Assembly (NCBI RefSeq): GCF_036351135.1
Contig: NZ_JAZBON010000022.1
Span: forward strand, 7,351 to 71,350
Origin: Erythrobacter sp.
GTDB taxonomy: Bacteria > Pseudomonadota > Alphaproteobacteria > Sphingomonadales > Sphingomonadaceae
Length of the DNA: 64,000 nt
Reading direction: 5' to 3'
Both the position numbers and the translations under genes were made by a program. The notes beneath the pieces are model-generated. The model ran no database searches and had not been told where the DNA came from. It was given only the letters and a program-made list of their open reading frames with translations. How positions within the stretch are numbered: position 1 is the first letter of the stretch; every line of letters begins with the position of its first letter. Below, piece after piece: positions 1 to 64,000 of the stretch.

Positions 1-659
1 TAGAGACCGGAGACTCGCACCGCCAGCGTATCCGCTAAGGCAAGATTGACCGTGCCGCGCGCCTGGATCCGGTCGTAATTGCCGGTGCCGATTTCGGCGG
101 TCACCGAGTTTTCGAGAAGCTGCGGGCGGACCGAGGTAAACTTGATCGCACCGCCGTTCGTGTTGCGGCCGTAAAGCGTTCCCTGCGGTCCGCGCAGCAC
201 TTCGACCTGCTCGACGTCGACGAGATCGACGAGGCTTCCGACCGTGCGGCCAAGATAGACGTTGTCGATGTAGATGCCGACCGCCGGATCGACCGCGCCG
301 CGAGACTCGTCCTCGCCCACGCCGCGGAAGAAGATGCGTGCGGACGAGGACGTGCCGGTGCCGGTGGTGATGACGACGCCGGGGACCTGCGAGGTCAGGT
401 CGTTGGCGTCGAAAACCTGGCGACGCTCGAGCTCGACCGCGGAAAAGGCAGTCACCGCGGCGGGTACGTCCTGCAGGTTTTCTGCCCGGCGCTGCGCGGT
501 GACGATGATCGCGTTACCGGTCGGCTCGTCTATATCGGCTTCGGCCGCATCGATCGCCTCGTCCACCGATTGTGCCTGCGCGGCATGGGGCAGGGCGGCA
601 AGCGCGAGGAGGGAACTGGCGCCTGACAGGGCAAGCTTGGTCGGAATGCGCAGCATCAT
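1..659 (-). CDS. TonB-dependent receptor, N-terminal part (gene runs off the window start)
   Basis: Absent from the ORF track because it is truncated by the edge. My minus-strand translation from ATGATG (659/656) gives MMLRIPTKLALSGASSLLALAALPHAAQAQ (signal peptide), then IIVTAQRRAENLQDVPAAVTAF and VEVLRGPQGTLYGRNTNGGAIKF, which are plug-domain motifs. AAGGAG RBS at 669-674 on the minus strand. Confidence 0.85.
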   Translation of the reverse strand, partial: MMLRIPTKLALSGASSLLALAALPHAAQAQSVDEAIDAAEADIDEPTGNAIIVTAQRRAENLQDVPAAVTAFSAVELERRQVFDANDLTSQVPGVVITTGTGTSSSARIFFRGVGEDESRGAVDPAVGIYIDNVYLGRTVGSLVDLVDVEQVEVLRGPQGTLYGRNTNGGAIKFTSVRPQLLENSVTAEIGTGNYDRIQARGTVNLALADTLAVRVSGL

Positions 660-726
660 ATGGAAAAGCTCCTTTGCGTGCGGGGGATCGTCCTTCGCGG
701 AAATCTGAGCGGCCCCCGAAATGAAA

Positions 727-736
727 TGTCCGGACA
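727..736. promoter_or_regulatory. Operator-like palindrome core TGTCCGGACA (copy 1)
   Basis: Exact 10-bp palindrome in the 183-bp divergent gap between the receptor start (659, minus) and the membrane-protein start (843, plus). It lies 11-20 bp downstream of a TTGACA hexamer read on the minus strand (747-752). Confidence 0.6.
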
Positions 737-764
737 AATGCTTGCTTGTCAAGCGAGGAAGTGC

Positions 765-782
765 AATTTGTCCGGACAAATT
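765..782. promoter_or_regulatory. Operator-like perfect 18-bp palindrome AATTTGTCCGGACAAATT (copy 2)
   Basis: Perfect inverted repeat read directly from the sequence. Its centre is 42 bp from the centre of copy 1. It overlaps a possible -35/spacer region for the plus-strand gene (GCTAAT at 785-790). Confidence 0.65.
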
Positions 783-842
783 GTGCTAATGTGTCGCGCC
801 GCGTGACCTGGGCGCAACACTTTTGCTGAAGGGGGTTGTTCG

Positions 843-1526
843 GTGGATGTCTCGCAATTCGCATATCCCGCGATGGTTTACGCGCATCTGTTGCTCTTCG
901 TTCTGTGGCTCGGCGCCGATGTCGGGGTTTTCGTCCTTGGCCAGCATTTTCGCAGGCGCGAGGCCTATACGCTCGATCAGCGCATCGCCCTGCTCAAGCT
1001 GCTGGTCGAGATCGACATGGTGCCGCGCAGCGCTTGGGCCTTGATGGTACCGCTGTCGCTCAGCGTCGTCGACCTTGGCGGATGGTGGGACGTGCCCGCC
1101 TGGCTCAGTATCGCCGCCTGGGCGATCGGCCTGTTCTGGCTGTGGCTGGTATGGGATGCGCACAAACACGACATGACCCCGCGCGCCGCGCGCAATCGCG
1201 CTATCGAGAGCTGGCTGCGCTGGATCATCGGCGGGTTCTATTTGTGGCTGGGCGGCCAGAGCCTGATCACCGGCGGACCGCTCATTCCCGACTGGCTGGC
1301 GTGGAAAGCGCTGCTGTTCGGGCTGATCTTCGTTTCCGCGATCATGATCGACGTGACCTTCAAGCCGGTCGGCGCGCAGCTGACTGCGGTGCTGGAAGAG
1401 GGATCGTCCGACGCCACCGAAATCCCACTGCGCCGGACGATGGACCGGACGCGGATCTGGGTCTGGATGGTCTACCTCCTGCTGCTCGTCACCGCGTTCC
1501 TGGGCAACACGAAACCTATGCTGTGA
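843..1526 (+). CDS. Integral membrane protein, unknown function
   Basis: 227-aa ORF with a GTG start. It contains several hydrophobic helices (LLLFVLWLGADVGVFVLG, WLSIAAWAIGLFWLWLVW, LLFGLIFVSAIMI, IWVWMVYLLLLVTAFL). It sits between two TonB-dependent receptor genes and behind the palindromic operators. Confidence 0.7.
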   Translation: MDVSQFAYPAMVYAHLLLFVLWLGADVGVFVLGQHFRRREAYTLDQRIALLKLLVEIDMVPRSAWALMVPLSLSVVDLGGWWDVPAWLSIAAWAIGLFWLWLVWDAHKHDMTPRAARNRAIESWLRWIIGGFYLWLGGQSLITGGPLIPDWLAWKALLFGLIFVSAIMIDVTFKPVGAQLTAVLEEGSSDATEIPLRRTMDRTRIWVWMVYLLLLVTAFLGNTKPML

Positions 1527-1586
1527 CAAACGGCAAGCCGGAAATCCGCACGCGGCGGACGCCAGCGTCGGGCATGTCTGTTGAAA

Positions 1587-1604
1587 AATTTGTCTGGACA
1601 AATT
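1587..1604. promoter_or_regulatory. Operator-like palindrome AATTTGTCTGGACAAATT (copy 3, one central mismatch)
   Basis: Same 18-mer as 765-782 with a single C-to-T change. It lies about 60 bp upstream of the receptor start at 1667. Confidence 0.55.
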
Positions 1605-1666
1605 CTGCTTGTGAGGCAGAATTGTGACATAGGGACGATCGAAACCGGCGGTGGGACGCAGGTTTC

Positions 1667-4180
1667 ATGGGAGGGAAATCTATGAATACGCCAATGCGCC
1701 GTGCGCTGCTCGCAGCAACGATCCTCACGCCTGCTACGCTGGTGCCGGGAATAGCCCAGGCGCAGGTCGTTGCGGGGGCCGATGCGTTGGATGCCGAAGA
1801 AGGCGAGGGCAACCGTATCATCGTCACCGCGCGGAAGAAGGAAGAGGAACTTCAGGAGGTGCCGACCACGGTGGCGGTCGTGACCTCGGAGACGATCACG
1901 AACCTCGGCCTCGACAGCTTCGAGGAGATAGCCAACCTCACCCCCGGATTGTTTTTCGACGAGAGTTTCGGGCGTAATGCCAATCGTCCCGTCATTCGCG
2001 GCCAAGCCAATATTCTGGGCGAAAGCGGCGTCGCATTCTTCATCGATGGTATTTACTACACCGGCAGCCTTGCCGACTACGACGTCGATACGATCGAGCG
2101 GCTGGAGGTGGTGAAGGGCCCGCAAAGCGCGCTCTACGGACGCAACACCTATTCGGGCGCGATCAATATCATCTCGAAGAAACCGGGCGATGTCTGGGAA
2201 GGCCGCGTCGCGCTCGATCTGGCGACCGACGATCGCTACGAAATCACCGCCGGCATTCGCGGGCCGATTGCCGACGGTCTCGGGCTCGGTATCAACGGCC
2301 GCTTCTTCGATTTCGGCGGCGAGTTCGAAAATCAGTTCGACGGCGAAGAGGTGGGCAAGCAAAGCTCCTACTCGCTCTCTGGCGTGCTCGATTGGGACAG
2401 TGGCGGGCCCTTCACCGCGACCCTGCGCGGCTATTACAACCGCACAGACGACGGCCAACCGGCCCTGTTCCAGCAGCCCACGACCGCCAATAATTGCTTC
2501 TTCGACGATGGCTCTCTTTATAACGGCGGCGGGCGCTATTTCTGCGGCACGATCGAGCCGCAGGAGATCAACACCGATTTTTCGCGCCAGTTCATAGATG
2601 CGGACGAAGTCGGCCTGGAAGCCGATACCTATAACGTCTCCCTGCGCATGGATTACGAGCTCGGCGAGGGTCTGACGTTGACTTCGCTCACCGGTTATAA
2701 CGACCGCACCGAGCAGCAGCTGACGGACGGCGATTACAGCCCGGAAAGCTTCCAGACAGCGGTGTTCGCGCGGTTCCCGATTTCCGGCTTTCCCGTGCCC
2801 CCGTTCGAGTTCGGCTTCGTGGGGACCACGGTCGATTTCTCCTTCGCCAATCGCAGCGAGGTTTCCGATTGGTCGCAGGAACTGCGCCTGAGCTACGAAA
2901 GCGACCTGTTCGATTTCGTGGTCGGCGGGTATTATTTCGATCAAAGCGCCGACAGTTTTTCGATCCGCGACGTTCCCGGCGATGCAGCCGCGAGGGCAGG
3001 CGCGAGTTTCGGGGCACGCTTCGGTCAGGAACAGGCGATCTGCGCGGCCAATCCGGTCTGTGCGTCGGTTGTCCCGCTGTTCGGGCCTTCGGGGCCAGAC
3101 CAGCTCAACCTGCGGGACGAAGCGCTACGCGATATCGAAAACGTCGCCGTATTCGGGGCCGTAAACTGGCATATAACGCCGGAAATCAATCTGGGGCTCG
3201 AAGGCCGCTATGCCGAAGAAACGATCGGCCAGACCCTGTTCGATTTCAACGAAGGCGAACCGCGACCCGCAGGCGAGGTCTTCGACGATCAGAAATTCAC
3301 GAGCTTCACCCCGCGCGTGACTTTCGACTGGCAGTTCACGCCGGACAATCTACTGTACGCCATCTACGCCGAAGGCATCAAACCGGGTGGCTTCAACAGC
3401 GTTCAAGCGCGAAACGCCGGAGTGCCGACCTTCGACGAGGAAGAAAACACCTCCTATGAGATCGGCATCAAGAACACATTTGCCGACGGCTTGCTGACCT
3501 TCAACATCGCTGCGTTCTACACCGATATCGAAGGCTATCAACTGACGCAAAATATCTCCGATCCGCCCAACCAGTTGAGCGCGACGGTCAATGCGGGCGA
3601 CGCGGAAGTTTTCGGCATCGAAGCGGAAGCGCGCGCTGTTCTGGGCAATTTCGTCATCAGCGCCAACTACGCCCTGGCCGATACCGAATTTACCAGCGGC
3701 TTCGACGAGCAGCAGGGCATTCTCAACGATGTGGCCGATGACAGGCTCGTCAATTGCTCGACCGGGGACCAGTTCCCCGACGTCGATGGATGCCAAAGCC
3801 TGTTCGGATCGATTGCCGGACAGACGATACCGCGCGCGCCCAAGCACCGGGTCTTCGCGGACGCGGTCTACGTGACGCCCGCCCCGTTCGGCAACGGCGA
3901 CTGGGACTTCTTCGTCGGCGGCAACGTCACCTATACATCGAGCCAGTTCGCGCAGGTCCATAACCTTGCCCGCACGGGCGATGCGACGGAAGTCGACGCG
4001 CGTATCGGGATCGAGAACGACACCTATCGCATCCAGCTCTACGCCGATAATCTTTTCGACGAGGATGCCGTGCAGCAGGTGCTGCGCTTTGCCGATGCGA
4101 ACAACGATTTCCGGCGGAGCTTCGTTGCCGGGCTTCGGCCGGGACGTCGGATCGGGCTGCTGGTCGTATCGAATTTCTAG
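1667..4180 (+). CDS. TonB-dependent receptor
   Basis: 837 aa. Signal peptide ...VPGIAQAQ. Plug motifs: IIVTARKKEEELQEVPTTVAVV and LEVVKGPQSALYGRNTYSGAINI. The long beta-barrel part is rich in Y/G/D/N and ends in a terminal Phe (LLVVSNF). The true start may be the internal Met at 1682. Confidence 0.9.
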   Translation: MGGKSMNTPMRRALLAATILTPATLVPGIAQAQVVAGADALDAEEGEGNRIIVTARKKEEELQEVPTTVAVVTSETITNLGLDSFEEIANLTPGLFFDESFGRNANRPVIRGQANILGESGVAFFIDGIYYTGSLADYDVDTIERLEVVKGPQSALYGRNTYSGAINIISKKPGDVWEGRVALDLATDDRYEITAGIRGPIADGLGLGINGRFFDFGGEFENQFDGEEVGKQSSYSLSGVLDWDSGGPFTATLRGYYNRTDDGQPALFQQPTTANNCFFDDGSLYNGGGRYFCGTIEPQEINTDFSRQFIDADEVGLEADTYNVSLRMDYELGEGLTLTSLTGYNDRTEQQLTDGDYSPESFQTAVFARFPISGFPVPPFEFGFVGTTVDFSFANRSEVSDWSQELRLSYESDLFDFVVGGYYFDQSADSFSIRDVPGDAAARAGASFGARFGQEQAICAANPVCASVVPLFGPSGPDQLNLRDEALRDIENVAVFGAVNWHITPEINLGLEGRYAEETIGQTLFDFNEGEPRPAGEVFDDQKFTSFTPRVTFDWQFTPDNLLYAIYAEGIKPGGFNSVQARNAGVPTFDEEENTSYEIGIKNTFADGLLTFNIAAFYTDIEGYQLTQNISDPPNQLSATVNAGDAEVFGIEAEARAVLGNFVISANYALADTEFTSGFDEQQGILNDVADDRLVNCSTGDQFPDVDGCQSLFGSIAGQTIPRAPKHRVFADAVYVTPAPFGNGDWDFFVGGNVTYTSSQFAQVHNLARTGDATEVDARIGIENDTYRIQLYADNLFDEDAVQQVLRFADANNDFRRSFVAGLRPGRRIGLLVVSNF

Positions 4181-4193
4181 GCGCTTGAACGAT

Positions 4194-4217
4194 CGGGAGG
4201 CGATGCAGCGCTTCCCG
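4194..4217. terminator. Possible bidirectional hairpin between convergent genes
   Basis: CGGGAGGCG-atgcag-CGCTTCCCG stem with one mismatch, in the 49-bp gap between the stop at 4180 (plus) and the stop at 4230 (minus). No clear U-tract. Confidence 0.35.
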
Positions 4218-4229
4218 ACCCATCATTTC

Positions 4230-5156
4230 CTAGTCGGTTCCAGGGCCGCCGTCGCTGCCGGTTCTGCGCGCCTCGTCCGTCAGCATCTTGAACTTCGTCC
4301 AAGTCGTCTCGTTGGGACGCATATCGTCCTTGTGCGGGGCCTGTTCGTAGATCGGATAGTTCTCGCGGATTTCGTTCTTGAGGACGTCGGGCAGCTCCTC
4401 AAACCCACCCGGCAATTTGCGGCCCATGGCGTTGAACACCATCTGGCCCGGACGCCCGCCCATCTCCATCCAAGGCGCCCAGGGCGAGAGGCGCACCCAG
4501 CTGATCATTGGGTAGGCGGTCGGAAGCGAAGCGTCGAACAGCTCGTCCTTCAGAGCGGCAAAATCGAATATCTCCATCGCGTGATACATGTTGCCGACAT
4601 ATTGCTGATACTCGCCCGCGAGGGGGTTGGGATAGAACAGCGGCACCTCGAACGGCATGAAGACGTAGGGCCCGGCGACCCTCATCGACGATAGCGTGAA
4701 GGGTGCGCCATCCGCACCCGTTGCGAAATTGGGACGCCCGTTCACCGGGTCGTTGTGGATCTGCATCACCTCGACCATCTCGCCGGTGTAGGGATTTTCC
4801 CAGCTGTCGAGGACCTCGCCGGTTTCGGGATCGAGCATCAGCATGATCTCGCGGCTGATGAGGCGCCAACCGGTGCCGCGCTCGGGATCGGTGATCTCGA
4901 CGCAGCGGCGGATGTTCATGCCCTCCCCTTTGAAGAGCAGCTGGTCGCGCACACCTGGTGAGCGACCATAGATGTTGCCGGACCAGTGATAGACCGCTGG
5001 TTCGTCTTCGGAGACGCCGCATTGGAGCCGCTTTGAAATCTCGAGAGCGTCTTGCGGATCGGACGGATCGAGCATCTGCGCCGAGACGGAATTGGCAAGC
5101 CCGAAGGCGCCCGCCCACGCGGCCCCTGCAACCATCAGCGCATTCACAAGTTTCAT
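4230..5156 (-). CDS. Secreted DUF1838-family protein
   Basis: 308 aa. Signal peptide MKLVNALMVAGAAWAGAFGLANSVSAQ. The body (VYHWSGNIYGR...NIRRCVEITDPERGTGWRLISREIMLMLDPETGEVL...) resembles DUF1838 proteins as I remember them. It is divergent from the CitE-like operon and shares the operator-containing gap. Confidence 0.75.
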   Translation of the reverse strand: MKLVNALMVAGAAWAGAFGLANSVSAQMLDPSDPQDALEISKRLQCGVSEDEPAVYHWSGNIYGRSPGVRDQLLFKGEGMNIRRCVEITDPERGTGWRLISREIMLMLDPETGEVLDSWENPYTGEMVEVMQIHNDPVNGRPNFATGADGAPFTLSSMRVAGPYVFMPFEVPLFYPNPLAGEYQQYVGNMYHAMEIFDFAALKDELFDASLPTAYPMISWVRLSPWAPWMEMGGRPGQMVFNAMGRKLPGGFEELPDVLKNEIRENYPIYEQAPHKDDMRPNETTWTKFKMLTDEARRTGSDGGPGTD

Positions 5157-5188
5157 ATATTCCCTCCCGAGCGAAATCCGGGCACTTC

Positions 5189-5204
5189 ATTTGTCCGGAC
5201 AATT
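5189..5204. promoter_or_regulatory. Operator-like palindrome ATTTGTCCGGACAATT (copy 4)
   Basis: Core TGTCCGGACA at 5192-5201, in the 142-bp divergent gap between the starts at 5156 (minus) and 5299 (plus). Confidence 0.6.
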
Positions 5205-5227
5205 CAAAACTTCGCGCTTGACTTTAG

Positions 5228-5243
5228 ATTTGTCCGGACAAAT
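5228..5243. promoter_or_regulatory. Operator-like palindrome ATTTGTCCGGACAAAT (copy 5)
   Basis: Perfect 16-bp palindrome with core at 5231-5240. Its centre is 39 bp from the centre of copy 4, and it lies about 55 bp upstream of the CitE-like start. Confidence 0.6.
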
Positions 5244-5298
5244 TGTGAAGGCTGAAATTCGCGCTCCCGGACATCCGATTGAGGATCCTGCTACGATT

Positions 5299-6123
5299 AT
5301 GTTCTCAGCTGCCAGCCTTCTGTTTGTTCCGGGATCGCGTCCGGACCGCTTCGGCAAGGCGAAGGCGGCGAAGGCGGGGCTGACCGTAATCGACCTCGAA
5401 GATGCGGTGGCGGCTGAAGACAAGGAAAGTGCGCGCGAAGCGGCGCTGGCTCACGTTGCGGAGGCTTCCGAAGGCTGGGGCATCCGGATCAACGCGGTGA
5501 CGACGCTCGCAGGCGTGCGCGATCTTGCTGCGCTCGGCGATGCGGACATCCTACCGCCGGTGCTCATGGTCCCGATGGTCGAAAGCCCAGCCGAGCTCGA
5601 CGTGGTGGTTGGCGCGCTAGGCGAGCGTTGTCCCGATCTTGTGCCGCTGGTCGAGACCCCGCGCGGCCTCCGCCATGCGCTGGAGATCGTCTCGCACCGT
5701 AAGGTCACGGCGCTCATGCTAGGCGGCGCGGATTTTTCGAGCGAGCTAGGCGTCGAACTGGCATGGGACCCGCTTTTGGGCGCGCGCCATGCGATGGTAC
5801 TGGCCTGCGCAGAGGCCGGAAAACCAGCGATCGACGTGCCCTATATCCATCTCGATGACGACGCCGGGTTTGCCGAGGAATGTAAGCGTGCCGCAGCCCT
5901 CGGCTTCCTTTGCAAGGCTGTGATCCACCCGCGTCAGGTCCCAGCGGCCAACGCCGCCTTCGCACCTTCAGGTGACGAAATCACCGAAGCCCGCGAAGCG
6001 CTCGACGCTTACAAGGCAGGCGGCGAACGGGCGATCCGTTTCAAGGGAAAGATGCTCGAAGCCCCCTTCGTCAAGAAATACCGCGCGGTGCTCGCGCGCG
6101 CTGAAGGAGCCCACAATGCGTGA
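5299..6123 (+). CDS. HpcH/HpaI-CitE family acyl-CoA lyase (citramalyl-/malyl-CoA lyase-like)
   Basis: The track ORF 5092-6123 has an N-terminal extension that covers the operator region. The family-typical start is MFSAASLLFVPGSRPDRFGKA at 5299. Further matches: DLEDAV, PMVESPAEL, and the C-terminal part with KAVIHPRQV. Confidence 0.85.
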   Translation: MFSAASLLFVPGSRPDRFGKAKAAKAGLTVIDLEDAVAAEDKESAREAALAHVAEASEGWGIRINAVTTLAGVRDLAALGDADILPPVLMVPMVESPAELDVVVGALGERCPDLVPLVETPRGLRHALEIVSHRKVTALMLGGADFSSELGVELAWDPLLGARHAMVLACAEAGKPAIDVPYIHLDDDAGFAEECKRAAALGFLCKAVIHPRQVPAANAAFAPSGDEITEAREALDAYKAGGERAIRFKGKMLEAPFVKKYRAVLARAEGAHNA

Positions 6124-6625
6124 CGGTGTCATCGAGGTTTCCCCGGGTCGCTTTCGCGAAGTGCAGGGCCGCTATTTCGAGGATTTCGAAGAGGGGCATG
6201 TCTATGAGCACCGCCCGGGCCGCACGATCACCGATGCGGACAATGTGTGGTTTACGCTACTCACGATGAATACGCATCCCGCGCATTTCGATTACGAGCT
6301 TTCCAAGGACACCGAGTTCGGCAAGCCGCTCGTCGTCTCGCCTTTCACCATTGCTCTGATGACCGGGATGAGCGTCTCGGACACCAGCGGGAAGGCGATC
6401 GCCAATCTTGGCTGGGACGAGGTGCGCATGACAAAACCGCTTTTCGTCGGCGACACGCTCTATTGCGAGAGCGAAGTGCTCGAAAAGCGCGAAAGCAAGA
6501 GCCGCCCGCAGCAGGGCATCGTCACATTCAAGACCATCGCCAAGAACCAGCATGGCCACATCGTCAGCCACTACAAGCGCACCGTGCTGGTCTGGAAGCG
6601 CGGCTTTGGCGGGCTCGACGAGTAA
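6116..6625 (+). CDS. MaoC-like (R)-specific enoyl-CoA hydratase/dehydratase
   Basis: The start ATG at 6116 overlaps the upstream stop (ATGCGTGA) and is preceded by GAAGGAG. The sequence YEHRPGRTITDADNVWFTLLTMNTHPAHFD...GWDEVRMTKPLFVGDTLY is typical of hot-dog-fold MaoC hydratases of the itaconyl-/mesaconyl-CoA hydratase type. Confidence 0.85.
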   Translation: MRDGVIEVSPGRFREVQGRYFEDFEEGHVYEHRPGRTITDADNVWFTLLTMNTHPAHFDYELSKDTEFGKPLVVSPFTIALMTGMSVSDTSGKAIANLGWDEVRMTKPLFVGDTLYCESEVLEKRESKSRPQQGIVTFKTIAKNQHGHIVSHYKRTVLVWKRGFGGLDE

Positions 6626-6649
6626 TATGAGAATATAAGGGACACGATC

Positions 6650-7834
6650 ATGGCAACCGCCCCGCAACTAGAGGACCAGATCCGCACCATCGACCCGGAT
6701 GAGGAGCGCGCCTTCATGGACGCGATCGACCGATGGCTCGAACGCGAGGTCATTCCGGTCATCCAGCACCATGACCATGGCGATATCTGGCCGGAGAAAC
6801 TGGTCGAGCAGATGGCCGAGATGGGCCTGTTCGGCGCCACGATCGGTCAGGAATATGGCGGGCTCGGGCTGCCTGCGACGACTTACGCCAAGATAGTGAT
6901 GCGCATCTCCAGCTACTGGATGGCGATCACCGGCATCTTCAATTCGCATCTCATCATGGCGGCCGCCGTCGAGCGCTTCGGGACACCGCAACAAAAGGCG
7001 AAGTGGCTGCCCAAATTCGCAACGGGCGAGATCCGTGGAGGCCTAGCGCTAACCGAACCCAATGCCGGGACGGACCTTCAAGCGATCCGCACCGTCGCGA
7101 AGCGCGATGGCGACGATTATGTGCTCAACGGCACGAAGACCTGGATTTCGAACGCACTGAACGGTCAGTGCTTCGCGCTGCTAGCCAAGACCGATCCGAC
7201 CGCCGAACCACGCTACAAGGGGATGAGCCTGTTCATAGCCGACAAGCGCGATGGACTTACGACCGGCAAGAAGTTCGACAAGCTAGGCTACAAATCGATC
7301 GACAGCGCCGAACTGGTCATGGAGGATTACCGCATACCCGCCGACCAGCTTATCGGCGGCGAGGAAGGGCAGGGCTTCTTCCAAGCGACTGGCGGTCTCG
7401 AACTGGGCCGCATCAACGTCGCGGCGCGCGGGGTCGGGCTTTCGGAAGGCTCGCTCAGGCTGGCAACTGAATACGCGCAGCAACGCGAGACGATGGGCAA
7501 GCCTATCGCACAGCATCAGGCGATCCAGCTGAAGCTCGGCGAAATGGTGACGCGGGCCCGTGCTGCGCGGCTGCTGACGCTCGATGCGTCCGAAGCCTAT
7601 GACCGGGGCGAGCGCTGCGACAAGGAAGCGGGCGTTGCGAAATATTTCGCGTCGGAAGCGGCGGTGGAGAACAGCCAGGAGGCGATGCGCATCTTCGGTG
7701 GCTATTCCTATTCCAAGGAATACGACATCGAGCGTTTCTACCGCGACAGCATGCTGATGTGCATCGGAGAGGGGACCAACGAAATGCAGCGGATTATCAT
7801 CGCCAAACAGCACCTAAAAGAAAACGCGATCTAA
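6650..7834 (+). CDS. Acyl-CoA dehydrogenase
   Basis: 394 aa. ACAD motifs: GGLALTEPNAGTDLQAI, GTKTWISNA, and FGGYSYSKEYDIERFYRDSMLMCIGEGTNEMQR. Confidence 0.9.
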   Translation: MATAPQLEDQIRTIDPDEERAFMDAIDRWLEREVIPVIQHHDHGDIWPEKLVEQMAEMGLFGATIGQEYGGLGLPATTYAKIVMRISSYWMAITGIFNSHLIMAAAVERFGTPQQKAKWLPKFATGEIRGGLALTEPNAGTDLQAIRTVAKRDGDDYVLNGTKTWISNALNGQCFALLAKTDPTAEPRYKGMSLFIADKRDGLTTGKKFDKLGYKSIDSAELVMEDYRIPADQLIGGEEGQGFFQATGGLELGRINVAARGVGLSEGSLRLATEYAQQRETMGKPIAQHQAIQLKLGEMVTRARAARLLTLDASEAYDRGERCDKEAGVAKYFASEAAVENSQEAMRIFGGYSYSKEYDIERFYRDSMLMCIGEGTNEMQRIIIAKQHLKENAI

Positions 7835-7847
7835 GCCGCTACGGCCC

Positions 7848-9080
7848 GTGACGCTCCCTGCAGACCAGCTCCCGCTCAAGGGCTTTCGCATCATCAGCGC
7901 AGAGCAATATGGCGCAGGTCCTTACGGCACGATGTTCCTCGCGCAGATGGGCGCCGAGGTCATCAAGATCGAACCGCCGGGCAAGATCGGCGAGGACGGC
8001 AAAAGGCGTGGCGGCGGCGACACGGCGCGCGTGGTTGGCCCGCATTTTTTGAGGCCGGGCGAAAGCACCTACTTCCAGGGCTTCAACCTCAACAAGCGCT
8101 CGTTGACGCTCGATCTGAATTCGGATGAAGGGCAGAAAATCCTGCGCAAGCTCGCAGCGACAAGCCATGCGGTCGCCAACAACATGCGCGGCGACCTACC
8201 CGCGCGACTCGGCCTCGATTATGCATCGCTTAAGGACGTGAACTCCGCCATCGTCTGTGCGCATCTTTCCGCCTATGGCCGCGACAACGAGCGCGCCAAT
8301 TGGCCCGGTTATGATTACCTGATGCAGGCCGAGGCGGGCTATTGCACCATAACCGGCGAACCTGGCGGCGATCCCCAGCGCATGGGGCTCTCGATGGTCG
8401 ATTTCATCACCGGCACAATCTTCTGCATCGGCTTACTGGGCGCGCTTGTCGATGCGCAGCGCACCGGCAAGGGACGGGACGTCGATACGGACCTGCTCTC
8501 CGCAGCCATCCACCAGACCAGCTATCCAGCGCTTTGGTACATGAATCATGGGGAGGAAACGCAGCGCACTCCAAGGAGCGCGCATCCCACTGCGACGCCC
8601 AGTCAGATGTTCAAGGCCGCCGATGGGTGGATGTTCGTGATGTGCCAGCTGCCCAAATTCTGGGACATCCTCACCACGCGCATGGGACGCGTCGACCTGA
8701 AAGACGATCCGCGCTTTGCGAGCAATGCCGATCGACTGGCGAACCGCGAAGAGCTTACCCGGTTGCTCGACGAGGAGTTCGTCAAGCAATCGATGGCGCA
8801 TTGGCAGGACTTGCTCGCCGGTCACGTCCCCGTCGCCCCGGTCTACACGCTTGCCGACGCGCTCGACAATCCATGGCTTGAGACGATCGGCATGCGCACT
8901 CAGATCGAGCATCCCGACAATCCGGAGCTCAATGTGCTGGCCAGCCCGATCCGCTTCGACTCTCAACGCCTGCCCAACCGCGCAGCGCCGCTTCTCGGTG
9001 AAGACAGCGACGCGATCCTCGGCGATCTCGGCTATGACGAGGCCGCAATCGCGGACCTGCGCACGAGCGGCGTGATCTGA
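7848..9080 (+). CDS. Family III CoA-transferase (CaiB/BaiF type)
   Basis: 410 aa. LKGFRIISAEQYGAGPYGTMFLAQMGAEVIKIEPP, FNLNKRSLTLDL, and the catalytic-Asp context GLSMVDFITG. Confidence 0.9.
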   Translation: MTLPADQLPLKGFRIISAEQYGAGPYGTMFLAQMGAEVIKIEPPGKIGEDGKRRGGGDTARVVGPHFLRPGESTYFQGFNLNKRSLTLDLNSDEGQKILRKLAATSHAVANNMRGDLPARLGLDYASLKDVNSAIVCAHLSAYGRDNERANWPGYDYLMQAEAGYCTITGEPGGDPQRMGLSMVDFITGTIFCIGLLGALVDAQRTGKGRDVDTDLLSAAIHQTSYPALWYMNHGEETQRTPRSAHPTATPSQMFKAADGWMFVMCQLPKFWDILTTRMGRVDLKDDPRFASNADRLANREELTRLLDEEFVKQSMAHWQDLLAGHVPVAPVYTLADALDNPWLETIGMRTQIEHPDNPELNVLASPIRFDSQRLPNRAAPLLGEDSDAILGDLGYDEAAIADLRTSGVI

Positions 9081-9088
9081 GCGGAAGA

Positions 9089-10186
9089 ATGGGCAAGCTC
9101 ACCGGCATCACGGTCGTAGACCTGACCCAGTTTCTTCCAGGACCCATGATGACCGTCATGATGGCGGACCAGGGGGCCGAAGTCATCAAGATCGAACCAG
9201 AGGCGGGCGATCCGGCGCGGGTTCAGGCTCCGTTCGACACCTATGGCGACACCGAGCACTCGGTCTGGTTCGCCAATCTCAATCGCGGCAAAAAAAGCGT
9301 GGTGCTCGATCTCAAGAGCGCAGCCGGTAAAGCGAGATTGCACGAACTCGTCGCCGAGGCAGACGTCTTTGTCGAGGGGTTCAGGCCCGGCGTGATGGAG
9401 CGGCTCGGTTTCGATTATGAAAGCGTGAAGGCGATCAGGCCAAACATCGTTTATTGCTCGATCTCGGCTTTTGGACAGGAGTGCCCGCTCGCCCATCACC
9501 CGGCGCACGATATGGCGGTACAAGCGCTTGCGGGCTTTCTCTCCGTCAACGATGGACCTGATGGCACGCCCGTGGTTCCCGGCGCGCCGAGCGCCGACCT
9601 TGCCGCCGGACTGACCGCGCTCTCGAGCGTCCTCATGGCGCTCGTCGGGCGCGAGCGGACGGGCGAGGGCGCCCATATCGACTGCGCGATGTTCGACAGC
9701 CTCCTGCCCTGGTGCGCTCATACGGCCGGCAGTGCGATCAAGGGTGGGAAGAGCCCCAAGTCCGCCTCGCAGCGCTCCCTTGGAGGTGCCGCATTTTATC
9801 AGGTGTACGAAACAAGCGATGGCAAACACGTCGTGCTGGGCGGTCGCGAGATAAAGTTCGCGCGCAACCTGTTATCCGCTTTGAAACGCGAAGACTTGCT
9901 GTCCTTAGCGCAGGCGCCGGCGGGTAAGCAGGGTGAGCTCATCGCCTTCCTGCGCGAAACCTTCGCACGGCGGACCCGTGAAGCATGGGTCGAATGGTTC
10001 GCCGGCAAGGACATCGCCTTCTCACCCGTTCTCGATTTTCGCGAGGCCTTCGATGAGCCGCACATCGCTGAGCGCGGACTGCTACTTACAAGCGAAGGCG
10101 GCGGTCGGCACATCGCGCCGCCGGTTCGCTTCGGAGACGAGGACTGGCAGCCCGGCAGGGTCCCCGAAAAAGGCGAGCACAATTAG
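9089..10186 (+). CDS. Family III CoA-transferase (second paralog)
   Basis: 365 aa. LTGITVVDLTQFLPGPMMTVMMADQGAEVIKIEP, NRGKKSVVLDLK, VFVEGFRPGVMERLG. Confidence 0.9.
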   Translation: MGKLTGITVVDLTQFLPGPMMTVMMADQGAEVIKIEPEAGDPARVQAPFDTYGDTEHSVWFANLNRGKKSVVLDLKSAAGKARLHELVAEADVFVEGFRPGVMERLGFDYESVKAIRPNIVYCSISAFGQECPLAHHPAHDMAVQALAGFLSVNDGPDGTPVVPGAPSADLAAGLTALSSVLMALVGRERTGEGAHIDCAMFDSLLPWCAHTAGSAIKGGKSPKSASQRSLGGAAFYQVYETSDGKHVVLGGREIKFARNLLSALKREDLLSLAQAPAGKQGELIAFLRETFARRTREAWVEWFAGKDIAFSPVLDFREAFDEPHIAERGLLLTSEGGGRHIAPPVRFGDEDWQPGRVPEKGEHN

Positions 10187-10198
10187 ATGTCGCGCTCC

Positions 10199-10972
10199 TC
10201 ATTCGTCGACATCGATATGCATGGCGTAGGCGAAGCGATCGCCCGGATGATGGCTGACGGAAATCTCGAACACGTCGCCCTTACCGTCGAAATAGCACCG
10301 CAAAATGCGCAGCACGGGCGACCCCTCGTCAATTACGAGGTCGCTCGCCATCGCGGGATCGGCGATGATCGCCTGGATATCCTGAGTGACCATGCCGACC
10401 TTGATGCCGGCGAGCTTCTCGATCTGGCTGAACAAAGTGCCCGCCGAAAGGTCCATCTGCTCGACCGCCTCCTCCAGACGCTCGTGAAAATAGGCGTCCG
10501 TAGTGGCGATCGGCAGCGCCTCGCCCGAAACCCTTCGAATGCCGCGAAAACGGCTCCAGCTGCCTTTGATCGGCACGCTCATCTGCTCGGCCACGGCGGC
10601 GGGCAACGGTCCCGTGCCGGCTTCCACGTAGGTCACCTCGCTGTCGCGAGCATATTGCAGCAATTCGCCCACATTGGAGAGCGGCTGGTGCAGCGCGCCG
10701 CCATGCGCCGCAGCGGGCTGAACGGTCGTGCCCGAACCGCGCCGGCGAGCGATCAATCCCTCGCTCTCGAGCCGCCGCAAAGCCTCGCGCACGGTGAAAC
10801 GGCTGACGTCGAAACGCTCGCACAAGGCTGTTTCGGTCGGAAAACTGCGCCCGGCAAATTCGCCGGCGAGGATCGCCGCGCGCAATTCCTGCGCCAGCTG
10901 AAGGTAGCGCGGCGTGCGTTTGGCTTTCTTTCCGCTGTTCCGTGTGGCCCTGCTAGCCAAATCACACTCCAT
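10199..10972 (-). CDS. GntR-family transcriptional regulator, HutC-like (winged HTH plus UTRA-type effector domain)
   Basis: 257 aa. N-terminal YLQLAQELRAAILAGEF..FPTETALCERFDVSRFTVREALRRLESEGLIARRRGSGTTV is a classic GntR wHTH. The C-terminal domain of about 160 aa has UTRA-like length. It is the only regulator gene in the island. Confidence 0.9.
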   Translation of the reverse strand: MECDLASRATRNSGKKAKRTPRYLQLAQELRAAILAGEFAGRSFPTETALCERFDVSRFTVREALRRLESEGLIARRRGSGTTVQPAAAHGGALHQPLSNVGELLQYARDSEVTYVEAGTGPLPAAVAEQMSVPIKGSWSRFRGIRRVSGEALPIATTDAYFHERLEEAVEQMDLSAGTLFSQIEKLAGIKVGMVTQDIQAIIADPAMASDLVIDEGSPVLRILRCYFDGKGDVFEISVSHHPGDRFAYAMHIDVDE

Positions 10973-11001
10973 CGACCGTTGGCTGCGCGCGGGGCCGTCG
11001 C

Positions 11002-12228
11002 ATGAGCGAGCCGTTGCTCAAAGACCTCGGTCGGACCCTAGCGCGCCCCATCGGCAAAAGCGAGCGCGCTCGCGCGCGGCTTTACCTGCTCGACTGGTTG
11101 GCCTGCGTTGCGGGCGCGCGGCGGAGCGAGGCCGCCGGGGTAGCGCGGGCGATCTCCGACAAGGGGTGGGAGCGCGCGACGTATCTCGGCAACGTCCTGG
11201 AGATGGACGATGTTCACCGCACCGCGCTGCTCCATCCCGGGCCGGTCGTCTGGCCGGCGGCCCTGAGCGATCCCGCAGCGGGGATGGACCAGGCGCTTGA
11301 TGCAGGCATCCGCAGTTACGAAGCGATGATCGCGGTCGGCGCGGCGATGGGCGCGCATCATTACGCACACTGGCATCCCACCGCGACGATGGGAGTGCTT
11401 GGCGCCTGCGCGGCGACCGGCTCGCTGCTGGGGTTCGGGTCTGAGCAATATGCACAAGCATTGGGCAATGCCGCGTCGGTGGCGGGCGGGTTGTGGCATA
11501 TGCGGCACGACGACGTCCTGACCAAGCAGTGGCACATTTACCATTCCGTGCGCACGGGACGCGAGGCGGCGCTTCACGTCCATCATGGCGCCACCGGGCC
11601 GCAAGCACTGCTGGAGGGGCCGCAGGGCCTGTTCGCCGCAATGACCGACGCGCCCGGTACGCTCCGCACTGCAGGAGATGGATGGCTGATAGAGGAGGTC
11701 AGCTTCAAGCCCTTTGCCGCATGTCGCCACACCCACCCGGCTATCGACGCCGCTATGGAATTGCGCAAGGAAGGCAGGCTCGCGGCGCCCTTCGAGGTGG
11801 AGACCTTCGCCGACGCCTTACGCTTTTGCGACCGGCCCGATCCCGGAAACGAGCTGGAGGCAAAGTTCTCGCTTCAGCATGCGGTCGCGGTGGTGGCCGG
11901 TGGGCGAGAGGCGGAGCCGGAAGACTTCACCCACGAGGCGATCGCTGCGCTTGCACCTTTGCGGGCTAAGGTAAGCGTGCGCGAAGACCCGGCTATTACA
12001 GTGCGTTACCCCGCACATTTCGGAGCGCGCGTGAACGGTTACGAGCTGGTTGATACGCTGGGCGATCCCGAGCGGCCGGTCGAACCTGCGCGCGTCGTCG
12101 CCAAGATGGAGAGCCTCGCCAAATGGGGCGGGCTGTCCGGCCGGGAGGTGGAGCGGGCGGTCGAGCTCGCAGTAGAGGGCGACGACGTTCAAGCGCTCTC
12201 CGCGATGCTGACGGAGTGGACGCGGTGA
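11002..12228 (+). CDS. MmgE/PrpD-family protein (paralog 1)
   Basis: 408 aa. RARLYLLDWLACVAGA, DDVHRTALLHPGPVVWPAAL, and the family's C-terminal alpha/beta part. Its start is only 29 bp from the divergent gntR start. Confidence 0.85.
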   Translation: MSEPLLKDLGRTLARPIGKSERARARLYLLDWLACVAGARRSEAAGVARAISDKGWERATYLGNVLEMDDVHRTALLHPGPVVWPAALSDPAAGMDQALDAGIRSYEAMIAVGAAMGAHHYAHWHPTATMGVLGACAATGSLLGFGSEQYAQALGNAASVAGGLWHMRHDDVLTKQWHIYHSVRTGREAALHVHHGATGPQALLEGPQGLFAAMTDAPGTLRTAGDGWLIEEVSFKPFAACRHTHPAIDAAMELRKEGRLAAPFEVETFADALRFCDRPDPGNELEAKFSLQHAVAVVAGGREAEPEDFTHEAIAALAPLRAKVSVREDPAITVRYPAHFGARVNGYELVDTLGDPERPVEPARVVAKMESLAKWGGLSGREVERAVELAVEGDDVQALSAMLTEWTR

Positions 12229-13529
12229 CGGGGGCTGCGGACCATACCGGGGCGATCCTCGACTTTGCAGGCGCCGATCATGTGCTTCCTGCAAACATTC
12301 GCGCCGGTGCCGAGCGCTTGCTGGCGGACACCCTTGCGGTCGGCGCGGCGGGGGCGCACTCGGCTGAAGCGGCCAAGCTGCGGAACGTCTTCCAACGCGA
12401 GGGCGGTGCTGCACGGATGCTGTCGGGCGGTCGCACCGCGCCCGGCGAGGCTGCGTTATTCAATGGTTTTGCGATCCACTGCCTTGAATGGGATGCGGTG
12501 CACGAGGGCGCGGTGGTGCACGCGCTTTCGGTGGTCACCGCGGCGCTGCTGGCGCAATCAGATGCGCAAGGCGGGAGCGAGCGGGAGGCTTTCCTGACAG
12601 CATTGGCAATCGGGGTCGATATCGCGAGCGGCATGGGCCTCGCAGCTACCGAACCGATGCAGTTCTTCCGCCCGGCCACCGCGGGCGTGATCGGGGCCAG
12701 CCTGGCCTGCGCACGGCTCGCGGAACTGCCGCGAGACAGAATGGGCGATGTCCTCGGCCTTGCCTATTCCTTCGCCGGTGGCACGATGCAGGCGCATGTC
12801 GAAGCCTCGCTCGCGTTGCCGCTGCAGATCGGCAATGCCGCGCGCTGCGCCGTCACCGCCGTCGCGCTGGCCGAAGCGGGCATGGATGGGCCACAGGACG
12901 CGCTCGAAGGGCCGTTCGGCTATTCGAAGCTGATCGAGCCGCTCGATCTGGAACGCTACATTGCCGATATCGGTTCGAAGTGGCGGATCGGTGAGGTGGC
13001 GGTCAAACCCTTCCCCTCGGGTCGCGCGAGCCATGGCGCGCTGGGCGAACTTGAGAAGCTGCATCGCGGTGGATGGAGGCCGGGCGATGTGGAAAGCATC
13101 GAACTTTTCGCCCCGCCGCTCATCGAGAGGCTGGTCGCACGGCCGTACAAACCGTCGATGAGCGCTGCCTATGCGCGGCTTTGCCTGGGTGTGCTGGCGC
13201 CGGTGATGCTGCGCGATGGTAACATCGATCCGGCGCTGTTCGATGGCGACGCGCTCTATGCGCCTGAACTGGCGGAGCTTGCGCCGCGTGTTGCGGTCAG
13301 CTGCGACGGTAATCCGGACGGCAATGCCATGACGCCTCAGCGCCTCGTCATCACGTGCAAGAACGGCGAGGTAATCGAGCGGCGGATCGACGCGAGCCTC
13401 GGCAGTCCCGCAAGCCCGATGAATGACGAACAAAGTGCCGCAAAACGCACGCTCGCACGCCGTCACGCCGGACATTCCGATGCGCGCATCTTCGAGGCTC
13501 CCCTCTCCTACGCAACGGAACCGCAATGA
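12225..13529 (+). CDS. MmgE/PrpD-family protein (paralog 2)
   Basis: The track ORF 12123-13529 overlaps the upstream gene. The likely start is the GTG at 12225 (GTGA overlap with the stop at 12228) or the GTG at 12216. LLADTLAVGAAGAHS, FAIHCLEWDAVHEGAVVHALSVV. Confidence 0.8.
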   Translation: MTGAADHTGAILDFAGADHVLPANIRAGAERLLADTLAVGAAGAHSAEAAKLRNVFQREGGAARMLSGGRTAPGEAALFNGFAIHCLEWDAVHEGAVVHALSVVTAALLAQSDAQGGSEREAFLTALAIGVDIASGMGLAATEPMQFFRPATAGVIGASLACARLAELPRDRMGDVLGLAYSFAGGTMQAHVEASLALPLQIGNAARCAVTAVALAEAGMDGPQDALEGPFGYSKLIEPLDLERYIADIGSKWRIGEVAVKPFPSGRASHGALGELEKLHRGGWRPGDVESIELFAPPLIERLVARPYKPSMSAAYARLCLGVLAPVMLRDGNIDPALFDGDALYAPELAELAPRVAVSCDGNPDGNAMTPQRLVITCKNGEVIERRIDASLGSPASPMNDEQSAAKRTLARRHAGHSDARIFEAPLSYATEPQ

Positions 13530-14893
13530 CCTATCCGACCTATTTCGAAGCGTTCGATCACCGCCAACTGCTCGCCGACTACCCGATCGGCAAAGCCTTC
13601 ACCGATCGGTATTCCAGCATGAGCCGCGATGAACTTTTCGCACTCCAGGACGCGCAATTTGGTCGGCTGATGAAGCGTGGCTGGCAGGTGCCGTTCTACC
13701 GGCGCCTGTGGGGCGAAAAGGGCATTGAGCCGGGTGATATTCGGGGCCTGAAGGACATCGGCAAGCTTCCAGTCTACGACAAGAGCGACCTGATGGCCTC
13801 GATCGCCGAGCACGCGCCCTTCGGCGACTTCCACGGCATGGGCGCGCCTGAAAGCCGTGCTCCGACGATCTTCCACACGACGTCGGGCACGACCGGAAAA
13901 CCGCAGACGCTGATGTTCGGTCCCAAGGGCCGCGAGGTCGGCAATCTGCTGGTCGGGCGAATGTATCGCTGGATGGGTTTGCAGTCCGACGACGTCGTCC
14001 ATTCGGTTTACGGACACGGTATGATCAATGGCGGACACTACATCCGAGAGGCGGTGACACACTTTACCAATTCGGTTTTCCTTTCGGCGGGAACGGGCAT
14101 CGAGACACGCAGTGTCAATCAGGTGCGCCTGATGGCCGATTTCGGCGTGACCGCCATCGTCGGCTTCGTCGATTACATCCGCAAACTGGCGGAGACCGCG
14201 GAGGCGGAAGGTCTCTTCGATCAGATCGACATCCGCATGATCATCGGACATCTCGGCACTGAGGACCGGGCTAGTACCGAGGCAGCATGGCACGGCGCGA
14301 AGGCCTATGACTGGTATGGAGTGGGCGACACCGGGTCGATTGCTGGCGAAGGCCCCGAGCGCGACGGTATGTATGTCTGGGAGGACGCACAATATCTCGA
14401 ACTACTCGGCGTCGACGATGGCAAGCCCGTGGCGCAGGGCGAAACCGGCGACATGGTGGTAACTTGCCTCTACAAGGACGACATCGCGCCGTGCATCCGT
14501 TTCAACACGCACGACATTACCCATGAACTTGATGGGCGCGGTGAGATCGTGTTCAAGCGGATCGCCGGTTTCAAGGGCCGCAGCGACAATATGGTGAAGC
14601 TGCGCGGCATCAACGTCTTCCCGCATGCCATCGGCTCCATCATCGAGAATCGCGCGGACCTGACGGGCGAGTATGTTTGCCATCTCCACCGCGATGAGCA
14701 TCAGAAGGACCACATGCGCGTGACGCTGGAAAGTCGCGGGGGAACCGACGCGGGCGCGCTTGCCGAGACGCTGAAGCAGGGGCTCGGGGTCGAGGTGGAG
14801 GTAGTCCTTTGCGAGCCGGGCGGCACCGCGAAGGCGACAGAGATCGACACTCGCCAGAAACCGCTCCGCCTGATCGACGAGCGAGGAGTCTGA
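13526..14893 (+). CDS. PaaK-like adenylate-forming acyl-CoA ligase (phenylacetate-CoA ligase family)
   Basis: 455 aa. ATGA overlap with the upstream stop. VPFYRRLWGEKGIEPGDIRGLKDIGKLPVYDKSDL and the P-loop-like IFHTTSGTTGKPQ are characteristic of the PaaK/F390-synthetase clade. Confidence 0.8.
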   Translation: MTYPTYFEAFDHRQLLADYPIGKAFTDRYSSMSRDELFALQDAQFGRLMKRGWQVPFYRRLWGEKGIEPGDIRGLKDIGKLPVYDKSDLMASIAEHAPFGDFHGMGAPESRAPTIFHTTSGTTGKPQTLMFGPKGREVGNLLVGRMYRWMGLQSDDVVHSVYGHGMINGGHYIREAVTHFTNSVFLSAGTGIETRSVNQVRLMADFGVTAIVGFVDYIRKLAETAEAEGLFDQIDIRMIIGHLGTEDRASTEAAWHGAKAYDWYGVGDTGSIAGEGPERDGMYVWEDAQYLELLGVDDGKPVAQGETGDMVVTCLYKDDIAPCIRFNTHDITHELDGRGEIVFKRIAGFKGRSDNMVKLRGINVFPHAIGSIIENRADLTGEYVCHLHRDEHQKDHMRVTLESRGGTDAGALAETLKQGLGVEVEVVLCEPGGTAKATEIDTRQKPLRLIDERGV

Positions 14894-14899
14894 GAACGC

Positions 14900-16051
14900 A
14901 TGCTCGACGCCTATAACGCCTTTCTCTATCGCGACGACGACGCGACAGGCGGCGAAGGCGCGCTCGCGGGCCTGTCGATCGGGGTGAAGGCGAATATAGC
15001 GGTCGAAGGGATGCCCCTCCATGCGGGGCTCGGCGCATGGAAAAGCCGCGTCGCCGAAGAAGACGCGGAGGTCGTTCGCCGCCTTCGCAAAGCGGGCGCG
15101 GCCATCATCGGCATCCTGAACATGGAAGAAGGCGCGCTCGGCGCAAAGACCGATAACCCGCATTTCGGCCCAACCCACAATCCGCATCGCCATGGCTATT
15201 CTCCCGGCGGCTCGTCCGGAGGCAGCGGCGCGGCGGTCGCAGCGGGACTGTGCGATGTGGCGCTAGGCACCGACACGATGGGTTCGGTGCGCATCCCGGC
15301 GGCGCATTGCGGGGTCTACGGCTTCAAACCGGCGACGGATCGTGTTAGCCAGGAGGGATTGATCCCTGCCGACCGTTCGCTCGACGCCATTGGTCCCCTC
15401 GCGCGCGACCTCGACACGCTCGAGAAGGTTTCGCGAGTGATCTCCGATTTCGGGGACGGTCATGAGCAATATGAGGGCGCGGTATTAGCGAGGCACGGGG
15501 TCGAGGTGAAGCCGCAGGTCGAAAAAGCGTTCGAGCGCGCGCTTGCCGGCCTTCGCGGGACACCGGCCGAAATCAGCCTCGAAGAGCCCAACAGCCGCAT
15601 TCGTTTCGCCGGCTTTATTCGCGTGTCGAAAGCGCTGGCGGACGATCTCGGGGGCGTCGCCAAGTCCGATCGCCTTGCAAAGCTTCTGACCTATGGACCA
15701 GGGCGCTCGATCGCCGATTGGGCCGAGGACCAGGCGATCCTTGATCGCACGGCGAAACGCGTGAACGCAATCCTCGAGGAACACGGCTTTCTCATAATGC
15801 CAAGCGTACCCAACCCGCCATTCCCGCATTCCGAACCCGAGCCCGCTGCGCAGGCCGACTTCACCTGCCTCGCCAACATCGCAGGCTGCCCCGCGCTTAG
15901 CATGCCGATGGGCTACACCGAGGATGGCCTGCCGCTCGGTGTGCAGATCGTGGGCAGTCCCGGCTACGAGGCCGGGCTGTTCGCGCTCGCCCGCTATCTC
16001 GACAACAATCTGCGCGCCTACCGGGCGCCCGAATCGGCCAGAGGAGCCTGA
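14900..16051 (+). CDS. Amidase-signature family amidase
   Basis: 383 aa. GVKANIAVEGMP (catalytic Lys context), GGSSGGSGAAVAAGL, and GTDTMGSVRIPAAHCGVYGFKP. Confidence 0.9.
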   Translation: MLDAYNAFLYRDDDATGGEGALAGLSIGVKANIAVEGMPLHAGLGAWKSRVAEEDAEVVRRLRKAGAAIIGILNMEEGALGAKTDNPHFGPTHNPHRHGYSPGGSSGGSGAAVAAGLCDVALGTDTMGSVRIPAAHCGVYGFKPATDRVSQEGLIPADRSLDAIGPLARDLDTLEKVSRVISDFGDGHEQYEGAVLARHGVEVKPQVEKAFERALAGLRGTPAEISLEEPNSRIRFAGFIRVSKALADDLGGVAKSDRLAKLLTYGPGRSIADWAEDQAILDRTAKRVNAILEEHGFLIMPSVPNPPFPHSEPEPAAQADFTCLANIAGCPALSMPMGYTEDGLPLGVQIVGSPGYEAGLFALARYLDNNLRAYRAPESARGA

Positions 16052-16054
16052 TCC

Positions 16055-16363
16055 ATGCGTATTATCTGCCTTTTCAACCTGAAGGACGGGGTCGATATCT
16101 CCGAATACGAGGAATGGGCGAAAACTCGGGACATCCCGAAGGTCAACGGTCTCGGCTCGGTAAACTCCTTCACGGTTCACCGGGCAACGGGCGTCTTTGG
16201 CGATGATCAGGCGACGCCGCATTTCGGCTATATCGAAATCATCGACATCACCGGCCTCGAAAAATTCGTCTCAGAAATTTCGAGCGACGACTTCCAGCAG
16301 GCCGCCGCTCCGTTCCAGGGGTTTGCCGACAATCCGCAATTCATCCTGACCGAGAACCTTTAG
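16055..16363 (+). CDS. Small (102 aa) protein, possibly dimeric alpha/beta-barrel (EthD/REDY-like) fold
   Basis: Tightly packed between the amidase and SDR genes (3-4 bp gaps), with coding-like composition. The fold guess rests only on length and the MRIICLFNLKDGVDISEYEEW pattern. Confidence 0.6.
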   Translation: MRIICLFNLKDGVDISEYEEWAKTRDIPKVNGLGSVNSFTVHRATGVFGDDQATPHFGYIEIIDITGLEKFVSEISSDDFQQAAAPFQGFADNPQFILTENL

Positions 16364-16367
16364 AACA

Positions 16368-17168
16368 ATGGGGAAGTTCAGCGGCAAGACGATCGTCGTC
16401 ACCGGATCGGGCAAGCGGAAGGGGCTGGGCCAGGGCATCCTTCAGGCCTTCGCCGACGAAGGCGCCAATTGCGTTGTCTCCGACCTAGCTATCGACGACG
16501 AGGCCGAAGCCGTCGCCGAAGAATTGCGCCGGCGCGGTGCTAAAGTGACCATGATCGCATGCGACGTGGCGAAGGCGGAGCAGTGCACAGACCTCGTTGC
16601 GCGGGCGATCGAAGTTTTCGGCGCGGTCGATGTGATGGTCAACAATGCCGGGATCGGCTTCAAGATGAAACCACTGCTCGACGTCGACACTGCCGATGAA
16701 TGGGACCAGGTGATTGCGGTCAATCTTTCAGGCGCGTTCTATTGCACACAGGCCGCGGCGCGCGCGATGGTCGAAAAAGGCACTGGCGGGCGCATCATCA
16801 ACATCGCAAGCCAGGCGGCGAAGACCGGCTTTCCGCACCTTCCCGCCTATGTCTCGTCGAAGCACGGCATGGTTGGGCTGACCCGCGCAAGCGCTGTCGA
16901 ACTGGGCGCGCATGGGATTACCGTCAATGCGGTGTGTCCCAACCACGTCACCACGGGGCTTGGCGCGCAGCAGAACGAGTACTTCTCCAAGCTCTTGGGC
17001 TTCGAAAGCGTCGAGGAATATCTCGCCAATATGAGCGCGAAGAATCCGATGGGACGACCCGGCCTGCCGAGCGACACGGCGGCGGCATGCCTGTGGCTAG
17101 CAAGCGATGAAGCATTCTATATCACGGGCGAAGCGCTGAATGTCAGCGGCGGTGAGGAGATGCACTGA
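16368..17168 (+). CDS. Short-chain dehydrogenase/reductase (FabG-like)
   Basis: 266 aa. TGSGKRKGLGQGI cofactor loop, NNAG, and catalytic SxnYxxxK (IASQAA...YVSSKHG). Confidence 0.9.
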   Translation: MGKFSGKTIVVTGSGKRKGLGQGILQAFADEGANCVVSDLAIDDEAEAVAEELRRRGAKVTMIACDVAKAEQCTDLVARAIEVFGAVDVMVNNAGIGFKMKPLLDVDTADEWDQVIAVNLSGAFYCTQAAARAMVEKGTGGRIINIASQAAKTGFPHLPAYVSSKHGMVGLTRASAVELGAHGITVNAVCPNHVTTGLGAQQNEYFSKLLGFESVEEYLANMSAKNPMGRPGLPSDTAAACLWLASDEAFYITGEALNVSGGEEMH

Positions 17169-18055
17169 TGGCTCTCGCCGAAGAACGCATGGATTGGCCG
17201 GGCGGCGCGAAACTGGCGCTCAGCGTTGTCGTCAATGTCGAGGAAGGCAGCGAAATGACCATCGCGCGCGGCGATCGCGGGATGGAGCCAGTCGACGAGC
17301 TGGGCGTTTTCGTAAAAGCGAAGATGCGCAATTACTCGAATGAGAGCAATTACCTCTACGGCATCAAGGCAGGCGCGCCGCGCATCGTCAAATTGCTGAA
17401 GCAGTACGACATGATGGCGAGCTGGACCGTCGCGGCGCTCGCCCTCGAAAACCACCCCGAAATCGCCGCAGCGATCGTGGAGCTCGGGCACGAACCGGTC
17501 AGCCACGGCTGGCGCTGGGTCCACCAGTTCAAGATGGACGGGGAGGAGGAGCGCGCCTTCATTCGCAAAGCCGTCACCAGCATCGAGAAGAGCTGCGGCG
17601 TTCGCCCTTATGGCTGGCTCTCGCGCTACCTGCTTACCGACAATACGCGGCGGCTTTTGAGCGAGGAGGGCTTCACCTACCACATGGACGATTACAGCGG
17701 CGACGTGCCGTTCTGGGATCGCGGGACCGGTCCGGGAAAGCCTCCGGAAAACAAACCGATGTGCATCGTCCCCTATCAACTCGACAGCAACGATATGAAG
17801 ATGTGGACCGACCCGGCCCTGACCCCGCATCAATGGCTCGACTATGCCAAGGCTAATTTCGACCAGCTCTACCTTGAGGGCAAAGAGGGCAACCCGAAGA
17901 TGATGAGCCTCGGCCTGCATCTGCGCATCATCGGCCGCCCGGGTCGCATTTGGGCGCTCGAGGAGTTCTTCCGGCACGTTCGCAAGCACGAGGATGTCTG
18001 GATCGCCACGCGCAGGGCGATCGCCGATCATTTCATTGAGAACAATCCCGCATGA
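17168..18055 (+). CDS. Polysaccharide-deacetylase-fold amidohydrolase (PuuE/allantoinase-like)
   Basis: 295 aa. ATGA-type overlap with the SDR stop. WPGGAKLALSVVVNVEEGSE, EPVSHGWRW, YHMDDYSGDVPFW and SLGLHLRIIGRPGR resemble PuuE-type deacetylase-family enzymes. Confidence 0.8.
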   Translation: MALAEERMDWPGGAKLALSVVVNVEEGSEMTIARGDRGMEPVDELGVFVKAKMRNYSNESNYLYGIKAGAPRIVKLLKQYDMMASWTVAALALENHPEIAAAIVELGHEPVSHGWRWVHQFKMDGEEERAFIRKAVTSIEKSCGVRPYGWLSRYLLTDNTRRLLSEEGFTYHMDDYSGDVPFWDRGTGPGKPPENKPMCIVPYQLDSNDMKMWTDPALTPHQWLDYAKANFDQLYLEGKEGNPKMMSLGLHLRIIGRPGRIWALEEFFRHVRKHEDVWIATRRAIADHFIENNPA

Positions 18056-18816
18056 CCCTAAGCCTTGAGATCGAAGGGGCAACCGCGAACCTGCTGATCG
18101 ATCGGCCGGATCGGCGAAATGCATTCGATATGGCAATGTGGGAGGCGATGCCCGCTCTGCTGGAACGGGCGGTAAAGACCAGCGGTGTGCGGTTGCTGGT
18201 CATCCGTTCGGCCACGCCGGCTTCCGCATTCTGCGCTGGCGCGGATATTCGAGAATTGCTTGCGAACAAGGACGATGCAGCTTGGCGTACGGCCAATCAG
18301 CGCGCGATCAATCGCGTCCAGTACGAGCTGGCGCGCCTGCCTCTGCCGACGCTCGCTTTTATTGAAGGCGACTGCATCGGCGGCGGATGCGGGATCGCGC
18401 TCGCCTGCGACCTGCGGCTGGCGACGCGGGAGGCGCGCTTCGGTATCACGCCGGCCAAGCTCGGTCTCGTCTATCCGCTGCATGATGTGAAGCTGCTGAC
18501 CGATCTCGTCGGACCGGGGCAGGCGAAGCGCCTTCTGTATTCTGGCGCGTTGATCGACGCCGAAGAAGCGCTTCGCATCTCGCTGATCGAACAGATCGCC
18601 GACGATCCGGGGCCCATGATCGAAGCCCTGTGCGCGGCCAGCCCGCATTCGATCCGCGAGATCAAGCGCTTCGTGCGCCGCGTCCTCGACGGCCAGGCCG
18701 AGGATGATGACGAAACCCGCCGCGTCTTCGCCGATGCCTTTTTGGGGCGCGACTTTCTCGAAGGCACGACGGCGTTCGTCGAAAGGCGCAAACCCCGCTT
18801 TGGGATGGGCGAATGA
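18052..18816 (+). CDS. Enoyl-CoA hydratase/isomerase (crotonase) family
   Basis: 254 aa. LIDRPDRRNAF, FCAGADIREL, AFIEGDCIGGGCGIALACDLRLA. Confidence 0.9.
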   Translation: MTLSLEIEGATANLLIDRPDRRNAFDMAMWEAMPALLERAVKTSGVRLLVIRSATPASAFCAGADIRELLANKDDAAWRTANQRAINRVQYELARLPLPTLAFIEGDCIGGGCGIALACDLRLATREARFGITPAKLGLVYPLHDVKLLTDLVGPGQAKRLLYSGALIDAEEALRISLIEQIADDPGPMIEALCAASPHSIREIKRFVRRVLDGQAEDDDETRRVFADAFLGRDFLEGTTAFVERRKPRFGMGE

Positions 18817-19715
18817 CGATCCCGCACGGCAGCATTTTCGGCGGGCTTTCAACCGTGCCCGACCTCGCCCGTGCCATCACTGCCTATCGCGACGTTCTGA
18901 CGCTGGAGCTCGTCGAAGAGGGCACGCTTCCCGCCGATCTCGCCGCGAGTTGGGGTTGCGCCGCAAACGAGGGCTCGCCCTATGCCGTGCTGCGACCGGC
19001 GAGTGGCGCGCCCTGCTGGTTCCGGTTGGTCGAACAGCCGGATCATCCCGATTTCCGCCCGACGACGACCTATGGCTGGGCCGCGTTCGAGACCACGGTG
19101 GAGGATGTCTGGCACTGGCCCGGCGCGCTTCCCGAGGGCCTCTTTACTATCGTCGGACCCCCGAAAAAGCTGGAGAATATCGAGCCCGCCTTCATCCCGA
19201 TGCAGGTGTTGGGTACGGGCCGGGAGATGATTTATCTGAACCAGGTTCTCGGCAACATGCCCGGCACCGACCTGCCGCGGGCTCGCTCGCCGGTGGACCG
19301 GATCTTCATCACCGTCCTCGCCACGCCTGACCGCCAGGCGAGCATTGCCTGGTATGGTGAGCGGTTGGGGCTCGAGCGGGGGGCCGACTACACCTTACCC
19401 TATTCGATGATCAACCAAGCCTTTGGCCTGCCACCCGAAACCCAGACGACGATCACGATGGTCAAGCACGGCCGGATGCCGATAGTCGAAGTCGACGATT
19501 ACCCTGCTGCCGCTACAAGGCGCCCCGGGCATCGAGACATGCTGCCCCCTGGCAACGCTTTGGTGACGCTTGCAGTGCGCGACCTCGATCGATGCAGCGC
19601 CGACTGGATCGCGCCGCCGGCTGCGCGCGAAGGTGCGCTTTACGAGGGCCGGCGGGCGGCCTGTGCAATCGGCGCTGGCGGCGAACTGGTCGAATGCGTA
19701 GAGGTCGGGGCATGA
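18813..19715 (+). CDS. Two-domain VOC/glyoxalase-like protein (tentative)
   Basis: 300 aa, overlapping both neighbours by 4 bp. There are two similar halves with beta-alpha-beta-beta-beta-like patterns. No catalytic motif that I can name with certainty. Confidence 0.55.
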   Translation: MTIPHGSIFGGLSTVPDLARAITAYRDVLTLELVEEGTLPADLAASWGCAANEGSPYAVLRPASGAPCWFRLVEQPDHPDFRPTTTYGWAAFETTVEDVWHWPGALPEGLFTIVGPPKKLENIEPAFIPMQVLGTGREMIYLNQVLGNMPGTDLPRARSPVDRIFITVLATPDRQASIAWYGERLGLERGADYTLPYSMINQAFGLPPETQTTITMVKHGRMPIVEVDDYPAAATRRPGHRDMLPPGNALVTLAVRDLDRCSADWIAPPAAREGALYEGRRAACAIGAGGELVECVEVGA

Positions 19716-20017
19716 CGCTGTTCGGTTTCTATTGCCTCGATGCTGCACAAGGCGCGGCGCTTCGCGAAAAGCTGCTGCAGGACCATCTTGCACATATCGA
19801 GGCGCATATCGACGATTACGCGGTGGCCGGACCGCTCAAGGAAGGCGACGCGACGATCGGTTCGCTCGTCATCATCAAGGCAGAGGACGAGGCCGAAGCG
19901 CGCGCCAAGTTCGAGGCCGATCCCTATTTTTCCGGCGGGGTATGGGACAGCGTGAAGATGAACCGCTTCCTGGGCGTGGCCGGAGACTGGGTCGGCGGCA
20001 TCGCCTGGAAGATGTGA
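19712..20017 (+). CDS. YciI-like protein
   Basis: The internal start at 19712 (ATGA overlap) gives 101 aa: MTLFGFYCLDA...HLAHIEAHIDDYAVAGPLKEGD..IGSLVIIKAEDEAEARAKFEADPY, a typical YciI pattern. Confidence 0.8.
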   Translation: MTLFGFYCLDAAQGAALREKLLQDHLAHIEAHIDDYAVAGPLKEGDATIGSLVIIKAEDEAEARAKFEADPYFSGGVWDSVKMNRFLGVAGDWVGGIAWKM

Positions 20018-20024
20018 CGCCGGA

Positions 20025-20663
20025 TCAGCCTTTCGGTTCGACAGATGCGAGCGAGCAACTTCCCTGAACCCAGCGCACATTGATCCCGATAAGGTCGGCA
20101 TCGGGCGAGGCCCAGCTATAGCTTTCGGCGCGCACCGGATCGTCCTTGTGGACGTAGAGCACGAGCGAGGGGCGGTTGCGGCTGCCCGCGGCCCAGGTGA
20201 CATTGCGCAGGCGAAGGGTGACGTCGGGCGCATCCCCATTGCCCGGCACGAAGACCCGGCCGCCCTGATCGAATGCCGTAAGCCCGCGCGTGAAGGTCCA
20301 ATCAGCACCGCCATCCGGCTTGGCGGCGAATTTGCGCGCCGACAGCCAGCAGGAGAAAGGGCGCGCCTGTCTCAGCTCGCTGCCCGAAACCTCCCAGCCC
20401 GATCCCCCATCGCGGCGCGCGAGACCCTCGATCGGCGCATCGCTCCAATCGCCGAGGGGCTCGCCGAACGCATCGATCCGGCGCCAACGACCATCCTCAG
20501 CGACTTCGAAAGAGGTCTCCTCGGCTTTCTTGCGACCCTCTTCCTTGGCGAAATAGACGTCTTCGGTGTTCGTCCAGATCCCGGGAGGCAAGCGGTCCTG
20601 GGCCAAAGCCGCATTTGGCAGGCACAGAGCGGGGATCATGAACAGGCGCGCAAGTCTAGCCAT
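20025..20663 (-). CDS. Secreted protein of unknown function
   Basis: 212 aa. Signal peptide MARLARLFMIPALCLPNAALAQD. Operator copy 6 lies about 40 bp upstream of its start. Confidence 0.7.
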   Translation of the reverse strand: MARLARLFMIPALCLPNAALAQDRLPPGIWTNTEDVYFAKEEGRKKAEETSFEVAEDGRWRRIDAFGEPLGDWSDAPIEGLARRDGGSGWEVSGSELRQARPFSCWLSARKFAAKPDGGADWTFTRGLTAFDQGGRVFVPGNGDAPDVTLRLRNVTWAAGSRNRPSLVLYVHKDDPVRAESYSWASPDADLIGINVRWVQGSCSLASVEPKG

Positions 20664-20700
20664 CCCGCCAACCTAACCCAGCGGAGTTGCGATGGGAACC

Positions 20701-20713
20701 TGTCCGGACAAAT
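20701..20713. promoter_or_regulatory. Operator-like palindrome TGTCCGGACAAAT (copy 6)
   Basis: Exact 10-bp core at 20701-20710, in the 105-bp gap between the start at 20663 (minus) and the stop at 20769 (minus). Confidence 0.55.
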
Positions 20714-20768
20714 CGGGAGTAGGTCGGCGAGGGGATAGAAGCGAGAGGCTCCTCGCTCTCTAAGGCAT

Positions 20769-21185
20769 CTAGCGGACCAACAGCGTCATGCTGTTGCTGC
20801 CGTCCTTACGCTCATAGGAGATACCCTCGCCCCAGGCCCGCACGATGGTAAGCCCGACGCCACCGCCGCTGACCGGGTCGGGGCCATCGAAGGGGGCTGG
20901 GGCCGTGGGATCGAATGGGTCGCCGTTGTCGCGTATCGATAGATGCACCCCGGCGTCGCCGGGCGACAGGACCAGCATCAGACACGCGGCCCGCGGCATG
21001 CCGCCATGGCGCAGCGAATTGCTGACCAGTTCCTCCACGATGATCGCCAGCTTCACCTTGCCGCGTGCATCGAGCCCGCTTTGCGGCAGGAAACGGCGCG
21101 TGAACCTCAGCGCCTGTGCGATGACGGGCTGCGGATCTCCGTCTTGTGCAAGATAGGCCGAAAATCGTGTCGGGTGATCCATCAA
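20769..21185 (-). CDS. RsbW/SpoIIAB-like serine protein kinase (HATPase_c anti-sigma-type)
   Basis: 138 aa. N-box EELVSNSLRHG, G1-like IRDNGDPFD, G2-like GGGVGLTIV. The size is typical of partner-switching kinases. Confidence 0.8.
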   Translation of the reverse strand: MMDHPTRFSAYLAQDGDPQPVIAQALRFTRRFLPQSGLDARGKVKLAIIVEELVSNSLRHGGMPRAACLMLVLSPGDAGVHLSIRDNGDPFDPTAPAPFDGPDPVSGGGVGLTIVRAWGEGISYERKDGSNSMTLLVR

Positions 21186-21221
21186 GCTATGCTACCATCG
21201 ATGCGCAAGATGGGGGGACAT

Positions 21222-21665
21222 ATGCGAACAGCAATCGTTCGGGCCGGCGCCGCCTTCGCGCTCATCATGGCGAGCCAGCCGGTGCTCGCGGAGGAAATCG
21301 GCCAGATCAAGAACGTCACGCAGGGCGGCGTCGAAGTGCAACGCGGCGACAAGAGCCTGCGCGGTGTCTCCGGATTTCGGGTGATGGAGGGCGACGTCGT
21401 CGTCACCGGAGCGCGCCAGCGGGTCGGCATCACTTTCCTCGACGATACCCGGATGGCGGTTGCCCCGGGCAGCCGGGTGGTCATCTCGCGATATCGGTAT
21501 GACCGCGCGCGCGAGACCGGCAGCTCGCTGATGCAGGTCGATCGCGGCGCCGTCGGAGTCGATTCGGGCAAGCTGTCCGGTTCGGGCCGGATGCGTTTCA
21601 AGACCCCGACCTCGACGCTCGGCGTGCGCGGCACGAGCTTCGTCATCGAAGTCGACGCCGAATGA
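21222..21665 (+). CDS. Secreted stand-alone FecR-domain protein
   Basis: The track ORF 20943-21665 overlaps the divergent kinase gene. The start at 21222 gives the signal peptide MRTAIVRAGAAFALIMASQPVLAEE. GQIKNVTQGGVEVQRGDKSL..VMEGDVVVTGARQRVGITFLDDTRMAVAPGSRVVISRY is a FecR-type beta-sandwich pattern. It has no TM segment and no anti-sigma N-domain. Confidence 0.8.
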   Translation: MRTAIVRAGAAFALIMASQPVLAEEIGQIKNVTQGGVEVQRGDKSLRGVSGFRVMEGDVVVTGARQRVGITFLDDTRMAVAPGSRVVISRYRYDRARETGSSLMQVDRGAVGVDSGKLSGSGRMRFKTPTSTLGVRGTSFVIEVDAE

Positions 21666-22270
21666 AGGCGGCTCTGGCGCTTGCAGGCATGCTCGTCCTC
21701 GCGGGCTGCGCGACCTATTCGGAGCGCGTGACTTTGCTCGAACCGGTGCAGGCGGAGAAGCGCGCCGGCGGCGAGATCGGGGCGGTCGCGATCCTCGCAG
21801 AGGACGGTTCGGAAACGTTGATCGATGCGGCGGGCGAGCAGGCGCAACTGGGTAGCGGCGCGCCGCGGATCGTGCAGCTTGCCGCCGCCGATCCGTTGCA
21901 TACGGCGATCATGGCCGATCTCCCGCGCGAACGTAGCAGCGTCAGCATCGCCTTTCGCACCGGCCAGTCCGCGCTCGATCCCGAACAGATCACACAGCTT
22001 ACCCAGTGGGCGCTCAGCGATGGCGAGGCGGGGCCGCGACCGGGCAGCGAAATCGTGGTGCGCGCCTATGCCGATGCGTTCGGTTCCGAAGAGGAGAACC
22101 TTGCCTTGTCGCAGGAGCGCGCCCGCGCCGTCGCCGCGCAATTGCGCGCTGCCGGTCTCGACATCGAAAAAGGCGCGGCGCAGGGAATGGGCGAATATGC
22201 CGCGCAGGCAGATACCGGCGACGAGGTGCGCAGTCCCAAATGGCGCCGGGTGGACGTCATCATCCGCTAG
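21662..22270 (+). CDS. OmpA-family lipoprotein (peptidoglycan-binding C-terminal domain)
   Basis: 202 aa. ATGA overlap with the fecR-like stop. Lipobox LVLAGC. The C-terminus VVRAYADAFGSEEENLALSQERARAVAAQLRAAG...RRVDVII is OmpA_C-like. Confidence 0.8.
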   Translation: MKAALALAGMLVLAGCATYSERVTLLEPVQAEKRAGGEIGAVAILAEDGSETLIDAAGEQAQLGSGAPRIVQLAAADPLHTAIMADLPRERSSVSIAFRTGQSALDPEQITQLTQWALSDGEAGPRPGSEIVVRAYADAFGSEEENLALSQERARAVAAQLRAAGLDIEKGAAQGMGEYAAQADTGDEVRSPKWRRVDVIIR

Positions 22271-22284
22271 GACCCCTACGCGCA

Positions 22285-24351
22285 TCACGCTGCCTCTTCG
22301 CCGAGATAGCGCAGCGCCAAGATGGTCAGGTCGTCCGCCGGATCGGTGCCGCGTTCGAACGCTCGCACCTGGAGCGCGAGGTCCTGTGCGCGGATCTGTG
22401 CGCTATTGTCGCCGCTTTGCGCCAACGCCGACATCACGCCGTTGAGGCCGAACCGCGCACCCCTTGCGTCGGAGGCATCGGTCGCGCCGTCGGAGATGAC
22501 GACCAGCGTTTCGTCCGGGGCGAGGGTCAGGCTTTCCACGCGGTAGGGAAAGCCTTCGAACGTGCGCATCCGCACCCCCCCGCGCATTGCCGCGACCTCG
22601 ACCCGGCCATCGGCGCGCACGATCAATGGGTCCTCGTGCCCGGCATTGATCATCTGTACTTCGCCGCTTGCACAGTCGATCACGCCTACCAGTAGGGTCA
22701 GGTCCATTTCCTGGTCCTCCTCCGCCATCAACTCGTCGTTGACCCGCCGGATCGCGGCCTCGAGGTCGTGGCCCATGCGCATCACGTTGTTCTTGGACAC
22801 CGATTTGGAGAGCGCCATGAAGAGAGCGGCGGGCAGACCCTTTCCGCTGACGTCGCCGACAAGGAAGGCGAGGCGATCGTCGCCGAGATCCATCGCGTCG
22901 TAGAAGTCGCCGCCAACGGATCTCGCAGGTTCGAGCACTGCGCCGATCTCGGTCCGCCTGCCGAGCTGCGCGAGCCGGGCAGGGCTGGGCACCATGGTCA
23001 GCTGCAAGGCTCTGGCGCTTTCGTTTTCCTTTGCCTGTTCTGCGGCGAGGATGCGTTTTTCGATCAGCTCGATCACCATGAGGCTATAGCGCGCCAGCAA
23101 CAGGGCGAGGGCGGCACATCCGGCGATGAGGAGCGGGCGGGCGGGATCGAGAAGAAGGTTCGCGCGTGCGAACAGGGCGAAGGAGGCGAACGGCAAGACG
23201 AGTGCGCCAAGCGCGGCCGCGACGAGCCATCTGTTGTTCGCGGTGACACCCGCCGCAAGAAATAGCGCGATCAGAAGGGCGGCAATCGCGACTTCGATGG
23301 CGGTGATCCAGGCGGGACGCGCGAGCCAGTTGCCCGTCAGGATCGCATCCACCGCCTGTGCTTGAACGAGCGTCCCCTGAACCTCGCCCGCGAGCGGCGT
23401 TGCGACGATATCGCTCGTGCCCGTCGCGCCAAAGCCGACGAGCACGATCTTGCCCGAAAATTCGCCCGGCGCGACCTTGCCGCGCAGCACTTCGATGGCG
23501 GGTATGGCGAGTGCTTCCCACCCTCGTGCCATGCGAAAGGCGAAATGCGCCCTGTCATCGCCAGGGACCACCCGGTCGCCCACCGCCATCCCGCCCTTCG
23601 TCCAGCGCAGATCGGCATTGCCCCCAACCTGCGCCGCTAGAACAGGAGTGAAGCCTGGTGCGGTTTCTCCGCCAGCGATCACGCCCAGCGGAACCCGCCG
23701 TGTGACGCCATCCGGATCTGGCGGCGCGCTGACGATACCGCGCGCCAGGGCGACATCGTCGAATGCCGGCAGGCTGGTCAACATGCGCTGCGTGCGAATA
23801 GCTCCTGCCGGGAGCGTACCCTCGATATGTTCGAAGGTCAGCTCGCTTGCCGGCCTTCCGCCCTCTTGCGAAACCACCCAGGGCATCACCACGGGCGAGG
23901 ACGCGATGACATCGGCAAGGGCATCGTCGCCCGATGGAAGCGCGCCGATCCGTTCGCGCGTTGCCGGATCGATCGCGTCCTCGGTGTAAAGCTCGAGGAA
24001 GGAGGCCGGCCGCAAACGATCTGGCTCGACGAAAAAGATATCGACGCCGATCGCCGCAGGATCGGCCGCTGCGATACGCTCCAGCAGGACCGCGACATCG
24101 TAGCGCCGCCAGGGCCATTCGCCGATCGCGGCGACGCTGGGATCGTCGATCATCACCACCGCGACCCGATCGGCCGATGCCTCCAATGGTGCGAGCCGTT
24201 GCCAGCCGTCGAAAACGAGACGGCGCTGGAAGTCGCCCGCGACGAGGCTCAGCAGCACTCCGAAGATGGCGCCGCCGAGGATCGCGGCGGCGAGGATGCG
24301 GCGGGCGGCCCGGCCGCTGCCGGGCTCAGACCTCGACACAAAGCCCGTCAT
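22285..24351 (-). CDS. CHASE2 sensor fused to PP2C/SpoIIE-type Ser/Thr phosphatase (RsbU-like)
   Basis: 688 aa. N-terminal TM segment, then a periplasmic CHASE2-like region (RVAVVMIDDPSVAAIGEWPW..AIGVDIFFVEPD), then a three-helix TM block. The C-terminal part carries GGDFYD, GDVSGKGLPAALFM, NAGH and VISDGATD. Its start overlaps the upstream MBL gene by 26 nt. Confidence 0.85.
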   Translation of the reverse strand: MTGFVSRSEPGSGRAARRILAAAILGGAIFGVLLSLVAGDFQRRLVFDGWQRLAPLEASADRVAVVMIDDPSVAAIGEWPWRRYDVAVLLERIAAADPAAIGVDIFFVEPDRLRPASFLELYTEDAIDPATRERIGALPSGDDALADVIASSPVVMPWVVSQEGGRPASELTFEHIEGTLPAGAIRTQRMLTSLPAFDDVALARGIVSAPPDPDGVTRRVPLGVIAGGETAPGFTPVLAAQVGGNADLRWTKGGMAVGDRVVPGDDRAHFAFRMARGWEALAIPAIEVLRGKVAPGEFSGKIVLVGFGATGTSDIVATPLAGEVQGTLVQAQAVDAILTGNWLARPAWITAIEVAIAALLIALFLAAGVTANNRWLVAAALGALVLPFASFALFARANLLLDPARPLLIAGCAALALLLARYSLMVIELIEKRILAAEQAKENESARALQLTMVPSPARLAQLGRRTEIGAVLEPARSVGGDFYDAMDLGDDRLAFLVGDVSGKGLPAALFMALSKSVSKNNVMRMGHDLEAAIRRVNDELMAEEDQEMDLTLLVGVIDCASGEVQMINAGHEDPLIVRADGRVEVAAMRGGVRMRTFEGFPYRVESLTLAPDETLVVISDGATDASDARGARFGLNGVMSALAQSGDNSAQIRAQDLALQVRAFERGTDPADDLTILALRYLGEEAA

Positions 24352-25309
24352 AGGAGCACAGGACTTCGAGCGCCGCTTCTTTGCGCGTCAGCTCTTCGTA
24401 GCGCACCGTTTCCGCGTGAATGCCCTCGATATCCTCATCGCTATAGGTCGGCTCGTGGTGGAACAGGGCCAGCCGCTTCGCGCCCGCCTGGTGACACAGA
24501 TCGACCGCTACGAGATTGGAGGAATGACCCCAGTCCTCTTTCATCGACACGCTGTCGGCGAGCGAATACATTGTGTCGGCGATGACCAGGTCGACGCCGG
24601 AGAAGAAGTCGACCATGGCATATTCCTCGTCCATCTTGTCGATCTTGTATTCCGCGTCGGTCGAATAGACCGCGCTCGCTCCGCCCGTATCGCGGAAGCG
24701 GTAGCCGTAGCTGGTGTGGCTGTGCTCCTGCTCGATCATCGCGACGGTCAGCTCGCCGATCTGATAGTCGCGGCCCGTCTCGAGCGTGCGGAACTCGATA
24801 TCGGCCTTGAGCCAGTCAAAGGGGACCGGAAAGGAGATTTCTTCCTGCTGCCGGCGCAAGGCTTCCTCCGCATCGCGGTGGCCGGCATGGACGATCACCT
24901 TCGCCCCTTCGAGGAAGGCGGGCACGAAGAAGGGGAAACCCATTATGTGATCCCAATGGAGATGCGAAAGGAAGAAATGCCATTCCTTCGGGCGCTTGCC
25001 CTCGGCCAGGCGGCGCAGCGCATCGAGGCCGAGTTCGCGCAGGCCCGATCCCATGTCGCAGATGACGAAAGCGCCGCGACCGACATCGATCTCGACGCAG
25101 CTGGTGGCTCCGCCGTAACCTTGGCCGATGCTAAAAGGGAGATCCTTGCGGACGTAGTCGAGCGCCGCATCTCTATCGGAAAAGCTGCGCGACCCGGCTT
25201 CGACCAACGCGGCCGCAACCTTGTCGGCGATCGTATCTGCGTGCGGCGCCACTGGCAGAGAGCCGCGCGTGCCCCAAAACCGGATCTGCATATTTCCCCC
25301 CAAAGTCAC
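24326..25309 (-). CDS. MBL-fold metallo-hydrolase
   Basis: 327 aa. IRFWGTRGSLP, FLSHLHWDHIMGFPFF (HxHxDH motif), and a C-terminal LFHHEP. The real start may be the Met at 25291. Confidence 0.8.
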   Translation of the reverse strand: MTLGGNMQIRFWGTRGSLPVAPHADTIADKVAAALVEAGSRSFSDRDAALDYVRKDLPFSIGQGYGGATSCVEIDVGRGAFVICDMGSGLRELGLDALRRLAEGKRPKEWHFFLSHLHWDHIMGFPFFVPAFLEGAKVIVHAGHRDAEEALRRQQEEISFPVPFDWLKADIEFRTLETGRDYQIGELTVAMIEQEHSHTSYGYRFRDTGGASAVYSTDAEYKIDKMDEEYAMVDFFSGVDLVIADTMYSLADSVSMKEDWGHSSNLVAVDLCHQAGAKRLALFHHEPTYSDEDIEGIHAETVRYEELTRKEAALEVLCSYDGLCVEV

Positions 25310-25333
25310 GCAGGCGGGAACATGCCGCCCGCC

Positions 25334-25822
25334 TTAGCTTCCGACTGCATCCTCCACCGTATCTGCGACCTGGAAGACCATGTCATAACGGCTGATCGCG
25401 AGGATTTCACTCATCGTCTCGTTCGGACTGGCGAGAACGATTGTCGTGCCGCTTTCCCCGGCAGCGCGCTGCGCCAATGTCAAAGCGCGAAGTCCGCGCG
25501 AAGACATGTATTCGATCCGCGACAGATCGAGAACGACCCTGTCCGAGCCGGTCTGAACCGCATCGATCAAATGCGCCCGAAACGCATACGCCGTCGTTTC
25601 ATCGACCCGTCCCGCCGGCTCGAGCACGATCACGTTGCCTCGCTGGCTCTGCGACCAGTCCAATGCACCACCCGTCATCAGATGTGCATAGCGTGCGGCC
25701 GGCCGATTGCCAAATGGCCTCGGCGCCCTGCCAGCATCAAGGCGCGGGCCGGAGGGGAGAGTACGGTCAAACACGCCGAGGACGGGCGCAATAGCAGCGA
25801 TATCTTGCATCATGATTTCCAA
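25334..25822 (-). CDS. STAS-domain protein (RsbV/SpoIIAA-like anti-anti-sigma antagonist)
   Basis: The C-terminal ~110 aa (VIVLEPAGRVDETTAYAFRAHLIDAV..RVVLDLSRIEYMSSRGLRALTLA) match the STAS fold, with the phosphorylatable Ser context MSSRGL. An alternative start at 25678 would give a canonical 114-aa protein. Confidence 0.75.
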   Translation of the reverse strand: MEIMMQDIAAIAPVLGVFDRTLPSGPRLDAGRAPRPFGNRPAARYAHLMTGGALDWSQSQRGNVIVLEPAGRVDETTAYAFRAHLIDAVQTGSDRVVLDLSRIEYMSSRGLRALTLAQRAAGESGTTIVLASPNETMSEILAISRYDMVFQVADTVEDAVGS

Positions 25823-26270
25823 TTATCCTGGCGTTGGCATCCCAGGCTAACGAACCAGAACAGCAGAATATGAATTTTTTCCCAACGCAGCGTCCATCGA
25901 AGCGTCCGATCGGCAAACCTGCAGGGCTCCCACCTTGTGATTAGGATGAATTGCCGTGAAGCTGCGAAAACTTGTGAAAACGCGACAAAGTGCTCGCATT
26001 TGCCTCGTTTTGCCGGCGAACGCCTTGTTTTTGCCATTCAGGCAGCTATCAGCGTTTGCGGAGATTACGCGATGACGGCGAGGCGGCGTATCAAACGGCA
26101 TCAGACCGTTCGCCTCCTTCGATCGCTTCTTGTCGAAAACCCGGGTCGCATTGGGGAGCGGGGCGCCGCGCGCTTCCGTGTTGAGAATATGGGGGATATT
26201 CTTGGTCGATAAGCAACCTCTCGGGGGCAAGGGGCCATCTCGCGTCAATCTGGTCGCTCGGCAGCGCCGG
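25823..26270. promoter_or_regulatory. ~450-bp divergent control region between the STAS operon and tpsB
   Basis: The longest non-coding gap in the window, and visibly less GC-rich (runs such as gaatatgaattttttccc and gtgattaggatgaattg). No credible ORF: track ORFs 25810-26037 and 25847-26302 have no family features. Confidence 0.45.
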
Positions 26271-28061
26271 ATGTTTGCCGGCGTAGCGTCGACGCTCGGC
26301 ATTGCGGCAGGCGCGCTTGTTCCTGCGGCAGCGGCTCGCGCTCAGGATCAGGTTCCGCCACAACTTACCCCGCCGCCGCGCACTCAGCTGACCCCGCCCG
26401 AACAACGGCGCGACGAACGCCCCACCACGCTGACGATCGACGGCGATCTCGAGCGTACGCCCTGCGTGCTCGACCGGGCGGAATATGCCAATATTACGCT
26501 GACCTTAAGCGGGGTCGATTTCGCCGGGCTCGAACGCGTGCCGGGCCTTTCGCTGGACGAGGCGTATGACGGGTATCTCGGGCGCGAACTGCCGCTTGCC
26601 GTCATGTGCGACATTCGCGCGCAGGCAAACGCCATTCTGCGCTCTCAAGGCTATCTGGCGACGGTCGAGATACCGGAACAGAACCTGAGCGACGGCGTAG
26701 CGGATTTTCGCGTCGTTTTCGGCCGTCTTGCGGCGCTGCGCGTGCGCGGAGATGCCGGGCCTTCCGAGGCGCTGGTCGCCTCCTATCTGGAAAAACTGAC
26801 CGAGGCCGACGTCTTCAACACGCAGGATGCCGAACGCTACCTGCTGCTCGCCGACGATCTGCCCGGAACCGACGTGCGCCTTTCTCTGCGCCCGGCGGCG
26901 GACGGCGAGCCGGGTGATCTGCTGGGCGAAATCGCGGTGGTGCGCAGGCGCGGCCAGGTCGATTTCAACATTCAGAATTTCGGTTCGGAAACGCTCGGAC
27001 CCTTCGGCGGATTGTTGCGCGGTGAGCTGTTCGACCTCACCGGCCTGGGCGATCGCACCACGCTCGCAGTTTTCAGCACAGTCGAGTTTTCCGAACAGCA
27101 GACTTACCAGCTTGGCCACGATTTCGCGGTCGGCAGCGAGGGGCTACGCCTGGGCGGACAGGTGACCTATAGCGAGACCGACCCCGACCTCGATCTCGAT
27201 GGCTTCGACCTTAAGTCCGAGACGGTGCTCGCAACCGTGTTCGCATCCTACCCGCTCGAGCGTTCGCGCCGCACATCGACAGTTCTGAGCGGCGGGTTCG
27301 ATCTGGTCGATCAGAACGTCGAGTTGAACGACTTCACGCTTTCGCGCGACCGGGTGCGCACGCTGTACGCGCGGATCGACACCAACTGGACCGATTTTGC
27401 GAGCATTCGCAATATCGGCGGTTACAACGCTTTCGAGCCGCGCTGGCGCGCGCGTTTGGCGACCGAGTTGCGTCAGGGGATCGACGTGTTCTCCGCAAGC
27501 GAGGATTGTCGCGCAGATCCACTTGCCTGCACCGCGGATGGCGCCGCTCCGCCAAGCCGGATCGAGGGCGATCCGACGCCGCTGCTCGCGCGGTTCAGCG
27601 CCGGTTTCGAATATCGACCGACGCCGCTCTTTACCGTCGCGCTCGATGCGAGCGCGCAGATCGCCGCCGATCCGCTGCCGGCCTTCGAAGAATATGCAGG
27701 CGGCAGTTTCTCGATCGGCCGCGGTTACGATCCCGGTTCGGCGCTGGGCGACGATGGCGTCGGCGCCGCCTTCGAGCTGCGTTACGGCTCGCTCGCGCCC
27801 GCGGCGGTGGATGCCGTCGCGGTTCAACCTTACGCCTTCACCGATGTCGTCGTGACCTGGAATCAGGATCCCAGCCGTGTTGCCGCCAATCCCGACGAGC
27901 TTTGGTCCGTCGGTGGAGGAATGCGCGCGATCTGGGGCTCTAACCTCCAGGCCGACGCCTTCGTGGCGGTCCCGCTCGAAAGGCCGGACCTGGCCCTCGA
28001 GAAGCCCGACGTGCGCTTCATGTTCTCGATCACCGCTCGCCTCGTACCCTGGAGATATTGA
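26271..28061 (+). CDS. TpsB outer-membrane transporter (ShlB/FhaC/HecB family)
   Basis: The start at 26271 gives the signal peptide [25 protein letters not shown]. This is followed by a Pro-rich linker, a POTRA-like region ([16 protein letters not shown]...[32 protein letters not shown]) and then a beta-barrel ([25 protein letters not shown]...). C-terminal aromatic residues ...LVPWRY. Confidence 0.85.
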
Positions 28062-28062
28062 T

Positions 28063-31000
28063 ATGGGTCGCTCTAACACCAATCGCTCGAAATTCCTGAT
28101 CGGCTGCGGCTCCGCCGCGCTGGCGATGGGATTGCTGATTGCGTCCGAGCGGGCACAGGCACAGGCGTTCAACGCCAATGCCGAAAATGGCGGATTGGGC
28201 ACCTATCAGCGGGTGATCGTCGATGGGACCAGCGAGATCATCGAGATCGAGACCCCGACCGCGGTGATCGACTGGACGCCGTTGGAGGATGCGGGCGGCA
28301 ACGCTCTCGATTTCCTTCCGACCGGCGCCACCGCAACGTTCCAGAACAGCAGCGACATCAACCCCGGCTCGAATTTCGCGGTGCTCAACCGCATCATGCC
28401 GTCATCCAATGGCGACATAGTCGTGATGGACGGGACGGTCATTTCGCAGATCGTCGACAGCGCCGGGGAGTCGAGCGGTCCTGGCGGCACGGTGGCGTTC
28501 TATTCGCCCACCGGTCTCATCATCGGCGACAATGCCGTGTTCGATGTCGGCAACCTGATCCTGACGACGCTCGACGTTTCCAACGCCAGTTTTGAGGCGT
28601 TCACCCAGAGCGGCGGTCAGCTGCAACTGGCGCGCGACAGCGATTTCCCTGGTGCTAACATCCGGCTCGATTTCGGCGCGCAAATCACCGCCACTGCCGA
28701 GAACTCCTACCTCGCGGTCACGGCTGCCGATATCCGGGTTTTCGGAACGACCGACGTCAACGGCAGTCAGGCGTTCGTCGCTGGCGACGAGATCAACCTG
28801 TCCTTTTCCAACGGACTGTTCGACATCCAAGTCGTCACCGGCACGGAAGCGACCAATGCTATCAGTCTGTCGGGCGACGTTGGCGGTCCGTCGAGCACGG
28901 GCGCGGGCGACAATCACATCATCTACGCCGTAGCGCGCGCCGCGGCCGATCCGATTTCGCTATTGTTTGGCGGCAATCTCGGCTTCGAACCGGCAGCCAG
29001 CGCCGGCATCGTCAACGGCGAGATCATCCTGTCGGCCAACTTCGACGTGGACGGAAGAACAGTTGCAGGAGCGTCGACCACGGAGGGTATCGACGCGGTG
29101 TTCGACAACCGGTTGGCGACCACCGATACGAACGGCGAGATTGCTATCGGCTCGCTGATCGCGACCAGTTCGTTGACCGCTGTTGCCAATGATCAAGTGT
29201 TCATCGAAGCGATCGAGAGCACGATTGATGTGACGGGCGACTTGATCTTGCACGGCACCACTTTCGCGGTCGCTTCCGCTTCTGACGGTGGCGACCTTGC
29301 CATCTCTGGAGACGTGCTGGTTTCCTCGCTCGACCTAGGCGAAGTGTCGGGCGGTTTTGACGGGATCGGCGAAGCCGCCGCGACCGGCGGTACTGCGGTC
29401 CTGAGCGGCAGTTTCGGCGGGATCGTCACGATCGACGGCGACGTTCGCGTGACGGCGGAAGCGATCGCGGGTCTCGATACCGAAAGCCAGGCAACCGGAT
29501 CGGCCACGGGCGGCAACGCCTCAATAAATGCGGGCGAAGGCGGCGAAGTGACCATCGACGGCTTTGCCGAGGTGCTGGCTTCGGCTGAGGCCTCTTCGTT
29601 TGCCGAAACGGTGCTGGAAGGCAACGAGTTTCGCGGTGGTGCGGCGCGAGTGAATATTGAATTCGACGGGGACGTGACCGTCGATGGTAATCTCACCGTG
29701 GCTGCGGATGCCTTCGGTGCGGATGGCGACGACTTCAACCCTTCGACCGGATCGCCCGCTTTCGGTGGCACCGCATTTGTCACGATGGATAGCGCGCCTG
29801 ATTCTCTCAATGTCGGGGGCGATGTTCTAGTGGCCGCTGATGCCATTGCCGGAAGCTCGAACGAGGCAGATCAGGGCGCGTTAGCAGATGCGGGCAACGC
29901 GCAGATATTCACTCGCCGCAACGACACCATCGATATCACCGGCAATGTCAGTCTGTCCGCGAGGGCCGAGGGCGGTTCTAATGCGAACGGTTTGGGCGGC
30001 GATGCCCTGGGCGGGATCGCCGGCATGTTAATTAATGAGGGTGGCAATGCGACCATCGGCGGCGACTTCGCGGCCGACGGATCGGCCAGGGCCGGCGATG
30101 GTGGAGCCGGGGGCGGCGACGCGTTCGCCGGGATTGCCGGAGCGCGGGTTACGATCGGTTCGATCGACATTGCCGGTTCGGGCAATGCCAATGCGAGCGG
30201 CGCTGGCGGAAATGCCGGTTTGGGTACCGATGGCGGGCGCGGCGAGGGCGGCAATGCTTTTTTCCAGGCCGATGGAACGGCGATGGAGACCGCATCGCTC
30301 GCGATCGGCAGCGACGCCATCCTCAACGCCGATGGCATTGGCGGCGCCGGCGGCTTCGGCAGCGGCGCGGGCGGTGACGGGGTGGGCGGCCAGTTCGACA
30401 CGCCCAACCAGGCGGATGTCGAAACCACGCCCAATAGCGGCGCCTACCTGCTAGCCGGCGGCGACAACGGTTCGATAAGCGTTGGCGGCGCAACCTCTTT
30501 AAGCGCCATCGGCTTCGGCGGCGCCGGCGGGGGATCGATATCCTTCGACACCGGCGGTGCCGGCGGGTCGGGCACAGGTGGGGCGGCACAGGCGGGGCTT
30601 GCCTTCCTCGATGGCGACGGTTCGGTGGGTGCCGGCACGGCGTCATTCGGAAACGTTAATGTCGATTCGCAAGGCGTTGGGGGGATCGGTGGCGATGGGG
30701 AAGAAGGCGACGGCGTCGGCGGCGATGGGACTGGCGGTTTGGCCATCTTCTCTGGCACCGCCGGCACAATAACCGCCGCCGACGTTACTTTGTTCGGCAC
30801 TGCCGTGGGCGGCGACGGCGGTACGGGCGGAACTGCCGATGGCGGCGGCGCGGGCATTCTCGGTTCGGCGCAGGGCTCGGTCACGATCGACAGTCTTTCA
30901 GCGCAGGCGATCGCGCGCGGCGGCAACGCTAGCGATGGCGGCGCTGATGCAAATGGCGGCGTTGCTTTCGGCGGGGAAGCGGTTCTCGATGGGAGCGAGA

Positions 31001-34000
31001 TCGATATCGTCATTCTCGGCGATGCGAGTTTGCTCACGGACACGTTTGGCGGCTCGGCCATAAGTGGGGACGGCGGTGATGCGGTCGGCGGCCAATCCTC
31101 CACTATTATCCAGGACCGCGAGGCAGCGTTCGGTTCGATCGACATCGGGGGCGATGTATTTCTTCAAACTTCGGGTTTCGGCGGCTCGACCGTCAACGGC
31201 CTCACCGGCGGTTCGGGTTTTGGCGGACGGGGGCGTGTCCTTGTCGACAACAGTACCTTGTTTGCGGATCGGATATTCATGTCTGCTCGGGGAACGGGCG
31301 GTACCGGAGCACAAAGTGGCGGCGCTGGGAATGCTGGCGAACTGATAGTCAATGTGGCGCTCGGCACTGTCGATGTAACGGCACTTTCGATGAGCGCTAT
31401 CGGTACTGGCGGCGATGCTTCCGAAGCGGGCGGAACTGGCGGCGTCGGCCGTGGAGGTCTTGCACAAGTTTTCGTCGGGGGATCTGAAACGGAAAGTGCC
31501 AGCCTTCTCGTCGATACTGACCTGCTCCTCCGAGCAGGCGGCTCGGGCGGCAACGGCGGACCGGGCGGCGCGGGCGGCGATGGTTTTGGCGGTCGACCAG
31601 ATGTCGAAGAAGAGGGCGGCGCGTTCATCCTTGTCGGCCGCGACAATGCTTCGCTCATTGTAGGCGGGGATATCAGCGCCAACTTCGGGGGCTTCGGGGG
31701 CGCGGGAGGCGATGGCCTCGCCTCGGGCGGGAGTGGCGGCGATGGCGGTAACGCTACGGGTGGCGAGGGCCTGCTCTCGATCCAAGCCCTAGGGTTCGGC
31801 GGAGCTTCGATCGACAACGGTTCGATAAGCGCAGCAAACATATTCATCTTCGATAATCCCATCGGCGGCGATGGCGGGGCGGCCGGGAGAAGCACTGATG
31901 TTCAGGGCAATGGCGGTAATGCGGCCTCGGGTTCGGCTATGATAAGTCTCGATGGCGGATCGCTCACCGCGACCGGGCGCATCACCGCCCAAACGAACCC
32001 TGACGGTGGCGATGGCGAGGTGGGTGGATCGGCGATAGCGGGCGACGCGAGCTTCTCCGCCGTCAATGCCGATGTTCAGAGTGACACGCTCGAGATACTA
32101 GCCTTTGCCTTCGCGCGTTTCGGAACCGTTGCTGTCGGAGATACCGATGGGGGTTCGGCCAGTCTGTTCGTGGATGGCGGCAACATCGATGTGAATTCTG
32201 TTTTCTTGAATGCGAATGCTGACTCAGGTGCAGATCTCTCGACTGCTGCTGGAGGGATCGCCGATGCGGGTCGTGCGAATTTCGATATTTTCGGCGATGC
32301 AATCGCTGATATCGGCACCGCTTTCATTTTGGCTAACGGCTTTTCTTCTGACGGGGGAAGCGCCTCGGGCGGGGTGGTGAATGTCAATATCGGTGATGTC
32401 GAATTCACGGGCGCGCCTCAAGTAAACGTCGGCACCCTGGTTGTGAGCGCCGAAGCGACCGGTGGCTTTGACAGCGGCCCGGCAAACAGCGTCGGCCGTT
32501 TCACAATCGATATCGACGACGGCGAACTCGCCGTTACCAATTTCACTGGTACAGCGCTCGGTAGCGACGATTTCGGTGAGCGTGGTTCCTCGAATATCTC
32601 GGCGACCGGCGGCGATTTCCTCGTCAGCGGGACTTTCGACGTCGATGTTCGCAACAGTTTCCAGATCGAAACCGCCAACGGCAACATCATCGGCGGTCCT
32701 TCGCTGTCAGCACCCACCGCGCAGATCACGATCGATTCAGGTAGAACGATCGTCATAGACGGCGATAACGATGCGGCGATCGGCTTCGGCGGGGCGTCGC
32801 TCTCGCTTACTTCCGAGGATATCGCGATCAACTTTGGCGCGCGTATCGGCGCGCCGGTCATGAATTTCGCTTCGATCGCGAACGATGGCCTTCCCACCAT
32901 CCTCGGCGGCGATCCTTCTCTCGTCGAAGGCGAATATGCGCTGACACAGGACGAGATCGCACGGCTCGAGGTCGGTCGGTTCAACTTCTTCGCGCCGACG
33001 ATTACCGAAGCAGGCGCCGACGAGGCCGACCTTCTCATTCGCGATGCGACGATCGTGGGATCGGGCGACGATGGTGCGTTCAGCGTCAACATCTTCGGTT
33101 CGGGCGGTATCGCCCGGGTCGAAGGGCAGGTCGACTACATCGACGCTCTGAGCACAGACAGCCTGTCTTTCTCGAATTTCGAGCGAATCGAAGTGGTAAC
33201 GCCGGGACGCGTTACGATCACCGACAGCGATATTCTGCCATCCGGTTCGCTTACCCTTGAGGCGGACAATGTTTGGGTCGCCGATGCGAGCTTGATCGCA
33301 CAGCTTCGGGCCGATCCTGATTTTGCCGGACGGAACGAGGCTCTCGCCACGGCTGGCGGGGGCGGTCCCGGTTCTGTCGTCGCAGATGAGGTTACGATAC
33401 GGATCGCAGATCAACTTCTTGTAGCCAATGAGGGCGAAGTCGGAGAAACTCGCGGAATTCTTGTCGGATCCGGCGGCTTGTCGATCTCCGGCCCCGAAGA
33501 CAGCTTTTCCCCCTCGACGTTGGATGTCTTCGCCTATGGCGCGCGGCTCGATGGGTCGGGTGAGTTCGTCGATGGCGAAACGTTCTTCAACGAAGTTGAA
33601 TTCTTCGGCGGCGGGTCCGAGCCGGCCAGCTATACGGACGAGTCTTCGTTCAACGATTGCCTCATCAGTTCAAGCGATTGCGGCACCATAATCAACCCAA
33701 CACCCACGCCAACGCCAACGCCAACGCCAACGCCAACGCCAACGCCAACGCCGACGCCCACACCGGCGCCGACGCCTACGCCTGCGCCCACTCCGACACC
33801 TACGCCTGCGCCCACTCCAACGCCGACGCCAACGCCGACGCCGACGCCGACGCCTACGCCTACGCCTACGCCCACACCGACACCGACACCGACGCCTACG
33901 CCGACACCTACACCAACGCCCACACCGACCCCGACGCCTACACCGACACCGACACCGACGCCTACGCCTACGCCCACGCCCACTCCGACGCCAACACCGA

Positions 34001-34350
34001 CGCCTACGCCTACACCGACGCCGACGCCGACGCCGGCACCGCCTCCGATCTCGGGGCCACCGCCACCACCGCCGCCGCCCGAGCTGCCGCCGGAAGTGCA
34101 GGTTGTGTTCGAGCAGATTACCAATGAAGAGGTCGTCGAAGCCGCTGTTTCGTCGGCGGTTCCGGTTCCGATCAGCGGGGAGGAGAGCAACGAGGAATTC
34201 GGCCTCGACTTCCCTGCTTTCGTCGAAAGCGATGAGATCGACGAGGAAACGGATGTCGGCGATGCCGTCGCCTCGGGCGGCGATTCCTCTCTCTACCGAC
34301 CGCAGACCGGCACCGTCGAAGTCGGAGAGGAGGCATCCGATGACCAGTGA
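28063..34350 (+). CDS. TpsA-type giant exoprotein (filamentous-haemagglutinin-type TPS domain, Gly-rich beta-helix-like repeats, Thr-Pro linker, acidic tail)
   Basis: The track ORF begins at 27877 inside tpsB. The ATG at 28063, 1 nt after the tpsB stop, gives [36 protein letters not shown]. The TPS-domain pattern is [16 protein letters not shown]...ATFQNSS...[24 protein letters not shown]...[28 protein letters not shown]. 2095 aa in total. Confidence 0.85.
33697..34047 (+). repeat. Coding (Thr/Ala-Pro)n dipeptide repeat, about 57 units, followed by a poly-Pro stretch (to 34095)
   Basis: Reading frame CCN-ACN/GCN repeated from 33697 (cca aca ccc acg cca acg ...) to 34047. The codons are a mixture of cca/ccg/cct/ccc and acg/aca/act/acc. 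The longest perfect hexamer run is (ccaacg)x6 near 33709-33744. Confidence 0.95.
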
Positions 34351-37300
34351 AGTCGTGAGGAGGCTGTTTGCCCTATGCACCGCGGCGGCGGTCGGGCTCA
34401 CTGCGATGTGGTCCGCCCCCGGCCCGGCGCAGTCCGCGAAGCAGCAGTCGATCAGCCTGCGCGATACCTTCCCGATTGGCTCCAACGGCCTTTGCGAAGC
34501 GCAGATCCAGGCGCCCGAAGAAGGCGCGGGCCTGTTCGATCGGCGCTACGACATCCTGTGCCGCGACGCGGCAGCGGCGATCGGAACGATGTGGATCGTA
34601 CGCGGCCGGATGGCCGACAGCGCCGCAGAACGCTTCGTCGGAACCGGCGCCTCGTGCACCGAACGCGAGGACGCGGAGATGCCGCCGGGGCTGGCGGACG
34701 GCAAGCGTCTGATTTGCGCACGGCCGGGCAGCGTCATCCGCACCGAATTGCTGGTCGGCGAACGCGGCAACCGGACGTTCGCCGCCACCGGCCTGTCGGC
34801 CTATTCGCGCGCGCTCGAGCTGGGCGTCGCCTCGCTTGCGACCGACCGGGTGGTTCCCGGCGAGGTCGACATTCCGCTTACGCAGACCACCGATTCCCTC
34901 GCCTTCGTTCGTCAGCAGGCGACCTCGATTACCGCAGACCAGTCCCTTGCCGAGGCCTACCGCCGCTCCAATGCGGGCGAATTCGCAGAGGCGGCGGAAT
35001 TCTTCGCTGCCAGCGCCGATGCTCTCGATGGTGCAAGCGAGACCGAAGCGCGCCTCAACGAGGGGCTGCTGCAATCCAATCTTGGCAACTACGCCGAGGC
35101 GCGTCGCCGGTTCGACGCGGCCCGCGCGACATCTTCGGCAAGCCCGGTGCTGGCACGCCTACAGCGCAATTACGAGGCGATCGACGCGCTCAATCAGTCC
35201 GAGCCGGAGCGCGCGCTCGCCTTGCTCGCCCAGCCGCTTGCCGCGGATTTCGGGGAGACTTCCGCGATCCGCAACCTGCAGATCGGCTCGGCGCTTGCTC
35301 GGCGGCTCGCCGCGGAAAGCGAGAGCGCGACCGATCCGGCGTTGTCGCAAGCGCTCACGCCGCTCGAACGTGCGCAATTGCTCGATGGGCAGGCTGACTA
35401 CCTGGGTGCCACGGCGCTAAGGCTGAGTGGGCGCAACCAAGAGGCCGCCGAGCGACTGATGCGCGCCAATACGACGCTTGCCGAAGTGCGCGGCGGACGG
35501 GTTGTCTCGATCCTTTGGCTGCGCGCCCAGGTCCTGAGCGAACTTGCCGAACTCTCCGAATTGTCGGGCGATCTCGCGCGGGCCGAAGCCTTGCACGGCC
35601 AGGGCATCGCGTTGCTGGCCGACGCCTATCCCGATTCGCCCGCCTTCTACAGCGCCAATGCGCAACTTGCGGGCTTTTTCGCGCGCAACAATCGGAGGGG
35701 TGAAGCACTCGATCTCTACCGCGATATCGTTGCGCGGGCGGAAGGACGACCGGCGACAGTCCTACGCACCTACCTCGCCGATTATTTCGACCTTCTCCTG
35801 GGCGACGCAGCGAGCGCCGATGCGGCGGGCGATCTGTTCGCGGCGAGCCAATTGCTGCTTCGCCCGGGCCTTGCCCAAACGCAGGCCGTGCTCGCGCGTG
35901 AGCTTTCGGGTGGCAGCGACGAGGCGTCCCTGCTGTTCCGGCGCAGCGTCAATCTGGGCCGCGCGGTTGAACGCATGCGTGCCTCGATCGTCGAGGTCGA
36001 AGGGCAGGCGGACGTCAATCCGCAGGCCGCCGCGGCGCTCATCGAACGCCGCGAGAGGCTCGATGCGCTTGTCGAGCGACAGGCCGAGGTGCTGCAGAAG
36101 CTTGCGGAATATCCGCGTTTCCGCGCGGTCTCCGGCGGCGCGTTGAGCCTGGAAGGGATGCAGGCCATTCTCGGCGGCGATGAAGCCTATGTGAAGATGG
36201 TCGCGCTCGATGGCGATGTTTACATGGTCTACATCACGCCAAACGATGCGTTGGCCTACCGTGTGGATGCGACGCCAGAACAGCTCGAAGGCATCGTTCA
36301 GACCCTGCGCGAAAGCATCGCCATCGCCGATGGTGGGCAAGTCACCACCTTCCCGTTCGATCTGGCGACCTCGCGTGAGCTTTATGTGCGGCTGTTCGAA
36401 CCAATCGCCGACCGCTTGCCGACCCATCGCCATATCATCTTCGAACCCGACGGCGCTATGCTCAAGCTGCCGATTAATCTGCTGGTGACGAACGATGAGA
36501 GCGTCGAGCGATACGAGCAGCGCATCGCGCAGCCCGAGGCGGACGAATACGATTTCCGTGGTGTCGCGTGGCTCGGCCGCGCCTCGCAAATCAGCACGGC
36601 AGTCGCGCCAACGGCGTTCCGCGACGTGCGCGCCGCACCGCCGAGCGACGCGATCAAGGCCTATCTTGGCCTCGGAGAAAACACGCCGATCGGCGACGGA
36701 CCCGTTGGCACCGCGCGGACACGTTCGGCGCTCGCAGGGGGCGAGAACTGCATCTGGTCACCGGCGATCTGGTCGAACCCGATCCAAGCGGATGAGCTTT
36801 ACGACGCCGCATCCCGTTTCGGCGGAGCAGGGTCGGACCGTGCGGACGTATTGACGCAAGACGCCTTCACCGACGCGCGGATCGAGGAACTCGGCAATCT
36901 GAGCGAATATCGCATCCTCCATTTCGCGACGCACGGTCTCGTCACCGCGCCTGAACCCGAATGTCCGCCGCGCCCGGCGCTGCTGACCTCGTTCGGCGAC
37001 GGGGATTCGGACGGCCTTTTGAGCTTTTCCGAGATTTTCGGTCTGCGGCTCGATGCCGACCTCGTCATCCTTTCGGCCTGCGATACCGCCGGGAGCGCAA
37101 CGGTAGGCGCGACGCTGGAGGCCGGCATTACCTCGGGAGGCGACTTTGCGCTCGACGGGCTGGTGCGCGCCTTTGTCGGCGCCGGGGGACGCACGGTGCT
37201 GGCGAGCCATTGGCCGGTCCCCGACGATTTCGATGCCACCAAGCGACTGATCGGCGGACTCTTCGACGAGGGCGACAGCGAAACTGCTGCCGCGTTGCAG

Positions 37301-37402
37301 CGCTCGCAACTGGCGCTGATGGACGATGCGGAAACTTCGCATCCTTTCTATTGGTCGGCATTTGCGATCGTGGGTGACGGTTCGGTAAAGGTCACGCGCT
37401 AG
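34340..37402 (+). CDS. Exported TPR-CHAT domain protein (caspase-like Cys protease fold)
   Basis: The start at 34340 (GGAGAGGAGG RBS) overlaps the tpsA stop by 11 nt. Signal peptide [32 protein letters not shown], in which RRLFA is weakly Tat-like. The central part is helical and TPR-like. The C-terminal CHAT domain has its His (ILHFATHG, about 36920-36937) and Cys ([11 protein letters not shown], Cys codon 37079-37081) intact. Confidence 0.85.
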
Positions 37403-37548
37403 GGTACAGGCGCTCGCGCGTGAAAGGCGTTCGCGTTGTTGCGAGGGGGACAGGTCACTAGCCCGCCCTTGCGCTGGAACGGCGGGTTGGCTTTGGCTTG
37501 AGCGGTGGAGCTTAGCTCGGATGCCAAGCCGATGAGGGGGGATACAAA

Positions 37549-39690
37549 GTGGTCGACGACGCGACTGTGCCGCCCGTCGCGGCGCGGGAAAGCGATAGCG
37601 AAGAGCGCCGCCGCAAGCGCGCGAGCGTGTCCGCACGCCTGATCCGCGGAGTGCGCGAGGCTGGCGCGCCGCAGCTGGCCGCGACCGTTTTCTTCGTGCT
37701 CTTCTCGATTTTCATCGCGCGCTACAGCTGGGTCCTGCCCTTCAGCGCCGAACCTACGCCGATTACCAACGATGCCGAGCGCGCGCTCTATGATACGCGC
37801 GCCTATCTTTCCGCGGACTTGGTCGAGCAGGACGATCGTATCATCCTCGTCGTCTACGACGATCAGGCGCTCATCAATCTGGAGAAGCGATCGCCACTGC
37901 CGCGCGATGCCCTATCCGAGGCACTGCGCAACCTAGATGGCATGGGCGCGAAGGCGATCGGCATCGATATCCTGTTCGATCAACCGCAATCCGAAGATCC
38001 CGAGCTGGTCGAGACCTTGCGGGCGATGCAGACGCCGACCTCGGTCGCCTATGCTACGGTGGCCACCAACGAGGCGGACATTTCCTATGAGCAGCAGCTC
38101 TATCTCGACGAGTTCATGGCCGCGATCGAGGAAGGCGACACTGATGTGCGGCGCGCAAGCATTCGCCTTGACGACGAGTTCGGGGCGACCCGGGTCTGGC
38201 CCGACATCGTCCCCGAGCTGCCGCCGCTCCTTGGTCGGGCGATGCTGGCCGATGCCGGTGGGCCCTACGAAGCCTTTGAAGGCTACGAGGGCGCCATCGA
38301 ATATCGCCGGGCCTTGCGGGCTGGTCTCAACGAAGGCGAGGCGGATGCGCGTGCCGATGTCGAGGAACCGCTCTTCCAGACCCTTTCCATCGAGCTGTTT
38401 CTCGATCTCGATCCCGCGGTGGCCGCGTTCGTCGCGCAGCAGATCGAGGGGCGCTATGTCCTCATCGGCGGCGACATTCTCGACTATGACCGGGTGGTGA
38501 CCCCGTTCACGCCCTGGACCGGTTTCGAGCCTTCGGGACTTTCGGTGCACGGCGAGATCATCGCCCAGATGCTCGACGATTCCCCCTTGGTTCAAATACC
38601 AACTTATGCGCTCTGGTTCATGGCGATCCTCGTCGTGGCAAGCGCGGTCGCGGTCGCGCTGCTCGAATGGCCGGCACGAAAGCTCGTGCCCGTGCTGCTT
38701 ACGCTCGGCATTCTCTATCTCGGCTTGCCCTTCCTCCTCCATTTCTACGATGTCGACACCTACGGCTTGCCCGCGGTCGGCTGGCTTGTCGGATGGATCA
38801 TCTCCTTCACCGTCGTCACAGCCGCGGCGCGCGCGGCCGGCGCGGCCAAACGAAGTTTCGCGCAAGGGGCGCTCGGCAAGTACATTCCCGCCGACATCGC
38901 CAATGCCATCATGGAAGAACCCGAACTGCTTTCGCTGGGCGGTGAGAAGCGCAACATCTACGTGCTCTTCAGCGACCTCGAAGGCTTCACCAAGATGAGC
39001 CACGCCATCCCGCCGGAAATGGTCGCCAAACTGCTCAACCGCTATCTGGAAATGCTGAGCAAAGTGGTGCTCGATCATGGCGGAGTGATCGACAAATATG
39101 TCGGCGATGCGGTCGTCGCCTTCTGGGGGGCGCCGATCGCGCGGCCCGACGATGCGCAGCGCGCGGCCAAGGCGGGATACGCGATGTGGCAAGCGGGCGA
39201 GGCGTTTCGCGCGGAGGTCGCCGCGATGGATCCCGACCTGCCGCCGATCGGCAAGACCCGCGTGGGGCTGCATTACGGCGAAGCGGTGGTCGGCAATTTC
39301 GGCGGCGAAACGCGCATCCAATACACCGCTCTCGGCGACAGCATGAACACGGCCGCCCGGCTCGAGGCGGCGAACAAGCCGCTTGGCTCGAACGTCACGG
39401 CGAGCCGCGAATTCATCGAACAGTCGAACCCTGAAGACTGGGTGCCGATGGGTCGGATCGTGTTGCGTGGACGGGCGCGACCGGTCGATATCTATCAGCC
39501 TCGGCCCGACTTGTCGGCCGAGGATCGGCGCAAACTCGAAGAGGCCGTTCAGGTTTCGGATACGAACGCCGTGCTAGCCGCGCGGCTTGTCGACGAAGTC
39601 GCTGCTGGCAATTCGGGCGATTTGGCGCTAGAAAATTACAGCAATCGAATACGACATTTGAACGATGGGGGTGCATATGTTCTCGGTTAG
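37549..39690 (+). CDS. CHASE2 sensor fused to class III adenylate/guanylate cyclase
   Basis: 713 aa, GTG start with GAGGGGGG RBS. CHASE2-like region RIILVVYDDQALINLEKRSPLPR..AIGIDILFDQP, then a three-helix TM block. Cyclase motifs: IYVLFSDLEGFTKMS, DKYVGDAVVAFWGAP, VGLHYGEAVVGNFGG, YTALGDSMNTAARLE. Confidence 0.9.
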   Translation: MVDDATVPPVAARESDSEERRRKRASVSARLIRGVREAGAPQLAATVFFVLFSIFIARYSWVLPFSAEPTPITNDAERALYDTRAYLSADLVEQDDRIILVVYDDQALINLEKRSPLPRDALSEALRNLDGMGAKAIGIDILFDQPQSEDPELVETLRAMQTPTSVAYATVATNEADISYEQQLYLDEFMAAIEEGDTDVRRASIRLDDEFGATRVWPDIVPELPPLLGRAMLADAGGPYEAFEGYEGAIEYRRALRAGLNEGEADARADVEEPLFQTLSIELFLDLDPAVAAFVAQQIEGRYVLIGGDILDYDRVVTPFTPWTGFEPSGLSVHGEIIAQMLDDSPLVQIPTYALWFMAILVVASAVAVALLEWPARKLVPVLLTLGILYLGLPFLLHFYDVDTYGLPAVGWLVGWIISFTVVTAAARAAGAAKRSFAQGALGKYIPADIANAIMEEPELLSLGGEKRNIYVLFSDLEGFTKMSHAIPPEMVAKLLNRYLEMLSKVVLDHGGVIDKYVGDAVVAFWGAPIARPDDAQRAAKAGYAMWQAGEAFRAEVAAMDPDLPPIGKTRVGLHYGEAVVGNFGGETRIQYTALGDSMNTAARLEAANKPLGSNVTASREFIEQSNPEDWVPMGRIVLRGRARPVDIYQPRPDLSAEDRRKLEEAVQVSDTNAVLAARLVDEVAAGNSGDLALENYSNRIRHLNDGGAYVLG

Positions 39691-40429
39691 GAAAAGGGCC
39701 CGCCTGGCGGGTGTCGCCCTGGCGGGCATCATGCTTGCGGGAAGTGCGGCGGCGAATGCCGGCGTGGTGGTCAAGTCGTCCGGTCCGTCTGCGGACCAAT
39801 ATCCGGTGGGAGAGGAAGTCGCCGACAGCTCGACGATCTCGCTGCGCGCGGGCGACAAGATTACCGTGCTGACCGATCGCGGCACGAAGGTCATGCAGGG
39901 ACCGGGCACGTTTCGCGTCGGCGAACGGCCGACCCGAACGCGCGCCCGGCTTACCAACATGACGCGGCGCAACGCGGCGCGCGGCGCCCGCACCGGGGCC
40001 GTGCGCGGCTCGGGCGGCAGCAGCGGCCCGGATACCATTCCCAATCTCTGGCTGGTCGATGTGACGAGGGGCGGGCCGACCTGCCTTTACAATCTCGACC
40101 GCGTCCGTTTGTGGCGCCCGGTCTCGGAAGAGGCGCAGACCTATCGCATCTCGCAGGTGGGTACCAACGAGGCGCTCGACGTGGAATTCGTCGGGACCGA
40201 AAGCGTGCGCGCGCTCGATCCGGCTGGGCTTCAGCTGATGAACGGTCAGAGCTACACGATCACCGGTCCCGCTTCCGAAGGCGGCTCGATGCCCAATGTC
40301 GAGATCAGGGTAATCGAGATGACCGAGGCCTTCCGTCAACCGGCTGAGCTTGCAAGGGCGCTGGTCGCCAACGGTTGCATGTCACAGGTCGCGGTCCTCG
40401 GAAACACCGCCGAAGCCGAGGCGTCGTAG
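39677..40429 (+). CDS. Secreted protein of unknown function, co-transcribed with the CHASE2 cyclase
   Basis: The start at 39677 overlaps the cyclase stop by 14 nt. Signal peptide MFSVRKRARLAGVALAGIMLAGSAAANA. The N-terminal part (ISLRAGDKITVLTDRGTKVMQGPGTFRV) only weakly recalls FecR-type strands. An Arg/Gly-rich linker is followed by a second beta-rich half. Confidence 0.65.
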   Translation: MFSVRKRARLAGVALAGIMLAGSAAANAGVVVKSSGPSADQYPVGEEVADSSTISLRAGDKITVLTDRGTKVMQGPGTFRVGERPTRTRARLTNMTRRNAARGARTGAVRGSGGSSGPDTIPNLWLVDVTRGGPTCLYNLDRVRLWRPVSEEAQTYRISQVGTNEALDVEFVGTESVRALDPAGLQLMNGQSYTITGPASEGGSMPNVEIRVIEMTEAFRQPAELARALVANGCMSQVAVLGNTAEAEAS

Positions 40430-40508
40430 GCGGACTCGCGGGGGCATCGCCCTTCGCCTTTCGGGCCGCATCTTGAAACCGGCGCCGACGCCGCGCATCT
40501 TCGGCTGC

Positions 40509-40871
40509 ATGGCAAGTGAAGCCCGCGGCAACGTAACGATCTGGTTCGACGGCGGCTGTCCGCTGTGCCGGCGCGAGATCGCTCTGATGCGACGCCTCGA
40601 CCAGCGCGGCGCGCTGCGCTTCATCGATGTGGCGCAGGACGAGGCGGCGGGTTGTCCGATCGACCGCGCGGACCTGCTCGCACGCTTTCACGCCCAAGAA
40701 AATGGCCGCGTGTTGAGCGGGGCAGCGGCCTTCGCCGCGATGTGGCGATCGATCCCGCTGCTGCGCCCGCTCGGCCTTTTGGCACGCAATCGCGCGGTGC
40801 TGGCGAGTCTCGAGCGCACCTATAGAGCGTTCCTGCGCGTCCGCCCGCTGCTTCAGCGCGCAATGCGATAG
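40509..40871 (+). CDS. DCC-family thiol-disulfide oxidoreductase (DUF393)
   Basis: The internal start gives 120 aa: VTIWFDGGCPLCRREIALMRRLD..LRFIDV, which is the DxxCxxC signature of this family. Confidence 0.75.
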   Translation: MASEARGNVTIWFDGGCPLCRREIALMRRLDQRGALRFIDVAQDEAAGCPIDRADLLARFHAQENGRVLSGAAAFAAMWRSIPLLRPLGLLARNRAVLASLERTYRAFLRVRPLLQRAMR

Positions 40872-40944
40872 GCAAAAATCGCGCGGACAAACCGTACCCC
40901 GATCGGTTATCGCTGCAGCACCATGGACAGCGAGAGAAGCGGAA

Positions 40945-42108
40945 ATGAGCAATTTCGGCAGCATGCAGAACGCGATCTACAATGCCGGTCTGCAGGGAAT
41001 TCTGCCAGACTACCCGGTGGATTTCGCCACGCTGGAACAGCGCGCGCACGAGGCGCTGGGTCCGATGATGACGAATTACGTTGCGGGCGGCTGCGGCGAC
41101 GAGCACACGCAGGACGTCAATGCCAGCGCCTTTCATCACTGGGGCATGATCCCGCGCATGATGGTAGATTGCTCCGAACGCGACCTGTCGATCGAGCTGT
41201 TCGGCATGGATCTGCCGACGCCTTTGTTTATGGCTCCGATCGGCCTCAACGGCGAAGCGACGCAGGATAGGCATGGCGATATGGCCGCCGCGCGGGCCTC
41301 GGCTGAAACCGGGGTGCCGTTCAGCGTGTCCACCCTCTCCAACGACCCGCTCGAAGACGTCTTCGGCGCCTGTGGCAACACGCCCGCCTTCTTCCAGCTC
41401 TACACGCCGCGCAACCGCGAACTCGCGCAGAGTCTTATCTCCCGCGCCGAGCAGTCGGGCGCCAAGGCGATCATGGTAACGCTCGACACCTGGCTGACCG
41501 GTTGGCGCCCGCGCGATCTCAACGCCAGCAACTTCCCACAGCTGCGCGGCAAGGTTTTGCAGAACTATTTCTCCGATCCGGTTTTCCGCTCGCTGCTGGA
41601 AAAATCGCCCGAAGGCGATCCGAAAGCGGCGATCATGCTGTTCGCCGCGATCTTCGGACAGGTGCTGACCTGGGAGGACATGGCCTGGTTCAAAGACGCG
41701 ACCGACCTGCCGATTGTCCTCAAAGGCATCTGCCACCCGGAAGATGTGCGCAAGGCGATCGATCACGGCGCGGATGCGATCTATTGCTCGAACCACGGCG
41801 GACGGCAGGCGAATGGCGGGATCGCAACCATCGATCTGCTCGCCGATGTCTTCGCTGCGGCGGGCGATGTCCCCGTCCTGTTCGACAGCGGCGTGCGCTC
41901 GGGCACCGATGCGGTGAAGGCGCTGGCCATGGGCGCGCGGGCGGTGGGGGTGGGGCGGCCCTATACCTACGGACTGGCGATCGGCGGGGCGGCAGGCGCG
42001 GCCTGGGTCCTACGCTCGATCCTCGCCGAGGCCGACCTGCTGATGGCGGTCAACGGCTATCCTGATCTGACCGCGTTGCGCGAGGCCGGGGTGCAGCGTA
42101 CCGACTAA
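40945..42108 (+). CDS. FMN-dependent alpha-hydroxy-acid oxidising enzyme (lactate 2-monooxygenase/LldD-like)
   Basis: 387 aa. PTPLFMAPIG, the TIM-barrel pattern, and VLKGI..PEDVRKAIDHGADAIYCSNHGGRQ. Confidence 0.85.
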   Translation: MSNFGSMQNAIYNAGLQGILPDYPVDFATLEQRAHEALGPMMTNYVAGGCGDEHTQDVNASAFHHWGMIPRMMVDCSERDLSIELFGMDLPTPLFMAPIGLNGEATQDRHGDMAAARASAETGVPFSVSTLSNDPLEDVFGACGNTPAFFQLYTPRNRELAQSLISRAEQSGAKAIMVTLDTWLTGWRPRDLNASNFPQLRGKVLQNYFSDPVFRSLLEKSPEGDPKAAIMLFAAIFGQVLTWEDMAWFKDATDLPIVLKGICHPEDVRKAIDHGADAIYCSNHGGRQANGGIATIDLLADVFAAAGDVPVLFDSGVRSGTDAVKALAMGARAVGVGRPYTYGLAIGGAAGAAWVLRSILAEADLLMAVNGYPDLTALREAGVQRTD

Positions 42109-42433
42109 GCTGCGGCAACGGCGGAGCGGCGCGCGCGAAGTCCATATTGCGCGCGCGGTTGTCCACAGTTATGCTTCGCGCCTTCCGCCGACTAACACGG
42201 CGGGGCTTCGGGGGCTGCGACAGGTGGAAAAACCAACCATTACCTCTTCCTCGCCGGATCGGATGGGGCGAACCGTGTGCATGGGTAACGAAATGTCCCG
42301 CCGCGCCCGCTATGGCCGGATCCAACCGATGACAGCGCGAACCGGCTTGCGCGCGATAATCGCGCGGCTGCTCGGCAGGGGCTAACCTATCGAGACGGCA
42401 CTCGTAGTGAGTCAGACAGACTAACCCGTCACC

Positions 42434-43885
42434 TCATGGCGCCGCTTTGGCGACGGTCACCAGCTTGGTCTCAGTGTAGCCGAGATAGCCCTCCATCCCG
42501 CTTTCCGAACCGAACCCGCTATCGCCGACTCCGCCGAAGGGCGTTTCGGGCGAACCGACCGCGAAGTGATTGATCGCGACCATTCCGGCGCGCAGTGACT
42601 TGCCGAGATAATGGCTCTCATCGAGGCTCGAGGTGAAGGCATAGGCGGCGAGACCATAACGCAGCGAATTGGCGATCTTCACCGCCTCGGCGATGTCGTC
42701 ATAGGGGACGATGCCAGCAACCGGGCCAAACGGCTCTTCGGTCATGAGTTTGCTGTTCGCGGCGGGAGAGGCGATCACGGTCGGCTCGAAGAAGTGGCCT
42801 GGACGATCGATCCGCGAGCCACCGCTGACGATTTCTCCAGCACCATCGCCCATCGCGTTCATCAACTCTTCCATCGCCGCGACGCGCCCGCCATGGGCGA
42901 GCGGCCCCATTTCGACACTGTCGTCGCTGCTCGCATCGCCGATCTTGAGCTTCTGTGAGCGCGCCGCGAATTCCTCGACGAAGCGATCGTAGATGCCGCG
43001 CGCAACGAGGAAACGCGTGGGCGAGACGCAGACCTGTCCGGCATTGCGAAACTTGGTCGCCGCGCAGGCTGCCACGGTCCGCTCAAATTCGGCGCTTTCG
43101 CCGATCACCACCGGCGCATGGCCGCCCAGCTCCGGGGTGAAGCGCTTCAGCCCCCGTGCTGCCAAAACGCCGAGCTGCTTGCCGATGGCGGTCGATCCGG
43201 TGAAGCTGACCTTGCGGGTGACGGGCGAGGCGATGAGATGCTCGGAAATCATCGCCGGATCGCCATATACGAGGTTCACCACTCCATCCGGCAGCCCCGC
43301 ATCAGTGAAGCATTGAGCCAGCATCTGTGCGGTCGCAGGCGTGGTTTCGGCGGGCTTGAGGATAGCGCTGCAACCCGCGGCAAGGGCGCCGGCGATCTTC
43401 TTCGCAGGCAGGTTGATCGGGAAATTCCACGGCGTCAGCAGCACGGCCGGGCCGACCGGTTCCTGCGTCACGCGTTGTTCCAGCAGATTGTGACTGCGTA
43501 CCGGCACCAGCCGCCCGCCCTGCCGCTTCGCTTCCTCGGCGAGGAAGTCGATCAGGTCGGCGGCGCCCATCGTTTCGCCCAGGGCCTGCGCATGCGGCTT
43601 GCCCATTTCAAGCGTCATTACCCGGGCGATGGTCTCGGCCCGCTCGCGCAGAAGCTCGGCGGCGGCGCGGATGATGCGATAGCGCTCGATCGCCGGGGTG
43701 TTCGACCATCTGGGGAAGGCTTCATCGGCTGCGGCCAGCGCTGCATCGAGCTGTTCCTTCGACGCCTTGGGCGCCCGGCCGATCTCCTGCTCGGTAGCCG
43801 GATTGACTATCGGCATTGCCCCATCGCCGCCTTCTCCCATCCATTCGCCCCCGATCAACATCTTCACTTGTGGGTAGGCGGTCAT
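42434..43885 (-). CDS. NAD(P)-dependent aldehyde dehydrogenase
   Basis: The track ORF 42434-44143 is over-extended. The start at 43885 (AAGGAG RBS) gives MTAYPQVKMLIGGEW. Motifs: LTPWNFP, FTGSTAIGK, ELGGHAPV, NAGQVCVSPTR, EEPFGPV. Confidence 0.9.
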   Translation of the reverse strand: MTAYPQVKMLIGGEWMGEGGDGAMPIVNPATEQEIGRAPKASKEQLDAALAAADEAFPRWSNTPAIERYRIIRAAAELLRERAETIARVMTLEMGKPHAQALGETMGAADLIDFLAEEAKRQGGRLVPVRSHNLLEQRVTQEPVGPAVLLTPWNFPINLPAKKIAGALAAGCSAILKPAETTPATAQMLAQCFTDAGLPDGVVNLVYGDPAMISEHLIASPVTRKVSFTGSTAIGKQLGVLAARGLKRFTPELGGHAPVVIGESAEFERTVAACAATKFRNAGQVCVSPTRFLVARGIYDRFVEEFAARSQKLKIGDASSDDSVEMGPLAHGGRVAAMEELMNAMGDGAGEIVSGGSRIDRPGHFFEPTVIASPAANSKLMTEEPFGPVAGIVPYDDIAEAVKIANSLRYGLAAYAFTSSLDESHYLGKSLRAGMVAINHFAVGSPETPFGGVGDSGFGSESGMEGYLGYTETKLVTVAKAAP

Positions 43886-44009
43886 ACGGGAACTCCTTGA
43901 TTGAGGGGGTGAGCGAACACGCAATGTGGCGGGCAATGCCCTTCGTTTCAATTGATACATTGTTGCGCGCAGCCTATCGCGGCGTTCAAGCGAAGTGCAG
44001 GAGCGAATC

Positions 44010-45098
44010 ATGCTGGTGGGCGTCCCCAAAGAAATCAAGAACCACGAATATCGCGTCGGTCTGACGCCCGAAGCGGCGCGCGAATATGTTTTCAACGGAC
44101 ACGAGGTCGTCGTAGAAAGCGGCGCGGGATTGGGCATTACCAAGACCGATGACGATTACCGCGCTGTCGGCGCGCGGATCGTCGACAGCGCCGAGGAAGT
44201 GTTCGCCAGTGCCGACATGATCGTCAAGGTCAAGGAGCCGCAGCCGGGCGAATGGGTGCAGCTGCGCGAGGGGCAGATCCTCTTCACCTATCTCCACCTC
44301 GCCCCCGATCCGGATCAGGCGCGCGGCCTGATGGAGAGCGGGGTTTCCGCGGTCGCCTACGAAACCGTCACCGATGCAGATGGTGGCCTGCCACTGCTCG
44401 CGCCGATGAGCGAGGTCGCCGGGCGTCTGTCGATCGAGGCTAGCGCGCAGGCGAGCCACAAGGTGAACGGCGGGCGCGGCATCCTGATGGGCGGGGTGCC
44501 CGGTGTGCTTCCGGCCAAGGTCGTCGTAATCGGCGGCGGCGTGGTCGGGACGCAGGCGGCGCGCATGGCGACGGGGCTGGGCGCCAATGTGGAGATTCTC
44601 GACCGTTCGCTGCCGCGCATCCGCGAGCTCGACGATATGTTCCAGGGGCGGGTGACGACGCGCTATTCCAACGCGCAGACGATCGAATACGCCATCACCG
44701 ATGCCGATGTCGTGGTCGGCGCCGTGCTGATCCCCGGCAAGAACGCGCCGAAGCTGGTGACGCGCCAGATGCTGGGCCTGATGCGCCACCGTGCTGTATT
44801 GGTCGATGTCGCGATCGACCAGGGCGGGTGCTTCGAAACCTCCAAGCCGACGACGCACGAAGACCCGACCTATCTCGTCGACGACGTCATCCACTATTGC
44901 GTCGCCAACATGCCAGGTGCGGTGCCGCATACGTCGAGCTATGCGCTCAACAACGCGACCCTGCCCTATGGACTGGCGCTGGCGGAGCACGGCATCGCCG
45001 CGTGCGAGCGCGACATTCACCTCGCCCCCGGCCTCAACGTGCACAAGGGGCGCATCGTCAACGAAGCGGTCGCCGAAAGCCTCGGTTTCGCGGCCTGA
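44010..45098 (+). CDS. ald: Alanine dehydrogenase
   Basis: The start at 44010 gives MLVGVPKEIKNHEYRVGLTPEAAREYV. Also LVKVKEP and the GGGVVGTQAARMATGLGA Rossmann motif. About 362 aa. Confidence 0.9.
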   Translation: MLVGVPKEIKNHEYRVGLTPEAAREYVFNGHEVVVESGAGLGITKTDDDYRAVGARIVDSAEEVFASADMIVKVKEPQPGEWVQLREGQILFTYLHLAPDPDQARGLMESGVSAVAYETVTDADGGLPLLAPMSEVAGRLSIEASAQASHKVNGGRGILMGGVPGVLPAKVVVIGGGVVGTQAARMATGLGANVEILDRSLPRIRELDDMFQGRVTTRYSNAQTIEYAITDADVVVGAVLIPGKNAPKLVTRQMLGLMRHRAVLVDVAIDQGGCFETSKPTTHEDPTYLVDDVIHYCVANMPGAVPHTSSYALNNATLPYGLALAEHGIAACERDIHLAPGLNVHKGRIVNEAVAESLGFAA

Positions 45099-45114
45099 TC
45101 GCGCGAGCGCCCTT

Positions 45115-46125
45115 CTAGACCTCGACCACGGTCTGCTCGATCGCACCGAAGATCGAGTGGTTGTCCGCATCGCGCATTTCGACCTTGACGGTGTCGCCCG
45201 CGCGCATGAAGCGGGTCGTGGGTTCGCCGTCGCGGATGGTCTCGATCATGCGGATTTCAGCGATGCAGGAGTAACCCGCGCCGCCTTCGCTGACCGGCTT
45301 GCCCGGACCGCCATTTTCGCCCTTGTTGCTGATCGTCCCCGAACCGATGATCGAGCCTGCACACAGCGCGCGTGTCTTGGCGGCGTGGGCGACCAGCTGC
45401 GCCATGTTGAAGGTCGCATCCTCGCCCACCTTGGCACGGCCGAACGGTTCGCCATTGTAGTCGACCATCAGGGGCAGATGGAGAAGGGAGTCCTTCCACG
45501 CATCGCCAAGCTCGTCGGGTGTGACGCAGACCGGGGAGAAGGCGCTTGCGGGCTTGGACTGGAAGAAGCCGAACCCCTTGGCCAGTTCGCCGGGGATGAG
45601 GCCGCGCAGGCTCACGTCGTTCACCAGCATGATGAGCTTGATATGCCCCGCCGCCTCCTCGACCGAGACGCCCATCGGCACATCGTCGACGATCACCGCG
45701 ACCTCGCCCTCCATATCGCAGCCCCATGCGGGATCGCCGAGCGGGATGTCGGCGCGTGGGGGCAGGAAGCCGTCGCTGCCGCCCTGATACATCAGCGGAT
45801 CGTGGTAGAAGCTCTCGGGCACCTCGGCATCGCGCGCTTTCCTCACCAGTTCGACGTGGTTGATGTAGGCCGAGCCGTCGGCCCACTGGTAAGCGCGCGG
45901 CAGGGGTGAGTGCGCCTGCCTCTCGTGAAAGCGCTCACACGGCACCGCCTCATGCTCGACATCGCGCGCCAGCACCTCGAGCTCCGGCGCGATCCGCGCC
46001 CAGTCGTCAAGCGCGGCCTGCAGCGTGGGCGCGATGTAGCCCGCCGCGCAGCAGCGCGTGAGGTCCTTGGAGACGACGACGAGCTTGCCGTCGCGCGTGC
46101 CGTTGTCGAGGGTTGCGAGTTTCAT
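45115..46125 (-). CDS. Fumarylacetoacetate hydrolase family protein
   Basis: The start at 46125 gives MKLATLDNGTRDGKLVVVSKDL. Also DMEGEVAVIV, the NDVSLRG context, and GSGTISN..AGYSCIAE..GDTVKVEM. The track ORF extension to 46413 overlaps maiA. Confidence 0.85.
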   Translation of the reverse strand: MKLATLDNGTRDGKLVVVSKDLTRCCAAGYIAPTLQAALDDWARIAPELEVLARDVEHEAVPCERFHERQAHSPLPRAYQWADGSAYINHVELVRKARDAEVPESFYHDPLMYQGGSDGFLPPRADIPLGDPAWGCDMEGEVAVIVDDVPMGVSVEEAAGHIKLIMLVNDVSLRGLIPGELAKGFGFFQSKPASAFSPVCVTPDELGDAWKDSLLHLPLMVDYNGEPFGRAKVGEDATFNMAQLVAHAAKTRALCAGSIIGSGTISNKGENGGPGKPVSEGGAGYSCIAEIRMIETIRDGEPTTRFMRAGDTVKVEMRDADNHSIFGAIEQTVVEV

Positions 46126-46150
46126 TGGGGATCCTCTTTCGGGCCAGAAG

Positions 46151-46783
46151 TCATAAAGCGTCGGGTTGGTTGTCGGGATGGGCGCGCTGGAAGGCGGGCA
46201 GGGCAAGGCAGGCCCCCTCGATCGCGGTGATGTGGCGATAGTCGGTGAAGGCGAAGTCGAAGCGGCGCGCATTGTAGACCTGCGGCAGCAGCACGACCTC
46301 GAACAGGCCCGGCGTTTCTCCGAGGAAACGCTTCGTCCCGAGCTGCGCCAGTCGGGCCTCGACCGGCGAGAGCGTGCGTTCGAGCCAATGGCGATACCAC
46401 ACGCCGATCTCATCCGGCGATTTGCCGTATTCCTGTTTCAGCCACTTCAGCACCGGCAGGTTGAGCGGGGCGTGCAGTTCGGTCGCGATCGCGTATGCGA
46501 GTTCGCGCACGGTATATCGCTCCTCCGCATCGCCCGGCAGCAGGGCCGGTTCGGGATAGGCCTCGTCCAGCCATTCGAGCATCGCCATCGACTGCGCACG
46601 GTCGCGCCCGTCGGCCTCGAGCATGGGCACCGAGGCGAACGGATTGCGGCTGGTATAGGCCGCGTCCTTCTCCTCCGCCTCGAGCAGGTTCACCGGCAGG
46701 TTCTGGTAGTCGAGCCCCTTCAGTTCGAGCGCAATGCGCATCCGGTAGGAGGTGGACGAGCGGTAGTAGCCGTAGAGCTTCAT
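46151..46783 (-). CDS. maiA: Maleylacetoacetate isomerase (zeta-class GST)
   Basis: 210 aa. MKLYGYYRSSTSYRMRIALELKGLDY...NPFASVPML is the typical zeta-GST N-terminus. The gene lies adjacent to the FAH-family gene. Confidence 0.85.
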   Translation of the reverse strand: MKLYGYYRSSTSYRMRIALELKGLDYQNLPVNLLEAEEKDAAYTSRNPFASVPMLEADGRDRAQSMAMLEWLDEAYPEPALLPGDAEERYTVRELAYAIATELHAPLNLPVLKWLKQEYGKSPDEIGVWYRHWLERTLSPVEARLAQLGTKRFLGETPGLFEVVLLPQVYNARRFDFAFTDYRHITAIEGACLALPAFQRAHPDNQPDAL

Positions 46784-46957
46784 GGCTTCGCTTTCCTACA
46801 GGATGGAACACATGGAACACGGTCCTGGGGAAGAAAAAGCGGCTCGTTCCTGCCGATTGCAGGCAGGCGATGCCAGCGGTTCGCAATAAGGGTTCGGGAC
46901 TTCGTCATAGCCGCTTCATAAGACCGGGACGCGGTGTAGGACAGTTGCTCAATTTTC

Positions 46958-47048
46958 GTCATTGCGAGCGGCGAAGCCGCGCGGCAATCCAGGGCCTCGC
47001 GCTCCGAAGTCCCGGATTGCCGCGCTCCCTGCGGTCGCTCGCAATGAC
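46958..47048. repeat. ~91-bp nested-palindrome intergenic repeat ('cattgcgagcg...cgctcgcaatg' type)
   Basis: The outer arms gtcattgcgagcg (46958-46970) and cgctcgcaatgac (47036-47048) are exact inverted repeats. The inner arms gcggcaatccaggg and cccggattgccgc are also inverted. The element starts 3 nt after the gcdH stop (minus strand). Confidence 0.75.
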
Positions 47049-47050
47049 AT

Positions 47051-48298
47051 TTATGCAAACGCCGCAATTCCCGTGATCGCGCGGCCGAGGATCAGCGCGT
47101 GGACGTCATGCGTGCCCTCATAGGTGTTGACCGTTTCGAGGTTCACCATATGGCGCATCACCTGATATTCCTCGGAAATGCCGTTGCCGCCATGCATGTC
47201 GCGCGCGACCCGCGCGATGTCGAGCGCCTTGCCGACATTGTTGCGCTTGACGACCGAGATCATGTCGGGGCTGAAGCGTCCTTCATCCATCAGGCGACCG
47301 ACCCGAAGCGAAGCCTGAAGTCCGAGCGATATGTCGGTCAGCATATCAGCGAGCTTCTTCTGGAACAGCTGCGTAGCGGCTAGCGGGCGACCGAACTGCT
47401 TGCGATCGAGCCCGTATTGGCGTGCGGCATGCATGCAGAATTCCGCCGCGCCCATCGCGCCCCAGCTGATTCCGTAACGCGCGCGGTTGAGGCAGCCGAA
47501 GGGGCCTTTCAGGCCCTGTACGTTCGGAAGCAGCGCATCGGCGGGCAGCTTGACCTCGTCCATCACGATCATGCCGGTGGTCGAGGCGCGCAGACTGATC
47601 TTGCCCTCGATCTTGGGAGCCGAAAGTCCTTCCATGCCCTTTTCGAGGATGAAGCCGCGGATGGCGCCATCATGCTCTTCGCTCTTGGCCCAAACCACGA
47701 AGACGTCGGCGAAAGGCGAATTGGAAATCCAGGTTTTCGAACCTGAGATCGAATAACCATCACCGTCTTTCTTGGCGAAGGTCTTCATCCCCGCAGGGTC
47801 GCTGCCCGCATCGGGCTCGGTCAAGCCGAAGCAACCGATCAGCTCACCGCTCGCAAGACCGGGGAGATATTTCTGCCGTTGCTCCTCGGAGCCATAGGCG
47901 TAAATCGGGTGCATGACGAGGCTCGACTGGACGCTCGCCATCGAGCGATAGCCGCTGTCGACCCGCTCGATCTCGCGGGCGATCAAGCCGTAGGCGACAT
48001 AGCTCGCATCCGCGCCGCCAAGTTCCGCCGGAATGGTCGCTCCCAGCAGCCCCGCCTTGCCCATCAGTGGGAAAAGCTCGGGCGTGCTCAGCTCTTCGCG
48101 AAACGCCTCGATCACACGCGGTTGCAGCTCGCTTTGCGCAAAGCCGCGCGCGGCATCGCGGATCATGCGTTCGTCCTCGGTCAGCTGGCTTTCGAGGTCG
48201 AACGGGTCTTCCCAATTGAAGGGGACGATCCCGGCCGAGGCGAGATCGGCGGAAGGGGGCGCGTGCACTGGTTGCTCCTGAAACTCGTTATCCCGCAC
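47051..48298 (-). CDS. gcdH: Glutaryl-CoA dehydrogenase
   Basis: 415 aa. [57 protein letters not shown] and [14 protein letters not shown] are typical of GCDH. Confidence 0.85.
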
Positions 48299-48418
48299 CC
48301 GCTTTCGCAGGCTTTGTCCGGGCTCGCAAGGGAACGGACCTATTCGTTCGCGCGAAGAGCGCGGCCCCGCAGCGGATCGGGCGGAAGCAGGAGGTTTCGT
48401 CGGGCGGCTGGAAGGCCG

Positions 48419-48781
48419 TTAAGCGGCTGCAGGCTGAACCGCGTGATTGACCGCGTTAAGCATGTCGGCGGGCGGACACGGCTTCATCAACACGGTCGCG
48501 TCGGGGAAACGATCGACGACTTCCTGTGCGCTGAGGCTGCCCGAGTGAAAGATCACCGGCACTAGTTTTTCGCGCAGCTTCTCCGCGAAGGAGAAGATAT
48601 TGCCGTCGCGCAATTCGACGTCGAGAATGGCAACGTCGGGCCGCGCATTGTCGCAGGCGTCCGCGGCCGAAGCGATGCCCGAATGCGGACCCTCGACCTC
48701 GAAGCCGGCCTCTTCGACCGTTTCGCACAGGTCGAAGGCAACGACCATTTCGTCTTCGGCAATCAGTATTCTGCGTGTCAT
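48419..48781 (-). CDS. Single-domain response regulator (CheY-like receiver)
   Basis: The start at 48781 gives MTRRILIAEDEMVVAFDL. Phospho-acceptor context DVAILDVELRDG. Conserved Lys context VLMKPC. No output domain. Confidence 0.85.
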   Translation of the reverse strand: MTRRILIAEDEMVVAFDLCETVEEAGFEVEGPHSGIASAADACDNARPDVAILDVELRDGNIFSFAEKLREKLVPVIFHSGSLSAQEVVDRFPDATVLMKPCPPADMLNAVNHAVQPAAA

Positions 48782-48874
48782 TAGACACTCCATCTCCAAC
48801 GACTCTGATCCCGACATCGTTAGGTCTAACACGGAATGCGGGCGAGCCCCATTTTTTTCTTACGCAATAAACCT

Positions 48875-49573
48875 TTAGCGGCTCCCGCCGAATCTTTCAG
48901 CATGCGCCTGCGCATCCCCGCTCTTGAGCAGCTGCGCCTGTTCCACCCACTTGTCGCGGCGAATGCGTCCGGCGAACTTCCCGAGCGAGGCGTCGATCTC
49001 GTCGATGTCCTGCTCGCTCCAACTGGCGATCTGCGCGAAAGTGGTGATTCCGCGCGCCTGCAATTGCGCCGCCAGTTTCGGCCCCAGACCCTTGATCCGG
49101 GTGAGATGATCGCCCGCATCCGTCGCGCCGTCGCCCATTTGTGCTGCGGGTGGATGCGCGCCCGGCTCCTTGCCGGGGCCGGCGCGTGCAGGCTGGGGGC
49201 CGGCGCTGGGCGGCGCGCTGGTTGCCTGGGCCGGATCGGTGACGGGGCGCGTCGTCGTGCTCGGCGCGACGCTGGCGCCGGCTTCGGCGTCGGCCGTTTC
49301 CGAGGCATGGGCGACCTTGCGCGTATTGGCGGCCGCGCTGGTGTCCCCGAAGGAGTGCTCCATGCTCTCATGCCCGTCGATCAGCGCCTGATTGCGCTTG
49401 GCCCGCGGCGCGCCCTCGTCGAGCACATCGCCGCCGCTGCTTTCATCCTCGACGATATTGGTGGTCCGGCGCGAACGGGCGACCCACCAGATGACGAGCA
49501 GCAGGACGACGAGAGCTACGATAATGAAGGGGAGGGCGGTTTCGAAACCGGGGGGCATGGAGTCTCCTGTCAA
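48875..49573 (-). CDS. Membrane-anchored protein with disordered Ala/Pro-rich linker and C-terminal helix-hairpin-helix-like domain
   Basis: TM helix LPFIIVALVVLLLVIWWV. The C-terminus LTRIKGLGPKLAAQLQARGITTFAQIASWSEQDIDEID is HhH-like. The start may be the Met at 49558. Confidence 0.6.
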   Translation of the reverse strand: MTGDSMPPGFETALPFIIVALVVLLLVIWWVARSRRTTNIVEDESSGGDVLDEGAPRAKRNQALIDGHESMEHSFGDTSAAANTRKVAHASETADAEAGASVAPSTTTRPVTDPAQATSAPPSAGPQPARAGPGKEPGAHPPAAQMGDGATDAGDHLTRIKGLGPKLAAQLQARGITTFAQIASWSEQDIDEIDASLGKFAGRIRRDKWVEQAQLLKSGDAQAHAERFGGSR

Positions 49574-49711
49574 GCGGTTTGGACGGCGGCGGCGCGCGAA
49601 TCAGCCTACGCGACCCGGCGCACATGCAAGAAGCGGCCCGAACCGCTTAAGGTTCCGACCGCTCTTGCGAAACCTGCGTAAAAATCGGCGCAGCTTCGCG
49701 TTTGCCGATCC

Positions 49712-51421
49712 CTATCCCCCGCCGCGGGCGGAGGCGGCGATGGCGTTCAACTCGAGGAATTCCTGCCGCCAGAAATTGCTCTGACGCCCGGCGAGAGCGC
49801 CGACATCCTCGTGGTCGAAGCCCATCATCAGCTCGTCGCCGCGCAGGATCTGGCCATAGGCGGCGACCGCCGCGGCGAATGCGAAGTCACCCGTGGGGGC
49901 GCTCGCCCGCGCGAGGCGGTCGGCGTCGACCACCTGGGTGATGAGGCGCGATGTGTCCTCGCCCGGCAGCTTGTAGCGCAGCTTGACGAAGGCCGCCTCC
50001 GCCGCTCGTTCGCGCGCGGTATCGCTCACCGCATCCTCGTAGCGGCGCGCTGAGATCCAGCCCGCGCCATCCGCGGGCGCGACTTCGTAGATCGCGGTCA
50101 CCTGATGGCCGGCGCCGATATCGCCCGCATCGACCGCGTCATTGTCGAAATCCTCTTCGCGCAGCGCCCGGTTCTCGTAGCCGACGAGGCGATACTGGCC
50201 GATCACCGCCGGGTTGAACTCGACCTGGATCTTGACGTCGCTGGCGATGGTGAAAAGCGTCGAGCTCATCTCATCGCCCAACACCTTCTTCGCTTCCAGC
50301 GCGCTGTCGATATAGGCGTAATTGCCGTTCCCGTGATTGGCGATCTGCTCCATCATCGCCTCGTTGTAATTGCCTTGGCCGAAACCCAGCGTGGTCAGCG
50401 TGATGTCGCGCTTGCGGTAACGCTCGATCATTTCGACCAGCGCATCGCGGTCCGACACGCCGACATTGAAATCGCCGTCGGTCGCGAGGATCACGCGGTT
50501 GACCCCGCCTTCGATGAAGTTGTCCTCGGCGATGTTGTAGGCGAGTTCGAGCCCTGCGCCCCCGGCGGTCGATCCGCCGGCCTGAAGCTGATCCAGCGCG
50601 CGGCGAATGGCGCGCGTGTCGCTGGTGGGTTCGAGCACCAGGCCCGCCGCACCGGCATAGACGACGATCGACACGCGGTCCTCATCGCCAAGCTCGCCCG
50701 CAAGTCCTGCCAGCGCGGTCTTGACCAGCGGCAGCTTGTCCGGGCGGTTCATCGAGCCGGAAACATCCATCAGGAAGACGAGATTGGCGGGCGGGCGTTC
50801 GCCCTGCGCAATGTCGTAGCCGCGAAGGCCGATGCGCATGAGATAGGTGTCCTCGTTCCACGGCGTCGTCGCCAGATCGACGCTGGTGGTGAAGGGCACC
50901 TCGCGCGTGCCGGGGCGCGGATAATCGTAGCGGAAATAGTTGATCATCTCCTCGGTGCGCACCGCGTCGCGCGGCGGCACGGTGCCCTGCCTCAGGAACC
51001 GGCGGGCATTGGCATAGGCGCCGGTATCGACATCGACGCTGAAAGTGCTGACCGGTTCGCGCGCCGCGAGCTTGACTGGCGAGACCTCTTCGCCGGCATA
51101 GCGTTCGCGGCCCGGATCGGCGGGCACGACAACGGGCGGCACGTGGTAGCGCGATTGCGCAGACACTTCGGCCTGCTCGGCAGCGATAACGGGAAGCGGC
51201 GTGGCGCTGTCCATCGCGCCGAAGGATACGCGGCTGCCAGTGACGGTGATGGCCTGAGGTGGGGGAGGGGGCGGAGCCGGAGGAGGCGGCGGCGGCGGCG
51301 ATTGGCTGGCGTCCGATCCGGCCTTGGAGGCGGTGGTCACGATCGTCTCGCTCTCGTTCGCGGCGCATCCGGCAAGTGCCAGGACCAGCGCCGCGCTCAC
51401 GGCCGTCATCACATATCGCAT
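49712..51421 (-). CDS. von Willebrand factor A domain lipoprotein (YfbK-like)
   Basis: 569 aa. Lipobox LALAGC, a poly-Pro linker, the MIDAS motif LVFLMDVSGSM, and a long conserved C-terminal extension. Confidence 0.85.
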   Translation of the reverse strand: MRYVMTAVSAALVLALAGCAANESETIVTTASKAGSDASQSPPPPPPPAPPPPPPQAITVTGSRVSFGAMDSATPLPVIAAEQAEVSAQSRYHVPPVVVPADPGRERYAGEEVSPVKLAAREPVSTFSVDVDTGAYANARRFLRQGTVPPRDAVRTEEMINYFRYDYPRPGTREVPFTTSVDLATTPWNEDTYLMRIGLRGYDIAQGERPPANLVFLMDVSGSMNRPDKLPLVKTALAGLAGELGDEDRVSIVVYAGAAGLVLEPTSDTRAIRRALDQLQAGGSTAGGAGLELAYNIAEDNFIEGGVNRVILATDGDFNVGVSDRDALVEMIERYRKRDITLTTLGFGQGNYNEAMMEQIANHGNGNYAYIDSALEAKKVLGDEMSSTLFTIASDVKIQVEFNPAVIGQYRLVGYENRALREEDFDNDAVDAGDIGAGHQVTAIYEVAPADGAGWISARRYEDAVSDTARERAAEAAFVKLRYKLPGEDTSRLITQVVDADRLARASAPTGDFAFAAAVAAYGQILRGDELMMGFDHEDVGALAGRQSNFWRQEFLELNAIAASARGGG

Positions 51422-51524
51422 GTCAGTCCCCTTCGAACCTCTCGCTCCCGAAGGTCACGCCGGGCCTGTGAATAGCGACTGAACGCTCCGAATCAGCGAC
51501 GAAACGCGGGCTGGCGGGGGCCCC

Positions 51525-53042
51525 TTAAGACCCCTGCGAAGCCGCATCCTCGTCCGGCTCGCTCGCGACGTTGCGCCGGAACAGCACCTTGTCCGCTTCG
51601 TCGAAGCCATAGCGCCAGATCATCCAGAGATAGACGCCGAGGATGAGCGGCCCGCCGATCGCCAGCTCGACCCATTCGGGGGTGAACTGCGTGAAGACGA
51701 TGCCGACAAGGGTTGCCGGCGCGGCGGCATAGAGCAGCGCCCAACGCCAGTTGGAGACCGGCGCCTTTAACAAAGTGCGGAGCACGCGCGCCTTCACCAT
51801 GCTCGAGATGGCGAGGGCGATGAACAGGGCCGCGGCAGCGCCCGCCGCCTGAAACCCTTCGCCAAGACCATATCGCTTCGCCAGCAGGATTAAACCAACG
51901 GTCAGCACCGCCTGCAGGCTTATGACGCCGACCGAGATCGCGAGGTTTCGCTTCCTCGCGATATAGACCAGCACGCCTTCGGAGACGACCGCCATCGAAG
52001 CGACCACTTCGGCGGCAAGCAGCGTTGCGAGCGCCCCCGTCCCGCCGACGATCGCCGGTCCGCCAAGCCCCATCACCGCCTCGCCCGGTATCGCCAGCAT
52101 CAGCGCGATGCCGACTTGCAGCGCGATGATCCAGAAGCCGACCTGACGCGCCTGCGCCGCGATCGCGGTCATGTTGCCGGTCTTCAAATTCTTGGTGATG
52201 ACGGGCGAAAGGATCGGTTCGAAACTGGTCTTTAGCTTCTGCGGCAGGCTGACCACCTCCTTGGCGAACCAGTAGATGCCGACCGTGGCCGCCGAGGTAA
52301 ACTGGCCGAGCAGGAACACGTCGAGCAGCCGCGTCCCGCGCTCGATCACGTCGGCGCCGACCAGCGGCAGGGCGCGCGCGGTCATCTTGAAAAGATAGCG
52401 CGGACGCGGGCGCCAGCCGCGCGGCAGGCCGTAGGTCTTGAGGAAGGCGTAGAGCGAGGTTGCGAGCGCGGCATAGATCGCCCCGATAAAGGCGAGCGCG
52501 ATGCCGCCGCTCGCCAGCGCGGGCACGAAGAACAGGCCCGCGACCAGGATCGATTTGGCCCAAGGCTCGACCAGCGCACGGGCACGCACGGTCGTGGCGA
52601 TGTCGTAGCGATAGGCCTGTGCGGCAAGCAGGATCTCGGTCAGCGCGAAGGCGGGGATCGCGGCGATCATCCACATGTCGAACCGGCTGTTCGTGCCGCT
52701 GGGAAAGACGATCACGGGAAAGGCGACCAACAGCGCGCAGGCGACGATGCTCACCAGCAGCGAGGCCAGCATCCCGTCGAACACCAGGTTCACCTTGGTG
52801 CGCTGCGCCGCGGCGCCGCCTTCGCGCGCCGCCCCCTCGGTCAGCCGCTGGGCCAGCCCACGCTTCTCACCAAGCGCGCAGACCAGCGCGAAAAGCTCGA
52901 TCACGACAAAGGCCGCGGCGAAGCGGCCCATCTCGTCGACGCCGTAGAGCCGGAAGCCGACGAAGAGAAACGGAAGCCCGCCAATCAGGCGCAGGACGAA
53001 GCCGAGCGTGTTGGTGCGCCCGCCTTTGGCGAGCGTCGCCAT
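51525..53042 (-). CDS. Polysaccharide/oligosaccharide flippase-like multi-pass membrane protein (Wzx/MATE-like superfamily)
   Basis: From MATLAKGGRTNTLGFVLRLIGGLPFLFVGF onward there are at least 12 hydrophobic segments. The 215-codon track extension (to 53687) overlaps gpsA and is Arg-rich. An alternative GTG at 53150 forms a GTGA overlap with the gpsA stop. Confidence 0.65.
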   Translation of the reverse strand: MATLAKGGRTNTLGFVLRLIGGLPFLFVGFRLYGVDEMGRFAAAFVVIELFALVCALGEKRGLAQRLTEGAAREGGAAAQRTKVNLVFDGMLASLLVSIVACALLVAFPVIVFPSGTNSRFDMWMIAAIPAFALTEILLAAQAYRYDIATTVRARALVEPWAKSILVAGLFFVPALASGGIALAFIGAIYAALATSLYAFLKTYGLPRGWRPRPRYLFKMTARALPLVGADVIERGTRLLDVFLLGQFTSAATVGIYWFAKEVVSLPQKLKTSFEPILSPVITKNLKTGNMTAIAAQARQVGFWIIALQVGIALMLAIPGEAVMGLGGPAIVGGTGALATLLAAEVVASMAVVSEGVLVYIARKRNLAISVGVISLQAVLTVGLILLAKRYGLGEGFQAAGAAAALFIALAISSMVKARVLRTLLKAPVSNWRWALLYAAAPATLVGIVFTQFTPEWVELAIGGPLILGVYLWMIWRYGFDEADKVLFRRNVASEPDEDAASQGS

Positions 53043-53146
53043 ATCGTCGCCGCCCGCGATCCCTGCCTGCGGGGTTCCGGCAGGCTTTCCGGAAGGCGCG
53101 CCGGTCTCGGGGGCGGGCCGGGATGCGCCCGGACGGCTTGTGTCGC

Positions 53147-54154
53147 TCACGCCAGGTCCGTCTGGTCCGCCGCCTGTTCGGCGGTGAGCGGGCGGGCTAG
53201 CAGCCGATCGACCACTTTGCGAGGGGGCGCCCCTTCGAGAATGGCGTTGACCGCGGCGGTGATCGGCATGGCGATGTCGCCCTGATCGGCGAGCCGGGCG
53301 AGAACCGGCGCGGTATGCGCGCCTTCGGCGACGGTGGTGCGATCGGCCATCAGTTCGGCGGCGCTGCGCCCTTCGCCAAGCGCCTTGCCGAGCGAGAAAT
53401 TGCGGCTGCTGGTCGAAGAGCAGGTGAGCACCAGATCGCCGAGGCCGCACAGGCCCGCCAGCGTCTCCGCCTGTGCGCCCAACGCTTCGCCGAAGCGCTG
53501 CATTTCGGCATAGCCGCGCGCGATTAGCGCGGCGCGCGCATTCTGGCCGAGCGCCAACCCGTCGACCACGCCGCAGGCGATGGCGAGGACGTTCTTGATC
53601 GCGCCGCCGATTTCCGCGCCGGTGACGTCGTCCGAATAATAGGGCCGGAAGGTTCGCCGCGCGATGGCGGGGGCGAGCCGCTCCCATTGCGCAGCGCCGC
53701 CTTCGCAGGCGAGCGTAACGGCGGTCGGCAGGCCGCGTGCGACTTCATGCGCGAATGTGGGGCCGGAGAGCACCGCGATGGCGCTGCCTGGCGAGGCCTC
53801 GCGCGCGACATCGTTCATGAGCCGTCCGGTCTCCGCCTCGATGCCCTTGGAGCACAGCACGAGATCCCGCGGCGACTTGGGAAGCCTCGAGAGCACCTCG
53901 CCGAGCAATTGTGCCGGGGTGACGGCAAGGACAATGTCGATATCGACGAGGTCGGCAAGATCGGTGGTCGCGCGGATCGTATCGGCAAGGGCCGCGTCGG
54001 GCAGGTAGGGGGGGTTGCGGCGCTCGGCATTGATCGCCTCGGCAACGTCGGCTTCATAGGCCCAGATGGTCACCTCACGCCCGTCGCTGGCAAGCATCTG
54101 CGCGAGCGCGGTGCCCCACGCCCCTGCGCCGATGACGCCGACGCGCTGGCTCAT
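53147..54154 (-). CDS. gpsA: NAD(P)H-dependent glycerol-3-phosphate dehydrogenase
   Basis: The start at 54154 (ATGA overlap with the tsaD stop) gives [22 protein letters not shown]. Also NPPYLP, the GLGDLVLTC context, and [11 protein letters not shown]. Confidence 0.9.
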
Positions 54155-55323
54155 GCCTTCACCCCTGCACCGCGCACCTTTTCGGCTTCCGGATCGAGCG
54201 GCCAGCGTGGGCGGGCTTTGAGATCGAGCGGATCGCCAACGAAAACGGGATCCAGCGTGAGGCGCTCGCACCCCGCCCAGGCGATCATCGCCGCATTGTC
54301 GGTGCACAGCGCCAGCGGCGGCGCGCCGAACCGCATCGCATGGCCTGCCGCAAGCCCCTCGAGCGCGGCGCGCACCGCCTGGTTCGCGGCGACACCGCCT
54401 GCAACGACGAGGGCGGGGAATGGGCCGTGAGCTGCCAGCGCATGTTCGAGCCGGTCGATAAGACAGTCGATGGCAGCCTGCTGAAAGGAGGCGGCGATAT
54501 CGGCGTCCGTATAGCCAAGCGCCGTTCGTGCTGAGTTTATCGAAGCACCCGTTCGAGCTTGCCGAGAACCCATGCTTGCTCTCGGCTTCGCTCGAGCTGA
54601 CCCTTCGACAAGCTCAGGGCGAACGGGATCGGACTGGTTTTCCTTTGCCCGCAACACCGCGCTTTTCAGCCCGGCGAAGGAGAAATGCGGCTCCTTCGAT
54701 CCCTTCAAGGGCCGCGGTAGGTCCACCGCGCCCGCATCGCCCTCGTGCGCCAGCTTCTCCACCGCCGGCCCGCCGGGATAGCCCAGCCCCAGAATTTTAG
54801 CCGTCTTGTCAAAAGCCTCGCCCAGCGCATCGTCGATTGTCGTAGCAAGGCGGCGATATTCGCCCACCCCTTCGACGGCCAGGATCTGGCAGTGTCCACC
54901 CGAGACGAGCAGCAGCAGGTAGGGGAATGAAAGGTCGGCGTCCGCAAGACGCGGCGAGAGCGCGTGGCCTTCCAAGTGGTTGACCGCGATCAGTGGCTTG
55001 TCCGCCGCCATCGCCAGCGCCTTGCCGCTGATCAGCCCGACCATCACGCCGCCAATGAGGCCCGGCCCTGCGGTCGCAGCGATTGCGTCCATGTCGGCGA
55101 GCGCGAGGCCTGCATCCTCGAGCACCGCCTCGATCATCGGCGCCAGCCGTTCGGCATGGGCGCGCGCGGCGATTTCCGGGACGACGCCGCCATAGGGCGC
55201 GTGCTGCGCTTCCTGGCTCGCGATCCGCTGGGCCAGCACCCGCCGGTCCGACGCGACCACCGCCACCGCGGTTTCGTCGCAGCTGGATTCGATCCCCAGA
55301 ACAAGGCGGGTGCGTCCCTCCAT
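54151..55323 (-). CDS. tsaD: tRNA N6-adenosine threonylcarbamoyltransferase TsaD, carrying an in-frame 35-codon repeat insertion
   Basis: [28 protein letters not shown], the HLEGH motif and [11 protein letters not shown]. At 390 aa it is about 40 aa longer than the typical protein; see the repeat at 54522-54626. Confidence 0.9.
54522..54626. mobile_element. 105-bp palindromic MITE/REP-like element ('VRPELVEG' family) inserted in frame in tsaD
   Basis: Terminal inverted repeats ccgttcgtgctgag / ctcagggcgaacgg. Its reverse complement aligns with 58058-58163 at roughly 85 percent identity by my manual alignment. Read in the tsaD frame it encodes [34 protein letters not shown]. Confidence 0.75.
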
Positions 55324-55383
55324 TGCGCTTCCATCTAGTCCCTGCCGAGGCTAGGGCAAGCGCCAAGCAAGGAGAGTATCGAG

Positions 55384-56334
55384 GTGAATGACGGCGCGGC
55401 AGGGGTGAAATTGCGACTGGGCACGCGCAATTCGCCGCTCGCCATGGCGCAGGCCCGCGAGGTGCGCGCAAGGGCGTGCGCGGCGCATGGGTGGAGCGAG
55501 GACAAGGTCGAACTGGTGCCGGTGGTGGCAAGCGGGGACAAGGTGCTCGATCGGCCGCTGGCCGAGATCGGCGGCAAGGCGTTGTGGACCAAGGAACTCG
55601 ATCAGTGGCTCGGCGAAGGACGGATCGACGCCTCGGTCCATTCGGCGAAGGATGTCGAGACAATCCGCCCCGATGCCTTCGCCTTCGCCGCCTGCCTGCC
55701 GCGCGCGGACCGGCGCGACAGTCTGGTGGGCGCGGACAGTATCGAGGAGATCGCGCAAGGGGCGATCGTGGGCACGTCGGCCCCGCGGCGGGCGGCGCAG
55801 CTGCTCAATTTGAGACCCGATTGCCGGATCGTCAGCTTTCGCGGCAATGTCGCCACCCGGCTTGCCAAGCTGGAAGCGGGCGAGGCGGACGTTACCTTCC
55901 TCGCCGCCGCAGGGCTCGAGCGGCTGGGCGAGACGGGCGTCGGCACGCCGTTGCCGGAAAGCGGGTGGATTCCAGCCGCCGCGCAAGGGGTGATCGTGGT
56001 CGAATGCCGCGCCGACGACGATGCTTCGCGCAGCGCGCTGGCGGCGCTCGACCATGCGCCCACCCGCGCCGAACTCGAAGCCGAACGCGCGCTGCTCGCC
56101 TGCCTTGGCGGCACCTGCCATTCGCCCGTCGCCGCGCTGGCCCGCGCCGCGGGCGAGGCGATCAGCCTGCGCGCCGCCCTGTTCAGTCCCGACGGCCGCG
56201 ACCGGGTCGAGGACGAAATCCGCCTCAGCACCGACAATCGCGCCGCGATCCAGACGCTTGCGAGCGATCTGCTGACGCGGGCCAGCCCGGCGATCCGCGC
56301 GCAGTTTGCGGGGGCGCCAGGGCGGGCCGGGTGA
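55384..56334 (+). CDS. hemC: Porphobilinogen deaminase (hydroxymethylbilane synthase)
   Basis: 316 aa, GTG start. LRLGTRNSPLAMAQA, GGKALWTKELD, DASVHSAKDV, FRGNVATRL, and LGGTCHSPVAA (cofactor Cys). Confidence 0.9.
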   Translation: MNDGAAGVKLRLGTRNSPLAMAQAREVRARACAAHGWSEDKVELVPVVASGDKVLDRPLAEIGGKALWTKELDQWLGEGRIDASVHSAKDVETIRPDAFAFAACLPRADRRDSLVGADSIEEIAQGAIVGTSAPRRAAQLLNLRPDCRIVSFRGNVATRLAKLEAGEADVTFLAAAGLERLGETGVGTPLPESGWIPAAAQGVIVVECRADDDASRSALAALDHAPTRAELEAERALLACLGGTCHSPVAALARAAGEAISLRAALFSPDGRDRVEDEIRLSTDNRAAIQTLASDLLTRASPAIRAQFAGAPGRAG

Positions 56335-57014
56335 GCGCCGGCGGCACAATCCTCGCCGTGCGCCCCGAGCCGGGGCTGTCCGTTACGCTGGCCCTCGCGA
56401 AGGGGATGGGCCTGAACGCACTCGGCCATCCCCTGTTCGAGATACGCCCGCGCGAATGGACCGTGCCCGATGCAGGCGGTTTCGACGGTCTGCTGATCGG
56501 CAGCGCCAATGCGCTGCGCCATGGCGGGGATGCGCTGGGGAACCTCGTCCATCTGCCGGTCTACGCGGTCGGCCGGGCAACCGCCGAAGCCGCGCGCGCC
56601 GCTGGCTTCACCGTCGCGGCGAGCGGCACGGGGGGCCTTCAGGCGGTGCTTGACGGGATCGAGGGCCCCGCGCGCCTGCTCAGGCTGGCGGGCGCGGAAC
56701 ATGTGCCGCTCGTTTCGCCCGCCGGCATGACGATCGAGGAGCGTATTACCTACCAGGCCGTCCCGCTCGAGCTTCCCGAACCTTTGCGCGCGCTCGATAC
56801 GCTGGCTCTAACCGTCCTCCTGCATTCCGCCGCCGCCGCCACCCGTTTCGCCGGCGAAAGCGCGCGGCTCGCCTGGCGCCGCAACGCCATCGCGCTCGCC
56901 TGTATCGGCCCGCGGGTCGCCGCGGCGGCGGGCGATGGCTGGCGCGCTGTCCACGTCGCGCCGCGCCCCGATGACCGTGCGCTGTTGGAAATGGTGCGCG
57001 CGCAGTGCATATAG
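56331..57014 (+). CDS. hemD: Uroporphyrinogen-III synthase (HemD-like)
   Basis: The GTG at 56331 forms a GTGA overlap with the hemC stop. It is the last 227 aa of track ORF 55476-57014. ILAVRPEPG...LLIGSANALRH...LLHSAAAATRF fits the HemD two-lobe pattern. The position after hemC supports the call. Confidence 0.7.
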   Translation: MSAGGTILAVRPEPGLSVTLALAKGMGLNALGHPLFEIRPREWTVPDAGGFDGLLIGSANALRHGGDALGNLVHLPVYAVGRATAEAARAAGFTVAASGTGGLQAVLDGIEGPARLLRLAGAEHVPLVSPAGMTIEERITYQAVPLELPEPLRALDTLALTVLLHSAAAATRFAGESARLAWRRNAIALACIGPRVAAAAGDGWRAVHVAPRPDDRALLEMVRAQCI

Positions 57015-57082
57015 CAGAGCGGGACGATCCCTGTCGGCGCCGCGCAATTCGCCTGCGCGCGCCGGGCGAGGACCGATAAGAC

Positions 57083-58042
57083 ATGCATGGACGTGTGATG
57101 GCATCGAAATATGGCAGCCGCCGCAAACCCGCCTCGATGCGGCGGTTCGTGGTCGCGGCGCTGGTCTCCTTCCTCGCCGGCGGCGCGCTGGTGGGCTACG
57201 TGGTCTATTACAACCTCACCGACGACGAGCCGGCGCGTTTTGCCGGCGCGGATGTCGGGGCGGGGGCGAGCGGCGCTGTCGCCGAGTCGAGCGAACCGGC
57301 CGTGGGTCCGACCGAGACGATCAACGCCTCGCCAAGCCCGCTCGCCGAAGCGGTCGCCGCGCTCGAAGGCGGCGACACCGAAGGCGCTGCCGAAGCGGTG
57401 ACCCGCGTGGTCGACCAGCAGGGCGGTATCGACCAACGGCTCGCCGCGGCGGAACAGCGCCTCGCGCGGCTCGACCTTCAGGCGCAGGCGGCGGCGGGCA
57501 ATGCAGCGCGCGCCGAGGGCCTGCTCATCGCCTTCGCCACCCGGCGGGCAGTCGAGCGGGGCGCGGAACTGGGCTATCTCGCCGATCAGCTGCGCCTGCG
57601 CTTCGCCGATCAGTGGCCTAATGCGGTCAACACCATCATCACCTTCGCGCGCGATCCGATCCGGCTCGACAATCTCACCGCACGGCTGGACGGCCTCGGC
57701 CCGCAGCTGGTGGAGCGCAGCGAGAACCTGAACTGGGACCGGATCACGCGCGAGCTCGGCCAGCTCTTCGTCATCCGCCGCGAGAGCACCCCTTCGCCGC
57801 AGCCCGCCAGGCGCCTCGAACGCGCGCGCATCGCGCTTGAACAGGGGCGCTACCAGAACGCGATCGACGAAATCCGGAACATGCCCGGAGCGGATCAGGC
57901 GCAAAGCTGGATCCGCGATGCCGAGCGCTATCGCGACGCGATGCAGGCGCTGGAAGTGATCGAAACCGCCGCCGTGCTCGACCAGAGTGGGCTGCGTGAC
58001 GGCGCAGGCAATGCGGTGCGCCAGCCGAGCCCGGTGGAGTAG
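57083..58042 (+). CDS. Membrane-anchored coiled-coil protein, candidate alphaproteobacterial Mic60 (mitofilin-domain) homologue
   Basis: 319 aa. N-terminal TM segment FVVAALVSFLAGGALVGYVVYY, an Ala/Glu/Arg-rich helical middle, and the C-terminal LERARIALEQGRYQNAIDEIRNMPGADQAQSWIRDAERYRDAMQALEVIE. It lies immediately downstream of hemC-hemD. Confidence 0.5.
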   Translation: MHGRVMASKYGSRRKPASMRRFVVAALVSFLAGGALVGYVVYYNLTDDEPARFAGADVGAGASGAVAESSEPAVGPTETINASPSPLAEAVAALEGGDTEGAAEAVTRVVDQQGGIDQRLAAAEQRLARLDLQAQAAAGNAARAEGLLIAFATRRAVERGAELGYLADQLRLRFADQWPNAVNTIITFARDPIRLDNLTARLDGLGPQLVERSENLNWDRITRELGQLFVIRRESTPSPQPARRLERARIALEQGRYQNAIDEIRNMPGADQAQSWIRDAERYRDAMQALEVIETAAVLDQSGLRDGAGNAVRQPSPVE

Positions 58043-58057
58043 GGGTTCCGCAGTGTT

Positions 58058-58163
58058 CCGTTCGCCCTGAGCTTGTCGAAGGGCAAGCTCGAGCGAAGCC
58101 GAGAGCCTGTCTGCGTTCTTGGCAAGCTCGAACGGGTGCCTCGACTTCGCTCAACACGAACGG
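58058..58163. repeat. Second copy (106 bp, opposite orientation) of the 'VRPELVEG'-type palindromic element
   Basis: ccgttcgccctgagcttgtcgaaggg...ctcaacacgaacgg. It lies in the 139-bp gap between convergent genes (stops at 58042 and 58182). Confidence 0.75.
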
Positions 58164-58181
58164 GGTATTGAAAGAGCTATT

Positions 58182-59420
58182 TCAAGCCCGCAAAAGCTCG
58201 GGCAAATCCCCGCTGACCCCGCGCGCTTCATCCATGAAAAAGCTCTTGAGCACAGGCGTGCGCTGCACCGCGGCCATGCCGAGGCGGCGGACGGCGCTCG
58301 CGGCGGTGCCGGGGACGCCGAACAGGCGGGTGAGGCCGTCGGTGGCGAGCGCGACCATGAAAGCATCGAGCCCGCGCCAGTTCTCGTAGCGTTTCAGCAG
58401 CTGCGCATCGCCCGGATCGAGCCCGATGCGCGCGCCTTCGGCCAGCACCTGCACCAGCGCGCCGACATCGCGCAGGCCGAGATTGAGGCCCTGTCCTGCG
58501 ATCGGATGGATTCCGTGCGCCGCATCGCCGACCAGCGCGAGCCGCTCGTCGGTGATCTTGGTGGTGTGGTGAAATCCCAGCGGCCAGCTCGATCGCGCGC
58601 CGACGCTGGTCACCTCGCCCAGGATGTCGCCCATGCGTTTCTGCACCTCGGCCGTGAAGGCCCGGTCGCCGAGCTTGGTAACGGCGCGTCCATCCTCTTC
58701 GGACACCGTCCACACCAGAGAAGACCGATGCGTCCCGTCCGCGTCATCGCGCATTGGCAGCAGCGCGAAGGGGCCGGCGGGGTAGAAGATTTCCCAGGCG
58801 ACGTTGTCGTGGGGCCGCGAATGGGTAAGCCCGGCAATGACCGCGCAGTGACGATAATCCCACTGCGCAATGGTGATGCCCGCTTCCTCGCGCGTGGGCG
58901 AGCCGCGCCCCTCGGCGCCGACCATCAGCCGTCCCTTGAGCTTGCGCCCGTCCGCCAGCACCGCGGCGACGCCGAATTCGCTGCGCTGACGCTCGGCGAT
59001 CTCGGCCTTGCTGGCCCAGTTAATGAGCGGCTCGTCCGCCGCCGCCTCGAACAGGGCAAGGCGCAATCGGCGATTGGGAAACATCCGCCCCAGCGTCCCC
59101 TCATGCGCTTCGGGCGTGAAGTCGAGCCGGCCGGGCTTGTTCTGATCGGTCACCGCAATGCTGGCGATGTCGCAGGCGAAGGGCTCGAGGCTGTCGGCGA
59201 TACCGATATTGCGAAACAGGTGCCAGCTTGCCGTCGAGATTGCAGTCGCGCGGTCGTCGAAGCCTTCCGCGGTCAGATCGGCAGGATCGGCGCGGTCGAC
59301 GACATGGCTCGACAATCCTTGTCGCGCGGCCGCGAGCGCCAGCGTCATGCCGACCAGCCCCCCGCCCAGGATTAGCAGATCGCGCGTTTCGTCATCGGGT
59401 TTGGTGTCTGGCTTGCTCAT
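58182..59420 (-). CDS. UbiH/UbiF/Coq6-family FAD-dependent ubiquinone-biosynthesis hydroxylase
   Basis: 412 aa. LLILGGGLVGMTLALAAARQG (GxGxxG), ALVGDAAHGIHPIAGQGLNLGLRD. Confidence 0.85.
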   Translation of the reverse strand: MSKPDTKPDDETRDLLILGGGLVGMTLALAAARQGLSSHVVDRADPADLTAEGFDDRATAISTASWHLFRNIGIADSLEPFACDIASIAVTDQNKPGRLDFTPEAHEGTLGRMFPNRRLRLALFEAAADEPLINWASKAEIAERQRSEFGVAAVLADGRKLKGRLMVGAEGRGSPTREEAGITIAQWDYRHCAVIAGLTHSRPHDNVAWEIFYPAGPFALLPMRDDADGTHRSSLVWTVSEEDGRAVTKLGDRAFTAEVQKRMGDILGEVTSVGARSSWPLGFHHTTKITDERLALVGDAAHGIHPIAGQGLNLGLRDVGALVQVLAEGARIGLDPGDAQLLKRYENWRGLDAFMVALATDGLTRLFGVPGTAASAVRRLGMAAVQRTPVLKSFFMDEARGVSGDLPELLRA

Positions 59421-59576
59421 GCTTTCGCCCTCGTAGCGCTCTTGCCGCCTTTTGCGAATGCCTCTTGCGCTCGCTAGGGCGGGTCCTACTTCGCAGCGTC
59501 GATGGGAGGCAAGAGACCCGAGGTGACATTCGCTGCATTACGCCCTGCACCAATTGCAAGCGCGTGGTTCGCCTTC

Positions 59577-61655
59577 ATGCGGACGATGCTGCTCGCGATC
59601 GCCGCGGTGCTGCTCGCCATGCCGGGCGGAGCGGTCGCACAGGGCGCGGGCGACGAGGTCGAAGACGCGCGCGCGCTCGAACGGATCGAGCGCGCGGGCG
59701 ATGATCGTATCGCGGTCAGGCTCCTCGCCGATGGGCTCCCGCGCGCGGGCGAAGAATGGATGCTGGCGCTGCGTTTCATCCCGAGCGCCCCGGAATGGCA
59801 TGGCTATTGGGCCAATCCGGGCGATGCGGGGCTGGGCATGGATTTGCGGCTCGATCTGCCCGAAGGCTGGACGATGGGCGAGCCGCTTTATCCGGTACCC
59901 GAAAGGCTGCTGATCTCGGGGTTGATGAACCATATCTACGAGGGCGAATATACCGTGCTCGTGCCGGTCGCCGTGCCCGAGGGGGCAGCGGTGGAGGATT
60001 TCCCGGACGTCACCGGGACGGTCGAATATCTCGCCTGCACCGATCAGATCTGCGTGCCGCAAGGCGCCGTATTGCGCGCCGGCGTGGCGGGGGCGATGGA
60101 CGAGGATTTCGCCGCGTGGCGCGCTCAGGTCGCGCCGATGCTCGACGCGCAGGGGCGTTTCGCGGTGGAGCCGGACACGCTGTGCCTCGCCATCCCGCTG
60201 CCCGAAAGCGTCGCGCTGGACGAACCTCATGTCTTCATCGAGCAGCCGCGGCTGGTCGATTACGCTGCGGTGCAGACCTTCCGGCGCGCGGGCGATCTGC
60301 TGTTGGTCGACATACCCCTGAGCGAATTCGGCACCGGCGAAGCGGAAGACATCTCCGGCATCCTGTCCTTCGGCGAGGCTACCGGTGTCGCCTTCGAGGC
60401 ACGGCCAGGCGAGGTTCCGGTAGGCGGGACGATGATCGCCGGGCCGATCAGCAGCGAGACCCCACCGATCTGGACGCTTATCCTGGGTGCGCTTGTCGGC
60501 GGGCTGATCCTCAACATCATGCCCTGCGTCTTCCCGATCCTCAGCTTGAAGGCACTGTCGCTGGCCCGTGCCGGGGGCGGCGAGGCACGGGCGCGCAGTG
60601 AGGGGCTGGCCTACACCGCCGGCGTCGTCCTTGCCTGCGTTGCGCTGGGCGCGCTGCTTCTCGTCTTGCGGGCGGGCGGCGAGCAGGTTGGCTGGGCGTT
60701 CCAGTTGCAGGAGCCGAGCGTGGTTCTAGCCTTGCTGGCGCTGGCGACGATCATCACGCTCAATTTCGCCGGCACTTTCGAATTGCCGAATATCGACACG
60801 AGCGGCGGCGCGGATCGCAGCGCCTTCGGCACCGGCCTGCTCGCAGCGATCGCGGCGACGCCGTGCACCGGCCCCTTCATGGCCGCGGCATTGGGCGCGG
60901 CGCTGCTGCTGCCCGCGCCGATCGCGCTGTTGTTGTTCGCGATGCTCGGACTGGGGCTCGCGTTTCCCTTTCTCGCAATCGGTTTCGTGCCCGCCCTGCG
61001 CCGCCTGTTGCCGCGACCGGGGCCGTGGATGGAGCGGTTTCGCCGGCTGATGGCGATCCCGATGGGGCTGACCGCGCTCGCTCTCTTATGGCTCGCCGTG
61101 CAGCTGGGCGGGCGCGGTTTCGCGCTGGTGGCGCTGGTCGTGCTGGTCGGCATCACCGTCGCACTGTTCGTGGTCGGGCGGTTGCAGCGCAGCGGAAAGA
61201 TGGCCTGGCCCGCCTTCGGCCTCGTCGCCGCGCCTTTCCTGATTTTTGGCGCCTTCGCCCTGCCGTCGGCCTACGCCCCGCCGGCGCGCGAGCCTATCGC
61301 CTCGCTGCTCGAGCCGCGCCTGTTCAGCCGCGATGCCTTGGCCGACGCGCGGGCGAGCGGGCGGCCGGTTTTCGTCTGGTTCACCGCCGACTGGTGCGTT
61401 ACCTGCAAGGTCAATGAAAGCATCGCCATCGAGCGCGAGGCGACCGCCGCGGCCTTCGAAGAAGCGGGCGTCGTCGCGATGGTCGGCGACTGGACCATTC
61501 GCGACGAAGCGATAACCGCCTTCCTTACCGAACAAGGCGCGGCGGGCGTGCCGCTTTATCTGTGGTACGAACCCGGCGCGGCGGAGCCGGAGCAATTGCC
61601 GCAGGTGCTGACCCCCGACATGCTGGTGGAGCGGGCGGCGCGCTCGAACCCCTAA
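59577..61655 (+). CDS. DsbD/ScsB-like thiol:disulfide interchange protein (periplasmic N-domain, CcdA-type TM core, C-terminal thioredoxin)
   Basis: The start at 59577 gives the signal peptide MRTMLLAIAAVLLAMPGGAVAQG. TM-core Cys motifs IMPCVFPILSLK and ATPCTGPFM. C-terminal FTADWCVTCKVNE (CxxC). Confidence 0.85.
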   Translation: MRTMLLAIAAVLLAMPGGAVAQGAGDEVEDARALERIERAGDDRIAVRLLADGLPRAGEEWMLALRFIPSAPEWHGYWANPGDAGLGMDLRLDLPEGWTMGEPLYPVPERLLISGLMNHIYEGEYTVLVPVAVPEGAAVEDFPDVTGTVEYLACTDQICVPQGAVLRAGVAGAMDEDFAAWRAQVAPMLDAQGRFAVEPDTLCLAIPLPESVALDEPHVFIEQPRLVDYAAVQTFRRAGDLLLVDIPLSEFGTGEAEDISGILSFGEATGVAFEARPGEVPVGGTMIAGPISSETPPIWTLILGALVGGLILNIMPCVFPILSLKALSLARAGGGEARARSEGLAYTAGVVLACVALGALLLVLRAGGEQVGWAFQLQEPSVVLALLALATIITLNFAGTFELPNIDTSGGADRSAFGTGLLAAIAATPCTGPFMAAALGAALLLPAPIALLLFAMLGLGLAFPFLAIGFVPALRRLLPRPGPWMERFRRLMAIPMGLTALALLWLAVQLGGRGFALVALVVLVGITVALFVVGRLQRSGKMAWPAFGLVAAPFLIFGAFALPSAYAPPAREPIASLLEPRLFSRDALADARASGRPVFVWFTADWCVTCKVNESIAIEREATAAAFEEAGVVAMVGDWTIRDEAITAFLTEQGAAGVPLYLWYEPGAAEPEQLPQVLTPDMLVERAARSNP

Positions 61656-61745
61656 GGGTTCGCAAGGGCGACCGCCCGCCCGCAGCGGGCGCAGCTATGC
61701 TGCGCGTCTAGCGAAGATGCAGCCCCGGATGGGGCTGCGCATACA

Positions 61746-62264
61746 TCAATCCTCGCGGCACTGGGCGATCAGGTCGCCGGGCAGTTCGCTGCCGTTGACG
61801 CGCACCATCCCCGCGCCCGGCACGGTGACGGTAAGCGCGCGCGGACCGCGCAGCGGCTCCCACAAACTGTCCGACGCCGCCGCCTCGCCCTGCCAGATAT
61901 TGGCGTCGCCGGCGGCGCGCGCATCGACCGGCAGCCGTCCGATATGACCATTGCCGACCATCGCCAGCAATGCGCCTGCGCCTTCGTCCGCCACGGCGAT
62001 GCGCGTCATCTGCACAGCCGCAGCCTCGGTGCCGCCGAGACATTCGAGCGCCAGCAGCGCCGCTTCTCCCGGCACGCCATAGACGATGCGACCCTCGCGC
62101 GCCTGGGAGCGGGCCCATACGGCGCCTTCGCTGTCGGGCGAGGGCAGCGGCGCCGAGGCGAAGGTCGGTTCGGCTTCGGGCACTTCGCGGCTGAGCCCCG
62201 CATCGCTGGGAGGTGGTTTGCAGGCCCCGATCAGCGCCAGACCGGCAAGCAGGGCGAACCTCAT
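61746..62264 (-). CDS. Lipoprotein of unknown function
   Basis: The start at 62264 (ATGA overlap with the upstream peptidase stop) gives MRFALLAGLALIGAC (lipobox). 172 aa. The longer track ORF (to 62621) overlaps the peptidase gene. Confidence 0.6.
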   Translation of the reverse strand: MRFALLAGLALIGACKPPPSDAGLSREVPEAEPTFASAPLPSPDSEGAVWARSQAREGRIVYGVPGEAALLALECLGGTEAAAVQMTRIAVADEGAGALLAMVGNGHIGRLPVDARAAGDANIWQGEAAASDSLWEPLRGPRALTVTVPGAGMVRVNGSELPGDLIAQCRED

Positions 62265-63769
62265 CGCGCGGCGATGAATGCGCGCAGGTCCTCGGACAGC
62301 TGCACCCGGTCCTCGTCGCGCACATACATCATGTGGCCGGCGTCGTAATATTCGTAGGTGATGCGATCTTGCGGAATGCCGAAGCGATTGAGCGAATATT
62401 CCGCGCCGAAGAAGGGCGTGGCGAAATCGTACCAGCCTTGCGCATTGAATACGCGCAATTCGCTGTTCTGCCGCATCGCCTTGCCGATCATGGGCGCGAC
62501 GTTGAGATAGGCGTTGCGACCCCAACCGCTCCCCAGCGACCAGTCCCAGTTCTGGCCCGGCTCGCTGCCGATCGAATTGTAGCCGCGGTCCGTCTCGAAC
62601 CCTAGTCCCTCGCGCGCCCACTGGTTGATCGCCGCGGTGTAGCCTGCATCGATGCCGTAGAAGCTGGGATCGGCGTCCGGCGTCTCGCCCGCATTATCGA
62701 AATCGGTGCCGGTATAGCGCGCATCGAGCCGCCCGATGGTCAGCCCGCGGTCGCGCAGCAATTCCTTGTAGAAACGCTGGCTGGTGACGCGCAGATTGGC
62801 CTGGTCGAGATAACGCTCCGACAGCCCGGTCAGCTGCGACAACCGCGCGCGCACCGCGGCGCGTTCGGCATCGGGCAGATCCTGCCCCTTGAGCAGCGCG
62901 GTCGCGAATGGCCCGATCGCGAATTGACGCGCTTCCTCGGCGATGGCTTCCACGGAAGGCGCCTCGACCAATCCGTGAAACCACGCCGCCGCCGCCATGT
63001 TGGGCAGCGTCACGACATAGGCCATCTCGTTTCCGGGCGTCGGCTCGCGCGCGGCGAAATCGAGGATGGTAGAGATGAGGATCAGCCCGTTCAGCCCGAC
63101 ATCATTGTAGGTCGACCCTTCGAGCTCATCGACCACCATCGCGGTGCGCGTCGTGCCGTAGCTTTCGCCGCCGAGATATTTGGGGCTCGACCAGCGTCCA
63201 TTGTCATTGATCCAGCGGCGGATGACCTCCGCCACCGCTCGCGCATCCTGCCGGAGGCCGTAATATTTCTCCTTGTCGGTGCCCGACGTCAGGTAGCTGA
63301 AGCCCGTGCCCGGCGGATCGATGAACACGAGATCGGCGACGTCGAGCAGGCTGTCCGGATTGTCGACCAGCGGGTAGGGCGGCGCGCCATCGTCGCGAGC
63401 GTCGGAAGGGATCGCGACCCGCTTCGGTCCCCAGGCGCCCATCTGCAACCAGACCGAACCCGAGCCAGGCCCGCCATTGTAGATGAAGAAGACAGGCCGC
63501 GAGGGATCGCGCGGGTCTTTCACATAAGAGGTGGTGACGATCACCGCTTCCTGCGCGCCGTCATCGCCCTCCAGAATCATCTCGCCGATCGTCGCGGTGT
63601 AGGGCACGCGCACGCCTCCGAACGTGCCGGTGTGCTCGGTGGTGCGAACCTGCGGCTCGATCCGCTCGGCGGCGGCCGGGGTGGAGGCGGCTTCGTCTTG
63701 TGCGAAGGATGGCGCGGCGATCATCAGAAAAGCGAGAGCGCCGAAAGCGCTGCGAAGTAGGCGTGTCAT
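62261..63769 (-). CDS. Secreted serine carboxypeptidase (peptidase S10-like)
   Basis: The start at 63769 gives the signal peptide MTRLLRSAFGALAFLMIAAPSFAQ. Also FFIYNGGPGSGSVWLQMGAWGP, FIDPPGTGFSY and the nucleophile motif GGESYG. Confidence 0.8.
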   Translation of the reverse strand: MTRLLRSAFGALAFLMIAAPSFAQDEAASTPAAAERIEPQVRTTEHTGTFGGVRVPYTATIGEMILEGDDGAQEAVIVTTSYVKDPRDPSRPVFFIYNGGPGSGSVWLQMGAWGPKRVAIPSDARDDGAPPYPLVDNPDSLLDVADLVFIDPPGTGFSYLTSGTDKEKYYGLRQDARAVAEVIRRWINDNGRWSSPKYLGGESYGTTRTAMVVDELEGSTYNDVGLNGLILISTILDFAAREPTPGNEMAYVVTLPNMAAAAWFHGLVEAPSVEAIAEEARQFAIGPFATALLKGQDLPDAERAAVRARLSQLTGLSERYLDQANLRVTSQRFYKELLRDRGLTIGRLDARYTGTDFDNAGETPDADPSFYGIDAGYTAAINQWAREGLGFETDRGYNSIGSEPGQNWDWSLGSGWGRNAYLNVAPMIGKAMRQNSELRVFNAQGWYDFATPFFGAEYSLNRFGIPQDRITYEYYDAGHMMYVRDEDRVQLSEDLRAFIAAR

Positions 63770-63845
63770 GGGACGGCTGCTTGGCAGGCAAAGCCAGAGG
63801 CTGCAAGACCCGCTCACCCGTCTTCGTGACCGGAAATGTCCGCTT

Positions 63846-63883
63846 AAAGAAAAAGGCGACCGAGCCTTCGCTCCGTCGCCTTT
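63846..63883 (-). terminator. Rho-independent terminator candidate
   Basis: GGCGAC (63855-63860) and GTCGCC (63875-63880) form a stem around a 14-nt loop. On the minus strand the stem is followed by TTTTTCTTT. It lies about 35 nt downstream of the minus-strand stop at 63918. Confidence 0.5.
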
Positions 63884-63917
63884 GTTCGCCCGGCTATTGG
63901 GCCGATGCGATCGTCAA

Positions 63918-64000
63918 TCAATCGTCGTCATCGTCGTCATCGTCGTCGTCGCTATCGGTGTCGTAGTCGCGATCGGTATCGACATCACTGTCTTCGGTCT
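63918..64000 (-). CDS. 3' end of an unidentified gene with a poly-Asp C-terminal tail (truncated by the window end)
   Basis: My minus-strand reading gives ...TEDSDVDTDRDYDTDSDDDDDDDDDD-stop (TGA at 63918-63920), with GC-rich third positions (GAC) and a terminator downstream. Only 27 codons are visible. Confidence 0.35.
   Translation of the reverse strand, partial: TEDSDVDTDRDYDTDSDDDDDDDDDD

Follow-up and report, generated by a model that had tools for sequence, protein, structure and literature searches.

Results

Gene content of the locus

The window is a 64,000-nucleotide stretch of an Erythrobacter sp. contig (NZ_JAZBON010000022.1), and positions 20,769 to 40,429 of it carry two sets of genes, which we refer to as module A (six genes, 20769-25678) and module B (26271-40429, in the order tpsB-tpsA-TPR/CHAT-CHASE2 cyclase-p250). 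What was observed directly are the genes present, their domains and catalytic motifs, the signals for export and the patterns of conservation; the features are as follows.

20769..21185, minus strand: RsbW-like serine kinase/anti-factor, HATPase_c_2, module A (Pfam PF13581, 5e-11)
21222..21665, plus strand: secreted FecR-domain protein, ~147 aa, module A (Pfam PF04773, 2.9e-9; Sec signal peptide)
21662..22270, plus strand: OmpA-like peptidoglycan-binding lipoprotein, module A (Pfam PF00691, 3e-10; lipobox LAGC)
22285..24351, minus strand: CHASE2-3TM-PP2C (SpoIIE/RsbU-type) phosphatase, module A (Pfam CHASE2, 3.3e-42; SpoIIE, 1.5e-38)
24326..25291, minus strand: MBL-fold hydrolase, RNase Z/cyclic-nucleotide-phosphodiesterase branch, module A (Pfam Lactamase_B_2, 6e-16)
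25334..25678, minus strand: STAS anti-anti-sigma-type protein, module A (Pfam STAS, 1.5e-15; YMSSRG phospho-serine motif)
25972..25993, plus strand: cis-element TTGTGAAAACGCGACAAAGTGC, candidate operator/promoter element 5' of tpsB (conservation)
26271..28061, plus strand: TpsB outer-membrane transporter, module B (Pfam PF08479, 7.6e-8; PF03865, 2.3e-8)
28063..34350, plus strand: TpsA-like exoprotein, 2095 aa, module B (orthologue-family profile)
34340..37402, plus strand: exported TPR-CHAT caspase-like protease, module B (Pfam CHAT, 1.1e-48)
37549..39690, plus strand: CHASE2-3TM-class IIIb adenylate cyclase, module B (Pfam CHASE2, 2.1e-24; Guanylate_cyc, 3.6e-15)
39677..40429, plus strand: p250, secreted two-β-sandwich protein, module B (AF2; no Pfam or NCBIfam match)

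An earlier, sequence-only reading had counted 13 genes here; its list sums to 11. Its domain calls were upheld by Pfam for HATPase_c_2, FecR, OmpA, CHASE2, SpoIIE, Lactamase_B_2, STAS, POTRA_2 with ShlB, CHAT and Guanylate_cyc. The tight spacings it described are also present: an ATGA overlap couples the FecR-domain gene to the OmpA lipoprotein gene, tpsA starts 1 nt after tpsB, the CHAT gene overlaps tpsA by 11 nt, and the p250 gene overlaps the cyclase gene by 14 nt and is translationally coupled to it. The MBL gene overlaps the start of the CHASE2-PP2C gene. The proposed 450-bp control region exists as a divergent intergenic stretch, the size of which is ~450 to 590 bp, depending on start-codon choice. 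The statement that the region lacks genes for a sigma factor, a toxin/immunity pair and a transposase also held.

The secretion pair and its exported protease

TpsB consists of a signal peptide, a POTRA_2 domain and a ShlB barrel; across the species genomes of GTDB its relatives number at least 496. The TpsA of the window has no Pfam match, and it matches TIGR01901 below threshold only; a profile of its orthologues, however, matches the TPS domains of EtpA (2.7e-24), HxuA (3e-19) and HMW1 (1.3e-12), so that the assignment to two-partner secretion holds for TpsB by Pfam and for TpsA by the orthologue profile alone. TpsA comprises a signal peptide, a divergent TPS domain, Gly/Ala/Thr/Ser/Asp-rich repeats and a C-terminal cassette, the last made up of a Cys-loop (C1866, C1873), a (PT)n/Pro linker and an acidic tail with the motif FGxDFP...DDPVxSGGDxSLY. 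Orthologues range from 855 to 3239 aa and retain the Cys-loop, the Pro-rich linker and the acidic tail; the C-terminal motif is conserved in 55 of the 63 complete ones, with variants in addition. In the most distant tpsB-tpsA-CHAT trios (Niveispirillum, Caballeronia) the tail motif is weak or different, and recognition of the tail by CHAT would therefore not be universal.

The CHAT protein has a Sec signal peptide, an N-terminal β domain, helical repeats and a CHAT domain with His865 and Cys914. Among 120 homologues, HFATHG is present in all and LSACDT in 119; every one carries a signal peptide, and the Niveispirillum protein has a lipobox. Pfam did not detect TPR in the window protein; the repeats are recognisable at the structure level only, in a moderate-confidence model, and through Pfam matches in homologues. 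A Foldseek search with the AF2 model identified DdvA as the top match (1e-8), as well as separase and Csx29. By fold, the protein is closest to periplasmic DdvA, the only characterised periplasmic TPR-CHAT protein and a proposed signal-activated site-1 protease (PMC11506125).

At 41 of 85 loci, irrespective of which gene lies upstream, a single plus-strand copy of TTGTGAAAACGCGACAAAGTGC is found 236 to 421 nt 5' of tpsB. It is unique within the window (chance expectation, 0.03), and its spacing is not that of CRP/Clr sites.

The cyclase and p250

The best solved relatives of the cyclase are adenylate cyclases, and an alignment with CyaB (3r5g) indicated that it keeps the Lys/Thr specificity pair. 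Because the cyclase is of class IIIb, its predicted product is cAMP. No Crp gene was found near the operon in the window; a Crp/Fnr gene adjoins the module B operon in Sphingobium, and a gene for a cNMP-binding protein adjoins tpsB at locus L072.

Neither Pfam nor NCBIfam gave a match for p250, and its AF2 model (pLDDT 82.5) matched only generic FN3/Ig folds. The family contains 1069 representative clusters at E ≤ 1e-3, and wherever the neighbourhood was inspected, the member stands beside a CHASE2 cyclase. Both small proteins beside the two sensors are exported, as the sequence-only reading had it; its description of p250 as FecR-like failed, the folds being unrelated (hhalign probability, 2%). 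The protein is a member of a large family that lacks a Pfam model.

Both CHASE2 proteins share the topology that had been noted, a TM segment, a periplasmic domain of ~300 aa and a 3-TM block, and the short common motif is present; in sequence that motif is all that the pair share, and the two domains are not recent paralogues.

Conservation of module B

The linkage of TPS, CHAT, cyclase and secreted-protein genes outlasts permutation of their order, as in Erythrobacteraceae, Sphingobium, Niveispirillum and MAGs. The full five-gene set is found in E. litoralis, in Sphingobium with CHAT first, in MAGs L098 and L099, and in Niveispirillum with p226 ahead of the cyclase. CHAT follows tpsA in 53 of the 56 loci with sufficient sequence; at the 32 loci that reach beyond CHAT, a cyclase follows in 20 and is absent there in 12. 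The tpsB-tpsA-CHAT core also occurs without a cyclase, twice within T6SS clusters, and E. longus keeps cyclase-p248, the p248 being the counterpart of p250, while missing the trio. In these neighbourhoods the TPS pair, exported CHAT protease, CHASE2 cyclase and small secreted protein are conserved as one unit, in which the trio can probably work without a cAMP output and the cyclase without a fibre.

Module A

The catalytic motifs of module A are intact. The RsbW-like kinase, which matches NCBIfam RsbA_anti_sig below cut-off, is found in every copy. Orthologues of the FecR-domain protein are 47 to 69% identical, and the OmpA lipoprotein gave sub-threshold matches to YiaD/YfiB/Pal models. The architecture of CHASE2-PP2C is identical in 344 homologues, and the STAS protein matches TIGR00377 above cut-off (1.4e-18), with YMSSRG kept in 13 of 16 orthologues. 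The most conserved gene encodes the MBL protein (66 to 81% identity), which carries an HLHWDH motif and has profile matches to RNase Z structures. Its NCBIfam matches, RNase_Z (5.9e-16) and NF041851 (1.1e-14), each fall a long way short of the curated cut-off, and from its sequence the function is ambiguous between RNase Z and cyclic-nucleotide phosphodiesterase.

Two modules at one locus

The region had been read as a single composite bracketed by two CHASE2 sensors. Neighbourhoods across genomes bear out the co-localisation of the module B genes, but not that of module A with module B. Of 80 related loci, only 11 have module A next to tpsB, and these all come from the clade nearest the window; at 67 of the 80, module A genes are absent within 10 kb of tpsB. 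Tsuneonella, Novosphingobium and one metagenome assembly (loci L087, L088 and L097) carry module A complete and on its own, with no TPS, CHAT or cyclase gene nearby. On one Erythrobacter chromosome (CP121323.1), module A lies at 0.62 Mb and tpsB loci at 1.5 and 3.04 Mb, placing it ~0.9 Mb from the nearer. On this evidence the 20-kb stretch appears to comprise two separate conserved envelope-signalling modules, neighbours here by chance. A STAS-MBL pair without CHASE2-PP2C lies 5' of tpsB at loci L014 and L018, Niveispirillum has an MBL homologue (33% identity) ahead of tpsB, and module A directly adjoins the cyclase-p248 pair in E. longus; cross-talk between the modules may therefore exist.

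Discussion

We see about an even chance that the locus holds two independent modules, A being a partner switch and B a TPS system that has a periplasmic caspase-like protease of its own and is read out as cAMP. Three points are inferred here: what the CHAT protease cuts, what each CHASE2 domain binds and what the MBL protein does. In module A, the OmpA-like lipoprotein and the periplasmic FecR-domain protein would feed the CHASE2-PP2C phosphatase, which would dephosphorylate the STAS protein against the opposing RsbW-like kinase, a self-contained, sigma-independent switch whose probable output is the MBL phosphodiesterase-like enzyme, which is highly conserved and co-transcribed. An operon of a FecR protein and a CHASE2 kinase is described in Burkholderia (PMC5192318).

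The one-system model, in which all 11 genes act together and both CHASE2 receptors watch the same fibre, one through the partner switch and one through cNMP, seems to us doubtful. In its favour, the genes are tightly juxtaposed around a common divergent control region, both in the window and at 11 related loci; the STAS-MBL and MBL genes 5' of tpsB and the E. longus arrangement also speak for it. If the MBL protein were a cNMP phosphodiesterase, for which its score is sub-threshold, A would control the breakdown and B the synthesis of one messenger. Against this stand the complete, solitary copies of module A, which occupy three or more unrelated genomic settings, its chromosomal distance from tps and the 67 tpsB loci that lack it nearby, together with two CHASE2 domains that are barely alignable and secreted partners that are unrelated. 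Of the proposed fibre secretion and processing module, then, the conserved gene unit stands, and read-out by both receptors as one system is not supported. Somewhat less unlikely, though still unlikely, is an outside-in sensor, in which the trio is a surface tripwire rather than an adhesin with its maturation protease: perturbation of the fibre (contact, attack, shear) would let periplasmic CHAT cut the retained TpsA C terminus, and the fragment would be the activating signal, which in this lineage would reach the CHASE2 cyclase through p250 and elsewhere would act on other outputs. The trio is indeed the deepest conserved core and its partners vary, from the CHASE2 cyclase to a multi-PAS protein (L084), the cNMP-binding protein of L072, and T6SS clusters with tagF in two distant lineages, one of which also has PP2C and kinase genes. 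The resemblance of CHAT to DdvA fits such a role, as does the dependence of S. meliloti CHASE2 cyclases on an outer-membrane protein for perceiving a protein signal from outside. The basis is purely gene neighbourhoods, however; insertion in T6SS clusters may be incidental island architecture, E. longus has cyclase-p248 without the trio, and no peptide-binding fold is recognisable in p250.

That CHAT is instead a clan-CD transpeptidase, stripping the acidic signal from TpsA and linking the fibre covalently to an envelope component in the manner of PorU (type IX secretion) and GPI transamidase, we regard as improbable. A short, strongly conserved motif at the extreme C terminus, after a flexible Pro-rich linker in an otherwise hypervariable protein, would suit it, as would the overlap of the protease gene with tpsA and the invariant catalytic dyad; but transpeptidase activity is known for no CHAT protein, and the motif lacks a hydrophobic segment and is not conserved in distant trios. 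A Pycsar-type or caspase/TIR-type system for anti-phage defence or conflict is very improbable. The cyclase scores 115 bits on the PADLOC PycC model, Anti-Pycsar_Apyc1 gives faint or weak matches to the MBL protein, L014 has a TIR-TPR protein in place of CHASE2-PP2C, and CHAT proteases operate in CRISPR type III-E immunity. Yet PADLOC models match no other protein of the region, there is no adjacent cNMP-binding effector, and the best alignments of the cyclase are with adenylate cyclases of class IIIb. The flanking genes belong to housekeeping metabolism, the CHAT, p250, FecR and OmpA proteins are all exported, and the two sensor domains lie in the periplasm. We give least credence of all to contact-dependent inhibition with CdiB/CdiA-type toxin delivery: the TpsB/TpsA pair has a suitably large and variable exoprotein, but no VENN or related pretoxin motif, toxin domain or immunity gene was found, and the TpsA C terminus is conserved rather than polymorphic.

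For module B as an independent unit, we propose that TpsB exports TpsA as a long fibre of highly variable length, the conserved C-terminal cassette of which would be the last part to exit the periplasm. The Sec-exported TPR-CHAT protein, with its catalytic motifs intact, most likely binds and cuts this cassette, by analogy with FhaB, whose prodomain undergoes regulated processing. Together with its periplasmic partner p250, the class IIIb CHASE2 cyclase would sense an effect that secretion or processing has in the periplasm and convert the sensed state into cAMP for Crp-type regulators; the CHASE2 cyclases of S. meliloti receive a protein signal via an outer-membrane protein and act via the Crp-like Clr (PMC7529298, PMC13001267). 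As had been anticipated, the literature searched contains no paper joining "CHAT domain" with "hemagglutinin," and "CHAT domain" occurs in none of the top-ranked papers of a search combining CHAT with TpsB/ShlB/FhaC. In that literature, the combination of a fibre, an exported caspase-like protease and a membrane cAMP sensor is undescribed; in module B, a TPS fibre would be processed by CHAT in the periplasm and its state read out as cAMP.

Gene content and layout of the region

Eleven genes were counted at 20769-40429, two fewer than the 13 claimed in the sequence-only reading, whose coordinates and couplings were essentially reproduced. They form module A (20769-25678) and module B (26271-40429); in the latter, a trio of tpsB, tpsA, and the CHAT gene precedes genes for a CHASE2 cyclase and for p250, a secreted 250-aa protein.

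Genes and couplings at 20769-40429, in order
Module A, first gene (from 20769), (-): RsbW-like kinase
Module A, (+): secreted protein with a FecR domain, then OmpA-like lipoprotein; genes overlap at ATGA
Module A, (-): CHASE2-PP2C, MBL, and STAS proteins; genes overlap or nearly abut
STAS/tpsB: divergent intergenic region of ~450-590 bp
Module B (from 26271), (+): tpsB, tpsA, and CHAT; tpsB/tpsA gap of 1 nt, tpsA/CHAT overlap of 11 nt
Module B (to 40429), (+): CHASE2 cyclase and p250 (39677-40429); start 146 bp after CHAT, 14-nt overlap between the two

Pfam searches recovered all but two of the domains named from sequence, the exceptions being TpsA, which gave no match, and the TPR of the CHAT protein, for which no family was detected. 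Domain and motif searches of 20769-40429 upheld the absence of a sigma factor, a transposase, and a toxin/immunity pair. The flanks consist of ordinary housekeeping metabolic genes, and the GC content of the window is high (~64%). The source genome belongs to the Erythrobacteraceae, and the CHAT protein is 63 to 77% identical to Erythrobacter and Qipengyuania proteins. An antisense ORF of 368 aa at 21182-22288 (-), lying over the FecR and OmpA genes, has a coding-like GC3 of 0.77 and no Pfam match. As the genes annotated at this place in other genomes are FecR and OmpA on the plus strand, the ORF was taken to be spurious.

Conservation of the two modules

Scanning GTDB species genomes with a TpsB alignment gave at least 496 relatives, and the best 80 of these loci, all from Erythrobacteraceae or close Sphingomonadales, were compared over ±10 kb. 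Among the 56 loci with enough sequence past tpsA, 53 have CHAT after it; 32 loci continue beyond CHAT, and 20 of them have a CHASE2 cyclase gene directly after it. The complete five-gene module B was found in E. litoralis, two MAGs, Sphingobium herbicidovorans, and Niveispirillum cyanobacteriorum (Rhodospirillales). The order is Crp/Fnr, CHAT, CHASE2 cyclase, p240, TpsB, TpsA in S. herbicidovorans and MBL, TpsB, TpsA, CHAT, p226, CHASE2 cyclase in N. cyanobacteriorum, where p240 and p226 are the p250 counterparts. That the genes remain linked in three different orders points to a functional unit. Beyond the five-gene operon, loci from Sphingobium (L002, 30223-35090), E. litoralis (L085, 17730-23057), and a MAG (L098, 14734-18150) carry Cytochrome_C554-like, HbpS-like, and further large (multihaem) genes, which are absent from the window.

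The trio is the most persistent part of module B; 12 of the 32 loci extending past CHAT have no cyclase gene after it. Trios without the cyclase adjoin a multi-PAS protein in locus L084 and, in locus L072, one that carries two cNMP-binding domains; trios were also found inside type VI secretion system (T6SS) clusters, both in the alphaproteobacterium Sphingomonas parapaucimobilis (L003, 2301-15347, between tssH and tssK) and in the betaproteobacterium Caballeronia grimmiae (L094, 7315-17537, between tssJ and tssA). The 816-aa protein of L072 (6129-8579, -), divergent from tpsB, combines a pyridine-nucleotide-disulphide oxidoreductase domain with two cNMP-binding domains and 4Fe-4S domains; loci L073 and L078 have ORFs of similar size in its place, and none of the three has a CHASE2 cyclase after CHAT. 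More distant TpsB relatives (≤31% identity; Azospirillum, Thalassospira, and Mesorhizobium) are plain TPS pairs or orphans with no CHAT, and one CHAT gene each from Agrobacterium and Pseudosulfitobacter have no TPS neighbours.

Module A adjoins tpsB in 11 of the 80 loci, all of which have the TpsB proteins most like that of the window; in ~24 loci, Peptidase_S46, DUF1826, and glucokinase genes take its place beside tpsB. Its six genes stand alone, in the same arrangement and with 42 to 50% identity, in Tsuneonella dongtanensis, Novosphingobium tardum, and a metagenome assembly. On the complete chromosome CP121323.1, module A maps to 0.62 Mb, away from the two tpsB loci at 1.5 and 3.04 Mb. The proposal that all the genes make up one composite system thus holds for the right-hand five, which stay together, but not for the left six, which behave independently; we conclude that these are two modules, neighbours in one sub-lineage.

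Several layouts hint at cross-talk between the modules. STAS-MBL genes without CHASE2-PP2C lie upstream of tpsB in two loci (L014, from Qipengyuania nanhaisediminis, and L018), and Niveispirillum has an MBL protein, 33% identical, upstream of tpsB. The STAS-MBL genes of L014 (6070-9436) are followed by a 670-aa TIR and TPR protein where the window has CHASE2-PP2C. In E. longus (L089, 4372-12563), module A directly abuts a CHASE2 cyclase and p248, a further p250 counterpart, and the trio is absent. The downstream genes of this locus (DCC1-like and FMN_dh) are syntenic with the window, which suggests block loss or insertion of the trio.

TpsB, TpsA, and the conserved C terminus of TpsA

TpsB has a signal peptide and matches POTRA_2 (PF08479, 7.6e-8) and ShlB (PF03865, 2.3e-8), each over its cut-off. 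As in type Vb systems, tpsB and tpsA are adjacent and co-oriented, separated in the window by a single nucleotide, and TpsA_N was detected in 78 of the 80 scanned tpsB loci. Searched singly, the window TpsA gave no Pfam match and reached 17.8 bits with TIGR01901, under the cut-off of 29.1. Its TPS domain is supported by a profile of 12 orthologous N termini, which matched the solved structures of EtpA (2.7e-24), HxuA (3e-19), and HMW1 (1.3e-12); 6 of the 12 members match PF05860 individually, and the Niveispirillum orthologue does so at 7e-25. From this two-partner (type Vb) secretion gene set, export of TpsA by TpsB is predicted.

Complete TpsA orthologues range from 855 to 3239 aa, with a central part rich in Gly, Ala, Thr, Ser, and Asp. 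The final ~100 residues are conserved and consist of a two-Cys loop, a proline-rich linker, and an acidic tail. The loop, FNDC[VI]INTGxC, holds the only cysteines of the mature window protein; the tail reads NNPtv...FGxDFP...DDPVxSGGDxSLY, and the last 60 residues have a median of 15 acidic residues and 1 basic residue. Recognisable variants of the C-terminal motif occur in Sphingobium and Sphingomonas, and none was found in Niveispirillum or Caballeronia. The window linker is a (PT)n repeat of ~170 residues; the linkers of orthologues at the same place are poly-Pro, PT, PD, or Gly-rich and differ greatly in length. The GC3 of tpsA (28063-34350) is 0.69, lower than that of its neighbours (0.75 to 0.83).

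The exported CHAT protein

The CHAT domain, typical of clan CD proteases such as separase, craspase, and DdvA, was identified with PF12770 at 1.1e-48, and its HFATHG and LSACDT motifs, with the catalytic His and Cys, are present in 120/120 and 119/120, respectively, of the homologues listed. All sampled N termini of CHAT homologues carry a Sec-type signal peptide, and the Niveispirillum orthologue has a lipobox. Tat export, considered for the RR in the window signal peptide, was rejected: RR is not a conserved feature of the homologues, and Sec export was therefore assumed. TPR families match many of the homologues, although none in Pfam matches the window protein. An AF2 model of moderate quality (pLDDT 65.6) comprises an N-terminal β domain, ~400 residues of helical repeats (186-600), and the CHAT domain, which would place a TPR-like helical region N-terminal to CHAT. 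A Foldseek search of this model against the PDB identified DdvA (8rw5, 1e-8) as the top match, together with separase and the craspase subunit Csx29, at E values of 1e-8 to 1e-5 and low TM-scores of 0.2 to 0.36.

CHASE2 receptors and p250

CHASE2 (PF05226) was detected at 3.3e-42 in the PP2C protein and at 2.1e-24 in the cyclase. Both have a TM/periplasmic/3-TM topology ahead of a cytoplasmic output domain, with hydropathy segments at 15-43 and 343-432 in the PP2C protein and at 38-66 and 345-428 in the cyclase; their mutual similarity is only marginal. The cyclase matches Guanylate_cyc (PF00211, 3.6e-15), and its closest solved relatives, 6fht (5e-32), CyaB (3r5g, 1e-30), and CyaC (1wc1, 3e-29), are all adenylate cyclases. 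Its DKYVGD and YTALGD motifs align with DKFVGD and YTIIGR of Pseudomonas aeruginosa CyaB, with the Lys/Thr specificity pair retained; in class IIIb cyclases, Asp is replaced by Thr. Given this pair and the best alignment to class IIIb adenylate cyclases, cAMP is the predicted product.

No Pfam or NCBIfam match was obtained for p250. Its confident model (pLDDT 82.5) has two β-sandwich domains followed by C-terminal helices, for which Foldseek returned generic FN3/Ig matches alone, above 1e-3. The idea that p250 is FecR-like was abandoned, since hhalign of the p250 and FecR profiles gave a probability of 2% and the structural matches were only generic, and we regard the two proteins as unrelated. 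A profile search placed 1069 representative clusters in the p250 family at E ≤ 1e-3, and p250 adjoins a CHASE2 cyclase in every neighbourhood inspected. In one MAG (L099, 10001-11590), another uncharacterised gene, close to p250 in size at 243 aa, comes after that for p250, and beside it a GAF-GAF-PAS cyclase gene lies on the opposite strand.

A predicted partner switch in module A

The components of an RsbU/RsbV/RsbW-type partner switch, a PP2C phosphatase, a STAS antagonist, and a GHKL serine kinase, were identified in module A by SpoIIE (1.5e-38), STAS (1.5e-15), and HATPase_c_2 (5e-11) matches in Pfam and by TIGR00377, over its cut-off. Its motifs are intact: YMSSRG, with the phospho-acceptor Ser of STAS, GGDFYD, and the kinase boxes. 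A cognate sigma factor was found neither in the region and its flanks nor in five module A neighbourhoods, and the region and its immediate flanks hold no ECF sigma or transducer gene of the kind that belongs to FecI/FecR/FecA signalling. The FecR-domain protein (~147 aa) consists of a signal peptide and the FecR domain only, unlike the FecR of such systems with its cytoplasmic anti-sigma domain and TM helix. The MBL protein is the most conserved of module A (66 to 81% identity) and has an HLHWDH motif. Its relatives were sought by a profile search against PDB sequences; sub-threshold likeness was seen to RNase Z and to a cyclic-nucleotide phosphodiesterase model. It is a candidate for the output of module A.

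The tpsB control region

An imperfect palindrome, TTGTGAAAACGCGACAAAGTGC, occurs once in the window (25972-25993, +); the tpsB ATG lies 299 nt downstream of it. The corresponding conserved element of 17 to 22 nt, TTGTG[CA]AAA[CT]GCGACAA(AGTGC), was found in 41 of 85 loci, in one copy each and 236 to 421 nt upstream of tpsB, regardless of which gene lies upstream. A CRP/Clr box in the control region was rejected: the half-sites of the element are arranged as TGT-N9-ACA, not N10, a spacing one base shorter than in CRP/Clr boxes, and a scan of the 85 upstream regions for TGTGA-N6-TCACA itself found nothing conserved. A frequent 8-mer family, GGTGATGCTCGC, was rejected as a regulatory motif; in one synteny class, it forms the 3' end of a coding gene lying upstream. 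Neither a riboswitch nor another known RNA was matched in Rfam (E ≤ 1) by the long leader or the rest of the 20- to 41-kb interval, and scans for sigma-70 promoters and terminators gave no excess over shuffled expectation.

Discussion

Module B resembles the FhaB system in several respects. It has a TpsB transporter and a large β-helical TpsA with an N-terminal TPS domain, and the C-terminal region, which in FhaB stays periplasmic, has a proline-rich segment and a conserved extreme C terminus. The C-terminal region of FhaB is removed by proteases (PMC8263021, PMC4542190, PMC6070651), and degradation of the prodomain is regulated, by periplasmic and surface proteases (PMC8263021, PMC4542190). 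The protease predicted to act here is an operon-encoded, caspase-like TPR-CHAT protein whose gene overlaps tpsA, whereas FhaB is cut by a serine protease with its gene elsewhere. The two also have unrelated tail motifs, and the operon adds a CHASE2 cyclase and p250.

For the sensing half of module B, the NsrA-CHASE2 cyclase-Clr pathway of Sinorhizobium meliloti is, by analogy, the closest experimentally studied parallel. Activation of the CHASE2 adenylate cyclases CyaK, CyaD1, and CyaD2 by an external protein-type signal requires the outer-membrane β-barrel NsrA, and cAMP acts through the Crp-family regulator Clr, which controls, among others, a large TPR protein and a periplasmic protein with a FecR domain (PMC7529298, PMC5498481, PMC13001267); unlike in module B, no TpsA, CHAT, or p250 is reported there. 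Attempts to find the cyaK/nsrA locus through the window proteins were unsuccessful: the TpsB and CHAT queries found no Sinorhizobium plasmid records, and the window CHASE2 domain is too divergent to retrieve the S. meliloti cyclases, the match being confined to the cyclase domain. The sole characterised extracytoplasmic TPR-CHAT protein is DdvA, for which signal-activated periplasmic proteolysis has been proposed (PMC11506125). It shares its overall fold with the window CHAT protein, but DdvA is membrane-anchored and fused to a zinc anti-sigma domain, with an ECF sigma partner controlling CBASS/CRISPR, whereas the CHAT protein described here is soluble or lipid-anchored and has a TPS pair, not a sigma factor, for a partner.

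The sensing half of module A, a secreted FecR-domain protein beside a TM-CHASE2-3TM receptor, recalls the Burkholderia "BiofilmReg" operon, which encodes a response regulator, a LysM/FecR periplasmic protein, and a CHASE2 histidine kinase (PMC5192318). Module A differs in having an OmpA lipoprotein in place of the LysM domain and, as its output, a PP2C phosphatase with STAS and RsbW partners rather than a kinase and response regulator. With Pseudomonas SiaABCD it has in common that a PP2C phosphatase and a kinase are combined with a STAS-like protein and that a sigma factor is lacking. SiaABCD is a sigma-independent partner switch controlling a second-messenger enzyme, and the YfiBNR envelope relay, which links a lipoprotein of the outer membrane and a periplasmic protein to an enzyme of the inner membrane, follows the same logic as module A. 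The PP2C protein and the OmpA lipoprotein gave weak matches, far below cut-off, to the SiaA and YfiB models, respectively. In contrast to both systems, module A lacks a diguanylate cyclase, and its candidate output is the MBL-fold hydrolase.

What was observed in the region is its gene content and coupling, the export signals and intact active sites of its proteins, and their conservation; on this basis we propose a working model. In module B, TpsB would export TpsA, whose conserved C-terminal cassette would leave the periplasm last. There, the TPR-CHAT protease would recognise and cut this cassette, by analogy with FhaB prodomain degradation, the TpsA tail being its putative substrate. The CHASE2 adenylate cyclase and p250 may sense the periplasmic consequence and relay it as cAMP to Crp-type regulators; in Sphingobium, the operon has a Crp/Fnr gene beside it. 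In module A, the OmpA-type lipoprotein and the FecR-domain protein would modulate the CHASE2-PP2C phosphatase, which, opposed by the RsbW-like kinase, would set the phosphorylation state of STAS; on the logic of SiaABCD and YfiBNR, the MBL enzyme may be the output.

Other readings of these genes were weighed against this model. Cleavage might itself be the signal, in an outside-in tripwire in which the C terminus of a surface fibre is kept in the periplasm and cut on demand by CHAT, the CHASE2 receptor taking its input through p250, from a cleavage product or the unoccupied state, and T6SS or PAS/cNMP-binding outputs serving in other lineages. This idea gains appeal from the precedent of DdvA and from the range of partners that the trio has, among them T6SS clusters, but it draws on gene neighbourhoods only, and we consider it rather doubtful. 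A single integrated system, as in the sequence-only reading, would accommodate the STAS-MBL genes upstream of tpsB and the E. longus layout; it is disfavoured by the independence of the modules, and we think it unlikely. That CHAT acts like a sortase has no known precedent and seems highly improbable. Two further readings fail for lack of their components. The cyclase (37549-39690) matches PycC models (1e-33) and scores higher with a PADLOC Pycsar PycC model (115 bits) than with Pfam Guanylate_cyc (56 bits), but a Pycsar anti-phage system would call for an adjacent cNMP-binding effector; there is none, nor any further PADLOC match, and the neighbouring gene encodes the secreted p250. CdiBAI contact-dependent inhibition is likewise contradicted by the absence of a VENN or related motif, a toxin domain, and an immunity gene, by the conserved C terminus of TpsA, and by CHAT as the downstream gene.

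Every domain family of the region is already known, and both the FecR-CHASE2 adjacency and CHASE2 cyclase-to-Crp signalling have been published. Our literature search found no paper joining "CHAT domain" and "hemagglutinin"; "CHAT domain" was absent from the top-ranked papers on CHAT with TpsB, ShlB, or FhaC, and CHASE2 and CHAT co-occurred only in a cyanobacterial metacaspase survey. With no literature link found between CHAT and two-partner secretion, the operon of TPS pair, exported TPR-CHAT protein, CHASE2 cyclase, and p250 appears to be a new combination of known kinds of parts, and a reasonably widespread one. The experimentally studied CHAT proteins in the literature searched are craspase, separase, and DdvA. 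A Sec-exported TPR-CHAT protein linked to type Vb secretion would broaden CHAT biology, as it puts caspase-like proteases in a new setting. TPS trios in T6SS clusters hint at a reusable envelope sensor, and p250 represents a sizeable family that lacks a Pfam or NCBIfam model.

CHASE2 had no known ligand when the BiofilmReg operon was described (PMC5192318), and the literature consulted here says nothing to the contrary. Here, two different CHASE2 receptors are each paired with a dedicated secreted protein, translationally coupled or adjacent. If the outside-in reading were true, it would supply the physiological input that has long been sought for a CHASE2 receptor, with p250, of a new family, as intermediary. 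Module B, in whose conserved operon a TPS fibre and a periplasmic protease stand as a defined candidate source of the signal, offers a concrete handle on CHASE2 input.

Follow-up and report, generated by a model that had tools for sequence, protein, structure and literature searches.

The textbook role of partner-switching modules is to regulate sigma factors, and a few of them control diguanylate cyclases instead. The locus described here, which belongs to a 64,000-nucleotide (64-kb) stretch of Erythrobacter sp. DNA (hereafter, the window), encodes the proteins of such a module together with an MBL-fold hydrolase, and the question that it raises is which protein the switch might act upon. The original prediction had named a STAS protein, an RsbW-like kinase, a CHASE2-PP2C phosphatase and an embedded MBL-fold protein, and a Pfam scan retrieved all the named genes with their stated domains. 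The locus is organized as follows:

20769..21182, minus strand: RsbW/SpoIIAB-type serine kinase, 137 aa, GHKL fold (Pfam HATPase_c_2, E 5e-11)
21183..21221, no strand: short intergenic region between the divergent kinase and FecR-like genes (start-codon analysis)
21222..21665, plus strand: secreted FecR-domain protein, 147 aa (Pfam FecR, E 2.9e-9; N-terminal signal peptide)
21662..22270, plus strand: OmpA-like peptidoglycan-binding lipoprotein, 202 aa (Pfam OmpA, E 3e-10; lipobox LAGC)
22285..24351, minus strand: membrane PP2C phosphatase with a periplasmic CHASE2 sensor, 688 aa (Pfam CHASE2, SpoIIE)
24326..25291, minus strand: MBL-fold phosphodiesterase-type hydrolase, 321 aa (Lactamase_B_2, E 6e-16)
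25334..25678, minus strand: single-domain STAS phosphoprotein of the anti-sigma-antagonist type, 114 aa (Pfam STAS, E 1.5e-15)

The longest open reading frames of the kinase (20769-21185), MBL (24326-25309) and STAS (25334-25822) genes, all on the minus strand, overshoot the starts; the likely true ones are ATG 21182 for the kinase, ATG 21222 for the FecR-like gene, ATG 25678 for STAS and ATG 25291 for the MBL gene, the last as in all database homologues. The overlap of 26 nt between the MBL and phosphatase genes was recovered at 24326-24351; it is also called in the relatives L001, L002, L084 and L088 and is absent from L087 and L089. The proposal that STAS, MBL and phosphatase genes form one minus-strand operon stands as far as the common strand and the tight spacing are concerned, whereas the operon itself is something that we infer from the 42-nt gap and the 26-nt overlap. 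As anticipated, 1.1 kb separates the 3' end of the phosphatase gene from the kinase gene, which is divergent from the FecR-like one, with ~39 nt between their likely starts. This tight divergent layout is shared by L001, L002, L087, L088 and L089, and the intergenic region might represent a shared control region. Scans for consensus promoters and terminators gave matches at chance level, with no consensus promoter between the kinase and FecR-like genes, and an Rfam search of the window gave no match.

The comparative analysis of the three switch proteins suggests that they are fully equipped. The STAS protein matches Pfam STAS (57 bits) and TIGR00377 (65 bits, cut-off 53), and TM1442 is its closest counterpart in the PDB (E 2e-11); in the alignment of the two, the Ser of MSSRGL, which lies in a DLSxVxxxDSxG-like motif, corresponds to the phosphorylated Ser of anti-sigma antagonists; this predicted phospho-acceptor is kept in 42 of the 45 orthologues. 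The kinase, which scores 43 bits against HATPase_c_2 (cut-off 27.4) and weakly resembles SpoIIAB when compared with PDB structures, possesses an invariant N-box (E33/N37) and, in 31-32 of 33 orthologues, the G2 GGxG motif, the G1 Gly being only half conserved (G 15, A 14). It was found in 33 of the 84 sources anchored on the MBL gene, and directly adjoins STAS in the variants L008, L011, L040, L046, L057 and L060. Lastly, the phosphatase combines CHASE2 (145 bits, E 3e-42) and SpoIIE (133 bits, E 1.5e-38) domains; of the 38 orthologues, 35-38 keep its catalytic Asp motifs (GGD, GDVSGKG, DG and DD), and the PP2C metal-binding residues D44, D62, D183 and D235/D236 are invariant. On the basis of these residues, the idea that the module represents a complete RsbU/V/W-type set, with the STAS Ser, the N and G2 boxes of the kinase and the PP2C Asp residues intact and conserved, appears to be supported.

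What does the switch act upon, then? In agreement with the original prediction, no sigma factor is encoded in the 64-kb window: Pfam scans of its ~55 ORFs detected no Sigma70 domain, sigma HMMs of the Sigma70 family, applied without filters to every six-frame ORF of the window, gave nothing below E=1, and a cognate sigma factor was accordingly not found there. In addition, no sigma gene occupies a conserved position in ~30 orthologous loci from several phyla. These data bear upon the possibility of a classical partner switch, in which the kinase would bind and withhold a sigma factor, or some other regulator, whose gene is located elsewhere, the MBL protein being accessory or co-regulated rather than the target. 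Some partner-switching systems do have unlinked targets, the STAS protein exceeds the cut-off of an anti-sigma-antagonist family, and a typical RsbW-like kinase, as suggested by the HATPase_c_2 match and the faint likeness to SpoIIAB, could still hold an unlinked sigma factor. However, besides the lack of a sigma gene in the 64 kb or at any fixed place in the orthologous loci, such a scheme leaves unexplained the fusions between STAS and MBL in both orders and the fused Hanks-type kinase that replaces the RsbW-type one (see below), and nearly all CHASE2-PP2C loci of this clade retain the MBL gene, so that we consider it rather unlikely.

The conservation of the locus was evaluated on 84 sources retrieved via the MBL gene alone, the window included, 28 of which harbor all seven domains together; the addition of three more close relatives gives 31 sources with the set of six genes (STAS, MBL, CHASE2-PP2C, OmpA-like, FecR-like and kinase). 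The same order, that is STAS, MBL and CHASE2-PP2C on one strand, followed by OmpA-like and FecR-like on the opposite strand and by the kinase on the first one, occurs in 30 of these 31, the kinase being moved in the remaining one. The cassette is found in Sphingomonadales, in many Burkholderiales and in MAGs carrying the labels Rokubacteria, Sulfotelmatobacter, Dormiibacterota and Binatus, and the genes that flank it differ between sources and are unrelated; as for plasmid carriage, there are three remote matches only. A STAS gene was found no farther than 10 kb from the MBL gene in 45 of the 84 sources, an arrangement far beyond what chance would give. Minimal trios of MBL, STAS and kinase were found in L008, L057 and L060, and L046, in which a LysM-FecR protein, MBL, STAS, kinase and a HAMP-SpoIIE protein follow one another, has the same logic with a different sensor.

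The main new finding concerns domain fusions. A STAS domain is fused to MBL in 47 of the best 150 representatives (50%-identity clusters) of the MBL family, namely 6 STAS-MBL, 5 MBL-STAS and 36 MBL-STAS-Pkinase(-AAA_16-TPR) proteins. Among the loci, true fusions occur in L015, L029, L042, L048 and L068, and that of L029 lies within a complete cassette, with the kinase still present; L010, L016, L020 and L028 were discarded, for their long stop-to-stop ORFs carry STAS in another frame. When a natural STAS-MBL fusion was modelled with AF2, the pTM was only 0.76 and the linker was of low confidence/disordered, so that a fixed interface between the two domains is conjectural. In the large fusions a Hanks-type kinase takes the place of the RsbW-type one beside STAS, which argues that STAS phosphorylation, and not the holding of a sigma factor, would be the task of the kinase. 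In many of these MBL-STAS-Pkinase giants the phospho-Ser position is occupied by Thr; others have Ile, Val or Met there, and thus phospho-control is not universal in the MBL family. Since the family is recurrently fused to STAS, the MBL enzyme is most likely the output of the switch, in analogy with the control of an enzyme in SiaABCD; the suggestion that the output may be the MBL protein has thereby gained strong backing.

As for the enzyme itself, the match with Lactamase_B_2 reaches 59 bits and the metal ligands H110, H112, D114, H115, H190, D212, H256 and H278 do not vary across 56 diverse homologues, so that the predicted active site is complete. The AF2 model (pLDDT 95) retrieved with Foldseek RNase Z, a PhnP-family diphosphatase, YhfI, PqqB, PDE1 and Apyc1 (best matches 1y44, 6b9v, 6kns, 1zkp, 4ojv and 7u2r), all of them remote (13-19% identity, TM about 0.5-0.66), and according to this model the fold belongs in the RNase Z/PhnP/YhfI/Apyc1 phosphodiesterase branch. 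More specific assignments were rejected: the protein scores 58 bits against the RNase Z model TIGR02651 (cut-off 293) and 54 bits against the cNMP-degrading phosphodiesterase model NF041851 (cut-off 400), and an identity with the Anti-Pycsar protein Apyc1 (7u2r, E 1e-8, TMq 0.51 in Foldseek) was dismissed because PF23023 gave only a weak, faint precomputed match and is absent from the Pfam scan at E<=0.01. Structure does not single out a substrate either, the Foldseek matches being scattered over several enzyme families at the low identities given above, and a comparison with a viral library was uninformative in this respect. A defence system was also discarded, as PADLOC gave no match for MBL, STAS, kinase or PP2C. 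The distant stand-alone homologues of the MBL protein (30-40% identity) have neither STAS nor conserved neighbours, and a Pfam census of 134 neighbours yielded 182 families, none in more than three loci; the 'SigB-like' matches that spirochaete loci show ~5 kb from such genes most probably represent rpoD beside dnaG, given the DnaG-domain neighbours in the census, and are irrelevant here.

The input of the switch is probably periplasmic, as had been proposed, since the phosphatase carries CHASE2. The FecR-like and OmpA-like genes, which sit between kinase and phosphatase on the opposite strand, had been regarded as mere neighbours; this view has to be abandoned, because the pair is an invariant part of the cassette. 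The FecR-like gene is preceded by the ribosome-binding site GGGGGGA upstream of ATG 21222, and its product has a signal-like N-terminus, MRTAIVRAGAAFALIMASQPVLA, and a FecR domain (38 bits). CHASE2 is thus accompanied by an adjacent secreted FecR-domain protein, an adjacency kept in 31 loci, and the FecR-like gene adjoins the OmpA-like one in 31 loci as well. The start of the latter overlaps the stop of the FecR-like gene (ATGA), its product matches the NCBIfam models of YiaD, YfiB and Pal-like proteins, every one under cut-off, and its position, convergent with the phosphatase gene, is conserved.

On the whole, we suggest, as a reading that is on balance probable, that the locus is a sigma-independent and self-contained phospho-signalling cassette of six genes in which the phosphorylation of STAS controls the MBL enzyme. 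According to this model, the membrane phosphatase would sense an envelope or periplasmic cue through its CHASE2 domain, acting together with the secreted FecR-domain protein and the OmpA-like, peptidoglycan-anchored lipoprotein; the cue would alter the PP2C activity on phosphorylated STAS (at the Ser of MSSRGL), which the RsbW-like kinase would re-phosphorylate, and the phosphorylation state of STAS would in turn control the MBL-fold phosphodiesterase. A direct contact between STAS and MBL is the most likely route, the titration of the kinase off the enzyme by STAS a less likely one. If the state of STAS controls a phosphodiesterase, then the output would be enzymatic and not transcriptional, namely the hydrolysis of phosphodiesters in a cyclic or linear nucleotide or in RNA. 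What the sequences themselves show is the content of the cassette, its intact catalytic and phospho-acceptor residues, its occurrence across several labelled phyla and the fusions of STAS with MBL; the binding partners, the way in which regulation runs, the substrate and the signal are our own reconstruction from these data.

The tight coupling and the fusions point to a joint action of STAS and MBL and do not fix which of the two is upstream. The MBL protein might make or destroy a nucleotide-like ligand sensed by STAS, the kinase or the PP2C phosphatase and so tune the switch, with the output elsewhere; its fold, placed in a phosphodiesterase branch acting on nucleotides, would suit this role, and some STAS domains do bind nucleotides. 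Nevertheless, MBL stands at the N-terminus of the kinase-AAA-TPR fusions, which in STAND-like proteins is usually the position of the effector, so that its place suggests an effector, and the cassette has no other conserved candidate output. An MBL protein upstream of the switch therefore seems very unlikely to us.

The alternative output that had been put forward, the adjacent secretion locus, finds little room in the comparative data. The window and L088, a relative at 80% identity, both have TpsB and the giant protein divergent from STAS; the two were not found beside the module in L087, L089, L001-L003 or any other locus. One might extend this alternative, so that the switch would control either the TpsB/giant exoprotein/CHAT secretion locus or a CHASE2 adenylate/guanylate cyclase in a cNMP circuit. 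The window encodes such a cyclase (37549-39690). In L087 a CHASE2 cyclase is directly divergent from STAS, in L060 a TPR-cyclase lies 4 kb from the kinase-STAS-MBL trio, and the CHASE2 cyclases of Campylobacterota share their gene clusters with a phosphodiesterase and a FecR protein (PMC9239204). However, the large majority of the module-bearing loci, including those of the Sphingomonadales relatives L001-L003 and L089, have no TpsB, CHAT or cyclase within 10 kb, and the adjacency varies even among relatives at 80% identity; this extended scheme is highly improbable. For the 254-aa protein encoded after the cyclase a FecR-like nature was not borne out, as it has no Pfam match and shows a BLASTP E of 0.03 to the FecR-like protein of the module. 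A more speculative and, in our opinion, quite unlikely scenario is that the STAS switch directly gates a new class of MBL-fold phosphodiesterases degrading a nucleotide second messenger, the CHASE2 cyclase of Erythrobacter (synthesis) and the route from CHASE2-PP2C through STAS to MBL (breakdown) setting the same messenger; if this were true, the STAS-MBL pair would be in wide use as a signalling output, the giant MBL-STAS-kinase-AAA-TPR proteins reusing it as well.

If the cassette works as we suggest, an MBL-fold phosphodiesterase would be a new class of enzyme as the dedicated output of a partner switch, and the CHASE2-PP2C receptors would acquire their first defined downstream pathway. Since the cassette occurs in several labelled phyla and STAS-MBL in giant kinase-AAA-TPR proteins, the characterization of one of them would annotate thousands of proteins now named only 'MBL fold metallo-hydrolase'. 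A compact genetic system with an enzymatic read-out would also provide a handle on the cooperation of FecR-domain and peptidoglycan-binding proteins with CHASE2 sensors. In the searchable literature we found no description of the cassette, nor any work that connects an MBL enzyme, or CHASE2, to partner switching or to STAS.

The cassette can be compared with several known systems. It resembles RsbU-RsbV-RsbW and SpoIIE-SpoIIAA-SpoIIAB in having a SpoIIE-family PP2C phosphatase, a phospho-Ser STAS protein and a small HATPase_c_2 GHKL kinase with intact motifs; it differs from them in lacking a sigma factor in cis, in the MBL gene inside the putative operon (and fused to STAS in relatives) and in a phosphatase with CHASE2 and FecR-like/OmpA-like helpers. 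The pairing of FecR and CHASE2 has precedents in Burkholderia, in S. meliloti and in Campylobacterota (PMC5192318, PMC5498481, PMC9239204): the Burkholderia RR/LysM-FecR/CHASE2-HK operon, CyaD1/smc02177 and the NsrA-dependent CHASE2 cyclases of S. meliloti, and the CHASE2 cyclase-PDE-FecR clusters of Campylobacterota have, like the cassette, CHASE2 beside a secreted FecR protein, and also share with it a peptidoglycan-binding or outer-membrane component (PMC5192318, PMC5498481, PMC13001267, PMC9239204). In these systems, however, the transmitter domain is of the histidine kinase or class III cyclase type, whereas in the cassette it is a PP2C phosphatase, which would signal to STAS, kinase and MBL. 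With RNase Z, PhnP, YhfI, Apyc1 and the class II PDEs the MBL protein shares the fold and the full HxHxDH...H...D...H...H set, differing in an extra helical insert (residues ~15-60) and in its apparent dedication to STAS. A parallel in terms of logic is offered by SiaABCD of P. aeruginosa, HsbA-HsbD and BgrV-BgrR of S. meliloti, in which STAS or STAS-like phosphoproteins regulate enzymes directly: a membrane PP2C and a GHKL-type kinase set the phosphorylation, and the unphosphorylated STAS or STAS-like protein binds the enzyme (PMC8457831). Their enzyme is a GGDEF diguanylate cyclase, whereas the cassette has no GGDEF gene and its embedded enzyme is a Lactamase_B_2 hydrolase. Moreover, SiaC is a DUF1987 protein and not a Pfam STAS, the match of the cassette phosphatase with the SiaA NCBIfam model is at the domain level only (34 bits, cut-off 700), and those systems have no CHASE2/FecR/OmpA input. 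The cassette is therefore not a member of that class, but it may work alike, the same logic being proposed here for an MBL-fold hydrolase.

The genes of the partner-switching set were all present in the ORF listing and in the Pfam/NCBIfam scans, with coordinates that were corrected slightly and with an overlap of 26 nt between the MBL and phosphatase genes, just as originally described. Together with the FecR-like/OmpA-like pair, they are arranged as follows.

Genes of the cassette (ORF coordinates, strand, product and domain match)
20769-21185, minus: RsbW-like GHKL kinase; HATPase_c_2
ORF ending at 21665, plus: FecR-domain protein; FecR
21662-22270, plus: OmpA-like protein; OmpA
22285-24351, minus: membrane phosphatase (688 aa); CHASE2 and SpoIIE
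24326-25309, minus: MBL-fold hydrolase; Lactamase_B_2
25334-25822, minus: STAS protein; STAS, with TIGR00377 exceeding its cut-off

Start sites were set by inspection of start codons and ribosome-binding sites and by the lengths of database homologues. The likely starts are ATG 21182 for the kinase (137 aa), ATG 21222 for the FecR-like protein (147 aa, with a signal peptide), ATG 21662 for the OmpA-like protein (which carries the lipobox LAGC and whose gene overlaps the FecR-like stop), ATG 24351 for the phosphatase, ATG 25291 for the MBL protein (321 aa) and ATG 25678 for the STAS protein (114 aa); accordingly spaced, the STAS and MBL genes are separated by 42 nt, and the divergent kinase and FecR-like genes by about 39 nt. 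Just downstream of the kinase gene, a 212-aa secreted protein of no Pfam family is encoded (20025-20663, minus), whose adjacency to the cassette is not conserved in other genomes. Upstream of the cassette lies a long same-strand catabolic cluster (5092-19715, plus) encoding an HpcH-like aldolase, an acyl-CoA dehydrogenase, two family III CoA-transferases, two MmgE/PrpD proteins, an AMP-binding-type enzyme, an amidase, an SDR, a polysaccharide deacetylase-like protein, an enoyl-CoA hydratase and a glyoxalase-like protein.

Close MBL homologues (66-82% identity) belong to Erythrobacter, Qipengyuania, Tsuneonella and Novosphingobium, and in close relatives the order STAS > MBL > CHASE2-PP2C > <OmpA <FecR kinase> is identical, with unrelated flanking genes; the carriers are Novosphingobium tardum, two JGI metagenome contigs, Tsuneonella dongtanensis, an Erythrobacter MAG (locus L087) and GCA_947488085.1 (locus L088). 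A diverse MBL alignment, built from 50%-identity cluster representatives, led to 80 loci (one genome per GTDB species), and the six-frame ORFs of the retrieved loci were surveyed with iterated HMMs for which the window proteins had served as seeds. Of the 84 sources, the window counted, 28 carry the complete set of seven domains, in the same order in all but one (L011, with the kinase between STAS and MBL). Among the labels of these sources are Burkholderiales (Duganella flavida, Rugamonas, Casimicrobiaceae, Rhodocyclaceae and Azonexaceae MAGs), Candidatus Rokubacteria, Candidatus Sulfotelmatobacter, Candidatus Dormiibacterota, Candidatus Binatus, 'Deltaproteobacteria' MAGs and Alphaproteobacteria. 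Since the loci were fetched via the MBL gene alone, such a co-occurrence is far beyond chance and establishes the FecR-like/OmpA-like pair as part of the cassette, the unit being made up of six genes and not four. A Burkholderiales MAG (L006) harbors two tandem OmpA-like/FecR-like gene pairs between phosphatase and kinase.

In the variant loci the MBL, STAS and kinase genes stay together, as in the following arrangements.

Variant arrangements
L008: MBL> <STAS <kinase
L057: MBL, kinase, STAS
L060: kinase, STAS, MBL
L040: MBL> <STAS <kinase <PP2C-CHASE2
L046:4307-10549 (uncultured bacterium): LysM-FecR-Ig protein > MBL > STAS > kinase > HAMP-SpoIIE

The last one keeps the logic of the cassette, but its sensor is not CHASE2, and the peptidoglycan-binding domain is LysM in place of OmpA.

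Judging from residue conservation, the parts of the switch look functional. In the MSSRGL context of STAS, the serine corresponds in the alignment to the phosphorylated serine of the antagonist TM1442, and 42 of 45 orthologues have Ser at this site and one has Thr; E33 and N37 of the kinase N-box and the metal-binding aspartates of PP2C are invariant across the orthologues, the kinase G2 box (GGxG) occurs in 31-32 of 33, and the glycine of G1 is conserved in only about half. No Sigma70-family protein appeared in Pfam scans of about 55 ORFs from the 64 kb, and sigma HMMs run filter-free on all six-frame ORFs of the window gave nothing below E=1. With the named genes in place and no Sigma70-family protein in the window, the original observation of a set lacking a sigma factor is confirmed. 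Among the orthologous loci, sigma-like ORFs occur in only a few, 4-8 kb off and at variable distance. In the Erythrobacter relative L087, the region past the cyclase (L087:4730-6332) holds a classical ECF sigma/FecR anti-sigma/TonB-receptor set; this ECF sigma was ruled out as the missing sigma factor of the cassette, since the set is absent from the window and from the other cassette loci.

The MBL search of 1.84 billion cluster representatives returned 5937 relatives, and in the best 150 of these a STAS domain is fused to the MBL domain in 47 cases: 6 STAS-MBL, 5 MBL-STAS and 36 MBL-STAS-Pkinase, most of the latter extended by AAA_16 and TPR repeats to about 1500-1650 aa. STAS-MBL fusions are among the nearest relatives (43-49% identity) that fall outside the 50% cluster to which the window protein belongs. 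Five true in-frame fusions were found among the genome loci: a lone STAS-MBL fusion (L015), a STAS-MBL fusion within a complete cassette that retains the kinase (L029), and giant MBL-STAS-Hanks kinase-AAA_16-TPR proteins in Chloroflexota-type MAGs (L042, L048 and L068). The giants (including P0136 and P0140-P0142) form a sizeable family, with 24-36 of the best 150 representatives. The phospho-Ser is retained in the short fusions; many of the giants have Thr at this site, and others a hydrophobic residue. One naturally occurring STAS-MBL fusion was modelled with AF2, giving a pTM of 0.76 and a linker of low confidence. More distantly related MBL proteins that stand alone (30-40% identity, from spirochaetes, Myxococcota and other groups) are without STAS and have no conserved neighbours, none of the 182 families among 134 neighbours being present in more than three loci.

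On the basis of these sequence comparisons, the cassette is most likely a phospho-switch whose output is the MBL enzyme. CHASE2 would sense an envelope or periplasmic cue, assisted by two partners, the FecR-like protein, which is secreted, and the OmpA-like lipoprotein, which is anchored to peptidoglycan; the PP2C domain and the RsbW-like kinase, acting against each other, would set the level of unphosphorylated STAS, which would in turn control the MBL hydrolase, most simply through direct contact. We infer who binds whom, and so too the substrate, the signal and whether STAS activates or inhibits. A direct STAS-MBL coupling is favoured over a sigma factor held by the kinase because the fusions occur in both domain orders, because one of them lies inside a full cassette and because the RsbW-type kinase can be replaced by a Hanks kinase in fused form. 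The kinase may have an unlinked sigma factor or another protein encoded elsewhere as its partner, given that it is a typical RsbW-like protein, but this would leave the STAS-MBL fusions unexplained. The MBL enzyme could instead stand upstream of the switch, processing a ligand.

As for the enzyme itself, 56 diverse MBL members share the metal ligands H110, H112, D114, H115, H190, D212, H256 and H278 without exception. Its AlphaFold model is confident (pLDDT 95.4, pTM 0.93), and the PDB entries that match it best are those of B. subtilis RNase Z, a PhnP-family diphosphatase, YhfI, a B. anthracis ElaC homologue, PqqB, yeast PDE1 and Apyc1, with identities of 13-19% and TM of about 0.5-0.66 throughout; a helical insert near residues 15-60 is extra, outside the coverage of these matches. 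The structural matches and the invariant ligands thus place the protein, as modelled, in the phosphodiesterase branch of the MBL superfamily, and its substrate may be a cyclic or linear nucleotide, an RNA end or a cyclic phosphate. The NCBIfam scores for RNase_Z (58 bits) and cNMP-degrading phosphodiesterase (54 bits) are both far under the cut-offs, and PADLOC gave no match on the cassette.

A second CHASE2 system (26271-40429, plus) adjoins the cassette.

Genes of the second CHASE2 system
about 26271-28061, plus: TpsB-like transporter; POTRA_2 and ShlB
28063-34350, plus: exoprotein of ~2095 aa; no Pfam match, TPS-like N-terminus by eye, long Pro-Thr repeat
about 34340-37402, plus: CHAT-domain protein
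37549-39690, plus: CHASE2-class III cyclase
39665-40429, plus: 254-aa secreted protein, no family assigned; overlaps the cyclase gene

The original prediction had named either the MBL protein or the adjacent TpsB secretion locus as the possible output; the former gains support from the STAS fusions, and the latter is not supported, its adjacency not being conserved. Outside the window, STAS has TpsB and the giant exoprotein as its neighbours in a single relative of 80% identity (L088, where both are present at that position), L087 has the CHASE2 cyclase and a downstream 248-aa gene at that place, and neither TpsB nor the cyclase is found there in Tsuneonella, Novosphingobium or any of the other phyla. 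In L087, the second system is represented by the cyclase and the small protein alone, directly divergent from STAS. This system, whose adjacency varies, is not among the conserved parts of the cassette. Against the PADLOC Pycsar cyclase model PDLC00734, the cyclase's catalytic domain reaches 115 bits (E 1e-33); with Pfam Guanylate_cyc its score is no higher than 56 bits. The substrate-specifying positions of the cyclase look adenylate-type by eye (Lys in DKYVGD, Thr in YTALGD). The boldest reading, in which the MBL protein would be a STAS-gated second-messenger phosphodiesterase opposing this cyclase, seems to us improbable.

Elsewhere in the window, a stand-alone receiver-domain protein (137 aa) adjoins a 232-aa protein, with a weak helix-hairpin-helix match only, followed by a vWF/YfbK-type protein (48419-49573 and 49712-51421, minus). 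The stretch 51500-58000 is very GC-rich (68-72%); on both strands, several of its long ORFs overlap, which makes for uncertain gene calls, and its best ORFs (51525-53687, 55602-56702 and 56750-57904) gave no Pfam match.

Every single domain, the partner-switch principle and enzyme-output switches are already known. What appears to be new is the dedicated STAS-MBL pairing, its position downstream of a CHASE2-PP2C/FecR/OmpA sensor and the wide distribution of the cassette; no description of any of the three was found in the full-text literature searched, a scope outside which many subscription papers fall. The sensor set has precedents: combinations of CHASE2 with a FecR-domain protein and a peptidoglycan-binding or outer-membrane partner are known from Burkholderia (PMC5192318), from S. 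meliloti (PMC5498481, PMC13001267, PMC7529298) and from Campylobacterota, in which a CHASE2 cyclase is clustered with a phosphodiesterase and a FecR protein (PMC9239204). The logic proposed for the cassette is the same as that of SiaABCD, HsbA-HsbD and BgrV-BgrR, where the phosphorylation state of a STAS or STAS-like protein governs an enzyme, which in those systems is a diguanylate cyclase (PMC8457831).

Follow-up and report, generated by a model that had tools for sequence, protein, structure and literature searches.

A TPR-CHAT protein with a predicted export signal as a candidate protease for the TpsA C-terminus in Erythrobacter sp.

Background

The closest described relatives of the locus considered here come from several envelope and proteolytic systems. 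Csx29, the TPR-CHAT protein of type III-E Craspase, and separase perform substrate-specific, allosterically gated cleavage; both are cytoplasmic proteins with RNA or securin as their activator, and their substrates are unrelated. LapG is a member of a protease family other than CHAT, one without the caspase fold; it is not known to be encoded beside cdrAB, recognises a di-alanine site, and is subject to inside-out control by c-di-GMP via LapD. In Pseudomonas aeruginosa, this periplasmic cysteine protease acts on CdrA, a TpsA-type adhesin exported by the TpsB protein CdrB, and surface retention of the adhesin is tied to the second messenger through an inner-membrane receptor (PMC4694147). [quoted passage not shown] DdvA of Myxococcus xanthus is a transmembrane anti-sigma factor with a periplasmic TPR-CHAT region of known structure (PDB 8ROT/8RW5); it has a conserved His-Cys dyad, its protease activity was never shown, and it was proposed to be a signal-activated protease in envelope signalling (PMC11506125). 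Finally, the BiofilmReg operons of Burkholderia encode a FecR-domain protein together with a CHASE2 sensor (PMC5192318).

In this work, we analyzed a 64,000-nt stretch of DNA from Erythrobacter sp. (contig NZ_JAZBON010000022.1, positions 7,351 to 71,350; hereafter, the window), in which the gene for a TPR-CHAT protein follows tpsB and tpsA (Table 1). The original prediction held that this protein is exported, is translationally coupled to tpsA, and may process the C-terminus of TpsA. No published description of a TpsB-TpsA-CHAT(-CHASE2) cassette was found in the literature.

Table 1. Features of the TpsB-TpsA-CHAT locus and its downstream genes (positions in the window; amino acids numbered from the start of each protein)
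Feature	Position	Strand	Basis
TpsB-type outer-membrane transporter	26271-28061	+	Pfam ShlB and POTRA_2
TpsA exoprotein, 2095 aa	28063-34350	+	AF2/Foldseek fold; homologs with PF05860
TpsA Cys-x6-Cys loop, C1866 to C1873	33658-33681	+	sequence; ortholog conservation
TpsA Thr-Pro/poly-Pro low-complexity linker, aa 1877-2010	33691-34092	+	TRF; composition
TpsA conserved tail motif, aa 2044-2078	34192-34296	+	family-wide motif comparison
Shine-Dalgarno-like GGAGAGGAGG, within the end of tpsA	34324-34333	+	read from sequence
TPR-CHAT protein, predicted to be exported, 1020 aa	34340-37402	+	ORF translation, Pfam, AF2, Foldseek
CHAT protein, Sec-type signal peptide, aa 1-32, cleavage likely near AQS/A	34340-34435	+	N-terminus type conserved in relatives
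CHAT protein, N-terminal beta-rich domain, aa 38-168, with C52/C74/C106/C126	34451-34843	+	AF2 strands; cysteine conservation
CHAT protein, TPR-like helical repeats, aa 186-610	34895-36169	+	AF2 helices, Foldseek TPR proteins, profile match
CHAT protein, caspase-fold CHAT domain, aa 615-1020, also C804 and C875	36182-37399	+	Pfam PF12770, dyad, Foldseek
CHAT protein, predicted catalytic His865	36932-36934	+	within ILHFATHG
CHAT protein, predicted catalytic Cys914	37079-37081	+	within ILSACDTAG
CHASE2-class III nucleotide cyclase membrane receptor	37549-39690	+	Pfam CHASE2 E=2e-24, Guanylate_cyc E=4e-15
254-aa signal-peptide protein, no Pfam match	39665-40429	+	ORF overlaps cyclase stop

Results

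The gene preceding tpsA was assigned to TpsB by matches of its product to the Pfam families ShlB (34.3 bits, cut-off 22.7) and POTRA_2 (32.5 bits, cut-off 24), both above the gathering scores, and by its place beside TpsA, upstream of which TpsB is encoded in all loci with sufficient flanking sequence. The tpsB frame can be read from TTG 26130 onward; translation probably starts at ATG 26271, which gives the product a signal peptide, and the stop codon lies 1 nt ahead of the tpsA ATG. TpsA itself consists of a signal peptide (approximately aa 1-35), a TPS secretion domain (approximately aa 36-330), a Gly/Ala/Asp-rich middle whose length differs from ortholog to ortholog, and a C-terminal region that is conserved. 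Sequence searches with TpsA against Pfam, NCBIfam, and PDB gave no direct match, and the tpsA label, which thus gained nothing from these databases, was borne out by fold and homology. The AF2 model of aa 1-380 (pLDDT 91, pTM 0.88) retrieved by Foldseek the TPS secretion domains of EtpA, HxuA, HMW1, FhaB, and HpmA, which account for all of the top 23 PDB matches (best E=3e-10), and homologs with 38-57% identity carry PF05860; both the modelled fold and the homologs therefore place a TPS secretion domain after the signal peptide.

The CHAT reading frame begins within the end of tpsA. The ATG at 34340 follows GGAGAGGAGG, as originally described; it is separated from it by a 6-nt spacer and starts 8 nt ahead of the tpsA TGA (34348-34350), so that the two genes overlap by 11 nt; the N-terminus quoted for the protein exactly matches the translation of this frame. 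A large ORF on the same strand stops at the CHAT start in 88 of 96 family loci. The juxtaposition of start and stop is kept well above chance, the junction falling within -8 to +7 nt in 59 of these 88 loci, most commonly in the form TGAnATG or ATGA, and ATGA overlaps are also seen in relatives with 28-35% identity. In three loci (L085, L097, and L131), all genes of the cassette are present in a permuted order. The translational coupling of CHAT to tpsA is thus common but not obligatory.

The N-terminus of the CHAT protein (R7-R8, a 16-aa hydrophobic core, and then A-Q-S) had been interpreted as an export signal, and comparison of relatives agrees with this interpretation. Using a heuristic pattern of n-, h-, and c-regions with a small-x-small cleavage site, we found a basic n-region and a hydrophobic stretch in 113 of 116 orthologs and in 81 of 85 diverse representatives, and strong conservation among orthologs starts only past the A-x-Q/S/A site. 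The additional hint of a Tat motif (RRLFA) was not retained. In most relatives, the n-region carries one K or R, or the pair KK; RR, followed by any residue and two hydrophobic ones, is found in the window protein but in only 4/116 orthologs and 9/85 representatives. A Tat substrate was rejected on these counts, the twin-arginine motif (S/T-R-R-x-F-L-K) not being conserved, and the signal was assigned to Sec because RR is absent from most orthologs. A lipobox-like site is present in 25/85 representatives. Judging by these N-terminal patterns, the CHAT protein is predicted to be exported and to face the periplasm; the window protein would be soluble, and some relatives would be lipid-anchored.

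Beyond the signal peptide, no family match was found for the N-terminal beta-rich domain. The helices of the AF2 model (pLDDT 76) at aa 186-610, the match to kinesin-light-chain TPRs in a profile search (E=2e-7), and the precomputed TPR Pfam matches of orthologs (PF13424, PF13176) sustain the earlier view of the middle region as TPR-like repeats, and this solenoid lies directly N-terminal to the CHAT domain. The latter, at aa 676-1013, matches positions 2-289 of the 289 positions of PF12770 (E=1e-48, 166.7 bits, cut-off 24). The His (ILHFATHG) and the Cys (ILSACDTAG) had been noticed in this order; both residues are invariant in 81 orthologs and in 87/87 diverse full-length family sequences, which are 28-55% identical to the window protein. 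In the same set, C52, C74, C106, and C126 are each kept in 87/87 sequences, while one of C804 and C875 is kept in 87/87 and the other in 86/87; these six conserved non-catalytic cysteines would be in keeping with disulfide bonding in an oxidising environment. In the model, pLDDT falls below 50 at aa 916-936, directly after Cys914. Foldseek comparison of the whole chain returned DdvA, Csx29, and separase (E from 4e-10 to 7e-8, probability 1.0), with matches that span the TPR and CHAT parts of DdvA and Csx29. The best reading of these sequence and model data is a predicted cysteine protease of the caspase/separase fold. The invariant dyad does not prove catalysis, because DdvA, the sole periplasmic TPR-CHAT protein characterised so far, retains the dyad without protease activity ever having been shown.

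The C-terminal region of TpsA in CHAT partners usually contains, in this order, a lone Cys-x6-Cys loop, a hypervariable Pro-rich linker, and a tail motif. The two cysteines of the loop are the sole cysteines of the mature 2060-aa TpsA. The loop is kept as NDC.IN.G.C in about two-thirds of orthologs and in distant relatives, and it is missing in at least 17 orthologs and absent from a Porphyrobacter-like clade; therefore, a role of the loop as a ‘stopper’ cannot be general. Within the linker, TRF detected 55 copies of the 6-nt unit ACGCCG (33706-34035), and among orthologs the linker has PP, TP, DP, or EP runs or none, with the distance from the loop to the tail ranging from 40 to 272 aa (median 58). 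The tail motif has the consensus FG.DFP...D[PA]V[AT]SGGD.SLY and is followed by a variable acidic end. Its variants were found in 84/88 upstream ORFs of the family, and comparison with 1972 control ORFs showed that it is essentially confined to true CHAT partners; it persists in proteins that have other sequences in place of the preceding domain, Cys loop, and linker, as well as in the permuted locus L085. The Thr-Pro/poly-Pro stretch, part of the C-terminus originally proposed as the target, is thus a hypervariable spacer that is absent or replaced in some orthologs. Since the conserved element is the tail, which the original prediction had overlooked, the tail motif rather than the linker is the likely target, and we consider it a candidate recognition or cleavage site of the CHAT protein.

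The gene order TpsB-TpsA-CHAT was observed in every Sphingomonadales locus with sufficient flanking sequence and in relatives with identity down to approximately 25%, and in the Erythrobacteraceae loci examined, the locus is syntenic and core-like. Judged by this conservation of gene order, the CHAT protein belongs to the TPS pair as its dedicated partner in the genome. A CHASE2 protein adjoins 55/85 family loci in two gene orders, again including relatives with approximately 25% identity, one of which (L107) has the same four-gene order as the window. The CHASE2 cyclase is always accompanied by the 254-aa protein, which has no Pfam match and in which a FecR domain was not detected. In other lineages, a Ser/Thr kinase, a PP2C, or an Rce1-like membrane protein is instead encoded directly 3' of CHAT. 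No adjacent signalling gene was detected in 26/85 loci, in which TpsB-TpsA-CHAT forms the minimal conserved unit, so either the signalling extension is not universal or the respective genes are located elsewhere in the genome. This repeated association with CHASE2, which the original prediction missed, suggests a function in signalling in addition to maturation. The exported CHAT family includes 650 representative clusters at E<=1e-30, and the structure of a periplasmic TPR-CHAT region is already known from DdvA (PMC11506125); an extracytoplasmic CHAT protein is thus not as unusual as it had been supposed to be.

Discussion

Processing of the TpsA C-terminus is the best-supported function of the CHAT protein, because the protein is predicted to be exported, its dyad is invariant, and the TPS pair is its dedicated partner; the original prediction is partly supported, with the tail motif taking the place of the Pro stretch as the likely target. 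On balance, we favour a protease that resides in the periplasm and is devoted to the TpsA tail; it would act as a third TPS component and possibly feed CHASE2 signalling. From sequence patterns and analogy, we infer binding and cleavage of the tail and a signalling output. TpsB would thread TpsA across the outer membrane with the N-terminus leading, and the final ~230 residues of TpsA (the Cys loop, the Pro spacer, and the acidic tail motif with FGLDFP) would remain periplasmic by analogy to the FhaB prodomain. The TPR and/or the N-terminal domain of the CHAT protein may dock on this tail, and His865/Cys914 may cut in or near it; our guess of a cut after small-small-Asp/Asn (GG[DN]) is modelled on clan CD enzymes with cleavage after Asn or Asp. 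Such cleavage would govern how the surface filament matures, is retained, is released, or is turned over. In this genome and in many more, the event would probably be read by, or controlled via, the adjacent CHASE2 cyclase with its small partner in the periplasm, by which the state of the surface protein would be tied to a cyclic-nucleotide signal. A bolder extension, which we regard as doubtful, is a trans-envelope device in which surface contact, strain, or completion of secretion would expose the tail to TPR-CHAT, and the cleavage or the resulting peptide would be the input of CHASE2. In that case, the long-sought sensor input of CHASE2 would be identified; its readers would be the cyclase and the PP2C partner-switching phosphatase here and Ser/Thr kinases elsewhere, and what happens at the surface would be turned into signals based on cyclic nucleotides or phosphorylation.

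The same neighbourhood could also mean that the CHAT protein is a signalling protease or sensor whose target is the CHASE2 receptor, the small partner, or the kinases and PP2C, with TpsA as an antenna or a co-regulated product; we rate this as rather unlikely, also in its detailed form of a DdvA-like signal-activated switch that alters cyclic-nucleotide output. The cyclase and the small signal-peptide protein beside 55/85 loci, their survival of the permutation in L085, L097, and L131, the four-gene order kept in L107, and the kinase, PP2C, or Rce1-like proteins directly downstream in other lineages all point in this direction, as do the top structural match to DdvA, the recorded fusion of a cyanobacterial caspase-family domain to CHASE2 (PMC2853523), and the fact that a CHASE2 ligand has not been established (PMC5192318). 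The constant partner is nevertheless the TPS pair, given the 26/85 loci without a signalling neighbour, and the deep conservation of the tail motif is hard to explain without contact with TpsA; moreover, this alternative overlaps the extended form of the tail-protease explanation and does not exclude it. Contact with TpsA would also be made by a non-catalytic adaptor or chaperone, in which TPR-CHAT binds the TpsA tail and so keeps or chaperones the giant unfolded substrate in the periplasm, or plugs or regulates TpsB, and the caspase fold is no more than a binding module. TPR domains often bind short C-terminal peptides, and the overlap of start and stop suggests tight stoichiometric co-expression; the dyad of DdvA also lacks demonstrated activity (PMC11506125). 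However, 87/87 sequences at 28-55% identity to the window protein retain His865 and Cys914 along with the motifs around them, a pattern that speaks for selection on catalysis; pseudo-proteases usually have lineages in which the nucleophile has been lost. We find the adaptor distinctly unlikely.

If the dyad is catalytic, it could in principle join rather than merely cut, and a sortase-like transpeptidase would cleave a sorting signal in the tail and attach the new TpsA C-terminus to an acceptor in the envelope such as peptidoglycan, a lipoprotein, or LPS, so that the filament would be covalently anchored. The motif is near the C-terminus, being exactly terminal in some subfamilies (...GNEALW-COOH, ...PNIxxxDY-COOH), and a run of small residues precedes a dispensable tail as in sorting signals; clan CD also contains transamidases, and its members PorU (T9SS) and GPI8 act on C-terminal signals. 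The argument is nonetheless one of analogy, an acceptor gene was not found in the cassette, and we know of no transpeptidase in the CHAT family, which makes this function very improbable. A role in toxin delivery or defence, with TpsA as a CDI-like polymorphic toxin and CHAT as its releasing peptidase or an antiphage effector, is scarcely credible, although defence systems with CHAT domains include Craspase, CBASS, and gasdermin operons (PMC11506125) and the cyclase domain matches the PADLOC PycC models. The C-termini of TpsA are conserved between species rather than polymorphic, and VENN-type junctions, toxin domains, and immunity genes are all missing. The CHAT protein is predicted to be exported and matches no PADLOC model at E<=1e-3; the PycC match is confined to the cyclase domain and fits the homology common to class III cyclases, and the syntenic, core-like character of the locus in Erythrobacteraceae also speaks against defence.

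A protease of this kind, devoted to the TpsA tail, would resemble LapG/CdrA in that a periplasmic cysteine protease, predicted in our case, decides on the surface retention of a TpsA-type adhesin (PMC4694147). Here, in contrast, the candidate protease is an operon-encoded TPR-CHAT protein, another motif is present, and a CHASE2 class III cyclase is encoded next to it, an arrangement that suggests signalling from the outside in. A LapG-type system was rejected, as the protease is CHAT, LapD-like GGDEF/EAL/HAMP domains were not found, and the tail motif has no TAAG-like site; taken as an analogy, the resemblance is one of logic only. The TpsA of the window shares with FhaB a Pro-rich stretch followed by a conserved C-terminal element and, by analogy, the periplasmic stay of this region. 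No sequence similarity was found between the two tails, and the FhaB prodomain is ~1200 aa long, is degraded by the general or unlinked proteases DegP, CtpA, and SphB1, and is accompanied by neither a CHAT protease nor a CHASE2 receptor.

In structural terms, the CHAT protein is most similar to DdvA, its top Foldseek match (E=4e-10), which is likewise a TPR-CHAT protein with a His-Cys dyad, while the profile search gave no sequence-level match between them. DdvA has a membrane anchor and a cytoplasmic zinc anti-sigma domain, regulates a CBASS/CRISPR island, and has no TPS partner, whereas the window protein adds the N-terminal Cys-rich beta domain and is predicted to be soluble. The likeness to Csx29 and separase is in the TPR and CHAT architecture and fold, with an identity of approximately 10-14% in structural alignments. 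With respect to the downstream genes, the locus is similar to the BiofilmReg operons in that the gene for a small protein exported to the periplasm adjoins that for a CHASE2 membrane sensor; it differs from them in that the 254-aa protein has no detectable FecR domain, and the BiofilmReg operons have a histidine kinase and a response regulator as output and contain no TPS or CHAT genes. A FecR protein is also encoded in the window (20943-21665), near a CHASE2-PP2C, so that an exported periplasmic protein is paired with a CHASE2 sensor twice in the window, once as FecR with CHASE2-PP2C and once as the 254-aa protein with the CHASE2 cyclase.

The CHAT gene follows a two-partner secretion pair

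The DNA of the window is GC-rich and from an Erythrobacteraceae bacterium, and its best protein matches, at up to 77% identity, come from Erythrobacter and Qipengyuania. The giant ORF immediately upstream of the gene for the exported TPR-CHAT protein (CHAT gene) had originally been called tpsA. Neither Pfam nor NCBIfam matched its 2095-aa product or, at E<=10, the first 398 aa, and a profile built from 29 TpsA N-terminal sequences produced only a chance match among PDB sequences (E=0.09). In homologs of this N-terminus (38-57% identical), PF05860 is present and the assigned name is filamentous hemagglutinin family protein. The AF2 model of aa 1-380 (pLDDT 91) was compared by Foldseek, and the top 23 matches were all TPS secretion domains, including EtpA, HxuA, HMW1, FhaB and HpmA (best E=3e-10). 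Since the profile searches were empty, the question was settled only by the fold, and the name tpsA is upheld by this fold, the PF05860 homologs and the neighboring gene for the outer-membrane transporter TpsB, though not by the Pfam and NCBIfam profiles. The neighbors of CHAT thus form a genuine TPS pair. The features of the region are listed in the table.

Features of the CHAT locus (window coordinates, forward strand; residues refer to the respective protein)
Feature	Nucleotides	Strand	Residues	Remarks
FecR-domain protein	20943-21665	+		Pfam E=3e-9; beside CHASE2-PP2C gene
OmpA-like protein	21662-22270	+		4-nt overlap with FecR gene; beside CHASE2-PP2C gene
CHASE2-SpoIIE/PP2C (second CHASE2 protein)	22285-24351	-		minus-strand operon
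MBL-fold protein	24326-25309	-		operon with CHASE2-SpoIIE/PP2C
STAS anti-sigma-antagonist-like protein	25334-25822	-		operon with CHASE2-SpoIIE/PP2C
TpsB	26271-28061			ShlB and POTRA_2 above Pfam thresholds; ends 1 nt before TpsA ATG 28063
TpsA Cys loop			C1866, C1873	sole cysteines of 2060-aa mature TpsA
TpsA Thr-Pro/poly-Pro spacer	33706-34035	+		55 tandem ACGCCG copies encoding (Thr-Pro)n
TpsA tail motif	34192-34296		2044-2078
CHAT ORF	34340-37402	+		ATG start; 1020-aa product
CHAT disordered N-terminus			1-35	AF2 model
CHAT beta-rich domain	34451-34843	+	38-168	AF2 model
CHAT helical repeats			186-610	AF2 model
CHAT alpha/beta domain			615-1020	AF2 model
CHASE2-class III nucleotide cyclase	37549-39690	+		directly after CHAT gene
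254-aa signal-peptide protein	39665-40429	+		no known family; overlaps CHASE2-cyclase stop

Architecture and export of the CHAT protein

The CHAT start codon is preceded by GGAGAGGAGG at 34324-34333 with a 6-nt spacer. As the upstream ORF (27877/28063-34350) has its TGA at 34348-34350, it shares 11 nt with the CHAT gene. The Shine-Dalgarno-like sequence, the ATG at 34340 and the overlap with the end of tpsA can thus be read from the sequence as originally described, and the quoted N-terminus and both CHAT motifs are present in the product. The predicted C-terminal CHAT domain was recovered as a match to the entire Pfam profile (E=1e-48, aa 676-1013), with the dyad His865 and Cys914 kept in 87/87 aligned family sequences. 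The AF2 model built from 81 orthologs (pLDDT 76, pTM 0.68) has four parts. Its helical middle had been described as TPR-like, and this agrees with a match of the CHAT-ortholog profile to kinesin-light-chain TPRs (E=2e-7), with Pfam TPR matches in the orthologs and with Foldseek alignments to many TPR proteins. A comparison with caspase/separase folds had also been proposed: the best PDB matches of the whole model were the periplasmic TPR-CHAT region of the anti-sigma factor DdvA (E=4e-10), the Craspase subunit Csx29 (E=2e-9) and separase (E=7e-8). At the level of PDB sequences, the ortholog profile found TPR proteins only, and neither DdvA nor Csx29. The beta-rich domain had no family match; its four invariant cysteines and near-invariant start are kept across the whole exported CHAT family.

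The N-terminus had been read as an export signal, and the family bears this out. Among 120 ortholog N-termini the sequence varies while the form is common, with 1-3 basic residues followed by a hydrophobic core (~15 residues) and then by an A-x-Q/S/A site, right after which the near-invariant sequence begins. A simple hydropathy test was passed by 113 of 116 orthologs. Of 85 diverse, full-length representatives, whose identity to the window protein is 28-55%, 81 passed the test and 25 have a lipobox-like site. The twin arginine, in which a weak resemblance to a Tat motif had been noted, is shared by only 4 of the 116 orthologs; the signal is therefore of the Sec type, and Tat export was rejected. 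Six non-catalytic cysteines are conserved in the 87-sequence alignment (C52, C74, C106, C126 and C875 in all, C804 in 86), a pattern that would fit disulfide bonds formed in the periplasm.

A conserved tail motif in TpsA

The aligned TpsA C-termini share one plan: a conserved domain ending in the Cys loop (NDC.IN.G.C), a low-complexity spacer, a tail motif with the consensus FG.DFP....PLISEDPLLD[DE]PV[AT]SGGD.SLY, and a variable acidic end. The original prediction had concerned the whole Thr-Pro/poly-Pro/acidic C-terminus. The Thr-Pro/poly-Pro spacer is hypervariable among species, consisting of PP, TP, DP, EP or Gly-Ser-Thr runs or of almost nothing, and the distance from Cys loop to tail ranges from 40 to 272 aa (median 58), a pattern pointing to slippage of repeats where the protein tolerates it. 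The conserved element is the tail motif, which was overlooked when the sequence alone was read. Variants of it occur in 84 of 88 upstream ORFs, and the main variant is essentially limited to true partners, as judged against a control of 1972 ORFs of at least 300 aa from all frames of the same loci. The variants of distant relatives read ...P.VT[SG]G.GNE[ED][IL]W... (L081, L084, L085 and L088, homologous loci with relatives of the CHAT gene) and ...GNPALW... (L144), or are placed at the extreme C-terminus as ...GNEALW(Q)-COOH or ...PN[IV]xxxDY-COOH (L096, L099, L102, L105, L111, L114 and L158). As judged from these alignments, it is the tail motif and not the Pro-rich run that travels with the CHAT gene.

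Two other roles for the TpsA C-terminus were considered and rejected. A Pro-rich linker acting as a fixed-length ruler across the periplasm is excluded because both its length and its composition are hypervariable, and the Cys loop cannot be a universal stopper because it is missing in at least 17 orthologs that retain the tail motif. A Porphyrobacter-like clade (>=17 loci) keeps the tail motif although its TpsA has no cysteines and another repeat domain precedes the tail. In this clade (L017, L018, L023-L043 and others), tandem repeats of ~80 aa, located ~1 kb 5' of the CHAT start (YGNANPALTFTVGG.GLVNGDQL.G.L...), replace the Cys-loop domain and resemble MBG-type repeats.

Distribution and gene order of the cassette

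When a single genome of each species was scanned, 80 Sphingomonadales loci were recovered (47-77% identical), and the order TpsB-TpsA-CHAT was found in every one with enough upstream sequence. In an exhaustive search of 1.8 billion cluster representatives, 650 matched at E<=1e-30, and many of these are full-length (1000-1100 aa, 28-35% identity); a further large search, for which the profile was built from distant members, gave few matches and no useful taxonomy. Distant loci were taken from contigs looked up for several representatives and from scanned metagenome contigs. There, the CHAT start adjoins the end of a giant ORF on the same strand, in many cases through an ATGA overlap, and a ShlB/POTRA TpsB is present where the upstream region is visible (L107, L144). 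Upstream sequence of 200 nt or more was available for 96 family loci, and in 88 of them a same-strand ORF ends at the CHAT start; the junction lies within -8 to +7 nt in 59 of the 88, the start codons of this automated survey being approximate. Within the window, the cassette genes have no paralog elsewhere, and promoter and terminator counts for 25700-41000 were at or below shuffle expectation.

Signaling genes beside the CHAT gene

The CHASE2 cyclase, a membrane receptor, and the 254-aa protein lie 3' of CHAT in all close relatives. The same four-gene order with cyclase and small protein is found in the distant locus L107 (~25% identity), the pair also follows CHAT in L144, and in L085, L097 and L131 all five genes are present in a permuted order (CHAT, CHASE2 cyclase, small protein, TpsB, TpsA), with the Cys loop and tail motif retained in TpsA of L085. 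Downstream sequence of 2.5 kb or more was available for 85 family loci. A CHASE2 protein was found in 55 and a Ser/Thr kinase, sometimes with PP2C, in 4, while no signaling gene was detected beside CHAT at the locus in 26; Rce1-like membrane proteins of other loci were left out of this tally. Given these counts and the constant TPS genes, the minimal unit is TpsB-TpsA-CHAT and a membrane signaling enzyme is a frequent addition.

The 254-aa protein is present wherever its cyclase is, permuted loci included, and may be a periplasmic partner of the CHASE2 domain. Its assignment as a FecR domain is unsupported (no Pfam match; BLASTP against the window FecR ORF, E=0.05). The cyclase domain (aa 450-617) scores far higher with PADLOC PycC (E=1e-33, 115 bits) than with Pfam Guanylate_cyc (56 bits), so the product may be cAMP, cGMP or a pyrimidine cyclic nucleotide; no Pycsar-type effector was found near the gene. 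The inputs of CHASE2 domains are unknown (PMC5192318).

The minus-strand operon 22285-25822, transcribed divergently from tpsB, resembles a partner-switching module that would receive its input through a periplasmic CHASE2 domain. Its conservation upstream of tpsB is apparently confined to the closest relatives (L006). Operons that pair FecR with CHASE2 are known in Burkholderia (PMC5192318). In the distant locus L083, the CHAT, PP2C and kinase genes are likewise followed by one for OmpA. The ORF 24266-25873 (+, 535 aa) was discarded as a shadow frame antisense to the MBL and STAS genes, without homologs.

Proposed function of the CHAT protein

FhaB (PMC4542190) and CdrA (PMC4694147) are known cases in which the C-terminus of a TpsA undergoes regulated proteolysis in the periplasm. 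The FhaB prodomain, comprising a proline-rich region and an extreme C-terminus that is conserved, stays in the periplasm, where it undergoes regulated degradation (PMC4542190). By analogy, the tail of the window TpsA would be periplasmic and its beta-helix outside, and the exported TPR-CHAT protein is an obvious candidate to recognize and cleave this tail. Recognition would involve the TPR repeats or the N-terminal domain (the beta-rich aa 38-168 could be the recognition module), and the conserved G-G-[D/N] of the tail motif might, as a guess, fit an Asp/Asn-specific enzyme of clan CD. The recurrence of the CHASE2 cyclase beside CHAT suggests that cleavage may be sensed or controlled by this receptor. 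With confidence slightly better than even, we regard the CHAT protein as a putative periplasmic protease that is dedicated to the tail of TpsA.

Other readings were weighed against the same data. It is unlikely that the cassette is primarily a signaling device; a CHASE2 gene accompanies most of the tallied loci, which speaks for this reading, but the TPS genes are the constant partners. Still less probable is a CHAT protein that serves as a non-catalytic adaptor, its dyad being invariant, and we give little credence to a sortase-like transpeptidase. A toxin or defense module appears highly improbable, since the C-termini of TpsA show conservation instead of polymorphism and no PADLOC model matched the CHAT protein.

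The putative protease reading would place the cassette within known regulated periplasmic processing of TpsA, as a variant with an in-operon CHAT protein. DegP, CtpA and SphB1, the proteases that process FhaB, are encoded apart from the TPS operon and come from families other than CHAT. LapG, which acts on CdrA, is likewise unlinked and has a non-caspase fold. In contrast to the FhaB and CdrA systems, the window candidate has a caspase fold and is encoded inside the TPS operon; the cassette is alike in logic to LapG/LapD but is not such a system, the protease fold being different. The window protein is a CHAT family member with TPR-CHAT architecture, alike in fold to DdvA but not a DdvA-type anti-sigma factor; in DdvA the periplasmic TPR-CHAT region is part of a signaling protein and no activity was shown (PMC11506125). 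There is a fair chance that the cassette represents a distinct envelope signaling system. Databases name the family only "CHAT domain-containing protein", and the full-text literature search returned no paper tying CHAT domains to two-partner secretion, filamentous hemagglutinins or CHASE2.

The short, deeply conserved C-terminal motif of TpsA offers an obvious testable substrate for CHAT. If confirmed, it would be the first substrate of a bacterial CHAT protease outside the cytoplasm and would give such an enzyme its first physiological role; the operon would become a new, genetically self-contained model of type Vb substrate maturation or release, and its cyclase neighbor would open CHASE2, a sensor domain of wide occurrence, to experiment. 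Experiments should be feasible because genomes of cultured Erythrobacter and Qipengyuania isolates are among the loci found here.

Genes flanking the cassette

In the window, the cassette is followed by housekeeping-type genes for an FMN-dependent dehydrogenase (40945-42108, +) and an aldehyde dehydrogenase (42434-44143, -), which are syntenic with it only in the closest relatives. At L081/L082 (6387-16385, 30% identity), the giant-ORF/CHAT pair lies directly 5' of a complete type VI secretion cluster (ImpA_N, VipA/B, Hcp, TssE/F/G, ClpV), an adjacency that may be coincidental because it occurs in this one distant relative only.
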